Shown here: positions 1-64,000 of the stretch, piece by piece | Layout: each line of letters begins with the position of its first letter | How positions within the stretch are numbered: the first letter of the stretch is position 1 | Source: Schmidtea polychroa | Lineage: Eukaryota | Length of the DNA stretch: 64,000 bases | Direction: 5' to 3' | Assembly: GCA_044892525.1 (NCBI GenBank) | Contig: CM097887.1 | Span: 41,292,001-41,356,000, forward strand | Position numbers and translations under genes: made by a program | Notes under the pieces: generated by a model | What the model was told of the DNA's origin: nothing | Seen by the model: the letters and a program-made list of their open reading frames with translations, nothing else | The model's database searches: none

Positions 1-101
1 CATAATTTTACAATTTTGAATATAATTATTTTATAAAATTTATAACTTTTACTTTAAAATTTTACAATTACAAGAATATTTTTAATCATAACACTGAAAA
101 A

Positions 102-635
102 ATGTCTACGAAATTAGGTACTAGGATATCTTCTGTTGTTATGGGTTTATTATTTATTATACCTGGTATGATGAAAACAGTAAAAGTGAATGCCAACCTG
201 TATAAAGAAATGGTATATTGACTGACTTTAAAATTAAATATTTATAATTTTTTAAAATAAATAGCTGAAAACTTTCAAAAATTTTACTCAAGTTTCACCC
301 CTTCAACTTATTGGTGTCAATCCTCCTCCATATGTTTACATGCAAAGTATCGGGGTCATTGAACTGATTTTAGGCACTACTCTTATTGTTGGTGGTGCAA
401 CAGCGCGTAAAGTTGCCTGTCTTGGTTTGATGGTACTAATGTTATTAACAGCAGCCAGTCAGTTTCGGCTTGACGACTATATGGCGGTAAAAATAAAAAT
501 GGGTAAAATATTATTTGTATTAATATTCTGTTTTAGATGATTGTACCATCAGGATATTTCGCTCTATTGAGCTGGGTATTTATCAGTATCGAAAAGCTGG
601 AAAGACAAAATAAGGGCAAAACTAAATCCGAATAA
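102..635 (+). CDS. TMEM35: TMEM35/NACHO-family membrane protein, 3 exons (102-212, 265-486, 537-635), 143 aa
   Basis: GT-AG introns of 52 and 50 bp join into one frame: MSTKLGTRISSVVMGLLFIIPGMMK...EM|LKTFKNFTQVSPLQLIGVNPPPYVYMQSIGVIELILG...|MIVPSGYFALL...KSE*. This resembles TMEM35B (F.EVFPL..FG..P.P..Y...VG.LEL..G). Confidence 0.8.
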
Positions 636-3327
636 TGTCTAACGGAATCGATATTTTTTCTTTTTTATTTTTTAAAAATCTTTAGCATTTGATCTCACCT
701 TAAAGTTATGTTATAGAAATTGTACAATTTAATATATTTAAAATATTTTACATTCATTTGTTATTATTTGACCTTGAGGTTGAATGTGATTGGGCGGAAT
801 TTAATTAAGAAAATCGATTCGATTCTTTTGTTGACTAGAAATGTTAATCATCAATCATAGTTTATAATTGTCGACTAATGAAAAATGTTCTTCTAGTCGA
901 GTGTAATTATGAAAATGGAAACAAGTAAATTGCTAGTTTATTTTCATTTCAGTTTGAAATACAAATTACAGCTTCATATTTGTCATTCAACAGTTGTCAG
1001 ACATATTTTGAAAATGGCAGGAAAATTAATTGTTCTGGCATTGATGAATTTTTCAACATTTGCTAGTTTTTCATTGAAATTTCCATGTAATATAATAAGA
1101 AAAATGCGTTGAACAATTGAGCACAGTTTCAGAATTAGAAATTGAACGAGCGGGTGGAAATCCGACCTCATCAGCTTCAAATTACATGACTATTTAAATA
1201 AGGCATTATACAATATTTTCAGTGTATATTTCTACAATAATGACAATTTATAATTCACGTCAAACTCTTTAGATGCTTTATGGACTATCGGTACTTTGAG
1301 GATATGTTCATAGTTTTGTTTTGGTTGAGAAAAAGACAATATGGTTCCTTATGAGATGAATATTTCAAAGTTCCATAGATCGTAGTAGAAATAATGTGAG
1401 ATGGAAATAGTTGTGTTGATGAAGAATATCCACATAGAAAGAGTTTTCTCTGCTTTATGTAAATAGATTTCTGTTTTATATTTATGAAAAACTTACAAAT
1501 GTGTTCATATTGTAAGAGAATGTTTAAGTACGTTGACTTTCTAGCGGCTCTCGTGTAATTTATTGGCCATTAATTGTGTGGTCATCAACTGTATTCTTGT
1601 GGATATAATCAACGTCTTAACATATGGGTATTGTTAACTAGCCCAATATTTTTGAAATTCCCAGTTTTATTTTATCATTTATATTTAATAAAATGTCTTC
1701 TATTTATATGAGCATTAGAGGCCGTAAATTATTTTTGAACAATGAGTTTCTTAGCCTATTTATTATATCTTCCAAATTCTGAAAAACTATGTTCACCTGC
1801 AACTTTGATTTGATGATAAAGTTTAAACAAATTTGTAGGTCATAGAAAAAACAATATGCACTAGTATATCAATTTTATATATTTTTCAATGAAAGAAGCA
1901 TACATAAATACAATTTTTTGAGACTTAATTTATTGTTAGAACATTTTACACTCTTATTAATAATTTGAAAATCAGATCCACTTTTAAGTGTATATGGCGG
2001 ATATATCGTCAATGTAGAAAGTTAAGAGAATCTCTATGAGCTGGGTGCTGGTTTTCTGATGATTTTAAATCACAAGTACATGAGATATGGGGGAAATGAC
2101 TATGGGTGTAAACAGGGCCTTAATTTAATAAGAAAACATTCAGTGGTGTAAGGAAATGTAGACTTGTGTTATTTATTTATTATTTATTTATTATTATCAA
2201 ATGTCAGCGTAGGCAGAAGAAAGGCATAAATTCACAGCAGTGAAAAATTTATTCCTGACGCAGTGGCCAATTTTTTTTGTGCTATTCTAAAATGGAAAAC
2301 CTTTTCTTATTTAGGTAGCGTTTTTTATTAAATTACTTATCATTTTGTTTTGAACAAAAATATTTTCAAAGAACTTTCAATGAACTTCAAAGATAAAACT
2401 ATATTTATAATTCTTAGTAATTCTAGTAGATAAAGGTTCCTTTAAAAGATCATTGAATCGAATTATATTTTCTGTTTGATTTTTCTTTTAATAATAGTTT
2501 GTAATGGATCTAGTGCATTTATAAGTGCCTTGGGAAACTATCAAATGTTTATTAATGAAATTTTTATCGTGGAAATGATTATGTAATGCACTATTTCAAA
2601 ATTAAATTGGTTATAAACAGACAATTTGTACTTTATACTGAGGTGATCTATTTTTTTGAATGTAAAGAAAATGTATTAACGCAATATTAACTCAATTTTG
2701 TGTGCTCATTTTTCATTTCGATATATTTAGCATTTATCTCGTGATTCTAACTGTATACATTAATAAATGTGTGTATGTATTTTCCTGCTTAAAGCAGATT
2801 GAATTTCGAAATATTGTAATTTTATTTATACCACCGCGTAATTGAAGATGGATTTAGTGACATTGATTTGACGATTTCATATATAAATAAAGCCTATCTA
2901 TAATAAATGTATGAGTGTGTAATAGCCAAAACTGACACTCAATTAAATTCATGTCATTAAATAATGACTTACACTATAGACGGATAGAAAAATTCACCAC
3001 TGGAAGAAAATTAAATGGCTGCACACAAGCACAGTTCAAAAAATCTCCAGAATAAATATTACACACAATAGAATATTAATTACACCTAATTCGGAAAGTT
3101 AACATTGTCTAATTTACATAATTTAGCATTAAAATTACTGTTAATATTAAATTTGAGACATAGCGCAATTAACTGGACTTTATGTTACTTTAGCCATTAT
3201 CAATTGCGTATATATAATTTGTGTAATCTTTAATATATTTGAAATTATAATATACATTTTTTATATTTTAATAAAACGACTGCGTATGTGAAATATATTT
3301 AAAATTTATTTAAAATGTAACTGTAAT

Positions 3328-3863
3328 CAGGGACGTAGTCAGGATTTCAGCTTTGGGAGAGGGGGAGTTTAAAATTATTAATTATTGCAATTCATCGAAA
3401 AATGTTAAAAGTTGACAAGGAAATATAGAAAAAAATATTTTAAGATAATTAAAAATTTTATTATTAATTATTAACAATGTATATTACATAGAATATATTA
3501 CAATATAATATTAATTCGTCTTAATCCCTTCATTAATTCAGAAAGTATTTCCATCTGAACTTATTTTAATGTCTTGATGAATATATAACAAAGCCAAACC
3601 ATTTAACCATTTTTCATCCATGGTATTTCTTAAATATGACTTCAGGTATTTAAGTGCTGAAAAAGAACGCTCTGCTGTACAAGTTGATACCGGCAATACT
3701 GTGAAAAAAATATAAATATTTTTTATAAAAAATTGGATTACATATTGCTAATGTATGTGATTTTAATTTCTTCAAATTTTTTGTACCTTAATTTATATTT
3801 GATAATCTATAATTTATTTGAGGGGGGGGGGGGTGAGCAAATGCACCCCTAGCTACGTCCCTA
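3328..3863 (-). mobile_element. Internally deleted hAT element with dimerization-domain remnant
   Basis: Ends CAGGGACGTAG / CTACGTCCCTA, with degenerate 8-bp flanks ACTGTAAT/GCTGTAAC. The minus strand at about 3565-3705 translates TVLPVSTCTAERSFSALKYLKSYLRNTMDEKWLNGLALLYIHQ, the hAT C-terminal dimerization motif. Confidence 0.75.
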
Positions 3864-6386
3864 GCTGTAACTATATTAATTTATTATTTAATTTAGTAAA
3901 TATTGGCACATTAATAAAAATTATATACTAATCATTTAATACAATAATTAGTTTTTGTAATAAATAAACACTCCATAACAAAATATTTAAGGAATTCGTG
4001 GGAATTAGAACTTAAGGTCTAGGAAATTTCGGGCTTTTTATTAACAAAGCAAAAAAATAAATAATGGCGTCATAATTAATTTAATGAAATGTGCAGTTAA
4101 CAATAATATAAGTAATATATTTCTAATTGTTTTGTATTCATTATTGTTTCAAAAATATAAATAAATTGTAACATGTAACAATTTTATTTTAATTATTTAA
4201 TGTTTTTCATTTTTAAAATTATAATTATGTTTTCTTCTGAGTGATATTTTGTTATTAAATATCAAAATTGAAGGGAAACGACCAGTCCTTTAATTTAAAA
4301 GATTATATACTAAATTCTAGTAAGATCATTGAAAATACTATCTTTCATTCAATAGAAGGTCAGATTGGATACCGTTAATTATTTTAAATAAAATGTTATT
4401 TTTATATTGCTGATTAAAATAACTTAAAATTATAATTAAATTAACTCGTTTAAAAAATGAAATACGAAGAAAGGTTAGGAAAAATGAAAGACATAAAAAT
4501 AATCAACAAAACGAGACAATAAAGTAAAGTAAAAAAGGTAATTATTCATTATATAAATAAATGTAAAAGAAAACAGAAACAGAAATTATTTTGACAGTCT
4601 TTCTCAATTGTAATTTAAAGATGAGCTGAGTACACCTAATTTCAATGAATAAATGTTTTTATAATCTAAAAAAATCAATAAAGTTATAATATCGAAATAC
4701 ACAAATTACTTGTGTGTAAAATTTTAATGTTTTAATGAATAAAAGTTTTTATATAGAAATTGAGAAAGTGGTAGAAAAATAATTTAACACGCAAACACAG
4801 CACACATAATAAAAAATGCATGCAAAGCTTTTATAGATATTTTATTTTAATGATGTATAAAAACTGATTAACATATAGTTAACATTATAAGAACTTTTTT
4901 TCCAATTTCACCACTGATTATTTTTTTCATTGAATTTATTAAAAAGAGAATTCACTTAAAAAAGGCAGTGCCGAAAATTCGTGAGTATCAAAAAACATCG
5001 AAATATTACTGATTTATAGTCTTCAAGCTCTCTTTTTAATAAATATAGTTAACATATTATTATTTTCAATTTATCAAAAAAAACATGATGGATACAATTT
5101 TTAGAGGAAATGACGACAAACTTCGTTAGATTAATTTAAAAAAATAATTATAAATTTAATATTTCTTTAGGTTTCAGATATTATCATCAGTATACTTATA
5201 ATGAAAACTAATACTTCAATGTCTGGTTTAGGAAATATTTTCGCTATAATAGCGATAAGTGATAATTAAATATTGAAAACAAATTAAATTGTTTATAATT
5301 AAAATGGGAAACGCTGCCTTTTGTGAAGGCGAGGAGCTGACAACGTAAGATGTATTCATGAAATTACAAATAATTTAAATTTTTTACAGTATTTCGAATA
5401 TTTCTTTTCAAACTCTGCTTTTTGTGAAAGTGAAATTTCAAATATTTAACCAGATTTCGAGGAAAAAATCGTAAATCGTAAATTTTAATACTTATTTAAA
5501 AAAAATAATATTTTGATAGAATTTCAGAAAATGGAAAAATTCAATTTTATGAGTGTCGTCCAATTTTTTCAGATTTTCATGAATTTCTTGGCACCAGCTT
5601 TTATTGAGTATGATTTGTTTTAAAAGTTTTCTTGAAAATATGTTTGTCTAAATTTTTGAATATAATTTTGTGAAAATTGCGCGTGAGTTTTAATTTTTAT
5701 GATTTTTTTTGAAAATTTCCTTATCAGTATGTTTTGTTTTAACTTTTTGTCTGTTTGTTTGATTTGTGTGTGTGTGCATGCACTCAGTTTTAATTTTTAA
5801 AATCTGCTGTTTTTTTATAATTTCTAATGTTTTGTTTCAAATTTATTTTTAAGCACTTTGATTTAGTAGTTACTGGCATTCATCTTTTGTTTTGTTCACT
5901 TTTTTCAAAATTTGTTTATGTATATTTTTAACAAAGAAACTTAAAATTTCTTCAATTAAAAAGAGTAAGTAATCTTTTAGTCATTGTAGCCAATCAATAT
6001 TTAAAATGTATTTTAAATATTTAAAATATAACAAATATAATTTTGTTTATGTAGTTTAGGTATTTTGTTAAATGTAGTAAAATATGGATTTTCAAACTTT
6101 TCTTTGTTAATATTTCATTTATTTTCATTTTGACAAAATATCAAAAATAAATTAAATGCGACATAGCTTTCATCTTTGTCTTTATAAAGTGTTATTATAA
6201 ATCTTTAAACTTTTGTCAGAATGAAAATAAATGAAATTTTGAACTCATGCATTTATTAGTCATAGATGCTGTTAATTTAATTACTGTTAATTTAATTAAA
6301 ATATAAATAAAATCAATTAACATAATTCTTTAACTTATATGAAAATTAAATTTATAAAGATATCCATCATTTAATTTGCAAAAAAC

Positions 6387-7655
6387 ATGCTTTCCATTCC
6401 TCCAGATTTAAACATCAGAACGAACGAGGTCAACTATTCTGACAATATACTATCGGTGATGGATATAAACAACGAAATGCGATATTATAAAATTGAAATG
6501 AATTATGATTTCGAAAAAGTTCTTGTTATAAACTTTCTATTTCCTTCTACCATGGATCAAAACAGTAACTTCACGGGAATTTCTGCCGTAGATCCGGTTA
6601 TCAATGTCGACGAAGTTTATCAATTGTATACATTAAAACAAATTACATATGGCAAGAAAGCAGATCCAAATTACAAATTGAAATTCGGAAGTTTTCCTGA
6701 AGGAAATTCCTCAAAAAATAAAGTTGATCCAGCAAAACCAGTTAGAAAAATAGGAAGTCATGAAAATACATTTTTGAAAGCTATTGAATCTATTCCAAAG
6801 ATTCATCGTCCAGTATTCGATCCACCCTGTCCATGGTTAGAAAAACGATTATATGTTGATAATCTCTGTGCTCCCGATTCTCAATGGGAAGAAATTGCGG
6901 CAGCACTTAGAGAAAATTTTGTTTATTTAGCAACTGATTTGTGTATTTTTCATGCAACTCAATCTCATTTTATGTTTACCATTGTCAAAGTCGAGGCATA
7001 TAATATTATGAGATTATTGGCAATGCCCGCTATTCAGGAATACAATTCGAACTTATCAAAAGAACTATTAAAAAATCTCTTCAGTCTTATCACTCACGAA
7101 TTAAATCAGTCTACCTTAACTGTAAACGAAATCAGGAATATCTCTAAAGATCTTATTTGGAATTATTATAAATTTGTGTCTCCACGGGCAAGAAGTTTAA
7201 AGGATGCAATCCGCGAAACACCAAAAGTTCTCTATTACTCTCTGTGGTTGAATGATGATTTGATTCCAGGAATAAGTAAACGAAAAATAGATTCTCGTTT
7301 TATTCGAATTGAAAGAACATTCCGATGCAAAATAATACTTCGACGAAATCTGGCGTCAGTGGCGCCTGATAAAAATAATGATACCTTGATGGAAATTTAT
7401 TTCGACTATAATCACGGCCAGTTCGGGTTGGCCATTGCAAATATCAATAAGTTGATACGTGAATACCATAAAAGCCTTTATCGGGATTTGACGGCCCATC
7501 AAGCAATGGTGTCCAGTGTGAGTAAAGACTTCTTTTGTTGCGAGGAATTGTCATCGTTAATTGAAAGGGAATATGTGATGGATGATATGAGTTACCATTT
7601 TATTCAACTCATGCATTGGTTGAAGTCACAAAGAATTGGACATTATATTTTTTGA
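6387..7655 (+). CDS. Intronless 422-aa protein of unknown function
   Basis: Long uninterrupted ORF with higher GC than its flanks and globular-looking composition. No family recognised with confidence. Confidence 0.65.
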   Translation: MLSIPPDLNIRTNEVNYSDNILSVMDINNEMRYYKIEMNYDFEKVLVINFLFPSTMDQNSNFTGISAVDPVINVDEVYQLYTLKQITYGKKADPNYKLKFGSFPEGNSSKNKVDPAKPVRKIGSHENTFLKAIESIPKIHRPVFDPPCPWLEKRLYVDNLCAPDSQWEEIAAALRENFVYLATDLCIFHATQSHFMFTIVKVEAYNIMRLLAMPAIQEYNSNLSKELLKNLFSLITHELNQSTLTVNEIRNISKDLIWNYYKFVSPRARSLKDAIRETPKVLYYSLWLNDDLIPGISKRKIDSRFIRIERTFRCKIILRRNLASVAPDKNNDTLMEIYFDYNHGQFGLAIANINKLIREYHKSLYRDLTAHQAMVSSVSKDFFCCEELSSLIEREYVMDDMSYHFIQLMHWLKSQRIGHYIF

Positions 7656-9511
7656 TGTGGGAAAATGATTTTAATTTCACTATGGATTTTGTTTTTTTTA
7701 CAATTATTTTAATTTCATTCTTTTTCATTGTGTTTAGAATCTGATCATTTTAAATAAAACTTGTTTAAAATTAGACTTTTGAAAACTGTTTATTTGTGAA
7801 ATAATGTATTTTTAACTCAATAAATGCTGACATTTTCTTTACTCAATTACTGAGAAATTAATATGAATTTTAAGTAATAAAAATTGTTAGGTTTTATCCC
7901 ATTTCCCAAATTGAATCTGTTTTAAACAGATAATTTGTATGTCACATTTACATGATGTTTTTGTGATTGAATAGAAATCACAACGCAAAAGTGTGTGCTC
8001 ATTTTTGATTGGATGGGGAGAATTGAACCGAATGTATTTCGCACTTCTCAAGTGATTCTACATTGGGTATTGCACATACTGTTTCTACTTATGGCAAATT
8101 GAATTTGAAAATATTAAAATAGGATAAGTTTAGTTAAACGAAAATAAATCAACAAAATAAAAATTGATCATTTCAAATTAATAATTAATTTGTGAATTCA
8201 TATAATTAACTCATTCGGTACCAAATTTTTTAGTCCTTTAGATATTAACTTATAGCAGATGACAAAAATTTAAAAGCAAAGTATTAAATCTCCAAGAGAA
8301 ACTGACATCTGTGAAATACATTTTAAACCAAAATAAATTTCTTGATTGAGACATTTTAAAGCCAAATTGGTTTATTGGACAATTGCAAGTACATTCACTT
8401 ATTGAATTAAGGCAAAGATAATAACTGAGAACAACAAAAGAACACCATCAATGTCCCAAATAGTTTTCATATGGCCGAGAAATTCCTAAAGTTGCAATTC
8501 ATCATCATTATCTACTCGTCTCATTACGTTCATATTTATATCTATATATGAACACAATTTCGTTTCCGGGTACCATACGATTGAAAAACCCATCTGAGCA
8601 TCAAATATTTGAATTATAAGCAGTCTGACGAAATAATATATTTTTTAGCTGTTGCAAATGTTGATAACAAAGGAAAATCAGCTCAATTTAGCAGTTTCAT
8701 AATCAGCTGTTATAACACTCGAATGTCGGTGACTTTGTCGCACTCATAATCCATATGATCATTTGTGTTACTTAAGCCTTCATCTTCCTAACCTCAAAGG
8801 TGTAAAACTTTCTATGACGAACTTAATCGTAATCTCACATCTCGTCACTTTGACTGGTGACTCAAATGCCTAGTGGCCAGATTGTGGTGATTTCGGAATT
8901 CATGCAATAATTCATGCAAATCTATCTAATACGAAAAAGGGTTACTTAAGTCGAGCCAACTCCGGTTCCGAACGCCGGGGTCGTTGTTTTAGTTGAGAAA
9001 AAGACAATATAGTGCCTTGTGAAATGAATATTTCAAATTTCAATCGATCATAGTAGAAATAATAAAATATGTAAATGGTTTTGGGTCCATTAACATGGTT
9101 AGTAGATAGAATCGACTAAACAAACTACATGGTTCACTGATTTTTATATTAGCGAGAGTGTGTGATAGAACATTTTCATGTCCCATAACGTGCACTGATC
9201 CTTAGTGAGCCTATCGATCAATGGCGATGTGCTGGTGACATACCTGCTTTGGTTACAAACCACCTTACCCATGATCGCCCGTGCGCTTACCTAGTGTTCA
9301 TGCTCATATGTGGCAGATTGATTTGTACAGAAAAATGCAATGAATCGATTCGCAACGTGACATTTATTTAGATTTCCCAATCGATTTATATTACTAGTGC
9401 ATGGTGTAACCCCATATTTTAGTGACATGATATGGATTTGTATGGCAAAATTAAGATGGATTTGAATGTCACATAATTTCGAGGAAGAAATATTTTTAAA
9501 GGAGGGCGATA

Positions 9512-10684
9512 TGTTGAGGATACTTAAATAATAAAATTAAATAATTATAAAAGTGAGAAAAATAAATAAGGGGAAAGGTATAAAATAAAGGGTATGTTGA
9601 TCCACATCTCTGAGAAGCACAACCTAGGGTAAGAAATTGTTGAGGATACCTAAATAGCAAATAATATAATAAATAAATAAATTACCTTGGGGACAAATAG
9701 TTATGACAAACGGGACGATCTATGAGAACTCGGAGAAGAAAACGGAAGTAAAATGAAATGAAAAATGAGAAAGATAAATCAAATTAAAGAAAATAAACTA
9801 GAAATTAAAACAAAGGTCATTGTTAATTAAGAAGTGCAAACGAAGAAGGAATTTCAAATTCCAGGGAAAAAATATGAGAAAAGCCGTATCTTGATAGCTC
9901 GTCAAAGATATCGAAATGGCAGGAAAAGTTGGCACGACACGAAAAGGAAAAACAGGGTATATCTCGACGTCTGTCAGAGATAAGGCTGAAATAGCGGTGA
10001 ATACAGAAAAAAAAGAAAATGGAAAACAAAATTATCTCAAGTACCGCAAATGTGGCAAGCCTTAAAAGGGAAGACTCAGAAGTTAGAGTTAGTTAGAAGA
10101 GAGTTAGAGAGTTCGAATTTAAAGGAGAGTTAAATTTATAGAATTGAAAGAAGAACAAAGGAAGAATTAACAAGAGAATTAAACAGAGTGAAACCAGATT
10201 AGCAGAAGAGAACTGTTGATAATAAATAATTGATTGGGAGAGTGACGAGAATCTTTTGTAAAATTGAATAAAAAGTGGAAGTAGAGTGAATAAAGTTGTG
10301 GTCAAAGCAAATAGAGCAATCGATCAATGTACCCTGTAATTGAGTTGGTTGACGGCTAGTGATTATTGTTACAAAAATTATACGAGAAGGACTATTCTCC
10401 ACGTACTGTCGCAACAAGCTCTGTGTAATTAGTTGGTTTAGAGTTAATTGCTTGTAATTGTAACTTGTACGATCTATTGTGAATATTAATAAAGTTAATC
10501 TTGTTCGGGATTGTTAATTTGTGAATTAATAATACACGCTTTGGAGTCAGAGTGAAAACTTTGAATTTACAAATATTATCACCAACCCAATAACCCAACA
10601 AAATGGAAAAATAAAAATGAAATGGCAAAAAATCGATAAAATCAAACAATGAAATATGACAAGGTACAAGTAGCAAGTACAAAT
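9512..10684 (+). mobile_element. Older LTR remnant that received the nested insertions (continues at about 40490-40640)
   Basis: The typical gypsy 3' internal end and purine-rich tract ttcgaggaagaaatatttttaaaggagggcgata is followed directly by TGTTGAGG at 9512. The purine-rich sequence resumes after the giant element. The right end is uncertain. Confidence 0.5.
9638..10600 (+). mobile_element. Solo LTR, 963 bp, with AAAT TSD
   Basis: Starts TGTTGAGG and ends CCCAACA; flanked by AAAT at 9634-9637 and 10601-10604. Internal AATAAA and U5-like segment. Confidence 0.65.
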
Positions 10685-11075
10685 TGTTGGGCTGAGTCGA
10701 AAATTTAATCGTTGAAAAATAGGAAAGTAGGGAAGTAGAACATTAAGAAAAATAATAATAAAATAAATAAAATCAGAAATAAAATAGAATAAGATATAAG
10801 GAAAATAATAATTAAGACATAAGAATTAAAACAAAAAATAAAATTAAGAAAAGATTAAAATAGAACAAGTTGACAAATAAATAAAGAGGAATTCAAGAAA
10901 TAATAAGGAAATTAAGGAAATAAATAGAAAAACATATTAAAAATAAAGAAAATAAGGAAAAAACAACCTAAAAACAAGAAAATTATATTAAATTAATAGA
11001 AATAAGCGGTACTCAACTCTGATTGGTCCGCACAAATAAGAATTTGATATATATACAACTACCAAAAACATTAAA

Positions 11076-11153
11076 TTTACTGTTAACCCCGAGCATTTCA
11101 TAGGTAAGAAAAATGTTTACTGTTTTTACTGTTAACCCCGAGCATTTCATAGG
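11076..11153 (+). repeat. 29-bp direct repeat pair in the LTR (copy at 37030-37107)
   Basis: tttactgttaaccccgagcatttcatagg at 11076-11104 and 11125-11153. Confidence 0.9.
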
Positions 11154-13208
11154 ATCGACACTACTAGCCAAGCAACCGTCATTCAGAAAACTCCACAACT
11201 ATTCAAAACCAGTTCAGAGACCGAAATACCATTCATCACAATAATCGACATCCAACGGACCACCATTAGAACTATTTGGAACGAACAACATTGAATTTTG
11301 ACTCAGCCTAACAATAGTAAGGGGTATTTCATTTGTTTATAGATTTATTTAAGTATTTGCAAAGCTAATAATAATGTTAAATATTAACGATTAAACATTT
11401 TAGTTAACTCTCTTCATTTGATTCTCCATTTTAATAACTTTAACGTATTGATGGAATTTGTATTATTTAAGTATTTCCGAATCAATAAAATATTTTAATC
11501 CAGATGTCCGTATTTTATTTGAATTAAAGATTTTATGAATTTTCATTTAACGAGTAACGTGGAGTTGAGATACTCCATGTCATGGTATGAGGTGCCTTCG
11601 GGAGCTCAGCCGGTGGACATGGAGTATTTCAATCGCGCAGCTAGATTGGGCCGAAATGTGAAGGCTTCTTCACGGGTCCTATCGCTGAAGATGCGACTAA
11701 ATTATCACAATGGGGTATGGATAAAAAATAACCGGTAGACAATGATTTCACAAAGATAGTCATACGAATGAAGGGATTTTCAAGGATTTGCACAGTGATT
11801 GAGGGCGTCGCATTCTTCTTTCGTCAAGTCGTTTTCGTAAATCTTACCCCTATTGAAAAATGAGATCCAGACAACGATTTAGTGAACTTCGTCAAAAATA
11901 ACGACATCTCATAGTACGCTTCATCTGGAAACATGGTTTTATCAAATTAATTGCGACAACGTCTATTTGCCGGACTCAGTAGAACTAAATTCGTATGAAA
12001 TTCCATTATCATAGACCCAATGTCATCTAACCTGTCCAGATTGTATGTCAAGTTACGTAAGTATTCTAAAAACTTTGACTAACTCGAAACTATAAAATGC
12101 GAGATTCTACGAAAACCCTCTCTAATATTATAATCAGAAAGTTTTTATAGACTTAGTTATTTCAAAAATTATAAACAGGTAAAATATCACCAAATTTAAT
12201 TAATAACATTTATTTCTACAATAAGAGCCAGGTCATCACTGTATATATCCAAATTATTGAACCTGAGAGAAAAGGACAGGTTTCATCGAGACGGCATTAC
12301 ATCTGAATAGGAAAATCCGAGTAGAATGACGAGAGTAGTAATTTGCTCCAGTATTTGGTAGAATTATTCCCTCGACGATCACAGAAAAGATCCAATAAAT
12401 TTCCAAACGATGGTGATCATTCACACAAGTTGATAAGGGTAAAATTCCGCGATGAGAACTGGCGGTAGCATAAATCATAACTCAAATAGATCACTGTGCA
12501 GAGAAAATCATACGACAGCAGGATCGATAAAATCACCGTGAAAATGGCATACACCAAGTGAGTGAGATAAGATAGTAGCCATACGCGAATCCATGTGGTG
12601 AGAGCACAAAATATCAGACTAGCATACATAATAGTCGCGACACGTGACATTCACAATAGGTCGATAATGTAATCAACTAGTCGACAGTAGTATCCGTAAA
12701 TTTGGACATGTGTTATGACCGATGAGATATCCCATGAGGGTGTTAAAGTAATGGCTGATGTAAACTCATCACATATTTTCAGACCAATGGTAGACAACAT
12801 AGATAATCACATTCACTACCGAATTAAAAGTGCACTTCCAATAACAAATTTCGAATCAAAAAATATGTTGAGAATAGCGATAGTAATTTGTTTGTAATAA
12901 ATTAAAATAGATAACATATAGCAAGGTTTGGTCGCATACTATAATGTCCCTCTACTAAAGCATTATTATATTGTTTCACCAATATTATATTTACCCCCTA
13001 TTAATTATTACGCCCCTCATGTATACGGTTAGATCAATAGAGAGTCAAAGTTAATAACATGCGTCAAACCGAGGGCATTTGGTTAAATAAACTGTTTTAA
13101 CAACTAAGATCCGTAGTAAAACCGGATGGTAGAATAAGTTTTCCTTCTGTTCGACGGTCAAGTATCCACGAATGGACGCGGGTCGTATCTAATTTATTCT
13201 AAAATCGT

Positions 13209-13997
13209 ATGTTCTCCATTTCATTAGTATTATTTATAGCAAGCATGCTACCAGCCACTAAATCGGCATTACGGCCGTGCTTCTCGTGCGCGGATAAAAA
13301 TACGGTGATAAAGGACCTACAGACTCAGATTGGACGTTACAAGAGGAAGATAGACGAGCTGGAAGGGACATGGTTTAGTCCCGCTCGGATGAAAGAGATC
13401 CAAAAGAAGCTCGATCGTAGCGAGCATTGCCGGGACGCGCTAATATCTGAGAGCCGTGCCCAAAGAAGTCTAATCAGAGAACAATCCGAGGCACTGCATA
13501 AGGTTTACGTGCAGGCGGCTACAACCCGAAAAATCGTGCAGATTCCCATCCGAGAGGCCGATGACATCTTTCCGCCTCATCACAACCTTTCCTCGAATCC
13601 ATCTCCACCGTTCAAGAGACCGTGCCGAGACTGCGTCGAAACCGAATGGTCCCCCAAGCGTCCAGATGTTGTCATCACGGGTACCAGTAAGCCCCCCACT
13701 GCTAGTCCATCTGTATCAGTCACCCTTCTGCAAGTGGCATCTTCAAGCAAACCCAAGCGCAAACAACTCTCTCGTGCAGAGCGCAAGAAGAGACAGCGCG
13801 AGCGCGCTACTGCAAAGCCAAACATCCCATCAATAGAGGACTCAACTAACGGTGGCAACTCTCACGTGTCCATCGACCTAACAACGGGACCCTCAGCGCG
13901 AATCATATCAGCCGCTGGCGTAAGGTGGGAAGAGAACGCTTCCGAGTTTTTCAACCTCGACGAATTATTCGCCGACACTGAATGGGAGAAACAATAA
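13209..13997 (+). CDS. LTR-encoded ORF, 5' copy (262 aa; likely start 13245, 250 aa): coiled coil, basic NLS-like stretch, acidic-aromatic tail
   Basis: Open frame with coding-like GC content. Contains KPKRKQLSRAERKKRQRER and ends WEENASEFFNLDELFADTEWEKQ. AATAAA at 13993 and 14121. Confidence 0.7.
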   Translation: MFSISLVLFIASMLPATKSALRPCFSCADKNTVIKDLQTQIGRYKRKIDELEGTWFSPARMKEIQKKLDRSEHCRDALISESRAQRSLIREQSEALHKVYVQAATTRKIVQIPIREADDIFPPHHNLSSNPSPPFKRPCRDCVETEWSPKRPDVVITGTSKPPTASPSVSVTLLQVASSSKPKRKQLSRAERKKRQRERATAKPNIPSIEDSTNGGNSHVSIDLTTGPSARIISAAGVRWEENASEFFNLDELFADTEWEKQ

Positions 13998-14538
13998 AAC
14001 CCCAGTGGCGGTCAGGATGAGGAACAAGGATCCGATCTATGTTGATTATGATGTTTTCTCTTCTTTCGACAAACATTAGTAAAGTGTACAGCTGAATCCT
14101 TGTGTCATAACGTTGAAATTAATAAATCTTGTTGTCTTACACGTTTTCGTTCATGAATAATTAGACTTTAATTAAGTGGGTTGAGTAGAGAACCCGCAAG
14201 ATCTAGTGAGAATTTCCCAATTTGCATTCAGCGAATCCTGATAGGTGGTTGTGTAAGGAAATGGACGTAAGCCCTTCTATCGGCAGTCGTGAATGGGAAG
14301 TCGAGGCCTCAGCAAGGAGTAGTTTTAAGGCAGAAGCTCACCTGCTTGCTGGCGTCTCGCCTGCATAGTGCAGTACCAACGTGAAGTGATTCACGGGCAC
14401 TATGTTGGAAGAAAGTTATGTGGGGTTTCACTCCAGGTTGACAAATCGGTGGCACCTTTTATTCGAGATGGACAATCAACCCTTAGACCCGCCAACATGG
14501 TAGAATGGTCAGCCGAGGTGTGACCCCAACATGATTTT

Positions 14539-14556
14539 TGGGGGCTCAGCCGGGAT
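14539..14556 (+). promoter_or_regulatory. Primer binding site, tRNA-Pro type
   Basis: TGGGGGCTCAGCCGGGAT matches the canonical tRNA-Pro PBS TGGGGGCTCGTCCGGGAT at 16/18 positions. It starts 7 nt after the LTR end. Confidence 0.85.
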
Positions 14557-14873
14557 CTACAGTCGATTGAAATTTCTATTAACGAATGCGAAATTCACCG
14601 GGATTTTCATAAAAAATTAAAGGGATTTATCACATCGATTTTCTGTTTTCGACCGACCATTGCTTGACGAATGCAAATTGACTATTGATTATTAAATTAT
14701 ATCAGGAACCAAGTAGAGAAAATCAAAATGTAGATAATAGAAAAATTAAGGATATATATAAATAAAGGAGATAAAGTAGTCAAGTTAAATAATTAACAAT
14801 GGTTAAAGAAACCAATTAACGAATTAACTATTAATTTACTACATATTATTAAAACATTACTTTTCCAACAGCT

Positions 14874-15359
14874 ATGACAGAATTCGCGAACCAAATGCAA
14901 CAACTGCTCAAGTTTATCGATATAGAAAACGACTCCCTAACAACACTGACGCATAAAAGAGAAAAAATCAACGCGATATTACTACAAGCAATCGGACAAA
15001 CACCAGTCGTACCTAATCATATGATATTAGCCACAGGCCTAAGTCGCCCAGATGGAAAAATAAACCCCGAAACCGTATATCAGTGGTATCAAGAGAGATT
15101 GAACCACCCAACATTAAATCTAGATTATCAGCGTCTAAAAGACTCACTAAATACAATACCAGATGCAATCGAACAAAAAATACAGGAAAAAGTTAACCAA
15201 TTACGAACTTGTATAGCCTGCAAACTCCGTCCTATTCGCGTATTATTCTTACCGTGTGGACACCTCAGTCACTGTGAAGAGTGTGTAAAAGACCTAAAAA
15301 GATGCACGATGTGCAAATATGAAATAAAAGAGACCCATATGGTCTATTATGGCGAATGA
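14874..15359 (+). CDS. 161-aa protein with C-terminal IAP/MDM2-type C3HC4 RING finger (putative E3 ligase)
   Basis: CIACKLRPIRVLFLPCGHLSHCEECVKDLKRCTMCKYEI at the extreme C-terminus. Acceptor ttttccaacag|ct precedes the ATG; AATAAA at 15463. Confidence 0.85.
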   Translation: MTEFANQMQQLLKFIDIENDSLTTLTHKREKINAILLQAIGQTPVVPNHMILATGLSRPDGKINPETVYQWYQERLNHPTLNLDYQRLKDSLNTIPDAIEQKIQEKVNQLRTCIACKLRPIRVLFLPCGHLSHCEECVKDLKRCTMCKYEIKETHMVYYGE

Positions 15360-15553
15360 AACGGCCGGCGATGTAACGGCAAGTATACGATGTTTGAACA
15401 AGAATGCATGAAATTGTTGAAGTAACACGTACTGTTAATGATTCAATCTTTATGTTTATGATAAATAAATTCGTCTTTAAAAAGTTTTGATGATTAGGAC
15501 TAATAAAATTTGCATGACGAATGAATATTTGCGTGTTTGTTTTGTTTTATTCC

Positions 15554-15580
15554 TTTTTTTTTTTTTTTTTTTTTTTTTTT
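15554..15580 (+). repeat. Poly(T)27 tract inside the element leader
   Basis: Uninterrupted T run. Confidence 0.9.
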
Positions 15581-15953
15581 GGAATCAAATGAAGAGAGGG
15601 TTGAATAACGTGGAATTAGTCCCAATATAGACTGCAGGGGTACAAACCGAGCCACCTTCGGGCGGTACGTCTTATTGCAAGAACCCGTTGGGAGGGGATA
15701 ACTGATCAACCCAAGTAAGAAGCGTAGGGCGGGGTACCATCGCATATGATGAGAAGTTTTTGCGACATGACTGATCACCATGCCAAGGTAGAAATGGATC
15801 ATCGCGATCGTCGTGCGTTTTGAGCAAGGGGGGAAAGGGGAAACACTCCCAAGCGGTAAAGATTAAGTCGACAAATTAAAAGTAGACAGAGAAAATGGTA
15901 AACTAGAGTAAAAGAAGAAAAGAGAAATAGAAGCATGCAGAGCGAGGAATATA

Positions 15954-16434
15954 GAAGATTGAGCTGTTGAATAGTGCCAGCCAGTCGTAAGATCGAGTTG
16001 TTGAATAATCCAACCGATCAGAAGGAAGAAGATTGAGCTGTTGAATAGTGCCAGCCAGTCGTAAGGTCGAGTTGTGAAAAGTCCAACCGATCAGGAAGGA
16101 GGAAGATTGAGCTGTTGAATAGTGCCAGCCAGTCGTAAGATCGAGTTGTTGAATAGTCCAACCGATCAGAAGGAAGAAGATTGAGCTGTTGAATAGTGCC
16201 AGCCAGTCGTAAGATCGAGTTGTTGAATAGTCCAACCGATCAGAAGGAAGAAGATTGAGCTGTTGAATAGTGCCAGCCAGTCGTAAGGTCGAGTTGTGAA
16301 AAGTCCAACCGATCAGGAAGGAGGAAGATTGAGCTGTTGAATAGTGCCAGCCAGTCGTAAGATCGAGTTGTTGAATAGTCTAACCGATCAGAAGGAAGAA
16401 GATTGAGCTGTTGAATAGTGCCAGCCAGTCGTAA
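15954..16434 (+). repeat. 74-bp tandem array, 6.5 copies, with A-B-A-A-B-A higher-order structure
   Basis: Units start at 15954, 16028, 16102, 16176, 16250, 16324 and 16398. B units carry ggtcgagttgtgaaaagt...caggaaggag. Confidence 0.95.
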
Positions 16435-17740
16435 AGGCCTAGAAAAGCGAGAGATAGCAGTTAAGCTACAATGAGATAATATTTAAATTACTAGTGATAT
16501 GGAATATTAAAGCTAGCTAGAACAAATTGAATGTAATTTTGAAAATTCGAGTTTAGAGAGGAAATAAACGAGCTCGTGGAAAAGAAAATAAGATTATAAT
16601 GAAAAAGGAAAGGGAAGAAGGAAACGAATTAAAGAGATAATAGAAAATAAAGAATAGATGAAATGATGATAATGAGTAAAGAGGAAAGTAACTAACTAAT
16701 TAAAGGGATCCCAGTGAAGTAGAGAAACTCTACGGAATTTTTTTTGGGTAAACCGGGAAAATGTATTTTTACCGGTTCCAGAGTAGAACCGAGTGGGATA
16801 ATAGTAAATACGAAAAGTAAAACAGCGACAACAGCGCAAAGGAATAAGAAAACGAAGGGGGGTAATAAGCAGAGACTGACAACGACCTATTTTTACTATA
16901 ATTGATAACGAATAGATAATTATTACGACTTTATAGATAATTGTTACTACCCCATATAGATAATTTAAAATCGACGGAAAATACGGGCTGATGGGATATT
17001 ATAACCCGCAGAAAGGATTTCACAAAAGATAAAGGGAGCACAAACAGAAACCTAAAAGGTGTCTGTTTTTGAATGTTGTAGAAAGAATGATGAAGTCGTG
17101 TAAGCAAATGCAACACGAGATCATTTTTTCATTTTAGATATCAAGCCAATCCAGCCAACCAAGACAATCCAGAACCTGCACAAAAGGAATTCGAAGAAAA
17201 TCGACAATCAACCAAGGATAAATCCATTCAGAACCCGCACCGAGAGACACAGCAACCGGAAGACTCCAGAACGGAAGAAGTATTAGCAGCCATCTGCCAA
17301 GGATTAGTAAATCTCCTCAGGATCTCAGTAGCAGATTCATACAGAATATTTATCGGAGGAAACACAATCAGAACCGAACGCGTCCAATTCAATAGCCACT
17401 AATTACCAAGAAGCGTAAGAAAGGAATCACGGATAAACCCAATCTTAGATCTTCTAGTAAGCCAGGAGACGTATTATTTTCAGGAGACGAATTACAACAA
17501 CTCAAAAGAGGACGATCCATTAAACATCAAAGAGGAATATCACAAGGATCCAGAAGAACCAATCAAGTACCCATATTTGACCAAGAAAATCTCGGATATA
17601 CCCCTAGTCGATCTCGAAGTAGAGAAAGTCTGTCCGATATCACTAATAGTTTAGCAACGTCAACCGAGGAGTTATCAGCCCAAAGTTTAGTCACATCGTT
17701 AGACAATTTAAAAGAAACAGACGAACCTAGAACACCAATC

Positions 17741-18646
17741 ATGACGAATGTCGTAAAAACCGACGAGTATAAAGAGAAGTTCAGAGGAGAACCTTTCAAC
17801 GGAAACGCAAACAAGCTAGCATCGTTCATAACTAATTTTGAAGTTTATATCACTGTGTGTGGATGGACACCCGAAGCAATTAGTAAAAGGATGCCGTTGT
17901 TTTTGTGCGATAGTGCATTAGAGGTATATTTAGAAGCTAAAGAGAGAGACACGAAATTAGAAAAGTGGGAAGATATTAAAACATTCCTGAAGAAAACCTT
18001 CGGAGCCAGTAAGCCAATCAACCAGGCGTTGGGCGAACTAGCAAATAGGAAACAAAGAGCAAACGAATCGATAACATTATATGCCAGTGAATTGCGGAGA
18101 TTAGCGAAGAAAGCAATGAATGGAAAATTACCCGAAGAAAATCTGATCGGTTATTTCATAGAGGGATTACGCCGAGAAGAAGTAAGAGCCTCAGTAGGTT
18201 GTCAAATGTGCAAAACATTAGAGGAAGCCATAGATTGGGCTACAAGATGCGAGCTCCACCTTCCAGCTCAAATGAATATTATGCAAGAGGAGGGAAGGAT
18301 AGCGACAGCAATAGCGAAAGCGGATAACGGAGATAACAACAATCAAGAACCGAAAATGAATCAATTTATACCAGGAGCGCACCAAATTTTCAAACCACCA
18401 CAAGGACGATCAAACGGGAATAATGGTAATCGTAACAACCCGAATAATGAGAACAATTTCAATAATCGACGAAATATGAACGATAACAAGCAGTGCCGAA
18501 CATGCGGTAAACCAGGACACTGGGACAGAGATTGTTATAGAAATTCAAATTGTAATCGTTGCGGACGGCGTGGACATACCGAAAATGTATGCCAATTGCG
18601 AGGCTGTTTTGACTGTGGTCAGCCAGGTCACATCTCCAGAGATTGC
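17741..18646 (+). other. gag: Gag: capsid-like domain plus three CCHC zinc knuckles
   Basis: KQRANESITLYASELRRL...YFIEGL, then CRTCGKPGHWDRDC, CNRCGRRGHTENVC and CFDCGQPGHISRDC (18494-18646). Confidence 0.93.
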
Positions 18647-21600
18647 CGAGAAAGGGGCCAACAACAACGACCACCACAGCGAAATAATAATTATATAGCG
18701 AATCCGCAACGACAAAGTAACCCTAACGAAGGAAAACAAATGAACGTTATGCAGGAAATTTCGCAGATGAAACAGATGATGCAACAAATGATGAGACCAA
18801 GACAAGAATCAGCACCCCAACAAACCCAGAATATACGTATGATGAGGAGTACCGAAAATCTCAACAATTATGAAGTGCATCAACATGTACAAGAATGGCA
18901 AAGGCTACAGGCCGAGGAAGAGAGGATAAAACAAGAACGCAATCAACAACGACAAGAACAACCATTGCGAATAAATATGATGAAGTTAGTAAAAGACATG
19001 AAGAGCCAGTATTGCTACAATTACGGGAAAAGCCCAAGGGTAGTACCCATGACTGAACCAGAAAAGGTAAAAGAAATAACAACGGAAATGAAAACAGAGA
19101 ATTCAACCACGATTTTAAAAGGAAACCAGAGAATTCAGAAAATATTCTGGAAAAAGATAAAGGATAAAATCGAAAAAGAACATAATAAAGCGAAAACCGA
19201 GACAGAAGATGAAAATAACAAGAGCAAGGAACAAACCAGTCAACTAAACCACCAAATGCTACAAGAATCAGAACCAGAAGAAACAACAATATTCGAAAGA
19301 AAGAAACTAAAGAAAGTACCAAGGATGAGAAACTTGCAAATCAATATGATGAAAAGGACAAAAGATGTAGCATCGTCAGACGAGGAAGAAGACTATGTAA
19401 GTAGTTTGGGTGGAGAAATACTACAGCTGAATGAAATAAGCGAACCTCCAAAAGGGGAAATCAAAGAGGAAGAAGGCGAAAGCGAGATAACCAGCGAAAG
19501 TGAAGACGAGGATATCGAAATAAAGTTGAGAAAAGGGAAGGAGGAAGCGATAAAACAAGTAGCGGAAATACTCCCAGTAGTAGTGAGGAACCAAGAGTTC
19601 ATTGACGTAATACCATTCAGGCGATTCGTGCAAAAAGTGATGAAATTGGAAAGAAACGAGAAAGATTTAATACCAAACGAGGAAAAATCAATTATAAAAA
19701 ATTATATGGAAAAAATGAAGCAGGCCGATACCACGCGGTATGTAATAAAAATCGGAACGAGTAGAGGACTTGAAAGAATGTGGATAAAAAATACAGTCAC
19801 CGACGAACTTTTCGATTGGATACGAGAGCATTTGGGAAGTTCGAGAAAGAAAGAATATCTGTATCAATACCAAGGAGAACAGATCAAACCAGATATGCAC
19901 TTAGTAGATGCACTAATATGGCCAGGGGAAACGCAAATACTGAAGTTGCATAAAGAAAAACAACCAGCCAACCTTTACGATTGGGCTAAAGATGCCAAGG
20001 CCGAATATGATTTTAATATCAAATTGAAATTAGAACAAATAAAACAATGTACTCTGAGACGAAACCTGGATAAGCTGATCAAACAAATTCAAGAACAAGT
20101 AGAAGACAACTGGGATTTACTCATCACCAGACGAGCCCCAGCCATGTACGAACTAATGAGCCGGTTGCGAGATACAGAAATGCTCCGAATGAGTGATTGG
20201 AGAACCATAAATTTGATCCACAAATATGGAAGGTTAAAAGAAACCCAGCCACAGAGGTTGGAAATAACCATATGGTTACCGAACGAAGAAAAACGACGAA
20301 TAAAAATGAGCAATCAGAGTACAGTGGATGACTTGGTATCAAAAATAAACCAAGAGATAACGGAAAAGGTACGTAGCGAAAGTAGTGATGGTATGGTGGA
20401 TGATGTAGTCATGATGTACGATAAGATAATATTACGAGCGGAGGACGACACCTCGTTAAGCGAAATGGGTATGTGGGACAATCATCAGATAATCAGGATA
20501 GTACCAATGGATGAATTCCGAACAAGAGATGTAACATATCAAAAAGAAATACGAGACCGGATGAAAACGTTATATCAAAAATCTACAGAAATAATTGAAA
20601 TCCACCAACAATGGTTAAAAGAAAAAGAGCTACAAGGAAAAATCACGAAATTAAATACCAGATCCTGCAGACGAACCCCATGGGAAAGAGTGTGGAATGC
20701 AGAAAGTAAGGAATGGGAAATCCGGAAAGGAACCTTCGTAGAAACAGACATTGGTGAGACAGAAAGTGAATCGGAGGAAGAAGAAGAGGAACCTCCAGAA
20801 TATGAAGAGGAAGCAAGGGAACAGACATCAGATGACGAAAGCGAGACGGATGTCACATCAGAAAGCGAAAATGAAGCAAGACATATTCATGCAATGAGGA
20901 AAAAGGAACGTGAATATGCTGATATGGACGGCGAGGAAGCGGCGGAAGCAAGAGAACGAGAAGAGAAAGAAAGATATAAACAATTAGGCGATATCTTAGC
21001 AATGGGAGCGAAAAATCAAAGACGCCAAGTAGTAGCGTTGGCTAACATCATCTTAAAGACATCAGAGAATATCCACAATCTGAGAGGAATGGCAAAGGCA
21101 ATAGAGGAATACCGGCAATATAATGAATGGTATCCAGAACAGCTAGAACAAATTATTCGAAAATGGAGAAATCAGGAATGGGCACAAGACACCCAGGAGA
21201 GGTATCACATCCGAATCAAGTATCCAGACAAGAGCATCGAGGAACTAGAGGTGCATCCAACAACAAAAATTAGAGAATTAAAAAAGAAATTAGCATATGA
21301 AACTCCATTCCATCTGCAACTGTTCGGAAAATCACTAGACGATAATGCAGACGTCGGGATAACACCCATGAGATTGGAAGAGACAAATGTATTAACAATG
21401 GCAGAAACGTTGGGAAAACCGTTAAAAAGGAAAAGTAAAATTATTAAACCAACACAAGGCAGTTTGAGCACTCCAAGTCCGAACAAAGCACCAAGTAAAT
21501 CTAATGAAACTGAAGAAGTTGAAGAGATAATCCTGGAAGATAGTGACGATGAACCAGGAGAAAGATCACCGCTATTAGTGAGATGGCCGACAGGAGCCGA

Positions 21601-24600
21601 AATGTGGACTAATAACCAGCCATCAACGAGTTATCAACAACCAACGAAACTGAACATCAAAGAAATCATCGACAATACTACGGAAACCGAAACGGATGAA
21701 CAATTCCAGAAGCAAAGAGAACCAACGAAAGTAACACCAGAAAGTCAAACCGACAAAATAATAGACGAATGGAATGAGTGGCTAAGAAATAACGATAGCT
21801 CATTACCCAGAACGGATAACGAAAGAAATCCGAATTACGAAAATACCAGAGAAGCAGGAACGATGATGGAAAAACGGGCAAAAGGAAGACCCAAGAAACA
21901 AGGAGAAAAGTCTGAGTTCAAAACCAAAGAACAATTAAAGCAAGAACAAGGGCAAGTTCGATTAGAAAAATTGGATAAAATAGTATGGGATCTAAAGGAA
22001 GCCCAACCAACGATCGAAAGAGGAGAAAAATGGATACGAGAATTGTTAAAAGATATGTTAATAATAACAAACCCACAACTTAGACGTCTGTGGCAACGGA
22101 AAGTAGCCAGTACGGAAGCTAGACAATTATGGCACACCATTTCGGGGATAATCCCAAAGTTAATCAAAGAGAAAACGAAAACCACCAAAACGGATTGGGA
22201 CGAAACAAAGAGAGTGATTGAGCAGCTCACGACAAATGCAAATGATGACGAGCATCACCTAGTGGTAATCACTTATTTGATGTATAATTTGATGGGACTA
22301 GCTGCGAGGAAAATACCAAATAAACAGTTTGCAAATCATGTGGAAATGACCGTTTCAATCATAGAGAATACTATTGAACCACATATTATTCGTGCAGGAG
22401 GATGGAAAAGACTAATACAAGCGCCACGGAAAAATGAGCAAGAAAGGTCGATGCAAGTTAGATTGAAAAAACTGTTAAATGAACTAGAATGGGAACTACC
22501 GATGAAAGATCCCGCAAGCAGAAAAGCATCAATAAATTCGTTAATGATGACTATGATGATATGGATGTTGTGCACAAGTGGAGCAACAGGCTTCACCATC
22601 TACGATTGTGATAATATGATAATGAGAGATAAATACTCATTGAGAGACATAGAAGAATGCAGACAAGCCTCACCCAACAAATTGGACATCGTGAGAACAA
22701 AAGTTACTTACCATGTATATCAAGAATCAGATTTCATCAGAACGCAAGCAAGGGAATGCGTAGTATCAAAAAAGGTACTCGCATATTACTGTGGACAATA
22801 TTCGTATTCGACTCTTATACTACCCGGTCTGGATAAAGAAATCGTATCAATACAACGAGAGGATTGTAAAGAGCTATTTAGAACCGGAGCGCTAAAAATG
22901 CATAACGGAGTGACAATTCACGGACAAACTGGAATGATTAAAACCGAAAGTGTTTACGTAGCCGGAAAAGTAAAATCATCAGATGGGTCATGTAACGGAG
23001 GTACGTATACGATCCGAGGCGAGGTAATATCGGGAGTTGTAGTGATCGAGTCTTACACGGTCGAATTAAAAGAATACGAAGCGCAATTTGACGCAAATAA
23101 TTACCAAATGAAGACCAACCCAGCGTGTAAAGCTACAGAAAACGTATGCAGGACTGGAGTATCAACTATAATCTATGAAGCTAATACCCAAAAATGCCGA
23201 CTCCAACTGTTAAAAAGTGCTTTGTTCAATGAAGTAAAAGGAGAAATATATGAGAACGAGAACGACGAGGATGGAAACGACAGAGTGAGAATGCGAAATG
23301 GAAAACCAATGCCACCATCTCCCAGAGAAAAGAGACTTTCAACGCAGAAGACACCAACAGCATTAATCACAGACGATCCAGATCTAGGTATGAGGTTTAT
23401 CAAAGAGAAAGAAACCACCAAATGTGACAGTATAGTATATAAAACCAATTACGCAGGCATCTATATGTCGAGACAAATAATCGATAGAGCAGTGGGAAAG
23501 ATAGCAACGGAGGACGTAAAACTATACTTATATGCAAATAATAAAATGGATTTTCTATTTCATCGTGGACAAACGACCTTGCAAAAAGTATATTACGATC
23601 TGATACAAAACGATTGTTCATTGAATAAAGAAATATTGAAAACAAAGCTAGCTATTGCGATAACGCACCCAGATAACACGATGCCATCACTCCCATTACC
23701 AGATGGACACTTTGGTAGAATGGTAGGAGAAGTGATGTACACATACCAGTGTACCAAGACGTATGCACGAATGCCAGAAAAATCCATACTACCCGAAAAG
23801 AGATGTGCAAATGAATTAGAAATCCGTTATAAAGGACAAAATCGATTCGTCCAACCAGTCACTAGAATTATGAATCCAGTGGGTTTCTACCCAAATCTCT
23901 TTAACTGTTCTAATGCATACGGACCTTTATATGAAAGGCCCGATGGGAAATGGATGATGTTACCGGGAAAAACCATATCCGAGGAGCCCAAGAAATTTGG
24001 ATTAATAGAACTCGCCACAGAGCTGGATTTCAAACCTATAGACGTGTCAAACGGTGGTATGTATTCCCCAGAAGATCTAGAAACAGCACGACTTAACGTA
24101 CTCTTCCCAGCCAGACGAGAATCCATTTTGTCTAATATGGTTACAATAACTGGGGGCACAAATTATCAATCAGGCCCGAATTACGAGCTGCTATTATCGC
24201 CAGACCATTTTCAACAAGCTACGTCAAACATGATGAAAGCAATGTGGGGAAGATTCTTAGTTTTTGGACAAATGATGGCCGGGATACTAGGGATCATACT
24301 CATAATTCAGATAGTCAGAGTAATACTAACACAAATGTTAGCTTGTTTCGATATATACAAGCGGGAAAAGAAAGTTAACTGGAAAATGATAGTAGGTTTC
24401 TTACCATTTTTAGCTAAGACCATGGTATTACATGGCCACTCAAAAGACATTCATCGGATAAAGCGATTGATAAAAATATTAACAAAGATTAAAGGAACCG
24501 ACGAAGAAGTAGGCAGACGATTCCGGAAAGTAATGTACGATGAAGCAACAAGACGACAATTGAAAAAGAATAAGCCAAAATTCTTGGACCGATTTAGAAG

Positions 24601-27600
24601 CCAATCATCTAACAGCGATAGTGACGGCGATGATAACGGGAACGATAAATGTCTTTATCCAAACAGAAACCCAAACGAAAAACCAATGGAAACGGCACCA
24701 TATTGGGAAAAGGAAAAGACAAACACCTGGATCGCCAATGGAAGCTATATACCACCGGATATCGTGGGACCACAAGCAGCTTTGACCATGACACAAAATA
24801 TGTATCCGCAATTACCGAGTCAACCCGGTATGCTTTATATGCCAACACGACGTACCAAAAGTGTAGATCAAGCAGATGACGTAAGAACAATCGCAGCAAT
24901 GAGTCTACCTGGAGGTCCAGCAGTAACAGTTATGATTCAAATCAATGGTAAAGAAACCAATGCGATGATAGACACAGGAGCTAATGTATCAGCGATAGCG
25001 ATTAATCAAATTCCCAGTAAACACTGGAAGGATATCGAATCAACAACAATTCACATCATAGCATGTAGTAAAGAAACAGTGGACGTGGTCGGAAGATGGT
25101 GGACTACATTGAGATACCAGGACAACGAAATTGAAACGTATTTGGCAGTAATACCAAAACTTAGCGTACCATGCATAATCGGAACGGATTTGATGCCAGA
25201 ATTGTTAAAGGAAGTCGTAATTGACTTAACAACCATGTGTTTAAAAGACAAAACCGGTAGAATATGCAAAATGAATTCAGTCATCAGATGTCCAGAAAAA
25301 ATAATAGTACCAGCAAAATCACAGATGATTTGTCAGATAAAAGTGGATACGGGTATGGAAGGAGAAGTTATCTTTGAACCAAGCAAGTCATTTGAAAAGC
25401 GACGAGAATTACCACTCGCAAGAGAAATAATCACAATAAACCAAGAAGGAGTGATACCGCTCAACATCACGAATTTCGAAGAGGAAGACAAAATCATTTA
25501 TGAGAACGAAAAATTGGGAAGATTGACCCCAATGATGGACATAGAATTACCGAAAGTGACCAACGAGATGATCAAAGATGATGAATTATGGACAATAGAT
25601 AGTATGTTGTTGACGAATGACGAAAAGAAAAAATTGCACCGATTGTTGGTAGAATATAAAGATATATTCGCCATCTCAGATTTAGACTTGGGTACATGTG
25701 ATGTTACCTTACATGCAATACCACTCATAGACGAAACCCCAATTGCATTGAGACCATACAAGCTAGCAGAAATGCAGAAAGAAATAGCCGAAACAGAAGT
25801 ACAAAAGATGCTAGACGCAAAAGTAATCGAACCAAGTTGCTCACCCTGGCAATTCCCAGTGGTCATGGTGAAAAAGAAAGATGGCACCCAACGATTCTGT
25901 ATCGATTATCGGAAGTTAAACGCAGTGACCAAGAGAGATACCTACCCATTGCCGGACATCAATGAGATGTTATTGATGTTGCAAGGGGCAGCATATTTTA
26001 CTTCTTTAGATCTAAAAAGTGGATACTGGCAGATTAAAGTCAAAGATGAGGACAAAGAGAAAACAGCTTTCACGTTGGGACGAGATCTATATCAATTCAG
26101 GAAAATGCCATTTGGACTGACTAACGCACCAGCATCATTTCAACGGTGTATGAACTTTGTCACCCATGGAATCAAACAATGTATGGTATATATTGATGAT
26201 TTACTAATCTATTCAGCGACATTTGAACAACATCTAGAAGATATCCGAAACGTATTTATTAGATTAAGACAGTGGAAACTCAAACTCAAACCATCAAAAT
26301 GCGATTGGGCAAAGGAAAAAGTCACGTTTTTAGGACACATAGTGTCAGCTAAAGGAAAGGAGCCAGATCCAAGAAACATTGAGAAAATAAAAACATGTCC
26401 AGCACCGAAAACTGTCACCCAAGTTCAGGAATTTCTAGGATTATGCGGATACTATCGCAAATTTATCAAAAATTATGCAGGAATTGCAAAACCAATCCAG
26501 GAATTAGTAAAGAAGGACATTTCGTTCTTATGGGGGAAGGAACAACAAGAGGCGTTTGAAACGCTGAGAGACAAACTAATCGAAGCACCTATCCTCGTAC
26601 ACCCAGATTTTAAGAAGCCATTTCTATTGGCAACGGATGCAAGCGGGTACGCGGCAGGCGCGATTCTGGGACAATTGGACGATGAGGGAAAAGAGAGAGT
26701 AATCGGGTATTACAGTCGAACATTCAAAAAGCACGAAAAGAACTATTCGGTAACAGAACGAGAAGCATTGGCTATAATACAAGCTATCAAACACTTCCGA
26801 TATTTACTATGGGGACATGAGATATGCATAACCACAGACCATCAACCATTAGTGTGGTTAGGGCAACATAAAGAAGCGTCCAGTAGACTGATGAGATGGG
26901 CCATGCAATTGCAAGAATACTCCCCATTTATAAAATTCAAAGCGGGAAGAGCAAATGCCAACGCCGATTGTATGTCAAGATTTATTTTCCCAGATTTGGT
27001 GGATTCAGAAATGCAACGCATATGCTTAATAGTAGCGGAAGATTTGGATTTCTGTCAATTGCGAAAGGACCAACAAGAGGACGCGGAATTAAAACAAATT
27101 ATCGATTATATAAAAACCGGACAGACAGATGTATATGCGAAAGACCAAAAATTAAAAGAACATATGGATAAACACCGACACCGATATATTATAGAGAAAG
27201 ATTGGTTGCTGATAATGGATGGGGAAAAACGATTAATGTGTATACCGGAAAACCGACGAAAAGAGTTACTAACGCAATATCACGATGGGAGATTGGGAGG
27301 ACATATGTCATCGAAAAAGACGTTAGCAAGAATGAAACAGAAATATTTTTGGCCTACGTTAACGGAAGATGTAACCGAATGGGTAAAAAATTGTCTAACT
27401 TGTGCAACCAGGAAGAATACGGGATCGAAATGGAAAGCACCTTTAACGCCAATGCCAGTACCAATAGAACCAATGACAATGATATCCATGGACGTAGTTG
27501 GTCCACTACCAGAGTCAGATAAAGGAAACGTTTACATTCTGGTGATCACAGACTTTCTTACGAAATTCCCAGAAGCATTCGCGATGCCAGACCAAAAAGC

Positions 27601-30600
27601 TAAAACAATCGCAAAAATTTTGGTAGAAGAGATATGTTGCCGATATGGAACACCAAAACAAATCTTAACCGATCAGGGAACAAATTTTATGAGTGAGATA
27701 ATGAGCGAAGTAACAAATTACTTCAAAATAGCAAAACTAAGAACATCTCCATACCACCCTCAAACCAATGGGATGACGGAAAGATTTAATGGAACACTTA
27801 TACAAATGTTATCAAACTACGTTGACCGTCACCAACGAGATTGGGACGAATATATAAACCTATGTCTTATGGCGTACAGAATGTCGATTCACGCATCAAC
27901 GAAAATGAGCCCATTCAAATTAATGTACGGAAGAGAATGTAATATGCCAATGGACCTGGAATACCAACCACCGATATCGCAGTATATGGAGATCGATGAT
28001 TATGTTACGAAATTCAAGGAAAGAATGCAAGAAATTTGGGAAACTGCGGGATTAAATATCAAGTTCTACCAGGAAAGTTATAAAGATTTACACGATCGAA
28101 AGAAAAACGTGAAGCAACATACGTTCCAAACAGGTGATTGGGTAATGATAGAAACCCCGGAATTAATTCCAGGAACCACAAAAAAGTTACAACGCAACGG
28201 AAAAGGACCATATGAGATCTTATTCGTAGGCGAAACTAATGTAAGAGTGAAATTGGTAAATAACCCCTTTACCAGACCAATATACGTAAACGTGGCACGA
28301 TGCAAATCAATTCCAAAAACAGCCACTAGTCAACCAGAAGGCCGTACATTAACCACACGTTCGCAAACCTACCGAATGAACATGATGCAACAACTCGCAG
28401 AACCGATCACTGGACGATTAGGTATCCAACCATCAGAAGCGGAAAAGATTGTAAAAGAGGTAAAAATTAAAATACCTGGATGGGCGAAAGATCGATTAGA
28501 TTTCGAAATATTAGGAGGATTATTGACGATGATCGAGAACTATGCAAATAGAGAAAGGACACACCCATTATTGCGAGTAGTCAAAAGCCAATGGCCAATA
28601 TTATTTACAATAACAGATCATTACGGAGACACACCATTACACAAACTCATGAAAGTAGGTAACAACGAGCAAATACTAGAAACAATAGAAGCATTTCACG
28701 ACTGCAAGCGATCAACAGAACAAACAAACAACCAAGGTTACACACCATTAATGATAGCCGCAAACAGAGGCAAAACAAAAGACATTATAACCGCATTACT
28801 CGATACCGGATCGAAAATAACTACACAAGACCACGAGCGGAAAAACGCTCTACACCATGCTATCGAAGGGAGAAGTACCGAGGCGTTCACGTCATTGATG
28901 GAACTACTATCATATGAGGACAATCGGGAAGTCGGAAACATGTATGATGGATTGTTAACAGCGATCAAAGAAAAACTGACGACAATTACCGGAATATTAA
29001 TTACATGGAGAAATCCAATTCGAAACGATTATATGATCAACGTAAACGAAGCGTTCACGAGAGGAGAGAACACGCTGATGAGAGAAGCTATGAAAGGACA
29101 TCAGTTATTCGAAATCCCGAATCAATTACTAGAACGAGGGATAAAATTCACAAATCATAAAGACGAACAGTTAGCAAAAAAGCGAATCGACACATTCGAA
29201 AAATCCCTATTCCAATTTACTAACCAAGTACGAAATAAATATTGGGAAACGGTAAGTGTGTTATATATGATGGACACAATGAATAACATCCGCGAGAATT
29301 ACCTGGATATTATCCAAATACTTACAGCAGAGGAACGAATCAATAATCCAAACGGAAAGAAAACGAAAATAAGGTATGAGAAATCCAGGGAATCAAAGTC
29401 AACAACGAACCAAACGGTCACAAACAACGTCATCGAAACCAAATCAATGAGTATAGATCAAGAGGCAATAATACGCAAAGCAAAAGAAGTGTTCTTTGAG
29501 GAAATGCTAGAGCTGCCAGACGAAATAATATTGTCAAAAATAATAAAAGCCGTACACACATACGCAAGAGATCAAACCACGGATTTAGATATCGGGAAAA
29601 TCAAAACCTTCTTGCCTCGAGCATTTACGATGGTAACGAAGGATTCCAGAACACCCCTACAACAAGCAATACTAGCAGCGAAAGAAAATAGAGCAATAAC
29701 GATCGTGAGAATCCTTGGAGAGATGGGCGAGGAAACCAACACGAAAAATGAACAAGGTGAAACCGCCATGATGTATGCAGCTATAACGAAAATACACCCA
29801 AAAACACTCCACATCCTACATCAATCAGGATCGAAACTAGACGAAAAGTCCAATGAAGGAAATTCCACCTTGGACTGGGCAACCATACAGCCAAACTTAG
29901 AAATGATCAGATTTATTTGCAAAAATGCGACAAAAGAAGAAGTCGAAAATATGTGCAAAAACACATCTCAGTTTCAATGGAATGCGGTACGGAAAAATCT
30001 AGAAGCAATGAAATTATTATTAACCTGGAGAGTACCACAAAATAATAAATATGCGATAAATGTAAACGAATTCTACGAAAACGGAGAAAATGCGATGGTA
30101 AAGAATACCCTAACTAAGGGGGGGACACCTAAAATAATTTTAATAGTATTAAATAGAGAAGACCTAAAATTCACGCAAAATCAGAACGAGCAACAACGAA
30201 TTGGGAAACATCGTCGTATGCAATTGAGAGAGTTAGTTAAAGAATGGAATAGAAAGAGACATGCTGCAACGGGTAGAAAAGAGTTTGAATTCGAAGCAAA
30301 ATTAGCAAGAAACAGAGTGCTAACAGCATATCGCAGATTATTGAACGATATAAATGTCGAGGACGACATTTTAAACGACAGCGGGGGAGATAAACACGAT
30401 GACAATAACGGAAAAGGCCGAAAGGAGGATAAAGAGAAAAGAGAACAGGAGGAGGGTAAACCGGAAAACAAGGATTCGGATACGAAAAGAGAGGGAAACA
30501 GCCCGGGAACTAAGACCAAAGAGGAGGAAAAATCGAATAATGGAAAACAGAGGGTATGCCTACCTTTCACTAACAAAGAAATAGAGACAAATATGATATT

Positions 30601-31594
30601 AATGATAATTATGCTTACCATGATAGAGTTAGTAACAGCTCAGGGAGGGACGAGAACGATAAAAGAAACCAAAGAAGCGGAGAATCAAGATAGCAAAGAG
30701 GATGAACTAAAGCAAGAAAAGAAAAAGCAAGCACAAGAGCAGCAGTGGGATTTAAAGGAAGAATGGGACTTAAAGGAAAGGTGCATACTAGGAAGATGCA
30801 TGTCTAGAGCGTATCAGAAACTAGTACTGATAAATGAGGCCACAGAACCAATAACAGAAGTAAGAATACAAGAAGCATACCGAAATCGAGACGGGAAGAG
30901 AATAACGAACGTCAAAGGAAAAGAGGTACACCTAGGAAAAGGTGGTGAAGTAGTAATAACGCAGATCCAACCTAGAAAAGAGCACAAAGTCTGTATTTCA
31001 AGATTAGGACCAGGCGAGAGATGCCATCAATATGTGACGCAGCAGCAGCCGCCGAAAGAATACACGGTTTGTATCTGGAGGAATGAATCAAAAAGAGAAT
31101 GCCGACGATACCCGGGGAAAAGAGGAAAGAAAAGAAAAAACCACGACGAAAAGAACGAAGGAGGAAAGCACAAGAAAACTGGTGAGGAAGCTCAGGACAA
31201 CTATGTTTCGGAGGAAGAGATGGAAAAAATACAAAAGATGGCAAAGGAGGGTATGAACGAGGAAATAGCAAGAATACGGGAAATGATGAAAGGAAATGGC
31301 AAAAGAGGAAACGAGAAAAGTACAGAAGCGATATCAACATTAACAAACAAGGAAAAACCAGAGAGTATAAGCGTGAAGCAGATGATGTGGATCAGTGGGA
31401 TAATAATAACAGGGGCATTCCTAATCATAACGGGGGGAACAATAAAAATAATTAAGGATAAACGACATCGCGGAGAACTAGAGATGACTCGAATCAGAAA
31501 TTTCCAACATCGAGTGAAACGACCAAGTGATATCAAACAAGAACAGTGGGTGGAGGCCTGGAACGCTCAGCGCCCTCCAAACTCACGTATATAG
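17741..31594 (+). CDS. gag-env-pol: 4,617-aa Gag-Ubl-Bcl2-Env(G)-PR-RT-RH-IN-ANK-TM polyprotein
   Basis: Single frame, with no stop codon or frameshift. Motifs: DTG (24971), YIDD (26189), TDAS (26633), HHCC zinc finger and D-D35E (27491, 27671, 27779), GPY motif near 28205. Confidence 0.97.
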   Translation: MTNVVKTDEYKEKFRGEPFNGNANKLASFITNFEVYITVCGWTPEAISKRMPLFLCDSALEVYLEAKERDTKLEKWEDIKTFLKKTFGASKPINQALGELANRKQRANESITLYASELRRLAKKAMNGKLPEENLIGYFIEGLRREEVRASVGCQMCKTLEEAIDWATRCELHLPAQMNIMQEEGRIATAIAKADNGDNNNQEPKMNQFIPGAHQIFKPPQGRSNGNNGNRNNPNNENNFNNRRNMNDNKQCRTCGKPGHWDRDCYRNSNCNRCGRRGHTENVCQLRGCFDCGQPGHISRDCRERGQQQRPPQRNNNYIANPQRQSNPNEGKQMNVMQEISQMKQMMQQMMRPRQESAPQQTQNIRMMRSTENLNNYEVHQHVQEWQRLQAEEERIKQERNQQRQEQPLRINMMKLVKDMKSQYCYNYGKSPRVVPMTEPEKVKEITTEMKTENSTTILKGNQRIQKIFWKKIKDKIEKEHNKAKTETEDENNKSKEQTSQLNHQMLQESEPEETTIFERKKLKKVPRMRNLQINMMKRTKDVASSDEEEDYVSSLGGEILQLNEISEPPKGEIKEEEGESEITSESEDEDIEIKLRKGKEEAIKQVAEILPVVVRNQEFIDVIPFRRFVQKVMKLERNEKDLIPNEEKSIIKNYMEKMKQADTTRYVIKIGTSRGLERMWIKNTVTDELFDWIREHLGSSRKKEYLYQYQGEQIKPDMHLVDALIWPGETQILKLHKEKQPANLYDWAKDAKAEYDFNIKLKLEQIKQCTLRRNLDKLIKQIQEQVEDNWDLLITRRAPAMYELMSRLRDTEMLRMSDWRTINLIHKYGRLKETQPQRLEITIWLPNEEKRRIKMSNQSTVDDLVSKINQEITEKVRSESSDGMVDDVVMMYDKIILRAEDDTSLSEMGMWDNHQIIRIVPMDEFRTRDVTYQKEIRDRMKTLYQKSTEIIEIHQQWLKEKELQGKITKLNTRSCRRTPWERVWNAESKEWEIRKGTFVETDIGETESESEEEEEEPPEYEEEAREQTSDDESETDVTSESENEARHIHAMRKKEREYADMDGEEAAEAREREEKERYKQLGDILAMGAKNQRRQVVALANIILKTSENIHNLRGMAKAIEEYRQYNEWYPEQLEQIIRKWRNQEWAQDTQERYHIRIKYPDKSIEELEVHPTTKIRELKKKLAYETPFHLQLFGKSLDDNADVGITPMRLEETNVLTMAETLGKPLKRKSKIIKPTQGSLSTPSPNKAPSKSNETEEVEEIILEDSDDEPGERSPLLVRWPTGAEMWTNNQPSTSYQQPTKLNIKEIIDNTTETETDEQFQKQREPTKVTPESQTDKIIDEWNEWLRNNDSSLPRTDNERNPNYENTREAGTMMEKRAKGRPKKQGEKSEFKTKEQLKQEQGQVRLEKLDKIVWDLKEAQPTIERGEKWIRELLKDMLIITNPQLRRLWQRKVASTEARQLWHTISGIIPKLIKEKTKTTKTDWDETKRVIEQLTTNANDDEHHLVVITYLMYNLMGLAARKIPNKQFANHVEMTVSIIENTIEPHIIRAGGWKRLIQAPRKNEQERSMQVRLKKLLNELEWELPMKDPASRKASINSLMMTMMIWMLCTSGATGFTIYDCDNMIMRDKYSLRDIEECRQASPNKLDIVRTKVTYHVYQESDFIRTQARECVVSKKVLAYYCGQYSYSTLILPGLDKEIVSIQREDCKELFRTGALKMHNGVTIHGQTGMIKTESVYVAGKVKSSDGSCNGGTYTIRGEVISGVVVIESYTVELKEYEAQFDANNYQMKTNPACKATENVCRTGVSTIIYEANTQKCRLQLLKSALFNEVKGEIYENENDEDGNDRVRMRNGKPMPPSPREKRLSTQKTPTALITDDPDLGMRFIKEKETTKCDSIVYKTNYAGIYMSRQIIDRAVGKIATEDVKLYLYANNKMDFLFHRGQTTLQKVYYDLIQNDCSLNKEILKTKLAIAITHPDNTMPSLPLPDGHFGRMVGEVMYTYQCTKTYARMPEKSILPEKRCANELEIRYKGQNRFVQPVTRIMNPVGFYPNLFNCSNAYGPLYERPDGKWMMLPGKTISEEPKKFGLIELATELDFKPIDVSNGGMYSPEDLETARLNVLFPARRESILSNMVTITGGTNYQSGPNYELLLSPDHFQQATSNMMKAMWGRFLVFGQMMAGILGIILIIQIVRVILTQMLACFDIYKREKKVNWKMIVGFLPFLAKTMVLHGHSKDIHRIKRLIKILTKIKGTDEEVGRRFRKVMYDEATRRQLKKNKPKFLDRFRSQSSNSDSDGDDNGNDKCLYPNRNPNEKPMETAPYWEKEKTNTWIANGSYIPPDIVGPQAALTMTQNMYPQLPSQPGMLYMPTRRTKSVDQADDVRTIAAMSLPGGPAVTVMIQINGKETNAMIDTGANVSAIAINQIPSKHWKDIESTTIHIIACSKETVDVVGRWWTTLRYQDNEIETYLAVIPKLSVPCIIGTDLMPELLKEVVIDLTTMCLKDKTGRICKMNSVIRCPEKIIVPAKSQMICQIKVDTGMEGEVIFEPSKSFEKRRELPLAREIITINQEGVIPLNITNFEEEDKIIYENEKLGRLTPMMDIELPKVTNEMIKDDELWTIDSMLLTNDEKKKLHRLLVEYKDIFAISDLDLGTCDVTLHAIPLIDETPIALRPYKLAEMQKEIAETEVQKMLDAKVIEPSCSPWQFPVVMVKKKDGTQRFCIDYRKLNAVTKRDTYPLPDINEMLLMLQGAAYFTSLDLKSGYWQIKVKDEDKEKTAFTLGRDLYQFRKMPFGLTNAPASFQRCMNFVTHGIKQCMVYIDDLLIYSATFEQHLEDIRNVFIRLRQWKLKLKPSKCDWAKEKVTFLGHIVSAKGKEPDPRNIEKIKTCPAPKTVTQVQEFLGLCGYYRKFIKNYAGIAKPIQELVKKDISFLWGKEQQEAFETLRDKLIEAPILVHPDFKKPFLLATDASGYAAGAILGQLDDEGKERVIGYYSRTFKKHEKNYSVTEREALAIIQAIKHFRYLLWGHEICITTDHQPLVWLGQHKEASSRLMRWAMQLQEYSPFIKFKAGRANANADCMSRFIFPDLVDSEMQRICLIVAEDLDFCQLRKDQQEDAELKQIIDYIKTGQTDVYAKDQKLKEHMDKHRHRYIIEKDWLLIMDGEKRLMCIPENRRKELLTQYHDGRLGGHMSSKKTLARMKQKYFWPTLTEDVTEWVKNCLTCATRKNTGSKWKAPLTPMPVPIEPMTMISMDVVGPLPESDKGNVYILVITDFLTKFPEAFAMPDQKAKTIAKILVEEICCRYGTPKQILTDQGTNFMSEIMSEVTNYFKIAKLRTSPYHPQTNGMTERFNGTLIQMLSNYVDRHQRDWDEYINLCLMAYRMSIHASTKMSPFKLMYGRECNMPMDLEYQPPISQYMEIDDYVTKFKERMQEIWETAGLNIKFYQESYKDLHDRKKNVKQHTFQTGDWVMIETPELIPGTTKKLQRNGKGPYEILFVGETNVRVKLVNNPFTRPIYVNVARCKSIPKTATSQPEGRTLTTRSQTYRMNMMQQLAEPITGRLGIQPSEAEKIVKEVKIKIPGWAKDRLDFEILGGLLTMIENYANRERTHPLLRVVKSQWPILFTITDHYGDTPLHKLMKVGNNEQILETIEAFHDCKRSTEQTNNQGYTPLMIAANRGKTKDIITALLDTGSKITTQDHERKNALHHAIEGRSTEAFTSLMELLSYEDNREVGNMYDGLLTAIKEKLTTITGILITWRNPIRNDYMINVNEAFTRGENTLMREAMKGHQLFEIPNQLLERGIKFTNHKDEQLAKKRIDTFEKSLFQFTNQVRNKYWETVSVLYMMDTMNNIRENYLDIIQILTAEERINNPNGKKTKIRYEKSRESKSTTNQTVTNNVIETKSMSIDQEAIIRKAKEVFFEEMLELPDEIILSKIIKAVHTYARDQTTDLDIGKIKTFLPRAFTMVTKDSRTPLQQAILAAKENRAITIVRILGEMGEETNTKNEQGETAMMYAAITKIHPKTLHILHQSGSKLDEKSNEGNSTLDWATIQPNLEMIRFICKNATKEEVENMCKNTSQFQWNAVRKNLEAMKLLLTWRVPQNNKYAINVNEFYENGENAMVKNTLTKGGTPKIILIVLNREDLKFTQNQNEQQRIGKHRRMQLRELVKEWNRKRHAATGRKEFEFEAKLARNRVLTAYRRLLNDINVEDDILNDSGGDKHDDNNGKGRKEDKEKREQEEGKPENKDSDTKREGNSPGTKTKEEEKSNNGKQRVCLPFTNKEIETNMILMIIMLTMIELVTAQGGTRTIKETKEAENQDSKEDELKQEKKKQAQEQQWDLKEEWDLKERCILGRCMSRAYQKLVLINEATEPITEVRIQEAYRNRDGKRITNVKGKEVHLGKGGEVVITQIQPRKEHKVCISRLGPGERCHQYVTQQQPPKEYTVCIWRNESKRECRRYPGKRGKKRKNHDEKNEGGKHKKTGEEAQDNYVSEEEMEKIQKMAKEGMNEEIARIREMMKGNGKRGNEKSTEAISTLTNKEKPESISVKQMMWISGIIITGAFLIITGGTIKIIKDKRHRGELEMTRIRNFQHRVKRPSDIKQEQWVEAWNAQRPPNSRI
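19733..21400 (+). other. Up to three ubiquitin-like domains (19733-19951, 20255-20506, 21203-21400)
   Basis: The third, YHIRIKYPDKSIEELEVHPTTKIRELKKKL...LQLFGKSLDD, follows the ubiquitin pattern. The first two are weaker beta-grasp-like matches. Confidence 0.6.
21960..22420 (+). other. Bcl-2-like helical domain
   Basis: BH2-like IEPHIIRAGGWKRLIQ; degenerate BH1 position (DEHHLVVITYLMYNL); helical amphipathic sequence throughout. Confidence 0.65.
22520..24430 (+). other. env: Chuvirus-like viral fusion glycoprotein with internal signal peptide and TM anchor
   Basis: Signal SINSLMMTMMIWMLCTSGATG|FTIYDC. Conserved motifs YDC..SL..C, C....YYCGQYSYS, DGSCNG, GEVMYTYQC, FVQPVTRI and GGMYS. REKR furin-type site at 23324-23335; TM at 24242-24347. 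Confidence 0.85.
24905..28320 (+). other. pol: Pol: retropepsin, linker, RT, RNase H, integrase
   Basis: AMIDTGANVS; PWQFPVVMVKKKDG..RFCIDYRKLN; YIDD; LATDAS..EREALA..TDH..ADCMSR; H..GH..C..C; MDVVGPLP, TDQG, GMTERFN; GKGPY. All catalytic residues are present. Confidence 0.97.
28613..30180 (+). other. Two ankyrin-repeat modules duplicated with a 340-aa period
   Basis: GDTPLH/GYTPLMIAA/KNALHHA and RTPLQQA/GETAMMYAA/NSTLDWA. Both TPL (28631 vs 29651) and TWR (29006 vs 30026) anchors are offset by exactly 1,020 nt. Confidence 0.85.
30593..31453 (+). other. C-terminal signal peptide + small Cys-containing ectodomain + TM (type I membrane module)
   Basis: MILMIIMLTMIELVTA|Q; FN3-like strands ITQIQPRKEHKVCI and PPKEYTVCIW; TM MMWISGIIITGAFLIITGGTI followed by KIIKDKR. 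Confidence 0.6.
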
Positions 31595-31754
31595 AAAGGA
31601 ATATGACTGTATATAATTGTAAAAAGTAAGTATATCTTATGTATATAACAGTACTATATCTTTATATAAGCGCGGTATCAATATTATACAATAACGGGAA
31701 TCATAAAATAAAATTAAATTTACATAAGAGCTGAAAAGTGTATATAAATTAGGA

Positions 31755-32114
31755 ATGGATCAAGGAAATAACGAAATGAACCACAATACAGTAACTGAAG
31801 AATTATGGAAGCAACAATGTGCCGTATTAGCACAATTAGTGTCCAATTTGCAAGAACAAGGACTGACGATGCACAGAAACCTGATCGAGAGTATGAACAG
31901 AGGATTTAGTTATTTGAAGATAATTGAAGACCAGAGGTTAAAAATCGAACAAATGCAAAGAGAGATAGAGAGGATAACCCAATATAGCCGTCGACAGGAA
32001 ATTGAAATAGACAGAATGATGGAGGAAGCAGAACAGACGGAAATAGAAGACTGGTCGGAATGGCTAATGAATAGAGAGGAGAGCGGACACGAAGCCGACT
32101 CTTCCGAACCCTAA
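31755..32114 (+). CDS. 119-aa coiled-coil accessory protein
   Basis: Same A-rich codon style as the polyprotein; heptad-like E/Q/R-rich sequence. Confidence 0.7.
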   Translation: MDQGNNEMNHNTVTEELWKQQCAVLAQLVSNLQEQGLTMHRNLIESMNRGFSYLKIIEDQRLKIEQMQREIERITQYSRRQEIEIDRMMEEAEQTEIEDWSEWLMNREESGHEADSSEP

Positions 32115-32199
32115 ACCAAACCTAGCTCAAAATGTAAATAATTGTAAATAAAATATCGAACCTGTATCGATAAGAACTATTTGTACATATAATTATAGA

Positions 32200-33588
32200 A
32201 TGGATAAACGACAAAGAGAAGAGTTCAGAGAGATTGTCGAGCAAGTCCGAAAATCTACAACGATCAGAATACACAAACATGTTATGTGCGGAATATGTGA
32301 AAAGTTGTTAAAGGAACCTCACCAAACGCAATGTGGATGCAGAGTATGTAAAGAATGTATCAGTGAAGCAATAAAGAATAGACCACAGAAGTGCCCGGTG
32401 TGTAAAGAGACACTAATATCGAGTTTAGAAGACACTAACGAGGATAAAGCCGCAGTGAAAGACATGTTAAACACCAACCTGGGATGCAAAAATGCCCCAT
32501 GCGAATGGAAAGGAGTAATATGGAAGGTAGTACAACATATGGGAGAATGTATGTACAGAATTGGCCAGTGTGAAAGGTGCCATAAAACCATTCGAGCAAG
32601 CGAAGAAAAAGAGCATCAAAGGCAGTGTGAAGAGAGATTGGAAAGATGTGAACACTGTGGAGAAATAGATACGTGGATAAATCTCACCCTCAAACATCAC
32701 AATGTCCAAGAGGAGAGAGTATGTGCGGAGTTCAGTGGGGAATGCCCAAACGGATGTAACCAAGGGGAAATAATGAAGGTGGCACAGCATCTAAGGGAAT
32801 GCGAAAAGAAAAGAATGACATGTGTACTAGGTAGATGGGGTTGTCAGAAATTACTACACCGAGGTGAGTTACCACATCATTTAGTAGAAAATGCTTCAAC
32901 TCACGCAGAAATGTGGTCGACTGCGTTACAAGAAAGCGAAGAGAAAGTAAAACAAATGGAGATAGAGATAACATCGTTGAAAGTGTTAGTCAAAGAACTA
33001 CTAGAAGAAAGGGAAGCGTTCGAAGAAGCCCGAGCAAACATAAAGATGCAAATAAACCGAACAGAAATTAGTAATAATCAGGCCAAGGAGCTACATCAGA
33101 AAATACGGGAAATAAATCTAAATGAGATAACCCCAACAGCACCCTACATATGGAAAATAACGGGAGTAAAAGAAAGAATACGAAAAGCAAAAACCGGAGA
33201 AGAGACAAGAATAACAAGTCCTACATTCCATTCTTGGAAAAATGGGTACAAAATGAAAATGAAGGTATATCCCAACGGGGACGGAACCGGATTGGATACG
33301 CACTTTTCGATTTTCTTTCTGTTATGTAAAGGAGAATACGACGAAATATTAGAATGGCCGTTCCAGGCAAAAATCGATATTACTCTGATGAACAACCAAA
33401 GTATACATGAGCAAAGCTTCAAAACAACGGGGAATCAAATAGCTTACCAGAGGCCCCTCAACGAAGAAGGATCAGCAACAGGAGCACCCACGTTCATCTC
33501 ACAACAAAGAGTGGAAGATATGGCGAGAAATGATACCATATATATCAAGATGACCGTGAGGAAAGAGGAGAAGGGTAGAACGGAATAA
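32200..33588 (+). CDS. TRAF: Full-length intronless TRAF homolog (RING, TRAF zinc fingers, coiled coil, MATH)
   Basis: CGIC...CGCRVC..C...CPVC; repeated C..C...H...C fingers; MATH motifs YIWKI, GYKMKMKVYPNGDGTGLDTHFSIFF, GEYDEILEWPF. Confidence 0.93.
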   Translation: MDKRQREEFREIVEQVRKSTTIRIHKHVMCGICEKLLKEPHQTQCGCRVCKECISEAIKNRPQKCPVCKETLISSLEDTNEDKAAVKDMLNTNLGCKNAPCEWKGVIWKVVQHMGECMYRIGQCERCHKTIRASEEKEHQRQCEERLERCEHCGEIDTWINLTLKHHNVQEERVCAEFSGECPNGCNQGEIMKVAQHLRECEKKRMTCVLGRWGCQKLLHRGELPHHLVENASTHAEMWSTALQESEEKVKQMEIEITSLKVLVKELLEEREAFEEARANIKMQINRTEISNNQAKELHQKIREINLNEITPTAPYIWKITGVKERIRKAKTGEETRITSPTFHSWKNGYKMKMKVYPNGDGTGLDTHFSIFFLLCKGEYDEILEWPFQAKIDITLMNNQSIHEQSFKTTGNQIAYQRPLNEEGSATGAPTFISQQRVEDMARNDTIYIKMTVRKEEKGRTE

Positions 33589-33726
33589 CCAATCGAATAA
33601 TGTTGTATATAATAATCTGTATATATCGGTGTATATAACCAATAAAATATTATATAATAATAGTATGAAAACCCTAAATACGAAAACCCAAAAATGATGC
33701 GAAAATTTCCCAAGAAACAGTAAATA

Positions 33727-34836
33727 ATGAATAAATTCCTTTTCATAATAAAAAGATTAATCGATGTCTATGATTTAGAGATGACACAAGAGAAAATAAC
33801 CGAAACTGCGATAGCCCCAACCAATGTCAACAAGACACAAATTCCCCGAGAACATAATAAAAAATGGAACAAAGTAATGTTCCAACTAACTAATCTCACC
33901 CGAAATCACATCGAAGAAACTAGAGAAGATGAGAATAGTCAATACCAATGGTTAATACACAACTTAAGAGCGGAAGCAGAAGCATGCAAAAGAGCATCAA
34001 AATGGGCGTCACTAGAAAATACCCGCCAAGAAGCACACAGCCACTACTTAAAGCAGCTAGTGCAGGAAGCGAGAAAAAGACTTACCGATGAGAACACCAA
34101 GCGCGAAGCGGAAAAACAAATAGAAGACAGGAAAATGATGCACTTAGTGGCAGAAGCGAGAAAATGGAAAAGACAAAACAGAGAAATGAAAAAAGAGATG
34201 AAAGAATTGCCCATGAGACTCGGATATGAAAGCGAACAAGGTAAATGGGAGGAGAATTTAATAATAAAGGAAGAATTGAAAAGGTTGAGAAAAGTCGCCG
34301 CCCGAAGCCAAACCTGGCAAACAAAGGCTATGGAGTTTGAGCGACATTTGGCAATGAAGTGCGACATAAGAGAGCACGAGAATGCCGCAATGGAAGAGAT
34401 GATAACCCAACAAGCGGGACGGGTTGTGGAATTAGTAAATCAGGTAGAAGAGATGAAAAGAGACCTTAATGGATTACAAGGATCGCTGGAACAAAGAAAC
34501 ATGGTCCTAGCGGGAAAAAACAGAAAATTAGAAAACGAAAGGAAAATGTACACCGAAAATATTAAAAACTTAGAAATAGAAATTGAAAAATGGAAGGGCG
34601 ACGAGAAAATCAAGGCCCTAGACAAACAGATAGAGGCGAAAGATGAAGAGACAAGGTATCTCACCTATCTGCTCGACGAGGAATTGAATATCACTCGAGC
34701 TCTAAGAGACGAAGTTAGTGAATTGAGAGCTCAAATTCCCCAATATTACCTACCATACGACCCTATTGCGATACAGTTACATTCCGCGGTCGATAGTGAT
34801 GAAGGTTATGTAGGCCAGGAGGAAACCTTCGTATGA
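33727..34836 (+). CDS. 369-aa long coiled-coil protein (possible start 33781)
   Basis: Open frame, E/K/R/L-rich heptads, element-like codon usage. Confidence 0.75.
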   Translation: MNKFLFIIKRLIDVYDLEMTQEKITETAIAPTNVNKTQIPREHNKKWNKVMFQLTNLTRNHIEETREDENSQYQWLIHNLRAEAEACKRASKWASLENTRQEAHSHYLKQLVQEARKRLTDENTKREAEKQIEDRKMMHLVAEARKWKRQNREMKKEMKELPMRLGYESEQGKWEENLIIKEELKRLRKVAARSQTWQTKAMEFERHLAMKCDIREHENAAMEEMITQQAGRVVELVNQVEEMKRDLNGLQGSLEQRNMVLAGKNRKLENERKMYTENIKNLEIEIEKWKGDEKIKALDKQIEAKDEETRYLTYLLDEELNITRALRDEVSELRAQIPQYYLPYDPIAIQLHSAVDSDEGYVGQEETFV

Positions 34837-34950
34837 GGGTGGATGAAAAGATGAAAAACTAAAAACCGGGACGTATATCCCAAACAAAAAAATTAAAGTA
34901 TTGTAAAAGTATTCAAGGGACTATAACCCAAACTATTAAATTTTATATCA

Positions 34951-35703
34951 ATGTATACGTATAAGTCGCACTATAGCGCACCATTAACTGTACATATTAT
35001 AGATATGAAAATCGAGGAAATGATAGAAATTATGAGCGACGTAGAAGAGGGAGAGATTGAGGCAGAAACAACAGAAACACAAACGCTAAAGGCCGAGTTA
35101 CGGGAAGAGAAATACGAAAACGGGAGATTAATAAACAAATACCTGGAGGACCGGAAAATGATAAAGGTGTTAAAGAAAGAGTGCGAAGCGTTGGGGGAAA
35201 TAAAAAGAGAAACGGAAGAGGAAAATGAATGGCTACACGAACAAAGGAAGCGAGGGAAAAACTGGGAAAAGATAGCGGAAGAGCTATGGAAAGAGAGGGC
35301 AAGCTTCAAAGCAAAGGAGGTAATCCAAGACTACTGGAAAACTGAGGCGAAGGAGCGCCAAACAGCTATAAATAAATTAAAACGACAACTAGAAGAAAAC
35401 CAACGGGAAAGTAAAGAAATGAGGAAGTGGGTTCGCAAATATAGAGAAATAGAAAGAAAACATCAACAACAAAATTACCTGCAAGAAAACGAACAAGATC
35501 TCCTACAAATCGAGCTAAAAAGAAACCTTGAAAAGAAAAGGGAAGAAATTAGACGCTTGGAAAAAGAAATTAGACATCTAAAGAGAGAAGCCCGTGAAAA
35601 AGACCGACAATTGGAAATGCTGCCCGAGTTAAGACACAGGGTAATTAAAGCAGAGTCCACCTTGATGAGAATCGGTGAAAATAATCCAAATCAGAACCAT
35701 TAA
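34951..35703 (+). CDS. 250-aa coiled-coil protein (likely start 35005)
   Basis: Open frame with E/K/R-rich heptads. The first 18 codons resemble spacer sequence. Confidence 0.75.
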   Translation: MYTYKSHYSAPLTVHIIDMKIEEMIEIMSDVEEGEIEAETTETQTLKAELREEKYENGRLINKYLEDRKMIKVLKKECEALGEIKRETEEENEWLHEQRKRGKNWEKIAEELWKERASFKAKEVIQDYWKTEAKERQTAINKLKRQLEENQRESKEMRKWVRKYREIERKHQQQNYLQENEQDLLQIELKRNLEKKREEIRRLEKEIRHLKREAREKDRQLEMLPELRHRVIKAESTLMRIGENNPNQNH

Positions 35704-35743
35704 ATTAAGGGTCATTAAAACCAATTGTAAATAAACATAATGA

Positions 35744-36412
35744 ATGTATAATAGTATCATGCGAGGCGAGATGATGATAACAATGATGGTATTGATGATT
35801 CTGATGGAGAACAAACAATTAAACGCCCAACCGAAAATCGTACGAGATTACCGCAATCAAAATCAAGAACCTAAACAAGAATCCGGCAAATGCACATACC
35901 CTATGACCGTAAAAACCCATATCATCCAAACCATTCAATCAACCCGATCCCACATCAACAACATCCAAACAATGTGTAAAAAGAACCCCATTTGTAAAAT
36001 GATAAACAAACAAATCTTCGAACAAAGCCAACAGATCGACCAGTTGGAACAACAAATGCAACAAGAGGATTTTGAAAATCTTGTAGAAAAGCCAAAAACA
36101 CCTCCCGAGATCAATGACACCCATTATCTCATATATGTGGTGATCGCAGAGACCCTCCTCCTATGTCTACCAATATTCATGAAAATTTACGAAATTCGAA
36201 ATAGATGTAGAGTCTCGACATCAATAAGAGTAACCTCGAACCAAAATCCTCAAGAAGTGCCCCTGACAAATCTTAACCCAACCCCATTCCGACCTCGAAC
36301 CCCGAGTAATCAACCAATCCAGCCGAAATCTAATAGTCAGACCTATCTCAACATCAATACCCAAACCAACCAACAGCCGCCAGCAGAAGCATCAATGGTT
36401 AACAGTTCATAA
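35744..36412 (+). CDS. 222-aa predicted type I membrane protein (signal peptide, Cys/coiled-coil ectodomain, TM, Pro/Asn-rich tail)
   Basis: MMITMMVLMILM...LNA|Q; TM YLIYVVIAETLLLCLPIFM followed by KIYEIRNR. Confidence 0.7.
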   Translation: MYNSIMRGEMMITMMVLMILMENKQLNAQPKIVRDYRNQNQEPKQESGKCTYPMTVKTHIIQTIQSTRSHINNIQTMCKKNPICKMINKQIFEQSQQIDQLEQQMQQEDFENLVEKPKTPPEINDTHYLIYVVIAETLLLCLPIFMKIYEIRNRCRVSTSIRVTSNQNPQEVPLTNLNPTPFRPRTPSNQPIQPKSNSQTYLNINTQTNQQPPAEASMVNSS

Positions 36413-36638
36413 ACTCTAACTCAAACATTTGTGTTATTATATGTGGAAACTTTTATTGTATGTACAAACTATCACCTTAAGTGATACTTGCTTGATCTTG
36501 CTTTGACCTAGATCTTACAATAAAAATTTTATCATTGTTGTATAATTGTCGTGTTCGTGTTATATTTTTTTTTTGAATGAATGAATTAAGTTAATTATGC
36601 AATTGCGGGACGCAATTTTGATGGGTCCCCGAGTGATT

Positions 36639-39600
36639 TGTTGGGCTGAGTCGAAAATTTAATCGTTGAAAAATAGGAAAGTAGGGAAGTAGAACATTAA
36701 GAAAAATAATAATAAAATAAATAAAATCAGAAATAAAATAGAATAAGATATAAGGAAAATAATAATTAAGACATAAGAATTAAAACAAAAAATAAAATTA
36801 AGAAAAGATTAAAATAGAACAAGTTGACAAATAAATAAAGAGGAATTCAAGAAATAATAAGGAAATTAAGGAAATAAATAGAAAAACATATTAAAAATAA
36901 AGAAAATAAGGAAAAAACAACCTAAAAACAAGAAAATTATATTAAATTAATAGAAATAAGCGGTACTCAACTCTGATTGGTCCGCACAAATAAGAATTTG
37001 ATATATATACAACTACCAAAAACATTAAATTTACTGTTAACCCCGAGCATTTCATAGGTAAGAAAAATGTTTACTGTTTTTACTGTTAACCCCGAGCATT
37101 TCATAGGATCGACACTACTAGCCAAGCAACCGTCATTCAGAAAACTCCACAACTATTCAAAACCAGTTCAGAGACCGAAATACCATTCATCACAATAATC
37201 GACATCCAACGGACCACCATTAGAACTATTTGGAACGAACAACATTGAATTTTGACTCAGCCTAACAATAGTAAGGGGTATTTCATTTGTTTATAGATTT
37301 ATTTAAGTATTTGCAAAGCTAATAATAATGTTAAATATTAACGATTAAACATTTTAGTTAACTCTCTTCATTTGATTCTCCATTTTAATAACTTTAACGT
37401 ATTGATGGAATTTGTATTATTTAAGTATTTCCGAATCAATAAAATATTTTAATCCAGATGTCCGTATTTTATTTGAATTAAAGATTTTATGAATTTTCAT
37501 TTAACGAGTAACGTGGAGTTGAGATACTCCATGTCATGGTATGAGGTGCCTTCGGGAGCTCAGCCGGTGGACATGGAGTATTTCAATCGCGCAGCTAGAT
37601 TGGGCCGAAATGTGAAGGCTTCTTCACGGGTCCTATCGCTGAAGATGCGACTAAATTATCACAATGGGGTATGGATAAAAAATAACCGGTAGACAATGAT
37701 TTCACAAAGATAGTCATACGAATGAAGGGATTTTCAAGGATTTGCACAGTGATTGAGGGCGTCGCATTCTTCTTTCGTCAAGTCGTTTTCGTAAATCTTA
37801 CCCCTATTGAAAAATGAGATCCAGACAACGATTTAGTGAACTTCGTCAAAAATAACGACATCTCATAGTACGCTTCATCTGGAAACATGGTTTTATCAAA
37901 TTAATTGCGACAACGTCTATTTGCCGGACTCAGTAGAACTAAATTCGTATGAAATTCCATTATCATAGACCCAATGTCATCTAACCTGTCCAGATTGTAT
38001 GTCAAGTTACGTAAGTATTCTAAAAACTTTGACTAACTCGAAACTATAAAATGCGAGATTCTACGAAAACCCTCTCTAATATTATAATCAGAAAGTTTTT
38101 ATAGACTTAGTTATTTCAAAAATTATAAACAGGTAAAATATCACCAAATTTAATTAATAACATTTATTTCTACAATAAGAGCCAGGTCATCACTGTATAT
38201 ATCCAAATTATTGAACCTGAGAGAAAAGGACAGGTTTCATCGAGACGGCATTACATCTGAATAGGAAAATCCGAGTAGAATGACGAGAGTAGTAATTTGC
38301 TCCAGTATTTGGTAGAATTATTCCCTCGACGATCACAGAAAAGATCCAATAAATTTCCAAACGATGGTGATCATTCACACAAGTTGATAAGGGTAAAATT
38401 CCGCGATGAGAACTGGCGGTAGCATAAATCATAACTCAAATAGATCACTGTGCAGAGAAAATCATACGACAGCAGGATCGATAAAATCACCGTGAAAATG
38501 GCATACACCAAGTGAGTGAGATAAGATAGTAGCCATACGCGAATCCATGTGGTGAGAGCACAAAATATCAGACTAGCATACATAATAGTCGCGACACGTG
38601 ACATTCACAATAGGTCGATAATGTAATCAACTAGTCGACAGTAGTATCCGTAAATTTGGACATGTGTTATGACCGATGAGATATCCCATGAGGGTGTTAA
38701 AGTAATGGCTGATGTAAACTCATCACATATTTTCAGACCAATGGTAGACAACATAGATAATCACATTCACTACCGAATTAAAAGTGCACTTCCAATAACA
38801 AATTTCGAATCAAAAAATATGTTGAGAATAGCGATAGTAATTTGTTTGTAATAAATTAAAATAGATAACATATAGCAAGGTTTGGTCGCATACTATAATG
38901 TCCCTCTACTAAAGCATTATTATATTGTTTCACCAATATTATATTTACCCCCTATTAATTATTACGCCCCTCATGTATACGGTTAGATCAATAGAGAGTC
39001 AAAGTTAATAACATGCGTCAAACCGAGGGCATTTGGTTAAATAAACTGTTTTAACAACTAAGATCCGTAGTAAAACCGGATGGTAGAATAAGTTTTCCTT
39101 CTGTTCGACGGTCAAGTATCCACGAATGGACGCGGGTCGTATCTAATTTATTCTAAAATCGTATGTTCTCCATTTCATTAGTATTATTTATAGCAAGCAT
39201 GCTACCAGCCACTAAATCGGCATTACGGCCGTGCTTCTCGTGCGCGGATAAAAATACGGTGATAAAGGACCTACAGACTCAGATTGGACGTTACAAGAGG
39301 AAGATAGACGAGCTGGAAGGGACATGGTTTAGTCCCGCTCGGATGAAAGAGATCCAAAAGAAGCTCGATCGTAGCGAGCATTGCCGGGACGCGCTAATAT
39401 CTGAGAGCCGTGCCCAAAGAAGTCTAATCAGAGAACAATCCGAGGCACTGCATAAGGTTTACGTGCAGGCGGCTACAACCCGAAAAATCGTGCAGATTCC
39501 CATCCGAGAGGCCGATGACATCTTTCCGCCTCATCACAACCTTTCCTCGAATCCATCTCCACCGTTCAAGAGACCGTGCCGAGACTGCGTCGAAACCGAA

Positions 39601-40485
39601 TGGTCCCCCAAGCGTCCAGATGTTGTCATCACGGGTACCAGTAAGCCCCCCACTGCTAGTCCATCTGTATCAGTCACCCTTCTGCAAGTGGCATCTTCAA
39701 GCAAACCCAAGCGCAAACAACTCTCTCGTGCAGAGCGCAAGAAGAGACAGCGCGAGCGCGCTACTGCAAAGCCAAACATCCCATCAATAGAGGACTCAAC
39801 TAACGGTGGCAACTCTCACGTGTCCATCGACCTAACAACGGGACCCTCAGCGCGAATCATATCAGCCGCTGGCGTAAGGTGGGAAGAGAACGCTTCCGAG
39901 TTTTTCAACCTCGACGAATTATTCGCCGACACTGAATGGGAGAAACAATAAAACCCCAGTGGCGGTCAGGATGAGGAACAAGGATCCGATCTATGTTGAT
40001 TATGATGTTTTCTCTTCTTTCGACAAACATTAGTAAAGTGTACAGCTGAATCCTTGTGTCATAACGTTGAAATTAATAAATCTTGTTGTCTTACACGTTT
40101 TCGTTCATGAATAATTAGACTTTAATTAAGTGGGTTGAGTAGAGAACCCGCAAGATCTAGTGAGAATTTCCCAATTTGCATTCAGCGAATCCTGATAGGT
40201 GGTTGTGTAAGGAAATGGACGTAAGCCCTTCTATCGGCAGTCGTGAATGGGAAGTCGAGGCCTCAGCAAGGAGTAGTTTTAAGGCAGAAGCTCACCTGCT
40301 TGCTGGCGTCTCGCCTGCATAGTGCAGTACCAACGTGAAGTGATTCACGGGCACTATGTTGGAAGAAAGTTATGTGGGGTTTCACTCCAGGTTGACAAAT
40401 CGGTGGCACCTTTTATTCGAGATGGACAATCAACCCTTAGACCCGCCAACATGGTAGAATGGTCAGCCGAGGTGTGACCCCAACA
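36639..40485 (+). repeat. 3' LTR (3,847 bp)
   Basis: Copy of 10685-14531, followed by the AAAT TSD. Confidence 0.97.
39163..39951 (+). CDS. LTR-encoded ORF, 3' copy
   Basis: Translation identical to 13209-13997. Confidence 0.7.
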   Translation: MFSISLVLFIASMLPATKSALRPCFSCADKNTVIKDLQTQIGRYKRKIDELEGTWFSPARMKEIQKKLDRSEHCRDALISESRAQRSLIREQSEALHKVYVQAATTRKIVQIPIREADDIFPPHHNLSSNPSPPFKRPCRDCVETEWSPKRPDVVITGTSKPPTASPSVSVTLLQVASSSKPKRKQLSRAERKKRQRERATAKPNIPSIEDSTNGGNSHVSIDLTTGPSARIISAAGVRWEENASEFFNLDELFADTEWEKQ

Positions 40486-41099
40486 AAATTGAAAAAAGAG
40501 AACAAAAAACAACTTGGAAAAAGGAATTGCCCTATTTTGAGGGCTTGGCTGAGATAACGAGTGAACCACCAGGTAAGCTGGGAAAATGAAAAGGAAAAAA
40601 ATCAAATAAAACTGCATATCTCGACAATTGCTTAAGATAACAGGAATGAGTCAATATTACTTGAAAAAAAGAAAATGAAAACAACATTGCGCTATAATTA
40701 TTAAATGGTGTTGTAATAAGCACTTGATAGGAATTGGTTTTGGTTTTGAATATTTGGTGTCGTGGTAATTATATAATCATTTGAAATAATCAATAAAAGT
40801 TTATATTGTCTAGAATTTGTTGTTGTTAGCAGATAAAACATGATTGGAATCAGATCAATAATTTTTTACTATATATTTCAACGACAACCCTAACATATTT
40901 AGAAAGCTGAAATATTTTGAAAAACGGAAATTTTTAATTTTTTTTACCTCGAATTGACAACTTATGAATGGCAGCAGAATTACGTCCGATTTCAATTGAT
41001 TTTGTCCAATTAAGTGACTATCACGACACCAATATTTGATATATATTACACGTTCAATCACACGCGTTATGACATGTTGTAAGAAAAATAATTAACGTC

Positions 41100-41960
41100 G
41101 AAGATGTCGATCTCTTTAATGATTTGGATGTGGAAATGTTCCGAATTGAAGAAACCTTGTGGAATCAAACAACTCTGATAAGATTATCACTGACAAATTG
41201 TCTTCTATTAGAAATGGAATCATATGAGACAAAATAAGGTAGATCTGATTTTAGGATGCAAAACACGGTGGGGTTCATTAGCGACTATGATTAGTGATTT
41301 CGTGAAATATCAAAAATCTATTGAACATACTTTGTTAGAATAAAACTGTTCACAATTTCTGAATTTAATAGATTTTGGCAGTTGAAGTCCTAAATCGTAA
41401 TTATACAACTCTACCTTTAGACAGCCTAATCTTGAATTATATATCAAAAAGATTGCCGATTGCAAAAGTTAATAGCGTGTCAATTGCTGCAGAATATCGA
41501 AAAACAACTGAATGCAAAAATGGAATTGAATTTGATCGATTTGCTCAAATCACTTAAAAACCCAAATATTTCCCTTTCAAAAGATGTCTTGTGTTTGGCT
41601 ACATAGCTAAAGAATAGAACTTTCCGAAATTTGGCCTAAAAAGTAAATTCCACGGAAATCTTCCAAGAACCAATATTAATAGATGAAGTTGAAACTGTAT
41701 TAACAATGGACGAAGAGTTAAATTTAATTTTGAAAAATACAGTAAACCCTTCTTTTACCCAAGCTGAATGATTTCAGAAATCTATAACAGGAGCTTTTAC
41801 TTTCCAAAAACACCAAAAAGTGAAATTTTCATCTTCATGGGCTCTATGACGCGCTATGAACAGTGAAACCTACTTCAGCGGATAACGAAAGAACATTTTC
41901 GTTGTCTACAAATCTTTAGATCAAATTTGGGAGGAATGCTTTGGTGTTTGTCGAATAGGT
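41100..41960 (+). pseudogene. Degraded hAT transposase remnant
   Basis: Fragments resembling ..KTRW.SL.TMI (near 41255-41295) and TVKPTSADNERTFSLS (near 41860-41915), broken by stops and frameshifts. Confidence 0.55.
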
Positions 41961-42370
41961 ACTGTTTTAAAGAATTTTAAGAATTGAGTTAAATTATATC
42001 AAACCTATAAGCTGGTACCAATCAGAATAGTAAATAGATTATCCAAGCATTTGATAGACATAAATTAATTTAAATAATAATGTGAGGAGTTAGAAGTAGT
42101 GATTATCCTATTGAAATGTTCAGAAACCTAACAAATTGATCCGGAGATTCCGATCCAGTACTGGAATTAACACACAGAAAGCATTGCACGCGCCTCCCAT
42201 GTCCATATTAATATTAGAATATTACTCAACCAACTTTTTATGGTATTCACAATGATTACTTTTATTCCTAAAGATAAAATTATTAGAATATTTATAATAT
42301 GAAAACAAAATATCAATTAGGTAGGATACAAACAATACAAATAAATGATAAAGTATTTATTCAATGCATT

Positions 42371-43075
42371 TCATACTGGTAAAGAATATGACTTGAAAAG
42401 ATCAATTTCACAAATAACGTACAAAAGGGTAGCAGTGTTGACATTATTATTCAAACCTGATGATAACATTGTTGCCTGATTCTTAGCAGGATCAAGCCCA
42501 TCAGGCTTTCCGACTGCAAAATAAGTCATATTTATGGGTCTGTTAGAAGTCTTCCAAATCCATCCATCAGTCCCATCTGATCCAGGGATCTGATATCCTC
42601 CTACCCAACTTTCGACTAGACACATCCCTTTTACTTTATTCAAAGCGGCAGATGTTTCAACTTCAGCTAATATTCCGTTGTTATTCTGACAAATGGAATT
42701 CGCATTCAGTCCATTTATAATTGTCAACATGGAAAAATAATATTTCACTGCGAGGAAATCATCCATTTTATTACTGAAAACTTTTCTATAAAATATAACA
42801 GATGGTGAAGAACAACTTTGTGAGTGTGATAAAATGACTTCATTGATAAAAAATATACACGAATTTGCATTGACAATGAATCCAGCGCATTTCAAATCTG
42901 CGTTACAAATCAAAGAACAGGGAATACTACCAGATCGTTTCGGTTGCTGAGTTTTAGTATTTATCATGTCTACTACACAAGAAGGAATAGACATTTTTTT
43001 GAAATTACTCACAAAACTTTGAGAAAAACAAAACTTTATTATAAAAATGCACAATATGAAATCAAAAATCATCAT
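42371..43075 (-). CDS. Secreted PAN/apple-like + C-type-lectin-like protein, 234 aa
   Basis: Signal peptide; CSLICNADLKCAGF (PAN-like); CTLD motifs C...LAEVET, WVGG, WIWK, GKPD, YVICE. Confidence 0.75.
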   Translation of the reverse strand: MMIFDFILCIFIIKFCFSQSFVSNFKKMSIPSCVVDMINTKTQQPKRSGSIPCSLICNADLKCAGFIVNANSCIFFINEVILSHSQSCSSPSVIFYRKVFSNKMDDFLAVKYYFSMLTIINGLNANSICQNNNGILAEVETSAALNKVKGMCLVESWVGGYQIPGSDGTDGWIWKTSNRPINMTYFAVGKPDGLDPAKNQATMLSSGLNNNVNTATLLYVICEIDLFKSYSLPV

Positions 43076-43313
43076 TTTGTTTAAATGTGCATTCTTTAAT
43101 TAAACGAAACATTTATAATTTTCAATTCTTCAATGGGATACGAAATAAAATTAATTAATTGAATTTTGTCCAATCAAATAAAAGGATAGGAAATTTTTTA
43201 TTATTTCAAAAATTTTCACAGCAGTTATATTAATTTCTTTATTTTTAATTATAATGAATATTCATTTCCTATTTTCACGATCAACCCAAAATATTAGTTT
43301 ATTATCCGCATGT

Positions 43314-43486
43314 AACAATAAAATGATAATTTAAGCCTTTTGCTGCAAATAATATATTTATTGAAAAAAATTTCGACTATAAGATAGTCCTTTACAAGGA
43401 GATTGACAAGGACTATCTTATAGTCGAAAAAATTTTCATTAAATATATTATTTGCAGCAAAAGGCTTAAATTATCATTTTATTGTT
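43314..43486. repeat. 173-bp near-perfect palindrome (79-bp arms, 15-nt loop)
   Basis: Arms 43314-43392 and 43408-43486 are reverse complements with 4 mismatches. Confidence 0.92.
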
Positions 43487-44301
43487 TTAAATAATAAATG
43501 CTGCTACCAAGAAATCATCACTTTATACCTCCTGTAACATAAATGAATTAGAATTAGTGAAATAATGTTGACCATAAAATAGCAATGTGAAATTATAAAA
43601 AATGTTTAAAATTCGGAAAAAAGAGAAAGAAGGATGTAGTAGTTAGATATCTTTTTGTTTAAATAATTTGGAGTTGGCGGTTTTTGTAAAAAATTAAAAC
43701 TTGTTATTTATAAATTCTTTGATTAAATATATATTGTTGGTTTCAAGATTTTTGCTGCGAAATTTAAAGATGGATTTAACTGTAGTAATTAAAAAATAAT
43801 TAAATATGAGAGAAAATGGCGATCTTCTCATGTGGTTGATATTACTTTGAAACATTTTGTGCGAAATTTATTAATGATTTGGTATTAATTAAATTTAAGA
43901 TTAATTTTATTTTATTAACGTTATTTACTTATGCTCAAATATTTTATAAGGATATAAAATTTTGTCAATAATTTATGTAAGCAAACTAAATTTCGAATAA
44001 AACCTTATTTTCAAGAAATAATATTCATTTTGTGGTTCATCATCTTTAAATAATAATTTTTACAAAAAATAATTTTATTTATTAAAAAAAAGCATGAAGA
44101 CTATAAATCAGTAATATATCGGTGTTTTTCAAACTCATTTTAATAAATAAAATGGAAAAAAATTAGTATTGAAATTGGAAAAAATGTTCTTATAATAAAA
44201 AAATAATTTGCTTATAGCTTGAGATTTTAGAAACTAAATGTATTTTCGATGGTAACTTTGTTTAAATATTCCATTTTTAGAATCCAAAATTCCAATTAAA
44301 T

Positions 44302-47300
44302 ATGAAAGCAAATTTTATAGCTAGTTTTATAAATTCAAAGTAATTGTTATTTTGCTTTTAAAATAATTTTATAACTTTATTTTAGCACTGAATTTCAATA
44401 TTATTTAGCCGATGATAAAAATTTAGTGGCTTTTTCGAAAATTCTTTCGTTTCTATCCAGAGAACTACAGTTTTTTTATTGTTTGCGAAACTCGATCTCA
44501 GTTATTAATGGTTAGTTTAACTTTAAATAATAAGTAATATGATATAAATTTATAGATGAATCCAACTTACTGTCATTAGCTGTGGATATAAATGAATTTC
44601 TGAAAGAACTAGGTATATTGTTTTATGGTAATAAAAATATTTTATTAATTAATTTAAAGGATGCCCATATTCTGTTTTATTAGATGGTTCAATGTTGGAT
44701 AGATTTCTTTGTTTAGAACTACGCCAACTCTTACTAAGTAATTTTTAATAATAATTAAAATTTAAAACTAAATATAAATTCAAATTTGTTAATATTATTA
44801 AAATTTTAACATTTGTCAGAATTTTCTACTAAATTTAATTTACTTTTTATCAACTCTTACCGTATATCAATTGTTTTTAATGGTTTAGTTAAAATTCGCT
44901 GTTTATTTGAAGGTGCTGACTATACCTTCCTGCACATCTGGGAGGGCTTTGCAATGACTCATCATATTTTTGGACCATAATTTTATTACATTATTAATAT
45001 TTATGCTGGGTTGCGATTCCATTGACAAGTAAATTTACCCCTGGACTCGAGTAATGTTTGAAATTCTCAACTATAATTGGGAATCATGATATATTTCACA
45101 CAGATTGGATATTCAATTTATTACAAAATTTAATAAATTGGATTTTCACTTTTTATATAATGTTGATATTGACAAAACTATAAAATCGAATATTTGCAAT
45201 TGGTATTAATTGGATAATTTCAACAGAGTAATTAAAATGAATTGAATTGCTGGGTTTAGGAACTTTTCCCTAATTTGTGATTGGAATTTTGTTAACATTC
45301 ATCAAGAGATTTCATTTGACCCTCATTTAACCTTATCCGCTCCCTAGTTTTGCACTGTTTTCAAGATTTGTGTGTCCCAAAAGCGCTCTTTTATAAGTGT
45401 ATATTGAATAACTTAATTTTATTTCTAAAAGCAGTAGATGCCTCATTTGTAAGAAAACAAAGCTCCTAATAATCATTTTCTTTTTCCAACATCTAGAAAA
45501 TATATATTAAGTGGAGATTAAGATCAAAATCTAGTGATAGAAACAAATCGAAATATTACATTTCTCTAAGTTCACAGTTACTGGTTAGAAACTAAGAAAA
45601 TTATAGAATCAATTGTACACTTTTAATAAAAAATGTGGTAATTTAAAGACGCTGAAATCAACCGAACTGCATTTGGAATATGTATTAAAAATATTTATAT
45701 CCACACAAGGAGGAATGTCGCCAGTATTTCAATTTGGAATAAAAATAAATTTCTTTACCTAATCGAACAAAGTTGAAAGTTGACTTAGGAAATAATAGGA
45801 AATAAATATAGGACATTTAACAAATTTACTATTATAATATGACTAAACAACAATAAAGTGAGAAAAAAACAACTTCTCAGATATGCAGGCATTCGTATAC
45901 AAGAAATATTCGGGTTTACATAAAATATTATACGAATATTATACACTCAAATATCCCAATACAATTACGTAATATATAATACATTACATACTGTACCACT
46001 CTGTTATGTAGTTGATACAATGTCAATTGAAAAGAAATTCGTGGTGAAAATTGAAAAAAAGTTCTTATGATACATGTTAAGTAACAAATATTGTGTGAAT
46101 ATAAAGTGCGTGATGTCACTAGATTTTCAGAAAAATTTGCACCATTACAACTATAAAATATAATGATGTATGTGATCTCTTCATTTATATCTTTTCGTTT
46201 ATATTTTAGCCTTTTCCACTCACATTAATTTCTCCCATGTTTTTTTCTTCCACTCATATTTAATTAAGAGAATTTTGTGGAATTTCAAGAATCTGTGTAG
46301 GAATTTGTAATGATTTGATTTTAGTGTCTAAGACAGTCACTCCCAACCTTTTCTAGACCACAACACACCAAAAAATAGATTTATTTCATGGTACCTCTAT
46401 ACAAAATTTATGTAGTTGTTTACTTTCTAAAATTATAATTTTATACTATCGCATTTAAATTTTGAATTCATATTTTTTACCATCATTGAAGAGAATAAAC
46501 AGTGAAAAAAAATACAAGGATTATTCAAAAAATTATAATTTAAAGATGAAAATGCTACCAATAAGTTGCAGAAAAAACAACTTTCCAATATAAGACGCAT
46601 AAGCTTTCGAATAATAAAAGATAAATGTATCTTAGTATTTTGAAAGCTCCTGAAGAGCAGGAGTTCGATTTTTTTATTTTAATTTTGCGACACACCGGTT
46701 GGGAAACACTGGCCTAAGACATGGTATTCAGGGTCAAGGATTCCAACGAAAGTACTTTTCCCCTCAATAGGTAAAAAGCTTACTCACTTCAAAATTGTTA
46801 TTGTCAAAATATGTGTTATTCCATAGGATGAGCTAATTATAATGTTTTGAAAAGTAAAAAATCAAGGTTATAACGCTACTAAACTCACTGTCATGATAAA
46901 CGTCTTTCTAATTCTATACAGGCAGTATGACCCTGATCATGACCTTTAGATTGAGCGCTAAGTAGAGCCTGAGCCAATAAACTTTTGCCCAATATACCTT
47001 CATCAAAGTATTTATGTCTGAAAATGGTTCAAAATTTTTAAATTTAAAAAAGTTCTTCGTGCCATTTCACTTTTTATATCTTCATAAATATTGTACAAGT
47101 TTATTAAGTTTCTCTCACTTAAGGATATTTATCAACCGAATTAGCAGCTGCACAAATAATGTCCGTACAAAATTCAAAAGGTTCTTGCTTTTTAAAATCC
47201 AATTCAGTGGAATCTGAATTGACTGGAATATTGAAACCTGCATTCAATGCTCTTGACATTCATAACTCATCGGATATGGACACTTTTTCAATGTTTTCAA

Positions 47301-47956
47301 AGATTTATTCCTCTGTAACAGAAATTAGATTAAACTTTTATTAATTTAAAAATTAGGTCAACGAAAGATTATCCACAATTCCTAAATATTTTATTGAAAA
47401 TTCTTTGCTACCATCCAGCTTAATTCTTACTGGTCAACAATGGGATAACGTTGAATATCTAATAGATATCCTTAATAGCGATTATCGCTTGCGAGGTGAA
47501 ACCCATAGAAAACGTCTTGAATCAACTATCAACGTTTTTATGTTATCATCGAAAGCTAAAGTAAGAAATTTTTTTATAAATAACAAAATTATTAATTTTA
47601 AAATTAAAAAAAATTAAAAGAATTCTCTTTTATTTTTTTCTCAAATATTAGAATCTTAATTTTACTAAAACCGAATAAATTTTCCAAGTGACATAATTTT
47701 ATAGAACCAAATAAATGAGCTAAAACGAATTACTAAATCCGAAATTGCACTAAATGTCAATGTCAATCTAATTGACTTGCTTGCTGTTAGAAATTATCCG
47801 GTTACCCTGATTAATACCGTTAGCAAGATTGTGGCTACAAATCCCGGAGTTGATAAATTAAGAAAATTCATTATTGGACCTGTGTCCGACAAAGGTGGAA
47901 GAGTAGAAGACTTTGAAATGGAAATAGAACCTCCAAGATCTAAGAAAATGAAATGA
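44302..47956 (+). CDS. FAM98: FAM98-family protein. Exons about 44302-44339, 44386-44510, 44556-44612, 44660-44737, 47124-47314, 47357-47560, 47705-47956; start uncertain
   Basis: The spliced frame gives FLKELGCPY..LLDG...RF.....RQLLL|RYLSTELAAAQ, QQWDNVE...LNSDYRLR...RKRLESTINVF...KAK, and LLAVR...IIGPVSDKGGR, all matching FAM98 motifs. Introns are GT-AG. Confidence 0.85.
46334..46711. mobile_element. hAT MITE in a FAM98 intron
   Basis: CAGTCACTCCCAACC / GGTTGGGAAACACTG ends; 8-bp flanks GTCTAAGA/GCCTAAGA. Confidence 0.75.
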
Positions 47957-48000
47957 ATTAATTTCCTAAATAAAATTTAAAATGTATTTATTTAAAAGAA

Positions 48001-48075
<75 letters not shown>
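48001..48075. repeat. (ATT)25 microsatellite
   Basis: Perfect trinucleotide run. Confidence 0.97.
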
Positions 48076-49699
48076 GAAGTTCTCCATTGCACACTAACTT
48101 ATGTTTATTCTCTGGACTGAGAAACGTAAGTTTTGTTATGTTTTTAGAAAATTTTATACGTTCTTTTATAAACCTTATTACCTTTATCGAAGTAGAAATT
48201 ATACATTTAAGTACACTCTAACTTTAATGAAGATATACTGTCCGTGCCTTCAGACTTGCATGGAGCGTATTGTAGGTAAGGGTTATTAGAGATTTTTTGT
48301 TTTCGATCATAGCTTTAATTTAAAAAAAACATTGCACTCGGTAGCTTGAGTCTTGTAACGAACACTCTTGGTAGGTCATCTATCCGTCTCCATCCTACTC
48401 TTGTTTATTCATTTTGATTCTTATTACATTGGAATAAAGGTAACACATCACAATTAAAACATACCACGTAAAAACACAAGGATGATGATCACATTTTCTT
48501 GAATTGTAACAAAATAAACTTGATACACTAGCATGAGTAAAAATAGAGATCAAAATTATGTTATAACTGGGATAGCAGCTGAAATTTTGTTTTCAAATTT
48601 ACATAAGTGCGAATAATTATATCTTCCATGTTAAAATATCCATTGACCCTGTGAGGTGTTTTCGGCAGAGTTAAATATTATTAAATATGATTTGTCGGAA
48701 TAGTTTAAAATTAATTTAAGTCAAAAATAATTAAAATTAAGTTATAAGTTATAATTGTAAAATTTAAATTAATTAATTAATTCGATTTGAATTTTAATAT
48801 TGAATTCTTCTGATAACTTGCTTTGAGATTGTTTGATTCAATGCCGAAAGGTTTGTTTAGATATTAAACAATATTGTCATTAATACAATTTTGAATATCG
48901 GTTCAATTACTTAAAATGGTTTTCAAAACAACTTAGAAGATGTTGTTGTAACATCTAACAGGCCCATTTACATATTTTATACTTTAATAAAATGCCCGAC
49001 AATAACCAACCTATTTTCTACTTTGGAGAGAATATTAAATACCTGGATAGAATGATATTGGAGATCACTACGATTTGTATTAATAAGAACTTCATAACAC
49101 ATACAAAGACAAAACCAAGTAATACAAAGTAATATGAAACAATAATAATAAGAAAAAGAATGAAATATTTAAAATCAAAATTCAAATTGTAATGAGTTTT
49201 TGAAAAGTCACGCGTTGAGAAAAATGTATGCAATCGTCAAATTATTTAGTAGTGGGTTTAGCTTTGGTGGCCATTTGTTATTTTTATGAGTGTTTATGTG
49301 ACACTTGTATGATTTTTATGACCTTTTGACCACTTTCTAAAATTTATAATGATATTTTTGATTAAGGAATCTTATTTTAGTTTCATTTTCAAATTTATTC
49401 CACCATGCTTCCACCAAATCTAAAATACTTTTATGAATAATGTGCTTAATTTAAAAAAATGTTTGAATTTATATATCTTGTTAATGTTTGTGTAATATGC
49501 TGAAAAGGAATTAGCTTTGAGTTTAATACTTCTTGGTGAATATTATTATTATGATTCTCATCCGTTACAACATTAATATCTGTTTGCAAATCACTAAATA
49601 ATTCCATAAATTTTATTCAATAAATTTTACACTCAAAAACTTGTCTTTCTTATTTTTGTTATTTAAACAAATTTCAACTTTCCTTTTAAAATATTTTTT

Positions 49700-50100
49700 T
49701 AAAATTTAACAAAATTTCTAATTAAATCTTTAAGAATATCAACTTCCTCATAATTATAATGATAAGATACGAATTTTGGAAGCATCGGCCTTGTGGAAAA
49801 TGTTATTTCCTCTAGCTACTTTTTATAAGTTTAATAAATATAATTGCTTCCTTTACGTACTTTTAAAGGTAAAATTTTCAGAAATTCTTTTACAGAAAAG
49901 TCGTCAAAACGATCTTTGCAATAATATATAATCGAGAAGTGTTTGACATGTCATTTTGAATATCATTTTTCAATTGTGATTCAATTTCAGCAGCCATCAT
50001 TTCGATTCTTCGAGTTACTTTTCTCACTGATAGTTGGAAGGCGCTTATTCGTTTTTCTTCAGACAAAAAACTTTAAAGACTGATTTCAGCATTTAATACA
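49700..50100 (-). pseudogene. hAT (GTF2IRD2/SPIN-like) transposase remnant
   Basis: FQLSVRKVTRRIEMMAAEIESQLK and VKEFLKILPLK fragments, frameshifted. Confidence 0.55.
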
Positions 50101-50364
50101 ATTGTCGTGGTATCATATATATTCCTATATAAATATTACAAAAATTTGTAGTTTTAAATTTTTTTATTAAAAAAAAATTAACCAATTAAGTTTGATTTTG
50201 ATCTTTGTACGGTGTTGATTACTCAAATTCTTTTCATAAATTCTTATAACAATTGACTTTCCTAATTTACAAAAACGTGCGTGTTATATATTTTTGTATC
50301 TGTATTATATGTGGTAAAATTGATTTGGTAAACATTTGAGATAACACCTCAATGGAAAAAAGTA

Positions 50365-50565
50365 AAAATGTGGAAACTTAACAAAATTAATTTAACCAAA
50401 GGAGTGGTAGTTTTGGTTACCGATAAAGATTCAAAAAAGGGAACTGGTCACTTGGACAAATTATTGAAACCTATTCTGGGGATGATGGAAGATTCAGGGT
50501 TGTAAAGTTTAAAACAGAGGGAAGTGTAATAACTAGGCCGATTACTAAAATTTATCCTTTGAATC
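50365..50565 (+). pseudogene. BEL/Pao integrase C-terminal fragment
   Basis: KGVVVLVTD...WSLGQIIETYSGDDG..RVVKFKT.....RPITKIYPL-like motif. Confidence 0.7.
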
Positions 50566-50684
50566 CATTAAAAAATCATGTCGGAAAGAATAGAAAATAT
50601 TCATAATCAAAATAACAGGAAAATTAAAAATTGGTTTGTTTAGTTAAAAAAAAAGAATATTACCATGGTTAGAAATATTAATAA

Positions 50685-51947
50685 CTAGCTGGAGTACCCG
50701 GCGTTGCACGATTTAAAAAATAGTTACAGATTCAAAATAAAGAAATTTATTTCAATTCATTCATTTAAAAAAAATAATTTAAAAAATACAAAAATTTAAT
50801 TAAAAAAAGTACATATAATTTATATATCAATTATGATAAAGCTTGTCGATAGACTATATTTTTGGTTTTCCCTTCTGGTGCAAAAATGAAAAGATTTATT
50901 GGTGACCCAACTCTAGAACATGCCACATATAGCTGTTCATGGACAAAGCATACTTCCTCAAGTACAATGCCTGCCACTTTTAAAGACTGTCCCTGTGTCT
51001 TGTTGATAGAAATGGCAAATGCAAGCCTGATTGGAAATTGAAGGCGCTTGAAATCAAAAGGCATATCTGTTGGTATAAGTGGAATTCATGTGGTGAAGAC
51101 ATCATCTCCTTTAGCGCAGCCTGTCAAAATTGTGGTTTCTATTACATGAGGTAAGAGATTCTTGATGCTCAATCGTGTTCCATTGCATAGTTAAGGGGAT
51201 CCAAATTTCTCATAAGTATGATAGGAGCTTCAATTTTAAGTTCCAAAGTTGTGTGAAGACAAGCCAGGAAGCTCCAAAGAATTCAAAAACTCGATTGGAT
51301 AGTAAACAGCTTGGCCCGGATCTGTAACCGTATCAATTGATTTGTAGGTTTTTTAAATGCCTGGTAGAAAATTGTGAATTTGAGAATTGATACTGTTGAC
51401 ACTTGAATTCTTTGGAGCAAGAATGGCCATTTCGTACAACCACTCAGGATTTTTAAACTGATCTTGGATGTTTGGGAAAACTGCAAGTTTCAACTCTTCA
51501 AGTGACTTTGCTACATAAACAAAAATTTGATGGGAAAGAAACAGTTCCTGATTCTGGGTCTACCTGCCACTTTCCTATCGCCAAGTTGAAGCAATTGATG
51601 TGAGAAGTAGCCTGCTGCATTATCTCCATGTAAATGGACTCTCATGTTGGTTGTCAGAGTCATTTTCTTGACCTGTTTCCATAGGGTCAAATGAAAATTT
51701 GAAATAATCCTATTTTATAAACCTAACATGATCTACAATTTTTATTTTTAACATTGTTGCCAATTTCACCTCCTTGGGGTATCTACTGTAGTAAATCAAG
51801 ATGACCCTGAGTAGGGGTGGTCACCTGGGTTTGAAACATAGCCTATGACCTGTCAAATGAGGGTCACATGCAAAATTTCAGCACCCTAGGTCCAACAGTG
51901 GGGAATTCTATGGGTAACAAACAAACTTTCATTTTTTATATATTAGA
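50685..51947 (-). mobile_element. Non-autonomous Helitron with PIF1 helicase C-terminal remnant
   Basis: Minus strand starts A|TCTAATATATA and ends with a GC hairpin plus CTAG|T. ORF 50831-51064 reads QFPIRLAFAISINKTQGQSL...QLYVACSRV. Confidence 0.85.
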
Positions 51948-51948
51948 T

Positions 51949-52293
51949 CAGTGGTTCTCAACCCGTGTTCAAGTGTTCCGCGAAAAAAATGACATTTTAT
52001 CTTTAAATTTGCTTTTAAGCTACATATCATCAAAAACCTCAATTAATTTTTTTATAAAATGATGCAATAAGAAAGCCGTTACACAGGTATATAAACATAC
52101 AAATATAAAAGTGTTTGTTATTGTTGCTCGTGGTATTTTCTTTGTTTATAAGAAGGCATTGCTTACGTTTGCGACAGATTAATAGTAATTTGTGATTGAT
52201 CACTCATTGTGAGCAAGTATTTTTTGTCAGTGTTCCGCGTAAAAAAATCATGTGAATGGTGTCTCGCACTTTTATATTAATTGAGAATCACTG
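51949..52293. mobile_element. hAT MITE with perfect 8-bp TSD
   Basis: CAGTGGTTCTCAA / TTGAGAATCACTG TIRs; TSD TATTAGAT on both sides. Confidence 0.92.
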
Positions 52294-54390
52294 TATTAGA
52301 TAATAAAAAATTGATTTTGGATTTAATTATTAAATTATAATTTCTATGGAAGAAAAGAAGTAATATAAAAAACCACTTCACTGATAAAAATGTATACGAT
52401 TCCACGCCTAGTTGAGGTGATGACAGTAAACTACTTAGCTCCATTTCAAACAGAAGAGTTAAAAATTAGTGCAAAAATTAAATTAAAGGCAAAAATAAAC
52501 CTTAGAATTAGAGAGACAGTGGTTTTAAAAGGGCGAAACGTACAAAGTATATGATAAAATTATCAAAATATCTGTAGTAATTGAGGAATATTTACCGGAA
52601 TTGAGAGGATTTAAAGGAGTTTTCGATGATGATGCAGAAAAGTTAAAGACACACCTATTTTATTAGATAAACCAGTGGCCAAACTGTAGAATTCATCCTT
52701 GTCTGTGATGTCAAAACCAACGGATGTAATTTAGCACATTAAAAACTATGACTTTCAAAGAATTTAGTGAAAGCGGTTTAGAGAAAAGCCAGATAATTTC
52801 AAAATGTACTACAAAACAAATATAACAATTAGATCTACAGCAATAGTCTTAATATCGACATTGCCAACTGATAGCATGCATTTTATGAAAAAGGATATCA
52901 CCAACAAATGTGGTCAAAAGATATATGCAACGAATTATTGATTACTAGAATTCACACGTTATACTAAACTCCACATCATTTTAACAATAAAATTAACTAT
53001 TTGTTTTATTTTAGTCAGAACATCATTTAAAATTGTTAAAAAATGATATTAAATGATTGTAAGCTAAATAACGAAATACTCTGAAATCGAATGGCAATGA
53101 CTATTACGAACCACAATTTAGTCGTACTCATGTTTATATTCAATAATGGTGTATTTGCTAGAATCTTTGCATTTATAACCGTAGTGCTTCTCCAAAGAAG
53201 TAACAGTAAAAATTATGAAGTATGAAAAATTTACAGTTGAATAGCCAGTTGATGAGCGTGGATGGGATAATACGATTTATGGAACTAATAACACGAGTGT
53301 TATCTGAAGATCACCGAATCCAATAATTCTTGAGTCCATTAAATTGCTCGCTCAGTTATATTACCTGATAACATTTTCGGGAACTATTTATACAACATTA
53401 CAATAATGATACATACAAAACATTACATAACTTCCCCATTTAAAACCGAAGGTTGACATGTTTATATATAAAAATTTGTACATAGTATCTATTTCATTTA
53501 TCTTTTTTATTGTCTTTGTGTTTGATTTGTAGTGTAGCGTGTATGATACAATCAACAGGTAGGGAAAAAACATAAATATTGTAGTTTACAACTGTATAAG
53601 TGATTTATTTTAGTTTATTTATTTATGCTGTTTTATTTGAAGCAGTCACTGTAATGCTTCCTGTATGTGTTTGGGATAAAGGTGTTTTTTACCGTACGCT
53701 CGTAATGGTTCGTTGTTGTTGACTGAAATGTTTTTGTTGATGTTTGGTGCATTATTTGTAGTTGGTTCTGTTTTGTGATAGCGTTTTAATCTGCAAATGT
53801 TTATTCGCCTTTCTGTTGAGGTCTCTGTAAATGGGGGTCGTGATCTCAACTATGCATCACTGATAATTCTTAACTATGTATATATAAATAAGAATAAAGA
53901 CTTTATATCTTTATGAAAAATTTATTAAAAACAAAAGTTACTCGCTAAAATAAAATGAGAATTAGTCTTGTACAGTAAAATTTTCAAGCTTGATGCGTGT
54001 ATGCTTTTGTTCTCTGAAAGTGGGTGCGTGTTATATTGTGCGTGCTAAAAACTTGTTTATTTGACTGAAATCATTTTCAAATTTCGTTCTGAATTTGTAT
54101 TGGGTTTGGATTGGGTTTTTACTTCCTCTTACTGCAGATATTCGCTCTAAATTTTTTCGCCCAGTTCTGTAGTCACTTGTCAGAACCTTCCCCTATAATC
54201 TAACATTTGTTGTTTATTATATTGTAATCACGTTTTTATTTAGCTCGAGAAAATTGTATGGGATTTGATTCTTACTGAATCAGAACATATTTAGTGATTA
54301 ATATGGTTTTTCCGTATGTTTTTGGCGTTTGTTTATTTTTTAGTATTCCTTTTAGTTTCAACTTGCTGTTTTTTGTTAGTTGTTCTATTG

Positions 54391-54636
54391 CATGGGTATT
54401 CAACTAAATATTATGAAGGGCCAAATTTTTCTTATAACGGCAATCGAGGGCCGTATCAATTAAAAAGTAGTTAGTTTTGTAGCGGATTACAAAGTCTTAA
54501 GGTCAAATATTATACATAAAAAAGTACCTGTGCGTTTTTATGCAGATATCACCAAATATTTTTATATATGTTTTATATATATTTCAAATTTCGGCGGGCC
54601 TGATCAGGCCCGCGGGCCGCCAGTTGAATATCCCTG
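54391..54636. mobile_element. hAT MITE with perfect 8-bp TSD, inserted in the decayed element
   Basis: CATGGGTATTCAACT / AGTTGAATATCCCTG; TSD TTCTATTG on both sides. Confidence 0.9.
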
Positions 54637-56824
54637 TTCTATTGGTTCGTTGTATTTTTTGTTTGTCTTTAGTGATGGCAGGTTTGTTTCTACCAAAAAC
54701 GTTGCAGGACGGACTTTCGTGATCTTGTTGTTGGATTGTTGGTAGATGCTCTAACTAATATCTGTCTTCCACTTATGTTCGTAAGCTTTCATTATTGTTC
54801 TGTGTAGTCTTTCTATTTCCTCATTTGCAGATTGTAAGCGGTTGTTCTATTTTTTGCATAATATATCGAAAAGGTGTGATTCGTATTGTGTTCCCTGGTC
54901 AGTGAACATTGTTTTAATTTGGCCTTAACGGGATGTCCAATTTAGGTCTATGTTGTCGCATATGTTTGGTAGAGATTTCGTCCATGGAAACGGGTGAATT
55001 TGATCTCAACTCTATCCTGTTCTTTTCGAAACATGTCAATGAGTGAACACTGATGGATGATCAAAATCGACAGTTTGTTTGAAACTACGATGCCATGCTT
55101 CCACCGAATTATTTGTTCGAGGAAGACCATCTGCCTTTCTGTTTGCTACAAGCTGTAGTATTAAATTAGTATCCGTGATCCGTAATATCTCATAAGGGCC
55201 TTTAAAATTTCGCATAAGTTGGTTTGGTTAGCCATTGTAGAGGCCCATGATCGGTGTAAGCTATTATCTTGCGACTCCATAAATACGTTCTGAATTGGCT
55301 TATAGCGTAGACAATCGCTAAAGCCTCTGGCATAATTTTTTTCGTGTGGCTTTAATCCTCTGCTGACATTTGCGATCGCATATTTATCGCCTAAGTCATC
55401 TCTCTGACCTAGTACAGCACTAATTCCCCGAGTCCAGGTATCTGTCATGACCAAAAATAGTTTCTCAAAATCTGGAAATCGTAGAATAGGATGTTGAGTG
55501 TATCAAACGCTTCTTGCTGTTTTGAACCCCAAATAAATTTGAAGTCTTCCCTTCTAACTGGGTAACAGGAAACGCTATTGCTGAAAAGTTTCTAATAAAT
55601 TTTCAGTAGTATCCCATCAAGCTCAAAAAGCCTTTAAAATGCTTCACGGTTTTTTACTCTGGAAATCTTTGACCTTTTCAACATTTGCTGGATCTGGTTT
55701 TACTCTGTCTTTTGAGATAATGTACTCAACATACACAACCTTTGATTCGGTTCATTTACATTTGCTAGGCTTTACCTTTAAATTGGCATTAATTAATTTC
55801 TTAGACACATCTTCGAGATATTCCAAATGTTTCTCCAAAGATGGTGAAAAGACAATGATCTCGTCAATATATACCACTGCGTAATGAACGTTCAATTGCA
55901 TAAAGTTCATTGCTATCTGAAACGTTGCTGGTGCTCCACTTGAGACCGAATAGCATGACATTGTATTCATAATGTCCCACACTGGTTGAAAAAACTGTAA
56001 TTGGAATAGGCTCGTCCTTTAGCTTGATTTGATAAAACCCTTTCTGGTCGTCCATTACTGAGCAATATTTGGCCTTTCTCATTCGGCCGTATATGTAAGC
56101 CAACAATGGCAACGAGTGGCTATCCTTGCAAGTAGCTTCGTTGACCATTCGATAGTCGTTACACAATCTCACTGACCCGCCTTTCTTTGCCACTACCATC
56201 ATAGATGATCGATATGGTGACTTGCTGTGTTTCAACATGAATTTGACCTGTTTATGGACTGATTCCTCCAAACTGATTTCGTATTTCCTCAATAACATGT
56301 TAACTTTGATATTTTCTCTTTTGTTAGAGTTTTACTATTGGCAATAGCATCATAATATTGAATATCTGCCTTCATTGTTAGTATAGATCCCTGGTTATCT
56401 AGCGACTGGGATCCGCTAGGTTGTGATATCCTTCCAACTAAAGTAACTGGGTAACTTTAATGGTTTAATATCTAAGTTGGCTACTCTTATGGGTATTCTT
56501 CCATTTACCACTTTGCCGACGCTATTCGTGATAGATACATCATATTTTCCCGATAAACTCTGATTGGGTTTGAACCCTCTATCTCCCATTGTTTACTTGT
56601 CGCTGCGAAACAGATTGTTACTTCCTGTTGTGATTTGGTTCTGCTTAACTGATGAGGAATTGTTGTCATTGTAAGGACTGGATATGACTGCAGTTGCAGC
56701 TAACAACATTAATTGTTCGTGGGAATTAGTTCGAGATAGTGGTGTTTCATTATGCTGAACTCTAGTAGCTGGCTTATTCACATCTTTCATAATTTCTATA
56801 TTGTTTGCTCTACAATAATTGTAT

Positions 56825-57000
56825 CCATCTGCACCGATAATCAGAGTGACTGATGAAGGATTTTCTTTAATTCTTTTAACAACTTATTGATGGTTTTCGT
56901 CACGAACATAGAAGCCGGCGTGACCGATAATTTGACCGGGTTTATTGGCTTCAGAACGTAAATTAAATCCATAGCCTTCAAAATCATTTCTTTTCAGAAG
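56825..57000 (-). pseudogene. NHERF/PDZK1-like PDZ domain fragment
   Basis: GYGFNLRSEANKPGQII versus NHERF PDZ2 GYGFNLHSDKSKPGQFI; ENHQ*VVKRIK; the middle of the domain is missing. Confidence 0.7.
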
Positions 57001-60000
57001 AGTGCGCAATCGGCATGGCAACAGAATGGCGTATCTATTAAAAATTCCAACCACCCATAAAATTGTCAATTGATGGTTTATATGTTGATTTGAATGAGTT
57101 CGGCTTAATAAATTCCAAACTTCCATTTCATTTGATGAAAATCTCTTTGTTACATCATCTTCTATAATAGCTTCTATAAATCTTTATCCAGTAAGAACAC
57201 CAACTGTACCACCAACTAAATTTGTAGATAAAATAAAGAAGTAATAAGGTAGTAATATAGCTAAAAATGGAACAATAGAAAGCATTAGAGCTGAGGATTT
57301 TTAAATTATTAAATCAAAATTATGACATTCTTAATATTAAAACAACATGTTTTTTCTCAAATCAACATAATGTTTTTAAGAACTAAAAAATAACAAAATG
57401 GTTTTTTAAACTGCTTTCATTACAATCGCAATAAATGTTTTTCTTCATTTTCCCGAAATTATCAAACGCCTGCAAAATCACTACACTTCTCTTGCTGGAA
57501 TAATTGTTGTATGATCGATGAATACCGTGTCATCGTTGTAAATTTTCCTTTTTTTGCCAATTGATCTAACTAATTTTCCTGTCGTACAATCGAACACAAC
57601 TCCTTTCAGCTTCTTTAGGATTTCCATTCCTAGAAGATATTCTGCTGGTAGACTCCGCATTACAATAATGTCGTGGTGCAACCCCTGATCGCATTATTTA
57701 ATTTTACATGGTAACTTTCCGAGAATGTTCATAGTGAATTCTGTAGCTCCAGCTAACAAAACATCTGCTCTCTGTAATGATTCTAATTCCTTTTGATTTA
57801 ATAGTTTTGCTTCAATAATGGTTTCGTCTTCTCCTGAATCGATTACCGCATTTATTGTATGCCGGTTTACTTTTATCTTTATTCTCAAGGTTTACTGCCT
57901 GGTTTACCATCATAATGGTACCGTTCCATATACTGAGTGTCTTTGCTCTGAGTATGTCCGGGTCTGCCTGCTTGATATCGCTTACTTGTGGATCATATTC
58001 TTGGTATAGGGCCTTGATAATTTCCAAAACTTCGTTAGCATAATGTATTACTTCGAACTTAGATAATGTTGATGGCATAGAATCGTCCATTAGACATTAA
58101 TTGCATGATGATTATCTTTATTATCACCTTGATTCCGTAAATATATGAACAACTGGCGACAAAAATACAGAAATTGGTAAATCGTCCCAAAATCTTCATC
58201 ATCACGTTTTTGGCTGCTTCTTTGTAATGCTCAGGCCCAAATAATAGATTATAGTTTGGCTGTATCTCATGTGCCTGAAAGATGGTTCTGATGATTTCTA
58301 TTATACCTCTTTCCCTAACTTGGTGGAATAACAGCGTCCTTATAGCTTCTTCCATCTCACCTGGAGTATACATTCCCCCTATTGAGAGTTCATTTAATGA
58401 TTTGAATTCTACATTGGATTCCAAATTTGTAGCTTGGAGCGCTTCGACCTTTTGGACTGACGGCTTTATTTCCGATAAAGATATCCATTTATTATTTATT
58501 TTGTATAGTGGAGATATTGCCGACTTACATATTGTTGGTTGTGGCTTTTCTTTTTCTTCCAACAACTTTCTTGTTACTGGCATAACGAACGTAACTTACC
58601 TTGGTATGGCACATGTAGTTCTAAAGTACATTGGTTGAACCTTGCCAACTGAACCTCTACCGGTTTTCGCTCATAGCTGTAAATAGCTTCCCCATAATTC
58701 GATCAAACGTCTTCCAATAGCATAGGAGTTACCAATTCTGGGTTTACAATTGATATTGCTAACCTGTTTCTAACAATCTATCGATTAAGCTTGCACTCGT
58801 TTAATATCACTTCCTGATATATTTCCCGGACTTTTCATAGCAAATCATGGTACATATAGTCTATTTTGTTGTTTATGAAATTCCTGATTTTGATATCCTT
58901 TATTTACAATGCCTTGGCCGCTGGTATATATTCTTTAGATAGGAAAAGTCCTTTATAATTTGTTTCATACACTGCTTTTCACCATTTCACTGTCTTTTCT
59001 TTTCTAGTGAATCTGATGGCTTCTGTTTTATCGTCTGATACCAAAACAAGAGGCATATTTTCTTTGCTAATGCCCTTTTCCCCTGCTTTTTAATTCTCCT
59101 CAATGTCTTTGCTTTGTATCAAACATGCTCTGGATTTGGTGCATCTCTATACCTGACCAGAACCAACTCACAATGATAACTTATTGGTTCATATAAGAGC
59201 GTGGTAGTTCCAGTTTTGCATTTTCCGAACTTTGCCAACCAATGTTGATGTGCCATCAACTTTCCTGTGGTGACTTCGAAAGTTCCATCATATTCTCACA
59301 GGTCGATTGAATAATCCTCGATATCTCCCACGAAATATACTAGATCTCTCCCTCTGACTTTCTCTCGTCCTTCGCAAGTTCCGTCGGGTCCAATGGTTCC
59401 CCCACGAGTAATGGTTACTCCTACGGTCTTACCGACTTCCGCTGTCAGTGACACTTCATTATCAATTCGTAAGGTTCCTGATTGAAACGCATCTTGACAA
59501 TCCTCTGGTTGTATTGTTACAGGCTAGGGTATTAAAGTTGCTGATGAGAAAGCCGAATAGCTGTGACTACGGTAATAATACTCAAACGTAGCTCTCTGCA
59601 CTCTGGCATTCCTTTGTTGTTCTAAAAAATTCGCTTTCTTGGTAATAATAATGCATTGTCTTATCTCACAAATGCACTTTCTCTGAATACGCTTCCTTAC
59701 ACTCGATTGCATCTGCATCTACTAACGAATATATTCGATTTAATTTTGGGTCACTACAGTCAAATTCTGTCAATGAACTAGTTTGTTTTAATATGCCAAT
59801 CATTACTAGGAACATCAGGATTATGCTTGTCATATTTCCAGTTCCTAAATTTCCGTTATTCATTGCTTCTTCCACGAACTCATAATGTGATTTTGGGTGG
59901 GCTACCTTGACCAAGAATCTATTGGCCGTCATCCAGACTTCGACATAATAATCTACCAATTCAACCATTTGACCTATCCCTCGATTTATAAATCTTTTAT

Positions 60001-61460
60001 CTCCTGCTCGGGCTAAGACATTTTGGATCATCATAGACAGCGATGTTAACACATTCCCTCTTGTTAAATCTTGCTGCACGAATACCTCTATTGCATCTTG
60101 ATTTTTTCGTGATGGGATATCCTTTTATAGTTTATTCATTGTCTTCCTGATTACTGATTATTTTATTAACTTCAATTCCTTTTATCTTCAGAATCTTATA
60201 TTATGGCTTAATATTTCCGACTTTTTGTTGTAGTATTTGCCACAGCGATCTTTATGGTATCGTTTCTACTATCGCCTGTTCATCTGCCTCTTGCGCTATA
60301 CCTGCTAGGGTTTTCATTTGAACCTTTCGAATTGTTTCTTGATTTATCTGGTTCCTTGGTAGAGGCTCCATTTGGTCTTTTCTAGAACGACCTCGTCCAT
60401 CTTTTTTTGGTTTCGCCGGAGGTTTTACGGGCTCCAGTTTTTTACTGCTTGTGGCATGGCTGCTCCCAAGTTTGTTTCCTCTGGATTCAAATTAACGTAT
60501 TCCGAGAAATAATCTTCATCGTCAGTATCCACATATTGACGTGGATCAATTTCGTCTAATATTATTTCCTCAATCAAATCGACTATTTCCTCTACCTTGT
60601 CTGGTAGACACAATAATGACCGTTGTGACTCAAGTGTTGTTACTGGGATAATCATTAGCATCATTGTTTCGATCGGTAGAAATTCTACGTCCTCTAGATA
60701 TTCGTCGCCGTCCACTTGCCTTCCGTCGATCATTATCAGGAATACGGCTGTTGTTTTCCTCATCAGTGCCTCTATTTGCGTTTAAAATTGGCTCGACTCC
60801 TTTACTATAGGTACATAATTGGAATTATCGCTCCCAACATCTCCATAGGTATTCGTAATACTAGCATCCAGTTTAGAATCCATCTTGTGGAGACTTTTGT
60901 AATTCCAACCCTAGTCGCTGGCTTAATTGTTGAGATTCCTCCAACTGCTCAATTTCCATTTGCGTGATCAAGAATACACTGTCTTGATTCGCTACTGCAA
61001 CTGACTTCTGCGCCCTTTTTCTGCGGTGAATTTTGTCAGCCTACCGAGAAGTATTCTGTTCTGTAGAAATGTTTCGCTTGTCAATAGCTTTGTTCCACAT
61101 AGGTACAAATCATAGCATTAATGTTTTCTACCCTTCAATGTTTCTACTAGTTTATCTGCTCGACATCTCATATTTATGTCGAGATTATAGTCTTTATCCT
61201 ATGCAAGTTTTATATTGAGCTGGGCATCTTGTAGATGTTCCAAAGCTTCTCCTAGTTTCTTTAAATTTTCTGCGTGTCTTTATGATATTTTGGATCATAA
61301 CCGACTTGTGATATCAGTTTTACTACCGTATCAATCTCACTATTTTTAATTTCTGTTTTTGTCAAATTCTCCAATTGTCGAGCCAGCTTCTGCTGATACT
61401 CGTATCTGGAATTCACAATATGCCCATTGATGATTTTTGATCACACTGGGCTCACCAAAA

Positions 61461-62074
61461 TGTTAGGTTCATATGTGGGTTGTGCGACTAGCACACTCAC
61501 TCGATCTGACTCCAAGGGTATATGTTCGATTCATCAAAACAACAACTCAACTTTTATTAAACTTCTATGAAATATAAATACAAAATATGTATAGTAAAAT
61601 GTGATGTGGATATTTATAAATTTTTATTTATCAATAAAGTTTTATCAGGTGATTCCACAATGTATCCTGGCATTGCTGGTCGTTTACAAAAAGAAATATC
61701 AGCTTTGGCTCCACCAACAATAAAAATTAAACATGGTAGCAGAGAGTGGTTCCCTTTGGTTGCTAAGTACCAGTTAAGATTATGATAGACCAGGTGAAGG
61801 AGCTTCCAGAATTGTTCCAGCTTCACCATGTTAAAGGTTTATGAACTTTATTACACTCTTATGTTAATTTCTTTGATCGAGGAAAATCAAAGCCGGGAGG
61901 CGGATCATTGGAGCGCAGATATTTTGGCGGGATTTCTAATGTGAATCTGTTGAATTATTCTATGAAATGTACGTTTTATAGATGGGCAGAGCGGGACAAC
62001 TTTGAAGGAGGGATAAGGTGATCTGATTTTTAGATGGGCAAAGCGGGACAACTTTGAAGACGGGGTTATCAACA
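61461..62074 (-). repeat. Putative 5' LTR of the decayed element (outer boundary uncertain)
   Basis: TGTT...AACA ends; PBS 3 nt beyond the minus-strand 3' end; AATAAA on the minus strand near 61553; 28-bp direct repeat at 61980/62032. Confidence 0.5.
61591..61731 (+). pseudogene. actin: Actin gene fragment (about residues 282-328)
   Basis: [47 protein letters not shown] versus actin [47 protein letters not shown]. Confidence 0.9.
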
Positions 62075-62369
62075 AAAGTTTTCATATAGAATAAAAATAA
62101 TATGGTAATATTTTTTGATTTTTAACATATGTACAATTTTTATAAATATAAAAAATTGTATAATATTTTATTCCTTGACATATTTTTTATTTGAGTGAAT
62201 TTGTTTGTTGTCATTTTTTAAAATATTGTAAAATCTTCACAAGAATTTGTCAAATTATATTTGACACTTAAAATTTTATATTTATGAAAATCATTGTTTT
62301 GCATTCTAAGAATCCTACGGACTACTAAGATTAACATATTGCTTTTCTTATTGTAATATTTATTTGTTT

Positions 62370-62750
62370 AATTAGCTTCCTACCACGCAGTACGAACACA
62401 AAGTGTATCATCTGAGAAACAAATACAATGTAACTGGGTAAGAAAGCAATATGTCTTATATAATCCTTAGACCCTAATATATGCAAGACAAAAATATAGT
62501 AGGCTAGCTACTATATAAGGCGGTGAGTTTGCAGGTGTGCCTTTTTTGAGGTGATTCTGGTAGGTTTTCCTCGAGGCTTCTATTGTTGTAATGTCGCCGA
62601 AGGAACATTTGATGTCTATTATCATTATTGTATCTTTCAATCGAACGACAATATCTGGTTTCACCATTTCTTTGGCCTCTTTAGGTCTAGTTTCACTTTA
62701 AGATTCACTCACTTGCTTCCGAGTAAATCTTCAAGGGCTTTCTGTATTTC
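62370..62750 (-). pseudogene. 3' remnant of an RLE-type (R2/NeSL-like) non-LTR retrotransposon
   Basis: VKPDIVVRLKDTIMIIDIKCSF (PD-(D/E)xK endonuclease) and IVASL. Confidence 0.6.
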
Positions 62751-62754
62751 TTTG

Positions 62755-63900
62755 TTTGTATGTACCTGTGTCGATTAGAAAATCAGTGTTATTTGTGTGC
62801 ACCAAAAATGTATTGTTTTTGTCACTGAATGTAGGTGCTATCAACAGTGATATTTTTAGTTTTCCTGCTCTATCTTGTGAAATTCGCAGGGTTTTGTGCA
62901 TTTGTATGCTTTGTCTCCAAATTTGTTGTGGAAATAGCAATTGTTTTTGTTTAAAAAATGATTTCTTAATTCCCTTTCTAGGCTGTTTCGGTAGTTGTTG
63001 TATTGGTTTGGGGAGTTTGACCGGTTTCTGTAGTGGTTGCTTGGAGATTGTTTGTGGCTGTAGTTCTGCCTGTTGTTTCCGTCTGATGATTGGTTGTAGT
63101 TTTGTCTGTTATGATTGTCTGATTGTTGGCTTGTGTAGAAATTGTTTCTATTATATACATCTGTAGTTCCGTTTGGATTGAAATTTTTCCTCTTTCATTT
63201 CTCTTTTATTTCGGCTAGTTCTGCTTTTATTTGTCTGTTCTCGACAATTATTTCTTTGAATTTGCTAAATAATGTGTTTATTAGTTGGTTTGATATTTCG
63301 TTTGATTCAGTATTTTTGTTGTTAGTCTGGTTGTTGTAATTTATTTAGTTTCTGCTGTAATTTTGAGTGCTGGATATAGTCGGATAAATTTCTTTATTAA
63401 TTTGATCTGGTATGTCTGTTAGCGTTTCTAAATCGGAATTACTGCTGGCTGCGAAAATGCGTCTCATTTCTGGTGACATTGCTCACATAAAATATTCTTT
63501 CACTAATTCGTTCGATCCTGAATTAGTGATATTTGATTGGAGGTACTCCAATTTTTGTTTTAGTTGGCGGAGGAAATCTGTGGGTTTGTTGTCTCTTAGT
63601 TGTGTATTGTTGAGGCATGATTTCAGCATTTGTTTCCTGTTGTTTTTGTTTGCTAGGGCGTTGCTAAGTTTCTTGAATGGGTCTTCGCTTTTCGAAATTT
63701 ATTCGATTTGGTCAGCGATTTCGTTTAGTTTGCTGCTTGGGAGTGCGGCGATTATATTCGAACATAGCGTTTTTGTCTACTTTATTCCGGATAAAGGTAT
63801 GGTTTGCTTTGCGAATTCTAACCATTTTTGGGGTGTTCCGTTGTCATCGTTGAAGTAGTTGTGGATATTTGTTCTGGGGTTAATAACTGAATTTATGATG
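62755..63900 (-). pseudogene. Ty3/gypsy gag-protease remnant of a different family
   Basis: QLRDNKPTDFLRQLKQKL...FMCAMSPEMRRIFA; GDKAYKCTKPCEF; FLIDTGT; stops and frameshifts. Confidence 0.7.
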
Positions 63901-64000
63901 TATGTGTGTGTTATCTGTACTGGTGTTTGGGTTATAGTAGTAGTTGGTATTTTCCGTCATGTGCATCATTTCGTCGTTGTTGGGTGTTTATGAGATATTT

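What the first reader, a model, noticed from the sequence alone, without database searches (positions are those of the whole stretch)
10685..40485. Intact 29.8-kb enveloped gypsy-type endogenous retrovirus with a complex-virus-sized accessory genome
Seen in sequence: full LTR pair, TSD, PBS, one 4,617-aa ORF with all catalytic residues, and seven extra ORFs. Established: giant (>30 kb) gypsy 'Burro' elements exist in the planarian Schmidtea mediterranea, so the size class may be known. I cannot tell whether this family, its envelope or its accessory set has been described. Inference: a potentially infectious, immune-modulating invertebrate retrovirus rather than a simple retrotransposon.
Basis: partly seen in the sequence, partly recalled or inferred. 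Interest (0 to 1): 0.93.

Follow-up and report, generated by a model that had tools for sequence, protein, structure and literature searches.

The report
Intact giant Burro-type gypsy provirus
This is a complete, very recently inserted 29.8-kb retrovirus-like element of the giant 'Burro' kind already described in planarian flatworms. It carries an envelope gene related to those of chuviruses and several host-like signalling genes, so it is a good specimen of a known oddity, not a new kind of virus.

Summary
Window 10685-40485 is bounded by two identical 3,847-bp LTRs (TG...CA), a 4-bp target duplication and a PBS-like site. It has one 4,617-aa ORF with every protease, RT, RNase H and integrase catalytic residue, plus six further distinct ORFs longer than any shuffle produced.

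The polyprotein reads Gag, three CCHC knuckles, a 1,290-aa orphan region, Env, PR, RT, RNase H, IN, ankyrin repeats and an orphan tail. Pol is Ty3/gypsy-type. Env is a class III, herpesvirus-gB-fold fusogen whose nearest free-virus relatives are chuvirus glycoproteins. It keeps its own signal peptide and membrane anchor. Accessory ORFs include a full TRAF homologue and an IAP-type RING protein.

This architecture was published for Burro/GYPSM1 and for flatworm GAG-ENV-POL errantiviruses, including the in-frame env, the TRAF/RING/ankyrin domains and the provirus hypothesis.

This copy differs in layout from the published Burro1 description: TRAF is a separate downstream gene, and no BIR, Bcl-2 or dUTPase is detectable. 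Its family identity could not be tested because no planarian sequence was reachable. Infectivity and immune modulation remain inferences.

The parts
10681..10684 (+). 5' copy of the target-site duplication (AAAT)
   Evidence: Same 4 nt directly after the 3' LTR at 40486-40489.
10685..14531 (+). 5' LTR, 3,847 bp, TG...CA, with 7-bp terminal inverted repeat
   Evidence: Identical to 36639-40485, 0 mismatches. A-rich low-complexity repeats at its 5' end. U3/R/U5 boundaries are not determinable from sequence.
13209..13997 (+). ORF inside the LTR, 262 aa, orphan; second copy at 39163-39951
   Evidence: longest ORF in LTR shuffles 138 aa. No Pfam or PDB match. Locally GC-rich, 44-54%.
14539..14557 (+). 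Primer-binding-site-like sequence starting TGG, 7 nt after the LTR
   Evidence: Read from the sequence. The cognate tRNA was not identified.
14874..15359 (+). Leader ORF, 161 aa, with a C-terminal IAP-type RING and no BIR
   Evidence: Pfam zf-C3HC4_3 3.4e-11. PDB cIAP2/cIAP1/XIAP RING 2.4e-10. Homologous ORF downstream of pol in relative L003, 27% identity over 135 aa, E 6e-13.
15953..16434 (+). Tandem repeat in the leader, 74-nt unit x 6.5 copies, 94% matches
   Evidence: Tandem repeats are drawn in the published Burro maps.
17741..31594 (+). Single 4,617-aa Gag-X-Env-PR-RT-RH-IN-Ank-Y polyprotein ORF
17792..18646 (+). Gag: capsid-like domain (aa 18-169) and three CCHC zinc knuckles (aa 252-302)
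   Evidence: Retrotrans_gag 1.7e-11, Ty3_capsid 3.3e-6, zf-CCHC 1.8e-11. Three C-X2-C-X4-H-X4-C motifs.
18650..22501 (+). Orphan region, aa 304-1587: almost cysteine-free, charged, with a possible ubiquitin-like fold near aa 1157-1191
   Evidence: No Pfam or PDB hit. No similarity to any fetched relative. Weak ubiquitin hit, E 0.078. AF2 model unusable, pLDDT 37.6.
22502..24520 (+). Env module, aa 1588-2260: Met, signal-peptide-like segment, class III ectodomain, TM (aa 2178-2200), basic tail
   Evidence: PF24664 6.9e-71. Chuvirus glycoprotein relatives. AF2 pLDDT 85.3. Foldseek herpesvirus gB 1.5e-14 and chu-like virus glycoproteins 1e-39, TM up to 0.6. Hydrophobic segments.
24929..25204 (+). 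Aspartic protease, aa 2397-2488, DTG at 2411
   Evidence: RVP 2.3e-9; motif.
25868..26920 (+). Reverse transcriptase (YIDD at 2817) and RNase H (to aa 3060)
   Evidence: RVT_1 1.2e-35, RT_RNaseH 7e-39. Ty3 Gag-Pol 7q5b 4.2e-117 and Ty3 RT/RNase H 4ol8 5.8e-93.
27242..28315 (+). Integrase: HHCC zinc domain, DD35E core and conserved C-terminal part (aa 3168-3525)
   Evidence: Integrase_H2C2 4.1e-20, rve 2.4e-12. Alignment to Ty3 and spacing. C-terminal conservation with relatives.
28610..30022 (+). Two ankyrin-repeat blocks fused after integrase (aa 3624-3734 and 3953-4094)
   Evidence: Ank_2 4.3e-17. PDB ankyrin-repeat hits only; the latrotoxin rows match through their ankyrin repeats alone.
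30023..31594 (+). Orphan C-terminal region, aa 4095-4617, with two hydrophobic segments (about 4285-4303 and 4549-4571)
   Evidence: No Pfam or PDB hit; hydropathy.
31755..32114 (+). Small acidic ORF, 119 aa, orphan
   Evidence: composition. At 119 aa it falls within the range that shuffles reach, so it is the least secure ORF.
32200..33588 (+). TRAF homologue, 462 aa: RING, TRAF-type zinc-finger region, coiled coil, TRAF-C/MATH
   Evidence: MATH 2.1e-27 and RING 6.3e-5. PDB TRAF2/TRAF3 TRAF domains about 1e-27 and TRAF6 RING-Zn fingers 6.3e-15. Nearest database protein is only 36% identical.
33727..34836 (+). ORF, 369 aa, E/K/L/R-rich (coiled-coil-like), orphan
34951..35703 (+). ORF, 250 aa, E/K/R-rich (coiled-coil-like), orphan
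35744..36412 (+). ORF, 222 aa, Q/N/I/T/P-rich, orphan
36639..40485 (+). 3' LTR, carrying the second copy of the LTR ORF at 39163-39951
40486..40489 (+). 3' copy of the target-site duplication (AAAT)

Best explanation
This is an intact, recently integrated provirus of the giant Burro-type lineage of Ty3/gypsy (Metaviridae) elements, sitting in very AT-rich DNA of the kind reported for planarians. It belongs to the GAG-ENV-POL 'errantivirus-like' class.

Shown: identical LTRs with a TSD; one ORF encoding Gag/NC, a chuvirus-like class III (gB-fold) envelope fusogen with its own signal-like segment and membrane anchor, then PR-RT-RNase H-IN with all catalytic residues, then ankyrin repeats; separate cistrons for an IAP-type RING protein (leader), a full TRAF homologue, four orphans downstream of pol and one orphan in the LTR.

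Inferred mechanism: genomic RNA made from the 5' LTR is translated into one polyprotein. The internal signal sequence inserts the Env ectodomain into the ER lumen, where signal peptidase would separate Gag-X from Env. The TM segment stops transfer, so the tail and Pol stay cytosolic and membrane-tethered until the element's protease cuts them. Particles with Env could then pass between cells, for instance from differentiated tissue, where BURRO1 is reported to be expressed, to stem cells, much as Drosophila gypsy is thought to reach the germline. tRNA-primed reverse transcription and DDE integration give the 4-bp duplication. The TRAF, IAP-RING and ankyrin modules most plausibly act on host ubiquitin, NF-kB or cell-death signalling. 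The downstream genes need their own transcripts or splicing.
For: Structure and youth: (LTRs 0 mismatches, TSD).
Coding capacity beyond chance, A-rich plus strand continuous from 16 to 36 kb.
Pol is Ty3-type and catalytically complete.
Env: PF24664 6.9e-71. 1,073 homologues, with the stand-alone ones named as Chuviridae glycoproteins. All ten nearly invariant cysteines of the family alignment are present. AF2 pLDDT 85.3. gB fold E 1.5e-14. Chu-like glycoproteins E 1e-39.
Internal signal model: a hydrophobic segment plus small-residue motif lies directly before the ectodomain, followed by a strong TM. All 20 in-frame relatives examined keep both features, and 3 of them have no Met within 60 aa upstream.
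Accessory genes. RING ORF shared with relative L003.
Kind already described: PMC6431247, PMC13524379, PMC8532177.
Against: No transcript, protein, copy-number or polymorphism data exist for this copy.
Host identity is untested; only base composition fits a planarian.
No sequence of any named Burro family was reachable, so family membership rests on architecture.
No clear polypurine tract, and the PBS candidate sits 7 nt from the LTR without an identified tRNA.
The Env ectodomain has a single N-glycosylation sequon, and its fusion loops were not examined.
Its signal-like h-region is less hydrophobic (2.05) than in most relatives (2.1-3.4).
Identical LTRs could in principle reflect assembly polishing or gene conversion.
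BIR, Bcl-2-like, dUTPase and in-frame MATH, reported for Burro1, were not detected here.
Confidence: 0.82

Rival explanations
1. Same element, different expression logic. Env is not made as part of the polyprotein. It is made from a spliced subgenomic mRNA that starts translation at the Met just before the signal peptide (aa 1588), as in Drosophila gypsy and retroviruses. The in-frame arrangement is then incidental, or serves Gag-Pol only after the env segment is spliced out.
For: A Met lies 12 residues before the hydrophobic core, followed by basic residues, the normal layout of an N-terminal signal peptide. Most relatives also have a Met within 60 aa upstream. Free chuvirus glycoproteins start at the equivalent place.
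Against: Three in-frame relatives have no Met within 60 aa upstream of the ectodomain. In several relatives Env sits at the N-terminus of an Env-Pol fusion (P0221, P0029), so Env-Pol co-translation is evidently tolerated. The frame is kept open for 13.9 kb. No splice sites were established.
Confidence: 0.3
2. A purely intracellular giant retrotransposon. The env, TRAF and RING modules are carried along, or serve intracellular roles such as membrane targeting of assembly. The element never leaves the cell, so 'retrovirus' is a misnomer.
For: No evidence of particles or horizontal spread was obtained here. The published survey stresses that env-carrying Ty3/gypsy elements need not share the gypsy life cycle. 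Only one N-glycosylation sequon lies in the ectodomain.
Against: The Env module keeps the signal segment, all nearly invariant cysteines, a confidently predicted class III fold and the TM anchor. The same module is retained across many divergent relatives at 33-46% identity. That pattern indicates purifying selection on a fusogen.
Confidence: 0.25
3. A composite or artefact. The accessory block (31.6-36.6 kb) or the leader ORF comes from a nested insertion, captured host DNA or a mis-assembly, not from the element's own genome.
For: The accessory ORFs have no homologues in the fetched relatives except the RING ORF. The spacers carry a local repeated motif.
Against: No internal long direct repeats other than the LTRs and the leader tandem array. 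All ORFs are on one strand and tile without overlap. A-richness and GC are continuous from the polyprotein through the block and stop at the LTR. Relatives L003 and L004 also carry several ORFs after pol. Published Burro elements carry accessory ORFs.
Confidence: 0.04
4. It is simply one of the already named Schmidtea mediterranea families (Burro-2, -3 or -4) with nothing new at family level.
For: Three CCHC knuckles, as reported for the S. mediterranea element, against two in the other planarian. Flanks are more than 70% A+T, as reported for that genome. The literature says Burro-2 to -4 carry the same set of motifs.
Against: Not testable here: no reference sequence was reachable. Exact look-ups and related-locus scans found nothing closer than about 45% identity. 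Total length is just under the '>30 kb' quoted. BIR, Bcl-2 and dUTPase motifs were not detected.
Confidence: 0.45

Closest known systems
Burro / GYPSM1 giant gypsy-like LTR retrotransposons of dugesiid planarians (Jurka 2007; Grohme et al. 2018; Arkhipova and Yushenova 2019, PMC6431247)
   Same: Multi-kb LTRs. About 22-25 kb internal region. A single ORF of about 4,600-5,100 aa with Gag, CCHC knuckles, env in frame between gag and pol, and PR-RT-RH-IN. RING, MATH/TRAF and ankyrin modules. Leader tandem repeats. Accessory ORFs that can sit inside or outside the polyprotein. Env with hits to mononegavirus-type glycoproteins.
   Different: The ORF here is 4,617 aa, against 4,873 aa (Burro1) and 5,140 aa (the other planarian). 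TRAF is a separate gene downstream of pol, not inside the polyprotein (Burro1) or upstream (the other planarian). An IAP-type RING ORF sits in the leader. No BIR, Bcl-2-like, dUTPase or midasin-like motif was detected. Sequence identity to any Burro family could not be measured.
GAG-ENV-POL errantivirus-like Ty3/gypsy elements with HSV/gB-type Env in Platyhelminthes, Nematoda and Bryozoa (eLife 2026, PMC13524379)
   Same: Ty3/gypsy Pol, class III gB-fold Env, gene order gag-env-pol, intact copies flanked by near-identical LTRs.
   Different: That survey treats three ORFs and does not mention accessory genes, fusion into one frame or giant size. Here everything from Gag to IN is one frame, and there are at least six further genes.
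Chuviridae (Jingchuvirales) glycoproteins and their capture by mosquito BEL/Pao and arthropod gypsy elements (Dezordi et al. 2020, PMC7642597; PMC13524379)
   Same: Same glycoprotein family (PF24664), same predicted fold, with signal peptide, ectodomain and TM layout. A retroelement carries a negative-strand-RNA-virus-type fusogen.
   Different: Only 18-28% identity to free chuvirus proteins. The carrier is a flatworm-type gypsy element, not BEL/Pao. Env is in frame inside the polyprotein and not a 3' ORF.
Drosophila gypsy (Errantivirus)
   Same: Ty3/gypsy Pol plus a viral fusogen. Soma-to-germline style transmission is the working model that this element could parallel. Both are under piRNA control, published for BURRO1 (PMC8532177).
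   Different: Gypsy Env is F-type (class I) and encoded by a separate 3' ORF from a spliced mRNA. Gypsy is about 7.5 kb and has no accessory genes.
Complex retroviruses and large foamy-like fish ERVs with accessory ORFs
   Same: Extra regulatory genes beside gag, pol and env. Several cistrons 3' of pol that need their own mRNAs.
   Different: Different RT lineage (Retroviridae). Those accessory genes are small viral inventions, whereas here at least two are recognisable host-type signalling proteins (TRAF, IAP-type RING). This genome is two to three times larger.

Membership tests
Metaviridae / Ty3-gypsy LTR retroelements | Pol domain order PR-RT-RNase H-IN, with integrase after RT | tested here: met
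   Pfam order RVP 2397-2488, RVT_1 2710-2868, RNase H 2931-3060, IN 3168-3340.
Metaviridae / Ty3-gypsy LTR retroelements | RT/RH/IN closest to Ty3-type enzymes and not to Retroviridae, BEL/Pao or Copia | tested here: met
   Best solved-structure hits are Ty3 Gag-Pol 7q5b (4.2e-117) and Ty3 RT 4ol8 (5.8e-93). Retroviral RTs score 1e-33 or weaker. No formal tree was built.
Metaviridae / Ty3-gypsy LTR retroelements | LTRs ending TG...CA, short target duplication, PBS next to the 5' LTR | tested here: met
   The PBS is only a candidate because no tRNA was matched, and no clear PPT was seen.
GAG-ENV-POL gB-type errantivirus-like elements (operational class of PMC13524379) | Env with the class III, herpesvirus gB-like fold | tested here: met
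   AF2 pLDDT 85.3. Foldseek against PDB gB structures E 1.5e-14, probability 1.0.
GAG-ENV-POL gB-type errantivirus-like elements (operational class of PMC13524379) | Gene order gag, env, pol with uninterrupted reading frames and flanking LTRs | tested here: met
GAG-ENV-POL gB-type errantivirus-like elements (operational class of PMC13524379) | Several near-identical copies in the same genome | not testable with these tools
   Only one 64-kb window is held, and no host genome is in the collections. The window holds one intact copy plus decayed remains of a different family.
Burro (giant planarian gypsy elements) | Giant size: internal region up to 25 kb, total above 30 kb | tested here: inconclusive
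   29,801 bp total and 22,107 bp internal. This is the same size class but just under the quoted 30 kb.
Burro (giant planarian gypsy elements) | One polyprotein of about 4,900 aa with Gag/CCHC, env in frame between gag and pol, and PR-RT-RH-IN | tested here: met
   4,617 aa in that order, with three CCHC knuckles. Description in PMC6431247.
Burro (giant planarian gypsy elements) | RING, MATH/TRAF and ankyrin modules | tested here: met
   Their positions differ from those given for Burro1.
Burro (giant planarian gypsy elements) | BIR, Bcl-2-like, SUMO/ubiquitin-like and dUTPase-like motifs, reported for Burro1 to Burro4 | tested here: not met
   No Pfam hit for BIR, Bcl-2 or dUTPase at E up to 1. 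There is only a weak ubiquitin hit, E 0.078. The published motifs were found with more sensitive profile methods, so absence is not proven.
Burro (giant planarian gypsy elements) | Sequence identity to a named Burro consensus, and a dugesiid planarian host | not testable with these tools
   No planarian DNA or protein was reachable. Exact look-ups were empty, and the nearest proteins are 42-45% identical metagenome sequences. Grohme et al. 2018 is not held. The flanks are 70-78% A+T, as reported for Schmidtea.
Chuvirus-type (Monjiviricetes) fusion glycoprotein family PF24664 | Significant match to the family profile over the ectodomain, with conserved cysteines, signal peptide and C-terminal TM | tested here: met
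   6.9e-71 against a 27-bit cut-off. Ten nearly invariant Cys are present. Signal-like segment and TM. Named chuvirus relatives.
TRAF family | N-terminal RING, TRAF zinc fingers, coiled coil, C-terminal TRAF-C/MATH | tested here: met
   Aa 28-155 align to TRAF6 RING-Zn fingers (6.3e-15) and aa 246-454 to TRAF2/3 coiled coil plus TRAF-C (about 1e-27). Pfam MATH 2.1e-27 and RING. Binding or ligase activity was not tested.
IAP family | At least one BIR domain | tested here: not met
   The 161-aa ORF has only the IAP-type C-terminal RING. It is IAP-RING-like and not an IAP.
Retroviridae (endogenous retrovirus in the strict sense) | Retroviridae-type RT/IN and a class I TM/SU Env | tested here: not met
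   Pol is Ty3-type and Env is class III.

The most novel reading that the evidence does not exclude
This copy may represent an undescribed, currently active Burro-type lineage that works as a true 'complex' invertebrate retrovirus. In that reading Gag, a signal-peptide-bearing gB-type Env and Pol are threaded through the ER membrane as one polyprotein. A separate cassette of host-derived regulators (TRAF, IAP-type RING, ankyrin, four orphans) with its own intercistronic signals manipulates host NF-kB or cell-death signalling. Env would then allow spread from differentiated cells into stem cells or between animals.
Probability: 0.2. Interest if true: 0.7.

Novelty: new member of a known kind. 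Interest (0 to 1): 0.3.

Why it matters
Burro-type elements make up a large share of planarian genomes. They are among the largest retroelements known and the clearest case of a retroelement carrying both a viral fusogen and host-type signalling genes.

An uninterrupted copy with identical LTRs is a useful reference specimen for three questions. One is how an envelope protein can sit in the middle of a Gag-Pol polyprotein. Another is how env was exchanged between negative-strand RNA viruses and retroelements. The third is what a mobile element gains from encoding TRAF- and IAP-like proteins in an animal whose stem cells are also its germline.

The points added here are:
- The Env is chuvirus-like with a confidently predicted gB fold.
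- The internal signal segment and anchor are conserved in all 20 in-frame relatives examined.
- Metagenomes hold several giant relatives.
- The RING accessory gene is shared with at least one of them.

None of this changes the known picture in kind.

Tried and rejected
- **Placing the element in a named host or Burro family.** Exact-sequence look-ups of three accessory proteins found nothing. The polyprotein search found nothing above 45% identity. Scans of viral and metagenome contigs gave only 40% relatives. The key genome paper is not held, and the 2026 survey has no supplements held.
- **tRNA for the PBS.** No tRNA gene is in the window. No Rfam family is in the window either.
- **Hidden domains in aa 304-1590.** Pfam at E up to 1, a PDB sequence search and comparison with all fetched relatives were all empty. 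A single-sequence AF2 model of aa 1100-1590 had pLDDT 37.6, so I did not send it to fold search. A Bcl-2-like helical bundle there remains possible but unsupported.
- **dUTPase between PR and RT.** Rejected: that stretch aligns with ordinary gypsy relatives and has no Pfam hit.
- **Orphan ORFs (262, 369, 250, 222 aa).** Pfam gave only sub-threshold coiled-coil-type hits. The 262-, 369- and 222-aa ORFs had no PDB sequence match, and the 250-aa ORF was not sent to PDB.
- **TRAF origin.** The only database hit was 36% identical and unnamed, so a host donor could not be named.
- **Three same-frame downstream ORFs as one interrupted gene.** Rejected: the spacers hold 9 and 4 stops in 47 and 39 codons and are AT-rich.
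- **Spacer motif as a family-wide signal.** TGTATATAA is enriched in two spacers but absent from the corresponding regions of relatives.
- **Latrotoxin rows in the PDB search.** These are ankyrin-repeat similarity only.
- **ENA sample ERZ25039515.** Its identity was not found in the literature.

Full report

Yes. A direct-repeat search and a base-by-base comparison show two copies of a 3,847-bp LTR at 10685-14531 and 36639-40485, with no mismatch. They begin TGTTGGG and end CCCAACA. Both are flanked by AAAT, a 4-bp target duplication. Seven bases after the 5' LTR lies a 19-nt stretch beginning TGG (14539-14557) that has the position and start expected of a tRNA primer-binding site. I could not match it to a tRNA, because the window has none. 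I saw no convincing polypurine tract before the 3' LTR.

It contains one ORF of 4,617 aa (17741-31594) and further + strand ORFs of 262 aa (inside the LTR, hence twice), 161, 119, 462, 369, 250 and 222 aa. In 500 shuffles of each sub-region the longest ORF never exceeded 141 aa, and the longest minus-strand ORF in the element is 146 aa. The plus strand is 41% A. This bias runs without break from about 16 kb to 36 kb and stops at the element's ends, while the flanks are 70-78% A+T with no skew.

**2. What the polyprotein contains**

Pfam gives the following order:
- a retrotransposon Gag/Ty3-capsid domain, aa 18-169
- three CCHC knuckles, aa 252-302
- nothing recognisable from aa 304 to about 1587
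- a 'Monjiviricetes_fusion' viral glycoprotein (PF24664, 6.9e-71)
- retroviral protease, aa 2397-2488
- RT, aa 2710-2868
- RNase H, aa 2931-3060
- integrase zinc and core domains, aa 3168-3340
- ankyrin repeats in two blocks, aa 3624-3734 and 3953-4094
- an unassigned tail to aa 4617

The best solved-structure match of PR-IN is the yeast Ty3 Gag-Pol (7q5b, 4.2e-117). Retroviral enzymes score far weaker, so Pol is Metaviridae-type. The protease DTG, RT YIDD, four RNase H acidic residues, the integrase HHCC and D3251/D3311/E3347 are all present and conserved against Ty3 in that alignment. Thirty-five residues lie between the second D and the E.

The stretch between PR and RT aligns with ordinary gypsy relatives and has no dUTPase signal.

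**3. The envelope module**

A search of 1.84 billion representative proteins with aa 1590-2260 found 1,073 homologues. The closest (33-46% identity) are embedded in long retroelement polyproteins from metagenomes. The stand-alone proteins of about 650-690 aa (22-28% identity) are, where named, glycoproteins of Chuviridae. Examples are Tacheng Tick Virus 4, Yichun mivirus and Yanbian Chuvi tick virus 1. One is a chuvirus-derived insertion in a beetle genome.

With a 65-sequence alignment, AlphaFold2 gave a confident model with mean pLDDT 85.3. Foldseek matched it to herpesvirus glycoprotein B structures (E 1.5e-14, probability 1.0). Among predicted viral structures it matched chu-like virus glycoproteins best (E 1e-39, TM-score up to 0.6). 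Env is therefore a class III fusogen of the chuvirus/gB type. All ten nearly invariant cysteines of the alignment are present in this copy.

Directly before the ectodomain there is a Met (aa 1588), a few basic residues, a hydrophobic core (aa 1600-1612) and a small-residue motif. That is the layout of a signal peptide. After the ectodomain comes the strongest hydrophobic segment of the whole polyprotein (aa 2178-2200) and a basic tail. Only one N-glycosylation sequon lies in the ectodomain.

**4. How an envelope protein can sit inside Gag-Pol**

I compared 20 relatives that carry the same module in frame with Pol. Every one has a hydrophobic segment within 45 residues before the ectodomain and a membrane anchor after it, as do the three stand-alone relatives compared alongside (two free chuvirus proteins and one chuvirus-derived insertion). 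Three of the 20 have no methionine within 60 residues upstream. In several (for example P0221 and P0029) Env forms the N-terminus of an Env-Pol fusion.

This favours a model in which the hydrophobic segment acts as an internal signal sequence. Gag and the orphan region would stay in the cytosol. The ectodomain would be translocated and released from Gag by signal peptidase. The anchor would stop transfer, and Pol would remain cytosolic and membrane-tethered until the element's protease acts. This is inference.

The rival, a spliced env mRNA starting at Met1588, is not excluded. It is what long-read RNA data would decide.

**5. Accessory genes**

- The 462-aa ORF is a full TRAF homologue. Its aa 28-155 align with the TRAF6 RING and zinc fingers (6.3e-15). 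Its aa 246-454 align with the coiled coil and TRAF-C domain of TRAF2/TRAF3 (about 1e-27). It is very divergent from anything in the protein database, with the best hit at 36%.
- The 161-aa leader ORF ends in a RING of the cIAP/XIAP type and has no BIR domain. It has a homologue (27% over 135 aa, E 6e-13) in a related giant element, where it lies after pol.
- The 369- and 250-aa ORFs are E/K/R/L-rich and look like coiled coils.
- The 222-aa, 262-aa (LTR) and 119-aa ORFs are orphans.
- TRAF, the 369-aa ORF and the 250-aa ORF share a frame. They are separated by AT-rich spacers holding 9 and 4 stop codons, so they are separate cistrons.
- Two spacers carry a TATA-like motif, TGTATATAA, five times. 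The whole 64-kb window has six copies against 1.5 expected. The motif is not shared with relatives.

'Immune-modulating' is a reasonable guess from TRAF and IAP-RING biology, but nothing here tests it.

**6. Comparison with what is known**

The literature already covers this kind of element. Arkhipova and Yushenova (PMC6431247) summarise Burro, which Jurka described earlier as GYPSM1 and Grohme et al. named in 2018. The features they report are:
- thousands of copies in Schmidtea mediterranea, with an internal region up to 25 kb and a total above 30 kb
- a 4,873-aa ORF1 with Gag and three CCHC knuckles
- RING, Smc-like, MATH/TRAF, BIR, Bcl-2-like, SUMO-like, dUTPase-like and ankyrin motifs
- env in frame between gag and pol, with hits to mononegavirus fusion glycoproteins, called the first such case
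- accessory ORFs that may alternatively be subdomains of the polyprotein
- the hypothesis that these are integrated proviruses tinkering with apoptosis and ubiquitination

A 2026 survey (PMC13524379) finds gB-type Env in GAG-ENV-POL order in Platyhelminthes, Nematoda and Bryozoa. It notes that the chuvirus-like glycoprotein of mosquito BEL/Pao elements is structurally gB-like. BURRO1 is expressed in intestinal and other differentiated cells and is held down by SMEDWI-2 piRNAs (PMC8532177).

**7. What differs, and what I could not test**

Compared with the published Burro1 description:
- the ORF here is shorter
- TRAF is a stand-alone gene after pol
- an IAP-type RING gene sits in the leader
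- BIR, Bcl-2, dUTPase and in-frame MATH were not detected with Pfam

The published motifs came partly from more sensitive profile comparisons, so absence is not proven. The only hints are a weak ubiquitin-like hit at aa 1157-1191 (E 0.078) and an all-helical prediction just upstream of Env in an unusable model.

Whether this is Burro-2, -3 or -4, a family from another planarian, or an unnamed family could not be decided. No planarian sequence is reachable with these tools. Host identity rests only on base composition.

**8. Relatives found**

One ENA metagenome assembly (ERZ25039515) holds several related giant elements:
- a 4,844-aa Env-Pol protein preceded by a 923-aa CCHC protein and followed by ORFs that include an RNase T-like exonuclease and the RING homologue (L003)
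- a 4,057-aa Gag-ubiquitin-like-Env-ankyrin-PR-RT-RH-IN protein (P0020)

A JGI metagenome holds a 3,700-aa example with two ORFs after pol. All are only about 40-45% identical to this element in Pol. I could not find what the ENA sample is.

**9. Verdict**

The element is a well-preserved, evidently young member of a known and already remarkable class. I rate it a new member of a known kind, and possibly already known at family level. Interest is modest.

The most novel reading still open is that it is an active, transmissible 'complex' retrovirus of a flatworm with a membrane-threaded Gag-Env-Pol polyprotein. I give it about 0.2.

While reasoning about the PBS and about which integrase residues form the catalytic triad, I recalled short motif fragments from memory: a generic tRNA T-loop and a well-known retroviral integrase. 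The assignments in this report rest only on the tool-produced alignment to Ty3 and on spacing computed from the window. The PBS remains 'candidate' for that reason.

For the decayed neighbouring element I report counts and outer bounds only.

Noticed in passing
window 55229-59646 (minus strand) and 52822-53165 (plus strand): Decayed remains of a different Burro-like family. Seven protein-level matches on the minus strand correspond to Env through RNase H (aa 1659-3040 of the intact polyprotein) at 30-49% identity. They are spread over all three frames with 20 in-alignment stops. A small plus-strand env scrap shows two matches in two frames with 3 stops. Env and pol are both broken by frameshifts and stops. 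There is no nucleotide similarity to the intact element.
   Followed up: partly
window 31595-31754 and 33589-33726: The AT-rich spacers after the polyprotein and after the TRAF gene carry the TATA-like motif TGTATATAA three and two times. The whole window has 6 copies against 1.5 expected. A second motif, ATTGTAAAWA, follows three of the ORFs. These may be internal promoter or 3'-end signals for the accessory cistrons. The first motif is not shared with relatives.
   Followed up: partly
window 13209-13997 and 39163-39951: A 262-aa orphan ORF lies inside each LTR, in a stretch of 44-54% GC that stands out from the rest of the LTR (30-40%). An AATAAA overlaps its stop codon. Whether it sits in U3, R or U5 is unknown.
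   Followed up: partly
window 15953-16434: A 74-nt tandem repeat (6.5 copies, 94% matches, itself an imperfect 37-nt doublet) lies in the 2.4-kb leader between the RING ORF and gag. In addition, the gag frame is open for 115 codons upstream of its first ATG.
   Followed up: no
window 6387-7655 (+) and 42371-43075 (-): Two isolated ORFs of 422 and 234 aa lie in the AT-rich flanks, with no Pfam match. They may be host exons or other repeats.
   Followed up: no
L003 (ENA ERZ25039515 contig_100485) 3687-23398; L002; L004: Metagenome contigs carry giant relatives. In L003 a 923-aa CCHC protein is followed by a 4,844-aa Env-...-PR(three protease-like stretches)-RT-RH-IN protein with ankyrin and C2H2 motifs. 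After it come a 379-aa RNase T-like exonuclease ORF and a 167-aa IAP-type RING ORF. L002 adjoins apparently bacterial genes, which suggests a chimeric assembly or mis-called genes.
   Followed up: partly
polyprotein aa 4285-4303 and 4549-4571 (window about 30593-31453): Two moderately hydrophobic segments lie in the orphan C-terminal tail after the ankyrin repeats. The second is about 45 residues from the end and is reminiscent of a tail anchor. No homologue was found.
   Followed up: no

What the first reader, a model, noticed from the sequence alone, without database searches (positions are those of the whole stretch)
14874..33588. The accessory genes converge on one pathway: TNF/NF-kB, ubiquitin and apoptosis
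An IAP-type RING, TRAF, Bcl-2-like domain, ankyrin (IkB-like) repeats, Ubl domains and a possible CARD all occur in one element. Established: TRAF-IAP ligases, IkB and Bcl-2 control death-receptor and innate signalling, and large DNA viruses encode mimics of them. Inference: the element keeps host (stem) cells alive and immunologically silent, which would be a poxvirus/baculovirus-like strategy in a retroelement.
Basis: inference. Interest (0 to 1): 0.8.

Follow-up and report, generated by a model that had tools for sequence, protein, structure and literature searches.

The report
Planarian giant retroelement's captured signalling genes
This is a copy of a known 30-kb virus-like jumping gene of planarian flatworms that carries captured host genes for ubiquitin and cell-death signalling; most of the genes are real and conserved, but the idea was published in 2019 and they do not add up to one TNF/NF-kB pathway.

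Summary
The stretch lies in an intact 29.8-kb Ty3/gypsy element with identical 3,847-bp LTRs and a 4,617-aa Gag-Env-Pol polyprotein. It is a Burro/GYPSM1-type element of planarians. Arkhipova & Yushenova 2019 already list its MATH, BIR, ankyrin, BCL2-like and ubiquitin-like cargo and suggest it meddles with apoptosis and ubiquitination.

Confirmed here: a full-length TRAF, an IAP-type RING, two ankyrin modules, Ubl domains and a diverged Bcl-2-like domain, all under purifying selection (dN/dS about 0.04-0.23).

Not supported:
- The RING protein has no BIR, so it is no IAP. A sister family carries the true IAP.
- The Bcl-2-like domain has lost BH1 NWGR.
- The ankyrins show no IkB hallmark.
- No CARD was found.
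- Planarians lack a clear NF-kB.
- BURRO1 RNA appears in differentiated cells, not stem cells, on single PIWI knockdown.

Best reading: separately released accessory proteins that tune host TRAF/ubiquitin stress and survival signalling. They are loosely coupled, exchangeable modules, not one pathway. New lead, weak: the helical domain in front of each Ubl folds like a TFIIS N-terminal (TND/LW) domain.

The parts
10685..14531 (+). 5' LTR, 3,847 bp, TG...CA, preceded by target-site duplication AAAT
   Evidence: 100% identical to the 3' LTR; flanks
13209..13997 (+). 262-aa ORF inside the LTR (second copy 39163-39951), no family; conserved at the protein level in diverged copies
14874..15359 (+). 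161-aa ORF: helical N-terminal part plus IAP-type C3HC4 RING, no BIR; splice-acceptor-like pyrimidine tract and AG just before the ATG
   Evidence: dN/dS 0.10-0.23
15953..16434 (.). 74-bp tandem repeat, 6.5 copies, in the leader
17741..31594 (+). 4,617-aa Gag-cargo-Env-PR-RT-RH-IN-ANK-membrane polyprotein
17894..18649 (+). Gag: Retrotrans_gag domain and three CCHC knuckles
19532..20506 (+). first and second helical-domain + Ubl units (aa about 598-922)
   Evidence: alignment with unit 3 and sister families, joint profile; low-confidence in the model
   Evidence: AlphaFold pLDDT 84.7; Foldseek top hit TFIIS LW domain E 0.28; VIA MED26 TND Z 7.3
21197..21412 (+). third ubiquitin-like domain, no C-terminal di-glycine
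21953..22426 (+). Bcl-2-like domain: BH2 GGW kept, BH1 NWGR lost; preceded by a K/R-G-R-P (AT-hook-like) motif at about 21881
22586..24430 (+). in-frame Env, Monjiviricetes-type fusion glycoprotein, with a transmembrane helix at aa 2178-2196
24929..28315 (+). protease, conserved PR-RT spacer, RT, RNase H, integrase
28451..29170 (+). ankyrin module 1 with helical N-cap
29441..30193 (+). ankyrin module 2, duplicate of module 1 (its N-cap is the other possible 'CARD')
30581..31594 (+). C-terminal type I membrane protein part (hydrophobic stretches aa 4281-4299 and 4545-4563)
   Evidence: dN/dS 0.09-0.16
31755..32114 (+). 119-aa coiled-coil ORF, directly upstream of TRAF in this and the sister family
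32200..33588 (+). full-length TRAF (RING, zinc fingers, coiled coil, MATH/TRAF-C), 462 aa
33727..36412 (+). three further accessory ORFs: 369-aa and 250-aa coiled coils, 222-aa predicted membrane protein
36639..40485 (+). 3' LTR, followed by AAAT

Best explanation
This is a recently inserted, envelope-bearing Burro-type Ty3/gypsy element whose accessory cargo is made as protein and acts as a set of separate host-interaction modules. Shown: the domains exist and are under purifying selection. Inferred: (a) the element's protease cuts the polyprotein at a recurring R-I-N/H/C-M-M-type motif, which frees Gag, the helix-Ubl units, the Bcl-2-like piece and the ankyrin piece; (b) the small ORFs are made from spliced or trans-spliced RNAs; (c) the captured TRAF and the BIR-less RING act as ubiquitin-ligase adaptors or decoys that dampen the host's TRAF-centred stress and innate-immune signalling (in planarians TRAF/TBK1 rather than a canonical NF-kB), and the Bcl-2-like domain is a non-canonical survival factor or scaffold; (d) this helps cells in which the element is derepressed, mostly differentiating cells, to survive long enough for it to replicate. 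The modules are gained, lost, duplicated and swapped independently, so they are a loose toolkit and not one pathway.
For: Identical LTRs with a target-site duplication. TRAF: 92 of 92 scored genome matches are 95-100% identical and 91 have no internal stop. dN/dS is 0.04-0.15 for Ubl, helical and Bcl-2-like parts and 0.10-0.23 for the RING ORF (20 copies), and 0.04-0.23 for TRAF and 0.05-0.14 for the ankyrins, similar to Gag (0.05) and Env (0.08). The TRAF is 27-31% identical over its whole length to intronless host TRAFs and shares their Cys-for-His RING variant. Modularity: the sister family (RT 88-89% identical) has MATH inside the polyprotein, a BIR-RING IAP after TRAF and one ankyrin module; this family has no polyprotein MATH, no BIR and two ankyrin modules. 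More distant env-bearing families keep helix-Ubl and Bcl-2-like parts but have no ankyrin after integrase. The RING ORF has dS 0.75-1.4 in copies whose polyprotein has dS 0.09-0.12, which points to recombination. The motif occurs 4 times, at domain borders, against 0.14 in shuffles, and at matching places in the sister family (pattern chosen after seeing the data). An acceptor-like AG sits 0-2 nt before the RING ATG in 8 of 8 copies looked at. Host TRAF2/3/5 are TBK1-regulated immune genes (PMC13563047 passages), and TRAF-like proteins regulate cell survival in planarians (PMC7586133 title and abstract start).
Against: No direct evidence of expression, cleavage, ligase activity or binding. Purifying selection shows a protein function, not an immune or apoptotic one. 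The dN/dS pairs all share the window copy and are not independent. RNAi of BURRO1 did not improve the smedwi-2 phenotype (PMC8532177 passage). The RING lacks the Pro of the final CPxC, and the sister ortholog has Asp at the linchpin position (role of these residues recalled), so it may be a poor ligase. No conserved TRAF-binding motif was found in the element's membrane-protein tails.
Confidence: 0.55

Rival explanations
1. One reading: all cargo converges on TNF-receptor/NF-kB and death-receptor signalling (TRAF-IAP ligase, IkB mimic, Bcl-2, CARD) and keeps stem cells alive and immunologically silent.
For: TRAF and IAP-type RING are real. The sister family has TRAF next to a true BIR-RING IAP. 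The host has CARD, Bcl-2 and TRAF genes. Some viral Bcl-2 folds without BH1 still bind BH3 helices or block NF-kB signalling (recalled).
Against: No BIR in this family; no CARD support; generic ankyrins without an IkB degron; BH1 lost in 5 of 5 families; no clear planarian NF-kB; BURRO1 silent in neoblasts unless three PIWIs are removed; modules vary independently between families.
Confidence: 0.15
2. Much of the polyprotein cargo serves the element's own replication in the nucleus or particle. The helix-Ubl units are TND-like transcription/chromatin adaptors, the K/R-G-R-P motif binds AT-rich DNA, and the Bcl-2-like bundle is a structural Gag-extension or Env-leader domain. Only TRAF and RING touch host signalling.
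For: Helix-Ubl and Bcl-2-like parts sit between Gag and Env in all five env-bearing families examined, including three that show no ankyrin cargo after integrase. Foldseek's top hit for the helical domain is the TFIIS LW domain, with TFIIS, Elongin A and LEDGF TND-fold domains further down; VIA aligns 84 of 90 residues of the MED26 TND at Z 7.3; the sequence profile also touches MED26 (E 0.66). The G-R-P motif precedes the Bcl-2-like domain in 3 of 5 families.
Against: All TND scores are below significance. HEAT/ARM pieces score as high or higher (Z up to 9.3). The profile-profile score against host TNDs (15.3) does not beat block shuffles (max 15.7), and a host TND profile does not find the element.
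Confidence: 0.22
3. The cargo is selected because it benefits the host (domesticated stress or immune genes spread by the element), or is carried along with little function.
For: The host has itself expanded TRAF/MATH genes (29 host rows in the tree), so extra TRAFs could be tolerated or useful.
Against: Selection acts along element lineages at the same strength as on Gag, Env and integrase, in copies many of which are broken elsewhere. Element MATH domains group apart from host TRAFs (93/88 support, not starred). Neutral carriage is excluded by dN/dS well below 1.
Confidence: 0.08

Closest known systems
Burro / GYPSM1 giant gypsy-like LTR retrotransposons of planarians (Jurka 2007; Grohme et al. 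2018; as described in Arkhipova & Yushenova 2019, PMC6431247)
   Same: About 30 kb, multi-kb LTRs, leader tandem repeat, one giant ORF with Gag (three CCHC), Ubl, BCL2-like, in-frame Env between Gag and PR, PR-RT-RH-IN and ankyrins; MATH/TRAF as accessory cargo; many copies. A family in the same genome with polyprotein MATH, BIR and a 4,791-aa open frame matches the Burro1 description and is 88-89% identical in RT.
   Different: Polyprotein 4,617 aa without MATH; no BIR anywhere; two ankyrin modules; three helix-Ubl units; TRAF is a complete separate downstream ORF. It may be one of Burro-2, -3 or -4, whose domain maps I could not see.
Cellular TRAF2/3/5 and planarian intronless TRAFs
   Same: Full RING-zinc finger-coiled coil-TRAF-C architecture; 27-31% identity to host TRAFs.
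   Different: Encoded by a mobile element in dozens of near-identical copies; no receptor or partner known.
cIAP/XIAP and baculovirus IAPs
   Same: IAP-type RING with a C-terminal aromatic tail.
   Different: No BIR, so no caspase, IBM or TRAF2 binding by the known route; unrelated helical N-terminus. The true IAP is in the sister family.
Poxvirus/herpesvirus Bcl-2-like and ankyrin immune modulators (recalled)
   Same: Captured host domains, a degenerate BH1, ankyrin repeats in a virus-like element.
   Different: No homology tested or found; no F-box/PRANC-type partner domain was reported by Pfam after the ankyrins; here the domains are parts of a retroelement polyprotein.
TFIIS N-terminal (TND/LW) domains of TFIIS, MED26, Elongin A, LEDGF
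   Same: Small helical bundle of about 80 aa; top Foldseek hit.
   Different: Scores not significant; fused to Ubl and repeated, an arrangement I know of in no cellular TND protein (recalled).

Membership tests
Burro/GYPSM1 | Giant gypsy-like LTR element of about 30 kb in many copies | tested here: met
   29,801 bp, LTRs 3,847 bp; at least 92 TRAF and 150 RING matches in the genome. Slightly under the published 'exceeds 30 kb'.
Burro/GYPSM1 | Single polyprotein with Gag (3 CCHC), Ubl, BCL2-like, in-frame Env, PR-RT-RH-IN, ankyrin | tested here: met
Burro/GYPSM1 | MATH/TRAF cargo (in ORF1 or as accessory ORF) | tested here: met
   separate full-length TRAF ORF
Burro1 (strict) | BIR domain and MATH inside ORF1 | tested here: not met
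   both present in the sister family. So this is a Burro-type element but not Burro1 itself.
Burro/GYPSM1 | dUTPase-like domain between PR and RT | tested here: inconclusive
   conserved spacer, 64% identical to the sister; no Pfam or PDB hit
IAP | At least one BIR domain | tested here: not met
IAP | C-terminal IAP-type RING | tested here: met
TRAF | RING, TRAF zinc fingers, coiled coil and TRAF-C/MATH | tested here: met
Anti-apoptotic Bcl-2 family | BH2 motif and Bcl-2-like helical sequence | tested here: met
   (weak: best E 2e-5 in a sister family, 2.5e-4 as profile)
Anti-apoptotic Bcl-2 family | BH1 NWGR motif | tested here: not met
   replaced in all 5 element families, kept in host proteins
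Anti-apoptotic Bcl-2 family | Complete Bcl-2 fold with a BH3-binding groove | tested here: inconclusive
   model of this part mostly pLDDT 40-60
IkB | Ankyrin repeats | tested here: met
IkB | N-terminal DSGxxS degron | tested here: not met
   only the protease active site and one intra-repeat match
IkB | Binding to a Rel-homology dimer | not testable with these tools
   no IkB among 60 of 333 PDB rows shown, a list biased to long repeat proteins; no host RHD was retrieved (control also blank)
CARD / death fold | Six-helix death fold or CARD profile match | tested here: inconclusive
   no match; the one helical domain folded alone has four core helices and no death-fold row in the top 50; the other helical units were not folded alone
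Ubiquitin-like modifiers | Beta-grasp fold | tested here: met
   unit 3, Z 11.7
Ubiquitin-like modifiers | C-terminal di-glycine for conjugation | tested here: not met
   absent in 3 of 3 units; they are integral Ubl domains
TND (TFIIS N-terminal domain) | TND fold and profile match | tested here: inconclusive

The most novel reading that the evidence does not exclude
The oldest cargo of these elements is not apoptotic. The repeated helix-Ubl unit, present in all five env-bearing families examined, is a captured TFIIS-N-terminal (TND/LW, LEDGF-IBD-like) domain fused to a Ubl. With the neighbouring AT-hook-like motif it lets the element recruit host transcription-elongation or chromatin factors, or tether its own integration complex. 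That would be a retroelement that encodes its own version of the kind of host cofactor lentiviruses borrow, with TRAF, IAP and ankyrin modules added later.
Probability: 0.2. Interest if true: 0.72.

Novelty: already known. Interest (0 to 1): 0.32.

Why it matters
Burro elements are the clearest case of a retrotransposon with a large-virus-style set of captured signalling genes, and their function is untested. This check shows that the cargo is under selection as protein and sorts solid from weak domain calls, which gives specific targets: TRAF, the BIR-less RING, the BH1-less Bcl-2 domain and the helix-Ubl unit. It also matters for annotation, since dozens of 'TRAF', 'IAP' and 'Bcl-2' hits in this genome belong to elements and not to host genes. 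The concept itself is not new.

Tried and rejected
- Expression: no RNA holder listed. Laid contigs of three runs only guessed to be RNA and one unlabelled run cover the element patchily. No evidence either way.
- Complex prediction of the Bcl-2-like domain with a host BH3 segment: no answer, score 0.01, alignment not used. Not evidence.
- Host NF-kB and TNF: Pfam RHD and TNF searches of the own genome were blank, but so were the controls, and exons are searched singly. Not counted.
- CID for the helical domain (my first guess): no support.
- TND by profile-profile: not above shuffles; host TND HMM blank on element ORFs.
- CARD and death folds were not listed in any fold search; absence from a list does not exclude them.
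- Positive selection on the RING ORF: rejected, its extra divergence is synonymous too.
- UBA in the RING ORF: suggested by a pairwise match to the pre-RING part of the sister IAP, but no Pfam, PDB or Atlas support.
- dUTPase: no hit.
- TRAF-binding motifs in the element's membrane tails: none conserved.
- Public protein searches: none for aa 640-1600, none for the helical profile, 1 for TRAF, 2 for the helical profile among representatives, both Burro-like fragments. No range outside planarians was shown.
- The 973-aa model was mostly low-confidence (mean pLDDT 42.6); only the helix and Ubl of unit 3 were usable.
- A Pfam scan of the sister families' C-terminal ORFs failed on a frame slip and was not repeated.
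- Literature: searches for retrotransposon + IAP + Bcl-2 + captured + Gypsy and for TFIIS N-terminal domain + retrotransposon + ubiquitin-like + polyprotein gave 0 papers. Grohme et al. 2018 was not held and Jurka 2007 was not seen; their text and supplements may already map this family.
Full report
**What the element is.** The finding lies inside one LTR element, 10685-40485. The two LTRs are 100% identical over 3.85 kb, begin TG, end CA, and are flanked by AAAT, so the insertion is recent. The plus strand is A-rich (41% A). One 4,617-aa frame (17741-31594) carries Retrotrans_gag, three CCHC knuckles, a Monjiviricetes-type fusion glycoprotein (E 7e-71), protease, RT, RNase H, integrase and ankyrins. 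A RING ORF lies upstream and five ORFs, including TRAF, lie downstream. The genome (781 Mb, four large contigs) holds many copies: 92 of 92 scored TRAF matches are 95-100% identical, 91 without a stop, and 150 of 150 scored RING matches are 71-100% identical, 144 without a stop. That the host is a dugesiid planarian is inferred from the element type.

**It is in print.** Arkhipova & Yushenova 2019 (PMC6431247; I read section 7 whole) describe Burro/GYPSM1 with MATH_TRAF_C, BIR, ankyrin, BCL2-like, Ubl/SUMO-like, dUTPase-like and in-frame Env. [quoted passage not shown] That is the core of the finding. I could not see Grohme 2018 or Jurka 2007; their supplements may already map this family as Burro-2, -3 or -4. 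A family in the same genome fits the Burro1 description (polyprotein MATH, 4,791-aa frame, BIR) and is 88-89% identical to ours in RT, 80% in integrase and 59% in Env.

**TRAF and RING.** TRAF is solid: RING, zinc fingers, coiled coil and MATH, best PDB hits TRAF3/2/1 at E about 1e-27. It is 27-31% identical over its length to intronless host TRAFs and shares their Cys-for-His RING. The seven element MATH domains form one side of a branch against 29 host rows (93/88, not starred; one of the 30 fetched host loci was dropped for an internal stop). The RING is IAP-type: the top nine of 23 PDB rows are cIAP/XIAP. It has no BIR. The sister IAP's BIR matches neither the window (best E 0.08) nor 10 of 10 downstream stretches of this family, but 4 of 4 sister controls. 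The sister family has its own upstream RING ortholog (27-28% identical) besides the IAP, so ours is that gene, and the IAP is missing here.

**Ankyrin, Ubl, Bcl-2, CARD.** The two ankyrin modules are a duplication that includes a helical N-cap (E 2e-19 over 250 columns). They have no DSGxxS degron, and no IkB is among the 60 rows shown of 333, a list biased to long repeat proteins. Ubl unit 3 is confirmed by fold (Z 11.7). Units 1 and 2 align with it but were low-confidence in the model. None ends in di-glycine. The Bcl-2-like call is weak alone (E 0.018), present in 7 of 8 sister ORFs (E 2e-5 to 0.014), and a profile without host sequences finds Bcl-xL/Bcl-2 at E 2.5e-4, mostly through the BH2 helix. 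BH1 NWGR is replaced in 5 of 5 families and kept in host proteins. No test supported a CARD, though only one helical domain was folded alone.

**Are they proteins?** Direct expression data were not available. Selection says yes. Against 20 diverged copies (19 for the polyprotein), pooled pN/pS was 0.04-0.15 for the Ubl and helical units, 0.06 for the Bcl-2-like domain, and 0.23 and 0.10 for the two halves of the RING ORF, beside 0.05 for Gag and 0.08 for Env. For TRAF (6 copies, 4 regions) dN/dS was 0.04-0.23 with one region undefined; for the ankyrins 0.05-0.14; for the other downstream ORFs 0.05-0.32. All pairs share the window copy, so they are not independent.

**One pathway?** The evidence says no. 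The parts vary independently. The sister has polyprotein MATH, an IAP and one ankyrin module; this family has no polyprotein MATH, no IAP and two modules. Three more distant families keep helix-Ubl and Bcl-2-like parts and have a different membrane protein after integrase. The RING ORF has dS 0.75-1.4 in eight copies whose polyprotein has dS 0.09-0.12, which points to recombination. On the host side, PMC13563047 (passages) found no clear NF-kB homolog in S. mediterranea, only divergent Rel-homology proteins, while TBK1 controls TRAF2/3/5 expression in gut and epidermis. My own RHD and TNF searches were blank with blank controls and do not count. PMC8532177 (passages) reports BURRO1 as intestinally enriched, derepressed in differentiated cells on smedwi-2 RNAi, seen in neoblasts only after triple PIWI RNAi, and its knockdown did not improve the phenotype. 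Those data are for BURRO1, not this family. PMC7586133 (abstract start and passages) ties planarian TRAF-like proteins to cell survival and notes 150-212 TRAF-like contigs; 'transpos' and 'retro' do not occur in it. PMC7958881, PMC11410931, PMC13238120, PMC12849515 and the held part of PMC10187017 were seen as passages only and added nothing decisive.

**How it most likely works.** Shown: domain content, modularity and selection. The RING ORF has an acceptor-like AG 0-2 nt before its ATG in 8 of 8 copies, so small ORFs probably have their own spliced RNAs. TRAF and the BIR-less RING most likely act as ubiquitin adaptors or decoys in host TRAF-centred stress signalling, and the BH1-less Bcl-2 domain as a non-canonical survival factor or scaffold, in cells where the element escapes PIWI control (0.55). 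The single TNF/NF-kB/stem-cell model gets 0.15, a mainly nuclear or structural role for the polyprotein cargo 0.22, and host benefit or drift 0.08.

**The one new lead.** Each Ubl is preceded by an 80-aa helical domain in all five families. Unit 3 folds confidently (pLDDT 84.7). Foldseek's best hit is the human TFIIS LW domain (E 0.28, probability 0.89, TM 0.53), with TFIIS-IWS1, Elongin A and LEDGF domains lower down. VIA aligns 84 of 90 residues of the MED26 TND at Z 7.3, but HEAT/ARM pieces reach Z 9.3. Profile tests do not beat shuffles. A K/R-G-R-P motif (AT-hook-like, recalled) precedes the Bcl-2 domain in 3 of 5 families. One search for this in print found nothing. I give the TND reading with a nuclear role 0.2.

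**Verdict.** Novelty: already known. Interest 0.32.

Noticed in passing
window 14874-15359 vs L035, L037, L039-L042, L048, L049: The RING ORF is far more diverged (dS 0.75-1.4) than the polyprotein of the same copies (dS 0.09-0.12), so old RING alleles are swapped between young elements.
   Followed up: partly
window 14850-14873, 31595-36412: Acceptor-like pyrimidine tract and AG right before the RING ATG in both families. The downstream ORFs are packed with 40-160-nt AT-rich gaps, some with AG just before the ATG and a TGTAAATAAA word; this looks like an operon resolved by (trans-)splicing.
   Followed up: partly
window polyprotein aa 410, 533, 1048, 3545: Recurring R/Q/H-I/M-N/H-M/A-M motif at domain borders, matched in the sister family; probable protease sites.
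   Followed up: partly
window 22426-22585: The Bcl-2-like domain is followed within about 35 aa by the hydrophobic Env leader, which could serve as its tail anchor after signal-peptidase cleavage.
   Followed up: no
window 14539-14556: The sequence 7 nt inside the 5' LTR end resembles a tRNA-Pro primer-binding site (recalled, not tested); no clear polypurine tract before the 3' LTR.
   Followed up: no
L024-L027, L056-L059: Sister (Burro1-like) family: upstream RING ORF, MATH in the polyprotein, one ankyrin module, then coiled-coil ORF, TRAF, 392-aa BIR-RING IAP and a 533-aa coiled coil. It fits a TRAF-IAP model better than this window's family.
   Followed up: partly
L051:1-1692, L053:1-1488, L055:8035-9099: More distant env-bearing families have, after integrase, a signal peptide, a beta-rich (FN3-like by eye) ectodomain and a transmembrane helix in place of ankyrins.
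   Followed up: no
window 52375-53367 (+) and 55229-59646 (-): Two decayed pieces of other env-bearing Burro-like families (Env; Env plus RT/RH), broken by frameshifts.
   Followed up: partly
window 13209-13997: A 262-aa ORF inside each LTR is conserved as protein (64-66% identity with saturated synonymous sites); no family known.
   Followed up: partly
G000:C2 about 105-124 Mb and 1-5 Mb (L098-L119): Large host cluster of about 190-aa MATH-only TRAF genes, plus a few intronless full-length TRAFs (L090-L093, L095).
   Followed up: partly
G000:C4 89.9-90.8 Mb (L028, L126): Seven near-identical host Bcl-2-family genes with intact BH3 and BH1; also dispersed multicopy 152-aa Bcl-2-like ORFs (L029).
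   Followed up: no
window 6387-7655 (+), 42371-43075 (-), 43314-43486, 48001-48075: Flanking features: a 422-aa ORF with no Pfam family, a 234-aa ORF with a weak C-type lectin hit (E 0.05), an 84-bp hairpin inverted repeat, and an ATT x25 microsatellite.
   Followed up: no

Follow-up and report, generated by a model that had tools for sequence, protein, structure and literature searches.

A dense array of Pumilio-consensus motifs in the intercistronic spacers of a Burro-type retroelement from Schmidtea polychroa

What a single octamer might do in the short spacers behind the polyprotein of a giant retroelement is the question raised by this locus. The DNA analysed was a window of 64,000 nucleotides from Schmidtea polychroa (GCA_044892525.1, contig CM097887.1, positions 41,292,001 to 41,356,000), in which the initial annotation had marked eleven matches to TGTAHATA between open reading frames. 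All eleven were recovered at their coordinates on the + strand, three in each of the first three spacers, as had been described, a single one in spacer 4 and another in spacer 5. Spacer 1 (31595..31754) contains TGTATATA at 31608, 31640 and 31739, spacer 2 (32115..32199) contains TGTAAATA at 32133 and 32143 and TGTACATA at 32182, spacer 3 (33589..33726) contains TGTATATA at 33604, 33618 and 33630, spacer 4 (34837..35004) contains TGTACATA at 34989 and spacer 5 (35704..35743) contains TGTAAATA at 35726. Site 34989 is a spacer site only if ORF D starts at the ATG at 35005 and not at the in-frame ATG at 34951; with spacers drawn to the first ATG there are 10 sites in 537 nt.

The spacers belong to a Burro-type giant Ty3/gypsy LTR element (10685..40485, + strand) of 29,801 bp with TG...CA ends and a 4-bp target duplication, AAAT, in flanks of 27–28% GC, a composition that agrees with a planarian host. 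Two identical LTRs of 3,847 bp (10685..14531 and 36639..40485) enclose 22,107 bp, in line with the size of this class (~30 kb or more, internal region >20 kb). The total length is slightly below the '>30 kb' quoted for S. mediterranea. The 5' LTR carries a donor-like AG/GTAAG (GT at 11104) and GTAAGG (11317), a 262-aa ORF (13209–13997) and an AATAAA at 14121 with a T-richer stretch downstream. The leader ORF (14874..15359; 161 aa, C3HC4 RING) has a CAG 2 nt upstream of its ATG and, past its stop, its own AATAAA at 15502 with a T-rich downstream element and no perfect motif. One giant gag-env-pol ORF (17741..31594; 13,854 nt, 4,617 aa) encodes Gag with three CCHC knuckles, a Monjiviricetes-type fusion glycoprotein, protease, RT, RNase H, integrase and ankyrin repeats, which agrees with the Burro-type order of Gag, 2–3 CCHC and in-frame env 5' of PR, then RT-RH-IN. 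A Pfam search of the polyprotein, whole and in parts, gave no match to BIR or BCL2-like modules.

Five accessory ORFs follow: ORF A (31755..32114; 119 aa, no Pfam match), ORF B (32200..33588; 462 aa, TRAF-like with RING ... MATH), ORF C (33727..34836; 369 aa, coiled-coil-like, weakly matching residues 399–497 of protein P0002), ORF D (35005..35703; coiled-coil-like, 250 aa in its longest reading from 34951, matching P0002 residues 581–745) and ORF E (35744..36412; 222 aa, judged by eye to be hydrophobic at its N-terminus and again in a late stretch). Accessory ORFs with ankyrin and MATH/TRAF modules are likewise Burro-type. The terminal UTR (36413..36638) holds AATAAA at 36519, then a GT/T-rich element (56% T), and no perfect motif on the + strand. 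The internal stop codons of the element have 0.8–4.9 kb downstream. Burro/GYPSM1, as described in the accessible text of PMC6431247, is alike in its ~30 kb, multi-kb LTRs, giant ORF1 with Gag and three CCHC, mononegaviral-type env in frame 5' of the protease, PR-RT-RH-IN, ankyrin repeats, MATH/TRAF, coiled-coil ORFs and leader tandem repeat. ORF1 is 4,617 aa here as opposed to 4,873 and 5,140 aa there and, unlike in that description, the TRAF-like ORF is separate and downstream and BIR and BCL2 are without Pfam match. That text says nothing about accessory-ORF expression or spacer motifs.

Where the rough expectation had been well under one match in ~650 bp, calculation for 670 nt of spacer gave 0.19 matches under a mononucleotide and 0.52 under a dinucleotide model. 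Shuffling of the spacers, the check proposed with the motif, reached a maximum of 4 in 5,000 shuffles. A tighter, 591-nt spacer definition resulted in an expectation of 0.52 and a maximum of 4 in 3,000, while order-2 and order-3 Markov models gave 1.1 and 1.6 with a maximum of 7 in 4,000. Allowing for the choice of motif, TGTA.ATA was the top gapped 8-mer, and any gapped 8-mer reached at most 9 copies in 1,500 shuffles as against 11. The spacers carried no motif on their − strand (a strand ratio of 11:0, P = 0.04 once composition is taken into account), nor was there one in the 4,148 nt of accessory coding sequence or on the + strand of the polyprotein ORF, and among 328 AT-rich 655-nt windows of the flanks 317 had no motif, 9 had one and 2 had two.

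The spacers are TA-rich, sites in spacers 2 and 3 show tandem spacings of 10–14 nt, and the TRAF-like and RING genes are plausibly of host origin; the motifs could on these grounds be without current function, arising by TA-rich drift or local slippage or as remnants of host 3' UTRs that came along with the captured genes. We consider this very improbable. Merging sites ≤15 nt apart leaves eight clusters, and not even 8 sites were reached in any of 3,000 shuffles. Near-miss sites are depleted, the ratio of perfect to one-mismatch sites being 11:4 in the spacers, 7:212 in the flanks and 1:24 elsewhere in the element. Three variants are spread over five unrelated spacers, and the upstream sites sit in the polyprotein's own spacer. 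Spacer duplication was rejected as a source, since none of the ten motif-masked spacer pairs exceeded the 95th percentile of shuffles.

When the remaining seven positions agreed with the motif, positions 3, 4, 6 and 8 were fixed in 11/11, positions 1 and 7 in 11/12 and position 2 in 11/13, while position 5 was T in six, A in three and C in two sites and the base 5' of the motif was mixed. The equation of the octamer with the Pumilio consensus UGUAHAUA (accessible text of PMC4995099) stood in that this one consensus, with seven fixed positions and H at position 5, covers every site; Pumilio binding itself we infer from it. The sites share with Pumilio/Nanos response elements, as far as the available texts of PMC4995099 and PMC11182014 describe them, an exact UGUAHAUA in which position 5 is never G, an AU-rich untranslated context and clusters of up to three. 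They lie in predicted untranslated sense-strand sequence, site 34989 subject to the start of ORF D. Unlike those elements they are intercistronic in a mobile element and not in one 3' UTR, and four of them stand 8–10 nt 5' of an AUG. An all-A/U upstream triplet, the Nanos preference in these texts, is present at 5 of the 11 sites only and a general Nanos extension was rejected. Nor was any special accessibility or structure seen: predicted accessibility was low, at 0.08 compared to 0.22 for other spacer 8-mers, which speaks against the Pumilio reading, though it was no lower than in motif-fixed shuffles (0.063 vs 0.071 ± 0.027). Taken from sequence, the motifs are probably selected Pumilio response elements on sense RNAs (probability roughly 0.6), which suggests that the element uses this host stem-cell and germline regulator for tuning its own RNAs. 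Pumilio is reportedly essential for planarian stem cells, going by the title of a 2005 report by Salvetti.

The position of the sites relative to the ORFs bears on what they may do. Sites 31739, 32182, 34989 and 35726 are 8, 10, 8 and 10 nt upstream of an ATG, so that 4 of 5 spacers show a spacing of 8–10 nt (P = 0.002 with any 3-nt window allowed, the start codons of ORFs D and E having been picked after data inspection). The first three of these also precede a TAG (31750–52, 32196–98 and 35000–02), with site-to-AG distances of 6, 9 and 6 nt. In spacer 3, a one-mismatch site at 33719 adjoins the ATG at 33727 and no perfect site is near it.

A TATA box is STATAWAW ~30 nt upstream of a start site. 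In the promoter reading offered by the initial annotation, extended here to one promoter per accessory gene, TGTATATA(A) would act as TATA boxes and TGTAAATA as Forkhead sites. All six T-variants match STATAWAW and all three A-variants RTAAAYA, the spacers are AT-rich, and a similar TATATA is present in the LTR near 11050 (a − strand match). The TATA part nevertheless fits 6 of the 11 sites and none in spacers 2, 4 and 5, two factors would be required with both C-variants left over, the first base is T in 11/12, and sites 8–10 nt 5' of an ATG would start transcription within the coding sequence. Neither TATAWAW (9 vs 6.1, P = 0.17) nor CCAAT (3 vs 1.6, P = 0.19) is enriched. The planarian Initiator TTTGTTTAAATA (Table S3 in the accessible material of PMC10558129) was tried and rejected, its TGTTT core occurring in none of the five spacers nor in the terminal UTR. 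DNA-level promoters are thus decidedly unlikely.

Eight sites lie 13–45 nt 3' of a stop codon, occupying 4 of the 5 internal spacers, whereas none of the 3 terminal stops is followed by one; they include three sites 15–41 nt 3' of the stop in spacer 3 and site 35726, 22 nt 3' of its stop. PTBP1 gives stop-proximal protection in Rous sarcoma virus, and Ty assembly is linked to the P-body. By analogy, Pumilio could be bound in a mainly non-repressive role, shielding stops from nonsense-mediated decay or gathering the RNA in granules as an assembly site or NORAD-like decoy. We consider this quite unlikely: the stop-proximal clustering does not reach significance in spacers of this length (P = 0.08), the 150 nt following the ORF C stop are free of sites, no paper surveyed by title and abstract opening pointed to protection from decay by Pumilio, and a decoy would require high RNA abundance. 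Per the available text of PMC4947167, NORAD has 17 sites with 0.38 expected, an extreme density like the 11 with 0.5 (0.52) here, and is degraded no more than targets with few sites; a human gene with 18 sites has them mostly inside transposable elements. Unlike NORAD, this region is coding and polycistronic, with five long ORFs, and its spacers are unrelated outside the motif and are not repeated units.

Returning to repression by Pumilio, the load on each RNA depends on where the RNAs end. The T fraction 16–65 nt 3' of A(A/T)TAAA was 0.56 at 36519, 0.66 at 15502 and 0.42 at 14121 compared to 0.18–0.34 at all ten spacer hexamers, and these three AATAAA probably belong to genuine poly(A) sites. 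Because of this contrast, the five 3' ORFs would apparently all depend on AATAAA 36519, none having a poly(A) site to itself. CFIm requires only UGUA, which as an upstream element stands 5' of AAUAAA with a U/GU-rich element downstream. The suggestion that the motifs serve CFIm was weakened, as AATAAA occurs 6 times in the spacers with 4.9 expected and no U-rich element follows, for example behind AATAAA 31707 in spacer 1.

With a common 3' end, we tentatively propose, at somewhat under even odds, a set of 3'-coterminal nested mRNAs in which Pumilio represses upstream cistrons by a graded load that is greatest on genomic RNA. The 5' ends of the downstream ORFs would most likely arise by splicing onto a YAG close to the AUG, either in cis from the LTR donors or by spliced-leader trans-splicing. 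Each spacer would be 3' UTR for the ORFs upstream, and its sites would be removed from the mRNA of the following ORF, giving predicted loads of 11 on gag-env-pol RNA, 8 on ORF A, 5 on the TRAF-like ORF, 2 on C, 1 on D and 0 on E. Recruitment of CCR4-NOT by Pumilio would then repress in proportion to load, damping the replication proteins most, preventing the expression of internal cistrons from long RNAs and setting the ratio of accessory proteins in Pumilio-expressing cells. In Drosophila, repression strengthens as 3' UTR sites are added and clustered, up to a total of three (accessible text of PMC11182014); here three sites fall inside 60 nt in spacer 2 and likewise in spacer 3. A YAG stands 1–2 nt 5' of the ATGs at 31755, 32200, 35005 and 14874, compared to 34 of the 604 ATGs in the element. 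However, the proposed acceptors rank only in the top 8–20% of 737 YAGs by T content, with other acceptor-like sites of the element stronger. A donor-like GTAAGT is found at 31626 in spacer 1. Upstream AUGs are present in all five spacers, which is evidence against ribosome scanning through them. Against the nested set, the 8–10 nt spacing is unpredicted by plain 3' UTR repression, and a parasite recruiting a repressor requires some benefit.

Perfect sites occur in 5/5 internal spacers and in 0/3 terminal UTRs (those of AATAAA 36519, 15502 and 14121), which indicates that the motif marks cistron junctions. The idea that the accessory genes are regulated in a coordinated way is too simple in that the UTR common to all presumed mRNAs, where one cluster would reach them all, has no perfect site; the load would be graded or local, and a local junction role is favoured. 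The motif could be a processing signal of an operon-like block that couples 3'-end cleavage to (trans-)splicing at the next YAG. It would be bound by a factor recognising UGUA/UAYAUA, whether CFIm25, an Hrp1-like protein or Pumilio acting in the nucleus. The constant spacing to ATG and AG fits such a signal, as do one-strand spacers of 40–170 nt, similar to operon spacing with its Macrostomum peak near 100 bp (PMC8629364, in part), and same-strand ORFs with a YAG near the start codon are shared with the flatworm and nematode SL operons of PMC8629364 and PMC12582326. S. mediterranea has SL trans-splicing, with flatworm retrotransposon loci bearing leader traces (accessible text of PMC12582326). 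However, a requirement for UGUA leaves the fixed AUA unexplained, spacer 3 lacks a site close to the following ATG, and, unlike in SL operons, no U-rich element lies 3' of the unenriched spacer AATAAA. The putative acceptors are TAG in AT-rich tracts, unlike the (T/C)TNCAG of Macrostomum in the available part of PMC8629364. Planarians possess CFIm25, yet according to the accessible text of PMC5068929 UGUA is not enriched at their poly(A) sites; the 11 of its 25 supplementary files that were searched held no match. We therefore regard a junction-processing role as unlikely.

Element type and motif are known, and their arrangement is without precedent found in the openly accessible literature, which yielded no report of Pumilio sites in Burro or LTR-element spacers. 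Natural viral sites were sought in a foamy-virus paper (PMC3192847) and rejected, the sites in its available text being engineered. The neoblast connection raised in the initial annotation is hypothetical, BURRO1 RNA being described as intestine-enriched and de-repressed in differentiated cells (accessible text of PMC8532177). The spacers offer exact testable positions, namely eleven candidate Pumilio sites, three candidate acceptors and one presumed common poly(A) site. Should Pumilio bind them, a transposon would have evolved dense sites for a host repressor, and a second RNA pathway beside piRNAs would be tied to transposon control, or a natural viral-type counterpart of NORAD would exist. 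More speculatively, and in our judgment improbably, this env-bearing retroelement would carry a Pumilio code at every cistron junction, by which Pumilio, or a factor with its specificity, would mark the points at which the long RNA is resolved into mRNAs of one gene each, with the RNA also titrating Pumilio like NORAD. Burro elements are abundant in planarian genomes and are de-repressed by piwi RNAi, and titration is conceivable because many copies exist; if true, loss of silencing would let the element interfere in trans with mRNAs of stem cells and the germline.

Relatives of the element were searched for with its individual parts. Protein searches returned single matches for ORF B (P0001) and ORF D (P0002) and none for ORF C among 3,455 candidates, while pol gave best matches of 39–51% identity. 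A search of sequencing runs listed no RNA run; four runs from one study, under two organism labels, contained 0.64–0.69 of the sequence words searched, and one of them may be the source of the window. None of 102 metagenomic candidates for ORF B was confirmed, and the integrase-ankyrin part found no relative in the viral contigs searched. An accessory block like that of the element was not seen at the three metagenomic loci recovered with pol. These are ordinary-sized gypsy fragments of 40–44% identity carrying 0, 0 and 3 scattered + strand motifs.

All 11 TGTAHATA matches listed in the initial annotation (31608–35726) were recovered, and all lie within an LTR element of 29,801 bp (10685–40485, + strand). 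Its 5′ and 3′ LTRs (10685–14531 and 36639–40485, +; 3,847 bp each) are identical and have TG...CA ends, and AAAT flanks both outer ends of the element, which indicates a young insertion. A single ORF (17741–31594, +) encodes a 4,617-aa polyprotein with Gag, three CCHC knuckles, a Monjiviricetes-type fusion glycoprotein, protease, RT, RNase H, integrase and ankyrin repeats. Planarian Burro elements share this layout according to an excerpt of PMC6431247; excerpted text of PMC11410931 mentions Burro only as giant repeats. Flank GC was 27–28%, in keeping with a planarian host. Five ORFs follow 3′ of the polyprotein on the same strand, namely ORF A (119 aa), an ORF for a TRAF-like protein with RING and MATH (32200–33588, +; 462 aa), the coiled-coil-like ORFs C and D (33727–35703, +) and lastly ORF E (222 aa). 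Planarians are reported to have many TRAF-like genes, and a full TRAF-like gene in a multicopy element could add to their number. A single database protein of 759 aa, P0002, was matched by both ORF C and ORF D, in the order in which they lie here (24% over 99 aa and 31% over 194 aa). It may be a relative in which they are fused or a gene model that joins them, and the order suggests a relative in which spacer 4, between C and D, is absent or spliced out.

The spacers between successive ORFs (spacers 1–5) were evaluated for motif enrichment. A chance expectation of well under one match had been estimated; dinucleotide shuffles of the 670 nt of spacer gave 0.52, with a maximum of 4 in 5,000 shuffles against 11 observed. 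Spacer-trained Markov models of order 2 and order 3 gave 1.1 and 1.6 motifs (maximum 7 in 4,000). TGTA.ATA ranked first among gapped 8-mers in the spacers, and in a look-elsewhere control of 1,500 shuffles no 8-mer, whatever its sequence, exceeded 9 occurrences. Merging sites within 15 nt left eight clusters, and 8 sites were reached by none of 3,000 shuffles. The motif was absent from the opposite strand of the spacers, from the + strand of the polyprotein ORF and from the accessory coding sequence (4,148 nt), site 34989 lying outside coding sequence only when 35005 is taken as the start of ORF D; the 11:0 strand bias had P = 0.04 after composition. Perfect to one-mismatch sites stood at 11:4 in the spacers, 7:212 in the flank (68,398 nt, both strands) and 1:24 in the remainder of the element, and the spacer motifs look selected for the exact 8-mer. 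None of 10 motif-masked spacer pairs aligned above shuffled levels, so duplication of a single cassette does not account for the spacers. The sites were predicted to be poorly accessible, though no differently from motif-fixed shuffles. Literature searches listed no earlier description of sites like these, either for Burro or for the spacers of other LTR elements. The element is of a known kind, and the motifs in it are real, sharp and non-random; a lack of any function is judged very improbable.

Seven motif positions were nearly invariant, position 5 was T, A or C (6, 3 and 2 sites) and the preceding base was mixed. This pattern agrees with the Pumilio consensus UGUAHAUA (PMC4995099, in excerpt), which favours the proposed Pumilio reading. 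TATA, Forkhead, Initiator and CFIm labels fit worse. For the suggested TATA boxes, STATAWAW fits 6 of the 11 sites and none in spacers 2, 4 and 5; neither TATAWAW nor CCAAT was enriched in the spacers, and internal promoters are quite unlikely. A Forkhead pattern fits 3 sites. The planarian Initiator was rejected, its core TGTTT (PMC10558129, Table S3, in excerpt) being absent from the spacers. The CFIm/AAUAAA proposal fared worse than Pumilio, AATAAA being not enriched in the spacers (6 versus 4.9 expected); planarians have CFIm25 and, in excerpted text, UGUA is not enriched at their poly(A) sites (PMC5068929).

The motifs are best read as putatively functional Pumilio elements at cistron junctions. 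The preferred mechanism, at a probability of roughly 0.45, is a nested set of 3′-coterminal mRNAs with graded Pumilio repression; its transcript structure, Pumilio binding and repression are inferred. What was observed directly is the motif with its precision, strand and placement, together with the difference between poly(A) signals. AATAAA behind ORF E (36519, +) is followed by a T-rich stretch (56% T), as are those behind the leader RING ORF (15502, +; 66% T) and the LTR ORF (14121, +; 42% T). T content was 18–34% behind 10 of 10 spacer hexamers and 32–34% behind two other terminal hexamers (13993, 15464). The T-rich stretch at 36519, set against the spacer values, points to a common end of the five 3′ ORFs, probably behind this signal. 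Splicing onto YAG would free the mRNA of each ORF from the sites ahead of that ORF, leaving 11 sites behind the stop of the polyprotein, 8 for A, 5 for the TRAF-like ORF, 2 for C, 1 for D and 0 for E, and Pumilio would repress each mRNA in grades following its site number. Retroviral analogies exist for shielding and granule roles. That the sites protect the RNA from decay, or act in granules or as a decoy in the manner of NORAD (PMC4947167, in excerpt), is unlikely. For graded repression, an excerpt on Drosophila describes repression via CCR4-NOT as predicted by how many sites a 3′ UTR holds, up to three, and how closely they cluster (PMC11182014). BURRO1 RNA is reported in the intestine and in differentiated cells upon smedwi-2 RNAi (PMC8532177, in excerpt), so that cells other than neoblasts may be the relevant ones; planarian germ cells are marked by nanos (PMC9286257, in excerpt).

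Eight sites lie 13–45 nt behind a stop (P = 0.08, not significant given the short spacers) and four precede an ATG by 8–10 nt (matched in 14 of 200,000 random placements; P = 0.002 allowing any 3-nt window), the starts of ORFs D and E having been picked after inspection; site 35726 belongs to both groups. TAG stands between motif and ATG, 1–2 nt ahead of the latter, in 3 of the 4 ATG-proximal sites, and the leader RING ORF has CAG in the equivalent place; the background was 34 of 604 ATGs. The candidate acceptors rank only in the top 8–20% of 737 YAGs by T content, which counts against splicing there. Upstream AUGs in every spacer make plain scanning unlikely. A perfect donor-like GTAAGT, one of four in 26 kb, lies between two spacer 1 motifs (31626–31631, +) and could splice 31626–31752 or skip the accessory ORFs. 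Perfect motifs occurred in 5 of 5 internal spacers versus 0 of 3 terminal UTRs. A junction-processing role would suit both the common terminal UTR without motif and the fixed motif-to-AUG spacing; it is somewhat unlikely, and stays viable because flatworms have SL trans-splicing and operons with ~100-bp spacing (PMC8629364, PMC12582326, both in excerpt).

The LTR has CCAAT-like and TATATA elements at ~11020–11057 and, downstream of 11057, donor- or acceptor-like sites at 11104, ~11153, 11317, 11342 and ~11505 (11104 and 11317 donor-like, +); it seems to hold spliced exons (11040–11510, +). At 11332, TTTGTTTA resembles the published planarian Initiator directly before an AG, and could here be an acceptor tract. 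Each LTR carries a GC-richer 262-aa ORF (13209–13997 and 39163–39951, +) with a TAG 5 nt before inner ATG 13245, its own poly(A)-like signal and no Pfam match; genomic RNA would have to read through this signal and that at 15502. Behind the 5′ LTR lies a primer-binding-site-like sequence (14532–14560, +) resembling, presumably, the 3′ end of tRNA-Pro. Despite the identical LTRs and signs of recent activity, the sequence just before the 3′ LTR contains no polypurine tract (36590–36638, +; about half purines), which leaves plus-strand priming unexplained. The leader contains a tandem array of 74-bp units (15950–16435, +), and tandem repeats are likewise drawn for Burro (PMC6431247, in excerpt).

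A second, broken gypsy element (55229–59646, −) shows 30–34% identity to the polyprotein over most matches, no motif cluster, and env-like sequence upstream of RT, so that the predicted env-before-pol order recurs. Flank ORFs at 6387–7655 (+, 422 aa) and 42371–43075 (−, 234 aa) had no Pfam match. A further env-like fragment lies at 52822–53165 (+), and an 84-bp inverted repeat (93%) at 43314–43486.

Follow-up and report, generated by a model that had tools for sequence, protein, structure and literature searches.

The window analyzed here, a 64,000-nucleotide stretch of Schmidtea polychroa DNA, contains a row of small open reading frames (31595..36638), and it raises the question of how each of these genes is expressed. 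This region forms the 3′ accessory array of a Gypsy LTR element that is intact, carries env, and belongs to the planarian Burro kind. The whole element is 29,801 bp long, and its LTRs (3,847 bp each, with TG...CA ends) are 100% identical to one another and flanked by the target duplication AAAT.

The element and its accessory genes

The main parts of the element are the following:

10685..14531, + strand: 5′ LTR, left flank AAAT at 10681-10684
14539..14556, + strand: primer-binding site, which we take to be tRNA-Pro-like; 20/20 identical in family F and invariant in H
17741..31594, + strand: ORF1, 4,617 aa; gag, CCHC, mononegavirus-like fusion protein, PR, RT, RH, IN, ankyrins
36639..40485, + strand: 3′ LTR, right flank AAAT at 40486-40489

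Paired TG...CA LTRs, a target duplication, a primer-binding site, and the order PR-RT-RH-IN mark this as a Gypsy/Ty3 element. Features of the Burro kind are its size (~30 kb), an ORF1 within 4,600-5,100 aa, an in-frame mononegavirus-like env between gag and pol (PF24664, E=7e-71), and ankyrin, MATH/TRAF, and RING accessory domains. The Burro kind also has a BCL2-like motif in ORF1, and a search of ORF1 with Pfam profiles gave no Bcl-2 match at E<=0.05.

Three families were compared: A, which is the element at 10685..40485; H, a sister family (8 copies in several tests); and F, a distant sister family. Two marks of Burro1/GYPSM1, a BIR (B-IAP) ORF and a MATH domain inside ORF1, are absent from family A. 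Both occur in family F, as a BIR-RING ORF and as a MATH domain within a 4,791-aa frame. The spacers of A and F gave no blastn match below E=0.05. Family A carries these accessory genes:

13237..13997, + strand: LTR-encoded ORF with acceptor; TAG 13237-13239, ORF from 13245, 250 aa, 38% identical to its H ortholog
14869..15359, + strand: RING ORF with acceptor; CAG 14869-14871, ORF from 14874, 161 aa (PF13920, E=3e-11)
31755..32114, + strand: A1, 119 aa, no family; 62-66% identical in H, 32% in F
32200..33588, + strand: TRAF, RING-zinc finger-coiled coil-MATH, 462 aa
33781..34836, + strand: A3, 351 aa, likely coiled coil, no family; 70-79% in H, 33% in F
35005..35703, + strand: A4, 232 aa, likely coiled coil; 48-54% in H
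35759..36412, + strand: A5, 217 aa, one hydrophobic segment at residue 121; 26% over 98 aa with its H ortholog

The best full-length named matches of TRAF are triclad TRAFs (about 30%), and its 92 scored copies stand at 95-100%. A database search with A3 gave no match, protein searches for N-termini derived from transcripts found no planarian Burro proteins, and an Rfam search of the leader and cassette returned nothing credible.

An acceptor-like AG precedes each start codon

The spacers between the genes contain the following sites:

31595..31754, + strand: spacer 1; TGTAHATA 31608, 31640, 31739; donor-like GTAAGT 31626; TATATAAGCGCG 31663; AATAAA 31707; TAG 31750-31752
32115..32199, + strand: spacer 2; TGTAHATA 32133, 32143, 32182; AATAAA 32147; TAG 32196-32198
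33589..33780, + strand: spacer 3; TGTATATA 33604, 33618, 33630; AATAAA 33641, 33730, 33747; TAG 33776-33778
34837..35004, + strand: spacer 4; ATTAAA 34892, 34935; TATAAG 34960; TGTACATA 34989; TAG 35000-35002; no TGTAHATA-type motif directly past the A3 stop
35704..35758, + strand: spacer 5; TGTAAATA 35726, overlapping AATAAA 35730; TAG 35752-35754
36413..36638, + strand: pre-LTR region; T-rich, AATAAA 36519

An earlier note on this DNA had described a YAG 1-5 nt ahead of the ATG of seven ORFs (31755, 32200, 33781, 35005, 35759, 14874, and 13245), and all seven are present. Homology backs the start codons that it chose, but an earlier in-frame ATG exists in four of the seven ORFs (33727, 34951, 35744, and 13209). 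For A3, A4, A1, TRAF, and RING, the start codon is shared with the orthologous ORFs of H (for A4, three of eight H copies align from residue 1), and the A5 start sits at the matching place when the spacers are aligned. The LTR ORF of H, which opens with TTTTCTAG followed immediately by ATG, starts directly past a stop and 2 codons further upstream than 13245.

A YAG lies 0-6 nt ahead of the ATG in 5/5 spacers of family A (dinucleotide-shuffle P=2.7e-5), 4/5 of H (P=0.002), and 5/6 of F (P=0.0018), and the exceptions, A1 of H and the last ORF of F, carry AAG instead. The background is low: across the element, a YAG stands 1-5 nt upstream of only 14% of all ATGs. The RING ORF has its YAG 0-2 nt ahead of the ATG in H and F as well, and in four smaller env-Gypsy copies from other families, the first 3′ ORF is likewise preceded by a T-rich YAG. 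An A/T-rich TAG of the same kind also terminates host tubulin introns; an acceptor weight matrix was built from six host introns, which are too few for scoring sites.

The claim of acceptors ahead of each small ORF is supported by statistics, conservation in divergent sister families, likeness to the ends of host introns, and an ATG-free gag leader (see below). At the level of sequence, the AG ahead of each cassette ATG is supported as a genuine signal, and acceptor-like sites precede eight ORFs: the LTR ORF, RING, gag-pol, A1, TRAF, A3, A4, and A5.

A candidate common donor in the LTR and an ATG-free gag leader

A post hoc search for a promoter and donor pointed to the 5′ LTR, and a further acceptor region lies ahead of gag:

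11022..11055, + strand: predicted promoter; ATTGG (reverse CCAAT) and TATATATA (11048-11055)
11075..11109, + strand: predicted leader and donor; ~27-nt ATG-free exon ending at 11103, donor AG/GTAAGA with GT at 11104
17123..17740, + strand: gag 5′ region, ATG-free; strong acceptor ending at 17137, second at 17483

The ATTGG..TATA pair is the sole one in the A LTR and in each of the two H LTR stretches tested, and it is present in 8/8 H copies. Although the A and H LTRs do not align, both have the donor 54-56 nt past the TATA (TATA to GT, 56 nt in A and 54-55 nt in all eight H copies). The H leaders contain no ATG, and their donors are GTAAA in seven copies and GTTTC in one. In family F, a TATA is followed ~80 nt downstream by GTAAGT or GTGAGT. 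The leader is repeated once, the second time without the donor, and the leader plus donor has 127 exact matches in the genome searched. A U5 donor at 14267 was rejected as the common donor; A and H both retain it, but ATGs occur in its exon, and it is absent from F.

The gag gene lies 3.2 kb downstream of the LTR, beyond the RING ORF and a poly(A)-like site. The ATG-free run ahead of it is 630 nt in A, where 8 ATGs are expected in the 603 nt past the AG (P about 3e-4), and from acceptor to gag it measures 531-557 nt in H and 511-523 nt in F. Given this position and an ATG-free leader that in each of the three families opens at a strong acceptor, splicing would be needed under cap-dependent scanning.

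The sequence thus offers what a common leader calls for, namely a promoter-proximal 5′ donor and an acceptor ahead of each ORF. Two mechanisms had been proposed earlier, and of these, cis-splicing of a common leader gains the conserved promoter-proximal LTR donor, whereas spliced-leader (SL) trans-splicing gains nothing specific.

Poly(A) hexamers and possible addition of a host spliced leader

The earlier note had also proposed polyadenylation behind each ORF, citing hexamers at 31707, 32147, 33641, 34892, 35730, and 36519. All six exist, but they are not above chance. Within ORF1, AATAAA occurs 1.2 times and ATTAAA 1.0 times per kb. For hexamers in six spacers the joint P is 0.09, and a separate test by family gave 0.22 in A, 0.81 in H, and 0.10 in F. 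Hexamers are missing from the A3-A4 spacer in all three H copies tabulated and from the ORF1-A1 spacer in one. We therefore rejected them as evidence, and they lend internal polyadenylation no support beyond chance. Only the AATAAA within TGTAAATAAA, in spacers 2 and 5, is conserved in position between A and H, with like sites in F. Other candidate signals lie elsewhere:

14121..14126, + strand: LTR poly(A) signal with a GT/T-rich flank, predicted end of R; AATAAA/AATATA at the aligned place in 2/2 H LTRs
15464 and 15502, + strand: post-RING AATAAA, followed by a T-rich tract

The cassette hexamers bear on an operon-like alternative, which we rank second and consider unlikely, wherein a long RNA is cut at internal poly(A) sites and a host spliced leader is added at each downstream AG. 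The placement of the AG 0-6 nt from the ATG agrees with it, as does the AATAAA 20-50 nt ahead of the AG in spacers 2 and 5 of A and H and at the like sites in F. This spacing is in the range of flatworm operons, for which the consulted sections of one study give a median of 99 bp in S. mansoni; the same sections describe SL RNAs in S. mediterranea and flatworm acceptors often common to cis- and trans-splicing (PMC12582326). There is also precedent in the SL1-spliced subgenomic RNA of C. elegans Cer1, according to the consulted part of its description (PMC3315495). Furthermore, the start of one contig falls at roughly the G of the A3 acceptor, where an SL junction would place it, but this is a single, ambiguous contig of 86% identity.

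Several observations oppose this alternative. Its hexamers are at chance level and missing from some H spacers, and the spacers are A-rich (46% A) and lack the U-rich context of planarian cleavage sites (PMC5068929). The terminal AUG of the SL, as given in the sections consulted (PMC12582326), would be out of frame at 7/7 A sites. Over all sites, a spliced leader ending in AUG would be in frame at 6/21, a chance level that fits an ATG-free leader. Finally, a conserved cis donor lies upstream.

A Pumilio-type motif follows most stop codons

The Pumilio element TGTAHATA occurs 14-23 nt past most stop codons. We counted 27 occurrences against 0.62 expected, with 1 on the reverse strand, and it falls 10-30 nt past the stop in 4/5 (A), 4/5 (H), and 5/6 (F) spacers. 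Orthologous sites differ mostly at position 5, which is the free position of the Pumilio element (PMC5758885). The motif has the form of a Pumilio response element, UGUANAUA, on the sense strand and in a 3′ UTR position, and the host encodes a cognate PUF protein. The repeats of this host protein are canonical when compared with what we take to be the PUF recognition code. The motif also lies 8-15 nt ahead of three acceptors and is absent past the A3, A5, and RING stops, so that a pure 3′ UTR role leaves these cases unexplained.

A general trait of host 3′ UTRs was rejected as the explanation, since TGTAHATA is present in 0/47 distinct host downstream sequences (60 loci minus 13 duplicates or stop-containing loci), of which 29 are true gene ends (25 tubulin and 4 Ras-like). 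We also rejected the sites as donors of spacer mini-introns, given their invariant T at -1, a length of 28 nt in spacer 5, and no GT..AG joint among the contig matches listed. A role of UGUA as a CFIm poly(A) enhancer was likewise set aside because S. mediterranea is reported to lack UGUA enrichment and CFIm59/68 (PMC5068929). Whether host Pumilio binds the motif behind each stop, and in this way tunes mRNA stability or translation, is in our judgment an evenly balanced prospect.

RNA contigs and two further alternatives

Among the contig matches listed from three presumed-RNA runs, which derive from divergent copies and were compared over a stretch that lies apart from the donor, there were no spliced reads or GT..AG joints. 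No SL-like loose end occurred among the 22 contig matches listed out of 566. The genome searched holds no retrocopies of the form leader-N(0-5)-ATG; this absence is uninformative because spliced RNAs would lack the primer site.

One contig begins 12 nt upstream of the TRAF acceptor, a position that could fit an internal promoter, as is used by foamy virus. Here short transcripts would be initiated separately at TATA-like spacer boxes, and the AG would either serve as an outron acceptor or belong to the start site. Although A and H share TATATAAGCGCG in spacer 1 and TATAAG(T/C)CGC in spacer 4, such boxes are missing from the F spacers and from spacers 2 and 5, and the variants TGTACATA and TGTAAATA are poor TATA boxes. 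Internal promoters also sit poorly with the strand specificity of TGTAHATA (27 vs 1) and leave the LTR donor unexplained, and we regard them as quite improbable. One contig carries an A17 tail at 35403, inside A4. Neither this tail nor the two contig starts close to acceptors can be distinguished from effects of priming or strain.

Contigs of the presumed-RNA runs also cross spacers 4 and 5 unspliced, as they would if the genomic RNA were read directly by reinitiation or internal entry, with the AG as start-codon context and the post-stop motif, about one ribosome footprint past the stop, as a termination or reinitiation signal. A fixed start context would not drift as the AG does, 0-6 nt from the ATG. 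Spacers hold up to seven upstream ATGs, and the ATG-free gag leader opens exactly at the acceptor in A, H, and F. We find translation without splicing very improbable.

A proposed model of leader splicing

Because the AG ahead of the starts and the Pumilio-type motif past most stops are both found in distant sister families, each gene is likely expressed by leader splicing. The reading that we prefer, and consider reasonably probable on sequence grounds, is cis-splicing of one LTR leader to eight acceptors in the manner of complex retroviruses. The ~27-nt ATG-free leader would be transcribed from the predicted CCAAT-TATA promoter in the 5′ LTR and cis-spliced onto the AG directly ahead of the ATG of each gene, giving each its own subgenomic mRNA, and the unspliced RNA would serve as the genome. 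More tentatively, polyadenylation of most mRNAs may occur at the LTR site or the one past RING, the internal cassette sites being weak at most. Several points count against the preferred reading. Its introns would span 20-25 kb and pass over strong upstream acceptors, whereas the six host introns resolved measure 41-50 nt, and the putative leader of family F contains an ATG. The lack of spliced matches among those listed, the unspliced contigs, the two AAG acceptors of sister families, the post hoc nature of the promoter-donor search, and the TGTAHATA sites ahead of acceptors weigh on the same side.

In a broader and doubtful version, the element would run a virus-like program of eight single-gene mRNAs with a Pumilio site one ribosome footprint past their stops, so that each accessory mRNA (TRAF, IAP, and RING) is coupled to an RNA regulator of stem cells. 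If internal cleavage and SL addition also took place, it would be a retroelement encoding a true multi-gene operon.

Comparison with known systems

Burro elements shape planarian genomes, and how their accessory genes are produced is not covered in the sources that we consulted on them. Among the papers listed by our literature searches, none dealt with the splicing of Burro or with Pumilio sites carried by LTR elements, and Lee et al. 2026 and Grohme et al. 2018 may bear on novelty. The model supplies exact donor and acceptor coordinates, and Pumilio would be a possible host handle on the element.

The element resembles Burro/GYPSM1 as portrayed in the consulted sections of its description, in that it is ~30 kb long, its LTRs span several kb, a single huge ORF places env between gag and pol, ankyrins and the accessory domains TRAF/MATH and RING are present, and there are many near-identical copies; those sections do not address the expression of accessory ORFs (PMC6431247). 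Unlike Burro/GYPSM1 as described there, family A has no BIR and no MATH inside ORF1, and family F fits Burro1 better (PMC6431247). As with the B-IAP gene of Burro1 (Lee et al. 2026, Dev Cell, via the consulted part of PMC13465017), which is reported to protect stem cells, apoptosis and ubiquitin accessory genes lie in a 3′ array. The BIR-RING ORF of F falls within the same acceptor grammar, whereas family A has no IAP, unlike Burro1 (PMC13465017).

Acceptors close to start codons are shared with flatworm operons as presented in the sections consulted (PMC12582326). Cer1, also a Gypsy element, takes host cis- and SL trans-splicing for its subgenomic RNA, but the consulted part of its description presents one spliced product and not a gene array (PMC3315495).

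Complex retroviruses (HIV, foamy viruses, and WDSV) and the adenovirus major late unit use one 5′ donor and many acceptors, as is predicted for this element. As in complex retroviruses, its accessory genes lie on both sides of the main genes and also within the LTR. Adenovirus-like multiple poly(A) sites are only putative in the Burro-type element. In contrast to both viral systems, the element belongs to the Gypsy group; AT-rich spacers lie between its eight ORFs, none of which overlap, its R region is predicted to measure 3 kb, and a Pumilio-type motif is found past stops. If the preferred reading is true, a Gypsy element would reach the splicing complexity of complex retroviruses.

Architecture of the element and its sister families

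The element analyzed here, designated family A, is an intact LTR element in the window, and its features are listed below.

Features of the family A element (window coordinates)
10685-40485: intact LTR element, 29,801 bp
Both ends: two LTRs, 3,847 bp each, 100% identical, with TG...CA ends
Flanks: target duplication AAAT
14539: primer-binding site
17741-31594: ORF1, 4,617 aa (gag, CCHC knuckles, Monjiviricetes-type fusion protein, protease, RT, RNase H, integrase, and ankyrins)
3' of ORF1: five cassette ORFs, namely A1 (119 aa), TRAF (462 aa), A3, A4, and A5
Elsewhere: a RING ORF upstream of gag and one LTR-encoded ORF

Family A is young: all 92 scored TRAF matches in the same genome are 95-100% identical, and an LTR motif has 127 exact matches there. 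The full-length named TRAFs nearest to the element TRAF are from triclads, which makes a planarian host probable. A 74-bp tandem array (15879-16544) lies within the gag leader, and the pre-LTR tract (36600-36638) is not purine-rich, yet is conserved in A and in two sister families of giant Gypsy elements, H and F.

Independent copies were sought because the ATGs chosen in the earlier note are not the first in-frame ATG in four ORFs. Eight copies of family H (accessory proteins 26-79% identical to those of A) and two of family F (28-33%) were fetched from the genome. The chosen starts are favored by the homologous ORFs of H and F, which begin at the same ATGs. A and H are related families; comparison of A and F spacers by blastn gave no match below E=0.05.

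Acceptor-like sites precede the accessory ORFs

The YAG-ATG sites and poly(A) hexamers that the earlier note reported for an operon-like cassette are all present at their coordinates. With one copy counted per family, a YAG lies 0-6 nt upstream of the ATG in 5/5 spacers of A (shuffle P 2.7e-5), 4/5 of H (P 0.002), and 5/6 of F (P 0.0018), which is above shuffle expectation in each family. Both spacers without YAG, one each in H and F, have AAG instead. The same A/T-rich TAG ends host tubulin introns. Among smaller env-bearing Gypsy copies, a T-rich YAG precedes the first downstream ORF in L033, L043, L053, and L073 and is not clear in the stretch examined of L038 and L048.

The proposal that a hexamer behind each ORF acts as a poly(A) signal fared poorly. 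Hexamer numbers are those expected by chance for A-rich spacers (P 0.22, 0.81, and 0.10 for A, H, and F), and some H spacers have lost theirs. Poly(A)-like sites with a T-rich flank are found in the LTR and downstream of the RING ORF. Three tiny hairpins in spacer 4 (34860-34982), each closed by GC and alike in their loops, are kept in H.

These weak cleavage signals bear on spliced-leader (SL) trans-splicing with internal cleavage, which has a precedent in Cer1 (PMC3315495) and fits the frequent use of single flatworm acceptors in both cis and trans (PMC12582326). The AUG of the SL would be out of frame at 7/7 sites in A, and we consider this route unlikely.

A putative promoter and splice donor in the LTR

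A post hoc search of the A LTR, 340-420 nt in, revealed ATTGG, TATATATA (11048), and AG/GTAAGA 56 nt past the TATA start. All eight H LTRs carry ATTGG-TATATAA with a GT donor 54-55 nt on (seven GTAAA, one GTTTC) and no ATG between, and they do not align with the A LTR in this stretch. In the F LTR, TATATATA is followed at a distance of about 80 nt by GTAAGT or GTGAGT as the donor, with an ATG between. The 27-nt leader is repeated once without the donor in both A and H.

We think it probable that a 27-nt leader from one LTR promoter is cis-spliced to one of eight acceptors. A single promoter would yield a long RNA that serves, unspliced, as the genome, and leader splicing would place each ORF first on its own mRNA. 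If the LTR sites work as promoter and donor, U3 would be short, R would span 3 kb and end near 14140, and the shared first exon would be tiny. Internal promoters, which account for less than leader cis-splicing does, are a still less probable source of the mRNAs, and translation-only models, likewise explaining less, are very improbable.

None of the sequencing runs recorded as RNA contains the cassette stretch. Contigs from three runs guessed to be RNA and one likely DNA run were aligned on 29000-36700, a stretch that excludes the donor. Run X1 has divergent copies in 29/30 bins, and its contigs are unspliced across spacers 4 and 5. For X1 within this donor-free stretch, the 15 of 33 joints listed include none with GT..AG ends, and the 22 of 566 loose ends listed carry neither the leader nor an SL.

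A donor-like GTAAG (14267), 146 nt behind the LTR poly(A) signal, is invariant in A and H and absent in F. Retroviral donors keep the poly(A) site of the 5' LTR from being used, and by analogy this GTAAG could do the same. A predicted hairpin with two stems and TACCAA as its internal-loop motif recurs in all three families with differing paired bases (14365-14403 and the 3' LTR copy; 1364-1411 of locus L090; 686-735 of locus L062). It has no Rfam match and is a candidate packaging or dimerization signal.

An ATG-free leader before gag

The gag start lies 3.2 kb behind the LTR. No ATG occurs in the final 630 nt before it, against 8 expected in the portion that follows the acceptor AG (P about 3e-4). 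The nearest ATG upstream of this leader directly precedes a strong acceptor ending at 17137. Comparable ATG-free leaders, likewise beginning at an acceptor, span 531-557 nt in H and 511-523 nt in F. Judged by sequence, this is what a spliced 5' UTR would look like, and the evidence is independent of the cassette statistics.

The interval 17079-17283 holds a YAG-ATG, then 38 nt with GT..AG ends (17100-17137), then a basic frame of 48 codons. Two H copies keep this arrangement, which is possibly a ninth, small spliced gene.

A Pumilio-type motif behind stop codons

The five A spacers contain TGTAHATA 11 times and the 13.9 kb of ORF1 contain none; in 16 spacers of the three families the motif is present 27 times versus 0.62 expected (reverse strand, 1). 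It lies 14-23 nt past the stop in 4/5, 4/5, and 5/6 spacers of A, H, and F. By the PUF-repeat recognition code, the host Pumilio encoded in the genome has canonical recognition residues in its repeats. Position 5 is the most variable among orthologous sites, and it is free in the Pumilio element UGUANAUA (PMC5758885). The motif is a candidate Pumilio-type element and putative binding site. A pure 3' UTR role would not account for three copies directly upstream of acceptors. A general host 3' UTR trait was rejected (0/29 genuine gene ends); planarian poly(A) sites reportedly lack UGUA (PMC5068929).

Other elements in the window and genome

A decayed env-bearing Gypsy of another family (52800-60000, mostly minus strand) is about 33% identical to ORF1 and has relatives of about 70% with long frames in the genome. 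An 84-bp near-perfect inverted repeat lies at 43314-43486. Elsewhere in the genome, multi-copy Bcl-2-like ORFs (L065, L069, L088) adjoin ATPase-, integrase-, and capsid-like ORFs, neighborhoods that we take to resemble Maverick/Polinton elements. About 18 loci (L104-L128) share one truncated Rab-like fragment and the same 5' context, forming a dispersed multi-copy family.

Comparison with known elements

The expression grammar proposed here was not found among the papers listed in the literature searches, which left out the two papers likeliest to map Burro RNAs. Unnamed gag-env-pol polyproteins of 2,700-4,000 aa (P0001-P0006), on ENA/JGI contigs of 13-32 kb, place the env-inside-ORF1 layout in other samples. 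The kind of element is already known: family A has the layout of planarian Burro elements as described in PMC6431247, and family F is Burro1-like through the BIR-RING ORF and the MATH in ORF1 that it carries.

Follow-up and report, generated by a model that had tools for sequence, protein, structure and literature searches.

The region analyzed (here, the window) comprises 64,000 nucleotides of contig CM097887.1 of Schmidtea polychroa (GCA_044892525.1; 41,292,001 to 41,356,000), and all positions given below are those of the window. It contains a retroelement of 29,801 bp, the features of which are read on the forward strand. The element is flanked by a four-base target-site duplication (AAAT; 10681 to 10684 on the left and 40486 to 40489 on the right) and bounded by two 3,847-bp LTRs (TG...CA; 10685 to 14531 and 36639 to 40485). 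The LTRs are 100% identical, and the insertion is therefore recent. Each LTR encloses a 264-codon open frame (13203 to 13997 and 39157 to 39951), and neither frame had a Pfam match. Inside the 5' LTR boundary lies a candidate primer-binding site (14539 to 14556), which may resemble a tRNA-Pro site; no tRNA gene was found in the 64-kb window. An upstream accessory ORF (14874 to 15359) encodes an IAP-type RING (PF13920; E = 4e-11) with no BIR, and a BIR query against the window gave no match under an E value of 0.08. The leader between this ORF and gag contains a tandem repeat with a unit of ~74 nt (15879 to 16544). Outside the element, a 426-codon open frame (6375 to 7655) had no Pfam match.

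The central part of the element is a single frame of 4,732 codons (17396 to 31594) that was delimited by ORF and Pfam analyses. It encodes gag, CCHC knuckles, a mononegavirus-like fusion protein, protease, reverse transcriptase (RT), RNase H, integrase, and ankyrin repeats, with no MATH domain. Behind it follow orfA (31755 to 32114; 119 aa; no Pfam match), the TRAF ORF (32200 to 33588), orfB (33727 to 34836; 369 aa; no Pfam match above the cut-off), orfC (35005 to 35703; first ATG at 34951), and orfD (35759 to 36412; first ATG at 35744), the last of which has hydrophobic stretches. The starts of orfC and orfD were placed on the basis of the other lineages described below. The gag-env-pol-ankyrin polyprotein marks the element as a planarian Burro/GYPSM1 type, an assignment made from the published description of the architecture. 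With regard to that description, the window element has the length (~30 kb), the multikilobase LTRs, the high copy number, an ORF1 of ~4,800 aa, the env-like fusion protein between gag and PR-RT-RH-IN, and the ankyrin repeats. The features described for Burro1, namely, a MATH domain in ORF1 and a BIR gene, are absent from the window element and present in a second lineage of the same genome (lineage B, below).

The TRAF ORF runs from the ATG at 32200 to the TAA at 33586 to 33588 and encodes 462 aa in a single frame with no introns. An N-terminal RING finger with eight Cys ligands (aa 30 to 68; 32287 to 32403) was identified by alignment and by Pfam (zf-C3HC4; E = 6e-5, above the cut-off). It is followed by TRAF-type zinc fingers (aa 96 to 235; 32485 to 32904). 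The Pfam zf-TRAF model matched the lineage B and host TRAFs but gave no match to the window copy at an E value of 0.01; the Cys/His ligands of the window fingers nevertheless fall in conserved columns of a 24-TRAF alignment, and the RING together with the first fingers matched the TRAF6, TRAF5, and TRAF2 structures (phmmer; E = 8e-14 to 3e-10). In an AlphaFold model built on the 24-TRAF alignment (mean pLDDT, 87; pTM, 0.41), an unbroken helix (aa 232 to 306; 32893 to 33117; pLDDT, 75 to 93) precedes the MATH domain and is predicted to form the coiled coil (TRAF-N). The MATH (TRAF-C) domain (33145 to 33564) was identified by Pfam (aa 316 to 453; E = 2e-27) and by the model, in which the beta-sandwich of aa 316 to 455 resembles those of TRAF3, TRAF1, and TRAF2 (Foldseek; E = 7e-18 to 4e-17). 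A four-module TRAF (RING, zinc fingers, coiled coil, and MATH) inside a retroelement at 32200 to 33588 is thus confirmed. The first-pass annotation had claimed that an entire TRAF is carried by a retroelement, and the claim is borne out by the position of the ORF between the two LTRs, the four modules, the many copies, and the purifying selection.

The element is abundant. In a DNA search with the TRAF ORF, all 40 scored matches (the best 40 of 363 candidates) were 99 to 100% identical to the window copy, and in a protein search with the MATH domain, all 150 scored matches were 82 to 100% identical, giving at least 150 copies. Among these 150, which are the top-scoring matches and hence biased toward intact genes, 131 had frames of 470 codons or more that were uninterrupted by a stop, and 19 were broken (17 with shorter frames and 2 with an internal TGA). 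The genomic context was also preserved: in 20 loci picked by hand across the 82 to 100% identity range, orfA was located 5' and orfB 3' of the TRAF ORF in every case, the end of the polyprotein was present in 19, and integrase was present in 18. As judged from frame length and profile range, with 8 loci checked directly, ~95 of the top 150 MATH profile matches in the genome appear to be element borne. Two near-identical TRAF copies (G000:C2:177699304 and 177725516) are separated by 26,212 bp, i.e., approximately the element length minus one LTR, and possibly belong to tandem elements with a common LTR.

Searches with a Pfam model, host TRAFs, and database TRAFs revealed two further lineages. 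Compared with the window lineage (lineage A), lineage A2 is 69% identical in TRAF, 98 to 99% in RT, and 96% in integrase, and lineage B is 29 to 33% identical in TRAF, 92 to 93% in RT, and ~82% in integrase. The LTR pairs of the A2 and B copies are near-identical (97.9 to 99.9%), and the A2 LTRs enclose a 253-codon frame. In all three lineages, the TRAF gene is placed after pol and orfA. Lineage B has a second MATH domain within ORF1 and a BIR-RING ORF directly 3' of TRAF, and it fits the published description of Burro1. The ORF1 MATH domain of this lineage (L099:1974-9998, L092, and L096) is 36 to 38% identical to the window MATH domain and stands beside a full accessory TRAF; the BIR-RING (IAP-like) ORF (L100:8608-9783) is absent from A and A2. 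The copies at L041 to L060 are mosaics in which the synonymous distance to the window copy varies severalfold between adjacent genes of one copy (e.g., in L042, 2.16 for the ankyrin part and 0.20 for TRAF). This mosaicism points to frequent recombination.

To assess selection on the TRAF ORF, we calculated dN/dS by the Nei-Gojobori method, which ignores transition bias. The values were obtained pairwise against the window copy and, because they all share that copy and the copies are mosaic, are not independent. They ranged from 0.08 to 0.24 in 23 lineage A loci, with bootstrap intervals for L044, L049, and L141 that span 0.07 to 0.16, and from 0.11 to 0.18 in 16 lineage B loci, three of which repeat the values of another row. 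In the seven A2 loci, the synonymous sites were saturated (six ratios could not be computed and one was 0.06) and dN was 0.18. Individual domains gave 0.04 to 0.21 for the RING and 0.06 to 0.15 for MATH. Most other accessory ORFs lie within the range for TRAF, with orfD higher, and integrase is much more constrained (~0.01). Positive selection on the receptor-binding surface was considered and rejected, given that residue variation is even along the protein in 17 divergent copies and that domain dN/dS does not exceed 0.42.

The 19 broken copies among the 150 might be taken to suggest that the gene is a neutral passenger, i.e., a piece of a host gene copied along without function. This explanation has a negligible probability in view of the dN/dS of ~0.1 across lineages with saturated synonymous sites. 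Moreover, among 23 distinct young copies, dN/dS was 0.12 for changes found in at least two copies, compared with 0.30 for singletons. These substitution patterns indicate that the TRAF ORF is under strong purifying selection (dN/dS, ~0.1) and, barring an artifact of some overlapping constraint, exclude neutrality. Thus, the dN/dS check proposed in the first-pass annotation favored its claim, and the gene is neither a lone copy nor in neutral decay.

The RING of the window TRAF reads C45-G46-C47 (32332 to 32340) at the place where solved TRAF structures have CGH, so that Cys replaces His at zinc ligand 4. This substitution had been noticed at first pass and read as a change that might make the protein dominant negative. 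The observation stands, but the substitution is not specific to the element, since all 26 host TRAF RINGs examined (loci L061 to L090, L104, and L105) have CGC. The same residues occur in TRAF-2, TRAF-4, and TRAF-5 of Dendrocoelum lacteum and in a crinoid TRAF3-like protein. On this census, the CGC RING is a trait of the planarian family and the host norm. Cys can hold zinc at this position, and CNOT4, whose RING is all Cys, has ligase activity. We also observed clusters of host TRAF-like genes on contig C2 (~1 to 5 Mb and 105 to 124 Mb; L067 to L090) in which the RING and MATH domains are in separate exons and every RING is CGC.

Removal of the CGC argument bears on a rival explanation in which the element TRAF is a decoy or dominant negative that joins host oligomers, or occupies receptor tails without signaling, and so dampens immune or stress responses. 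Such a role would accord with ~30% identity to host TRAFs combined with retention of all the oligomerization modules. It would also accord with the MATH domain, in which the serine-rich stretch of the TRAF2 and TRAF3 receptor groove is replaced by QIAY. Host TRAFs, however, likewise depart from TRAF2 and TRAF3 at that stretch in the alignment. The RING, moreover, keeps its eight Cys residues and is as constrained as MATH, whereas relaxation or loss would be expected of a pure decoy. With its original ground being the host norm, we regard the decoy as unlikely, although it deserves more weight than the other rivals considered here.

The absence of introns had been interpreted as a sign of mRNA capture. 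This argument fails, because seven host genes (L061 to L064, L066, and two in L104) also carry all four modules within one exon and open frame, and in four of these the exon includes an in-frame ATG 5' of the RING as well. The closest host paralogs have no intron across the four modules. Since host TRAFs are also single exon, the lack of introns in the element TRAF does not distinguish RNA-level from DNA-level capture. The host TRAF at L061 is single copy, with its next match at 52%.

We then placed the element TRAFs among their relatives. A word-indexed homolog search returned one match from 3,805 candidates, and a full HMMER search was used for relatives. The nearest named relatives of the window TRAF are from the triclad Dendrocoelum lacteum. 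In the tree relied on here (22 rows, constructed carefully, with 40 rows left out), the element TRAFs and the database proteins P0001 and P0004 form one clade (support, 95/89) that sits within a larger clade made up of host TRAFs together with other rows of the CGC type (95/97). No host subclade contains the element clade, and support is poor at the base of the planarian TRAF clade (59/46 and 60/0). A quick tree of 62 rows agreed on the element clade (SH-aLRT, 96); three unplaced database proteins (P0001, P0004, and P0020) cluster with the element TRAFs. The residue composition of the element rows is skewed and could draw them together in trees. Under six-class recoding, the split between element and host TRAFs was kept (96.9), but the long row P0099 fell inside, and a MATH-only tree had no clean element clade.

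The host subclades include Dendrocoelum orthologs, and the donor lineage therefore either goes back at least as far or no longer exists. The TRAF gene resembles the polyprotein in third-position composition (A/T, 0.44/0.18 and 0.45/0.18, respectively), with a third-position T of 0.30 to 0.44 in host TRAFs. This resemblance, the constant position of the gene, and a divergence in step with that of integrase are all consistent with a single old capture and subsequent vertical descent. Judging from these comparisons, the TRAF gene was likely taken once, long ago, from the host CGC-type TRAF family, the host-to-element direction being part of that reading. Template switching during reverse transcription is a known route of gene capture by LTR elements and is the likely route here.

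The opposite direction, in which the single-exon CGC TRAFs of the host were seeded from element TRAFs by domestication or retroposition, would account for the seven host genes with four modules in one exon, and it draws some room from the position of the element clade outside every host subclade in a tree with a weakly supported basal order. We consider this direction improbable for three reasons. Dendrocoelum orthologs are present in the host subclades, yet the families in which Burro is reported to have expanded are Geoplanidae and Dugesiidae (PMC13465017, a secondary account, in the excerpt available). No Burro frames were found in the 10-kb loci around the single-exon host TRAF genes. Finally, the spacer motifs described below are missing from the host genes, with a single match across the 14 flanks (90 nt each) of the seven genes.

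The spacers between the accessory ORFs suggest how these genes may be expressed. The spacer upstream of TRAF (32115 to 32199) contains three TGTAHATA motifs (32133, 32143, and 32182) and an acceptor-like TTATAG ending at 32198, and the spacer downstream of TRAF (33589 to 33726) contains three TGTATATA motifs (33604, 33618, and 33630). In total, the window spacers (31595 to 35758; 549 nt) contain 10 sense and no antisense TGTAHATA motifs; the mean of shuffled sequences was 0.51, and none of 1,000 shuffles reached 10. The 13,854 nt of the polyprotein examined contain none. Similar sense-strand enrichment was observed in A2 (L144; 10 compared with 0.75 in shuffled sequences) and B (L100; 4 compared with 0.50), and all 36 distinct pairs of element TRAF flanks examined had two or three motifs in the 90 nt upstream. 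Of 230 TGTA sites, 223 had A, T, or C at the fifth position, in agreement with the Pumilio consensus (UGUAHAUA). The spacer motifs appear Pumilio-like, in that they match this consensus on the sense strand and lie in untranslated regions. They may alternatively be CFIm-type UGUA, TATA-like, or forkhead sites. The forkhead-like GTAAAYA was enriched to a lesser degree (its count was reached by 4 to 5 of 1,000 shuffles) and overlaps the Pumilio-like motif. Internal polyadenylation was weakened as a candidate by the lack of AATAAA enrichment in the spacers (719, 731, and 816 of 1,000 shuffles reached the count). Among the literature listings searched, no description of Pumilio motifs in retrotransposons was found.

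The TRAF gene requires its own mRNA, because it is located 14 kb behind the start of gag. We examined 19 accessory ORFs from the window, L144, L159, L095, L097, L100, and L101, the lineages not being independent of each other. A YAG occurs 0 to 6 nt 5' of the first ATG in 14 of the 19 and of the first or second ATG in 17, compared with a background of 9%; the two misses are AAG. The sequence TT(A/G)(T/C)AG precedes the TRAF ATG in all three lineages. This arrangement suggests that subgenomic mRNAs arise by splicing, with the 5' end supplied either by an LTR leader, for which candidate donor-like sites lie at 12057 and 12558, or by a spliced leader joined in trans, a mechanism in use in planarians. 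A donor-like GTAAGT is also present at 31626, just past the polyprotein stop, and in A2. Contigs from four sequencing runs, searched at 85% likeness, cover the TRAF ORF in X1, X6, and X3 and have no GT..AG joint; three of the runs are guessed to be RNA, and such contigs cannot show transcript starts. One X1 contig, for which the same two limits hold, begins 13 nt before the TRAF ATG, 5' of the proposed acceptor.

On the basis of these results, we propose that the TRAF ORF is an intact and selected accessory gene of a Burro element, that it was likely obtained through one old capture from the host, that it is likely translated from a subgenomic mRNA produced by splicing, and that its product is likely a normal prosurvival adaptor or ubiquitin ligase (probability, roughly 60%). 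The ORF would be expressed by splicing to the YAG just before its ATG, and the Pumilio-like spacer motifs may limit translation of the accessory mRNAs. By analogy with cellular TRAFs, the protein would trimerize through its coiled coil and MATH domain, its MATH domain, in which the Y-x-x-GDG, F, and GxP positions of the groove align with TRAF2 and TRAF3, would bind the tails of receptors or adaptors, and its RING would recruit ubiquitination. The net effect may be to shift host stress and death signaling toward survival of the cell that produces the element. Action as an ordinary TRAF is the simplest reading because all four modules are constrained.

The prosurvival direction is favored because knockdown of host traf genes in planarians harms cell survival and homeostasis (PMC8807557, excerpt), because the described Burro cargo is antiapoptotic and includes BIR and BCL2-like parts (PMC6431247 and an excerpt of PMC13465017), and because a BIR-RING gene adjoins the lineage B TRAF. 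Burro1 B-IAP is also reported to protect stem cells from apoptosis (PMC13465017, a secondary account, as excerpted). Against a prosurvival role, a BIR gene is missing from the window lineage, and no element or planarian host row contains the Pfam TRAF_BIRC3 binding domain (the cIAP-binding segment of TRAF), so that a module like TRAF2-cIAP is not indicated. In addition, the sole characterized viral TRAF in the excerpt available, megalocytivirus ORF111L, is proapoptotic; it binds TRADD and induces caspase-8 apoptosis (PMC3352826). An element TRAF of that kind would drive caspase signaling or membrane traffic and so aid the spread of env-bearing particles, and the element does have a fusion-protein gene. 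We give this possibility a low probability, below that of the decoy, because hundreds of resident copies of a death factor would be costly and the described Burro cargo (BIR and BCL2-like, in the part of the literature cited above) acts in the opposite direction.

A more speculative extension of the prosurvival reading, to which we assign a low probability, is that the Burro accessory cluster resembles that of a complex retrovirus or an operon. Each gene would be spliced, perhaps by leader trans-splicing, to its own acceptor and gated by Pumilio; element TRAF would make up a large share of planarian TRAF transcripts and, like B-IAP, would be part of host survival control. If this extension is true, part of the published planarian TRAF expansion is element cargo, as are some of the SMEDWI-3-cleaved mRNAs for TRAF, ankyrin, and E3 proteins. 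Among the targets of SMEDWI-3, TRAF zinc-finger, ankyrin, and E3 ligase domains are overrepresented (PMC6824462, excerpt), and these are the domain types of the Burro cargo. The possibility that element piRNAs also target host traf mRNAs was considered and dropped: the longest common exact words were 9 to 14 nt and the best matches 21 to 24 of 30 nt, as counted without a shuffled control.

These findings have practical consequences. Planarian "traf" genes need to be checked for element origin wherever they are counted, their expression is measured, or they are knocked down. Since B-IAP is reported to be a stem-cell protector (in the excerpt cited above), the element TRAF, a second complete and conserved regulator of death or immunity in Burro, is an obvious candidate for RNAi. 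The spacer motifs offer a testable model for expression of the accessory genes of a 30-kb retroelement, and the CGC residues are removed as a false lead.

Finally, we compared the window element with known systems. It shares with Burro/GYPSM1 a length of ~30 kb, a giant ORF1 (4,700 to 4,900 aa), env in frame between gag and pol, ankyrin repeats, accessory ORFs, and TRAF/MATH and RING cargo (PMC6431247). A MATH_TRAF_C domain in Burro elements has been in print since 2007, located in ORF1 in S. mediterranea or in an upstream accessory ORF in D. tigrina (Dugesia tigrina) (PMC6431247). Megalocytivirus TRAFs are likewise known (PMC3352826, excerpt), and the novelty first attributed to the window gene, that no retroelement was known to encode an entire TRAF, therefore does not hold in that form. 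The review of Burro/GYPSM1 describes only the MATH_TRAF_C domain, whereas the window has a four-module TRAF 3' of pol (PMC6431247). The literature searched, which excluded the likeliest places (Grohme et al. 2018 and Lee et al. 2026), contained no account of a retroelement with a four-module TRAF. Within that scope, what appears to be new here is the full four-module TRAF; the TRAF domain in Burro elements is already on record. The window lineage lacks the ORF1 MATH domain and the BIR gene, whereas lineage B, in the same genome, has both in addition to a full TRAF.

A close parallel is Burro1 B-IAP, which is a host-derived, RING-bearing regulator of cell death, as the element TRAF likely is, and, like it, an accessory gene of the same element group (PMC13465017, excerpt). 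B-IAP differs in being a BIR-RING protein with an experimentally tested function, compared with a function deduced from sequence for TRAF, and it is absent from the window lineage. ISKNV ORF111L and the other megalocytivirus TRAFs also combine a RING, a coiled coil, and a MATH domain in a protein encoded by a mobile element, and ORF111L is ~32 to 33% identical to cellular TRAF domains (PMC3352826, excerpt). ORF111L differs in its length (296 aa), in the zinc-finger array, which is not described in that excerpt, in its origin from a fish DNA virus, and in its proapoptotic action through TRADD and caspase 8. The four-module order and fold of the element TRAF are those of cellular TRAF2, TRAF3, and TRAF5 and of the expanded planarian TRAF-like family (excerpts of PMC6109357, PMC7586133, and PMC8807557). 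With the host paralogs of this genome, the element TRAF has in common the CGC RING and the single-exon module block; unlike them, it has an A-rich codon composition, hundreds of LTR-flanked copies, and conserved spacer motifs, and it is only ~30% identical to them.
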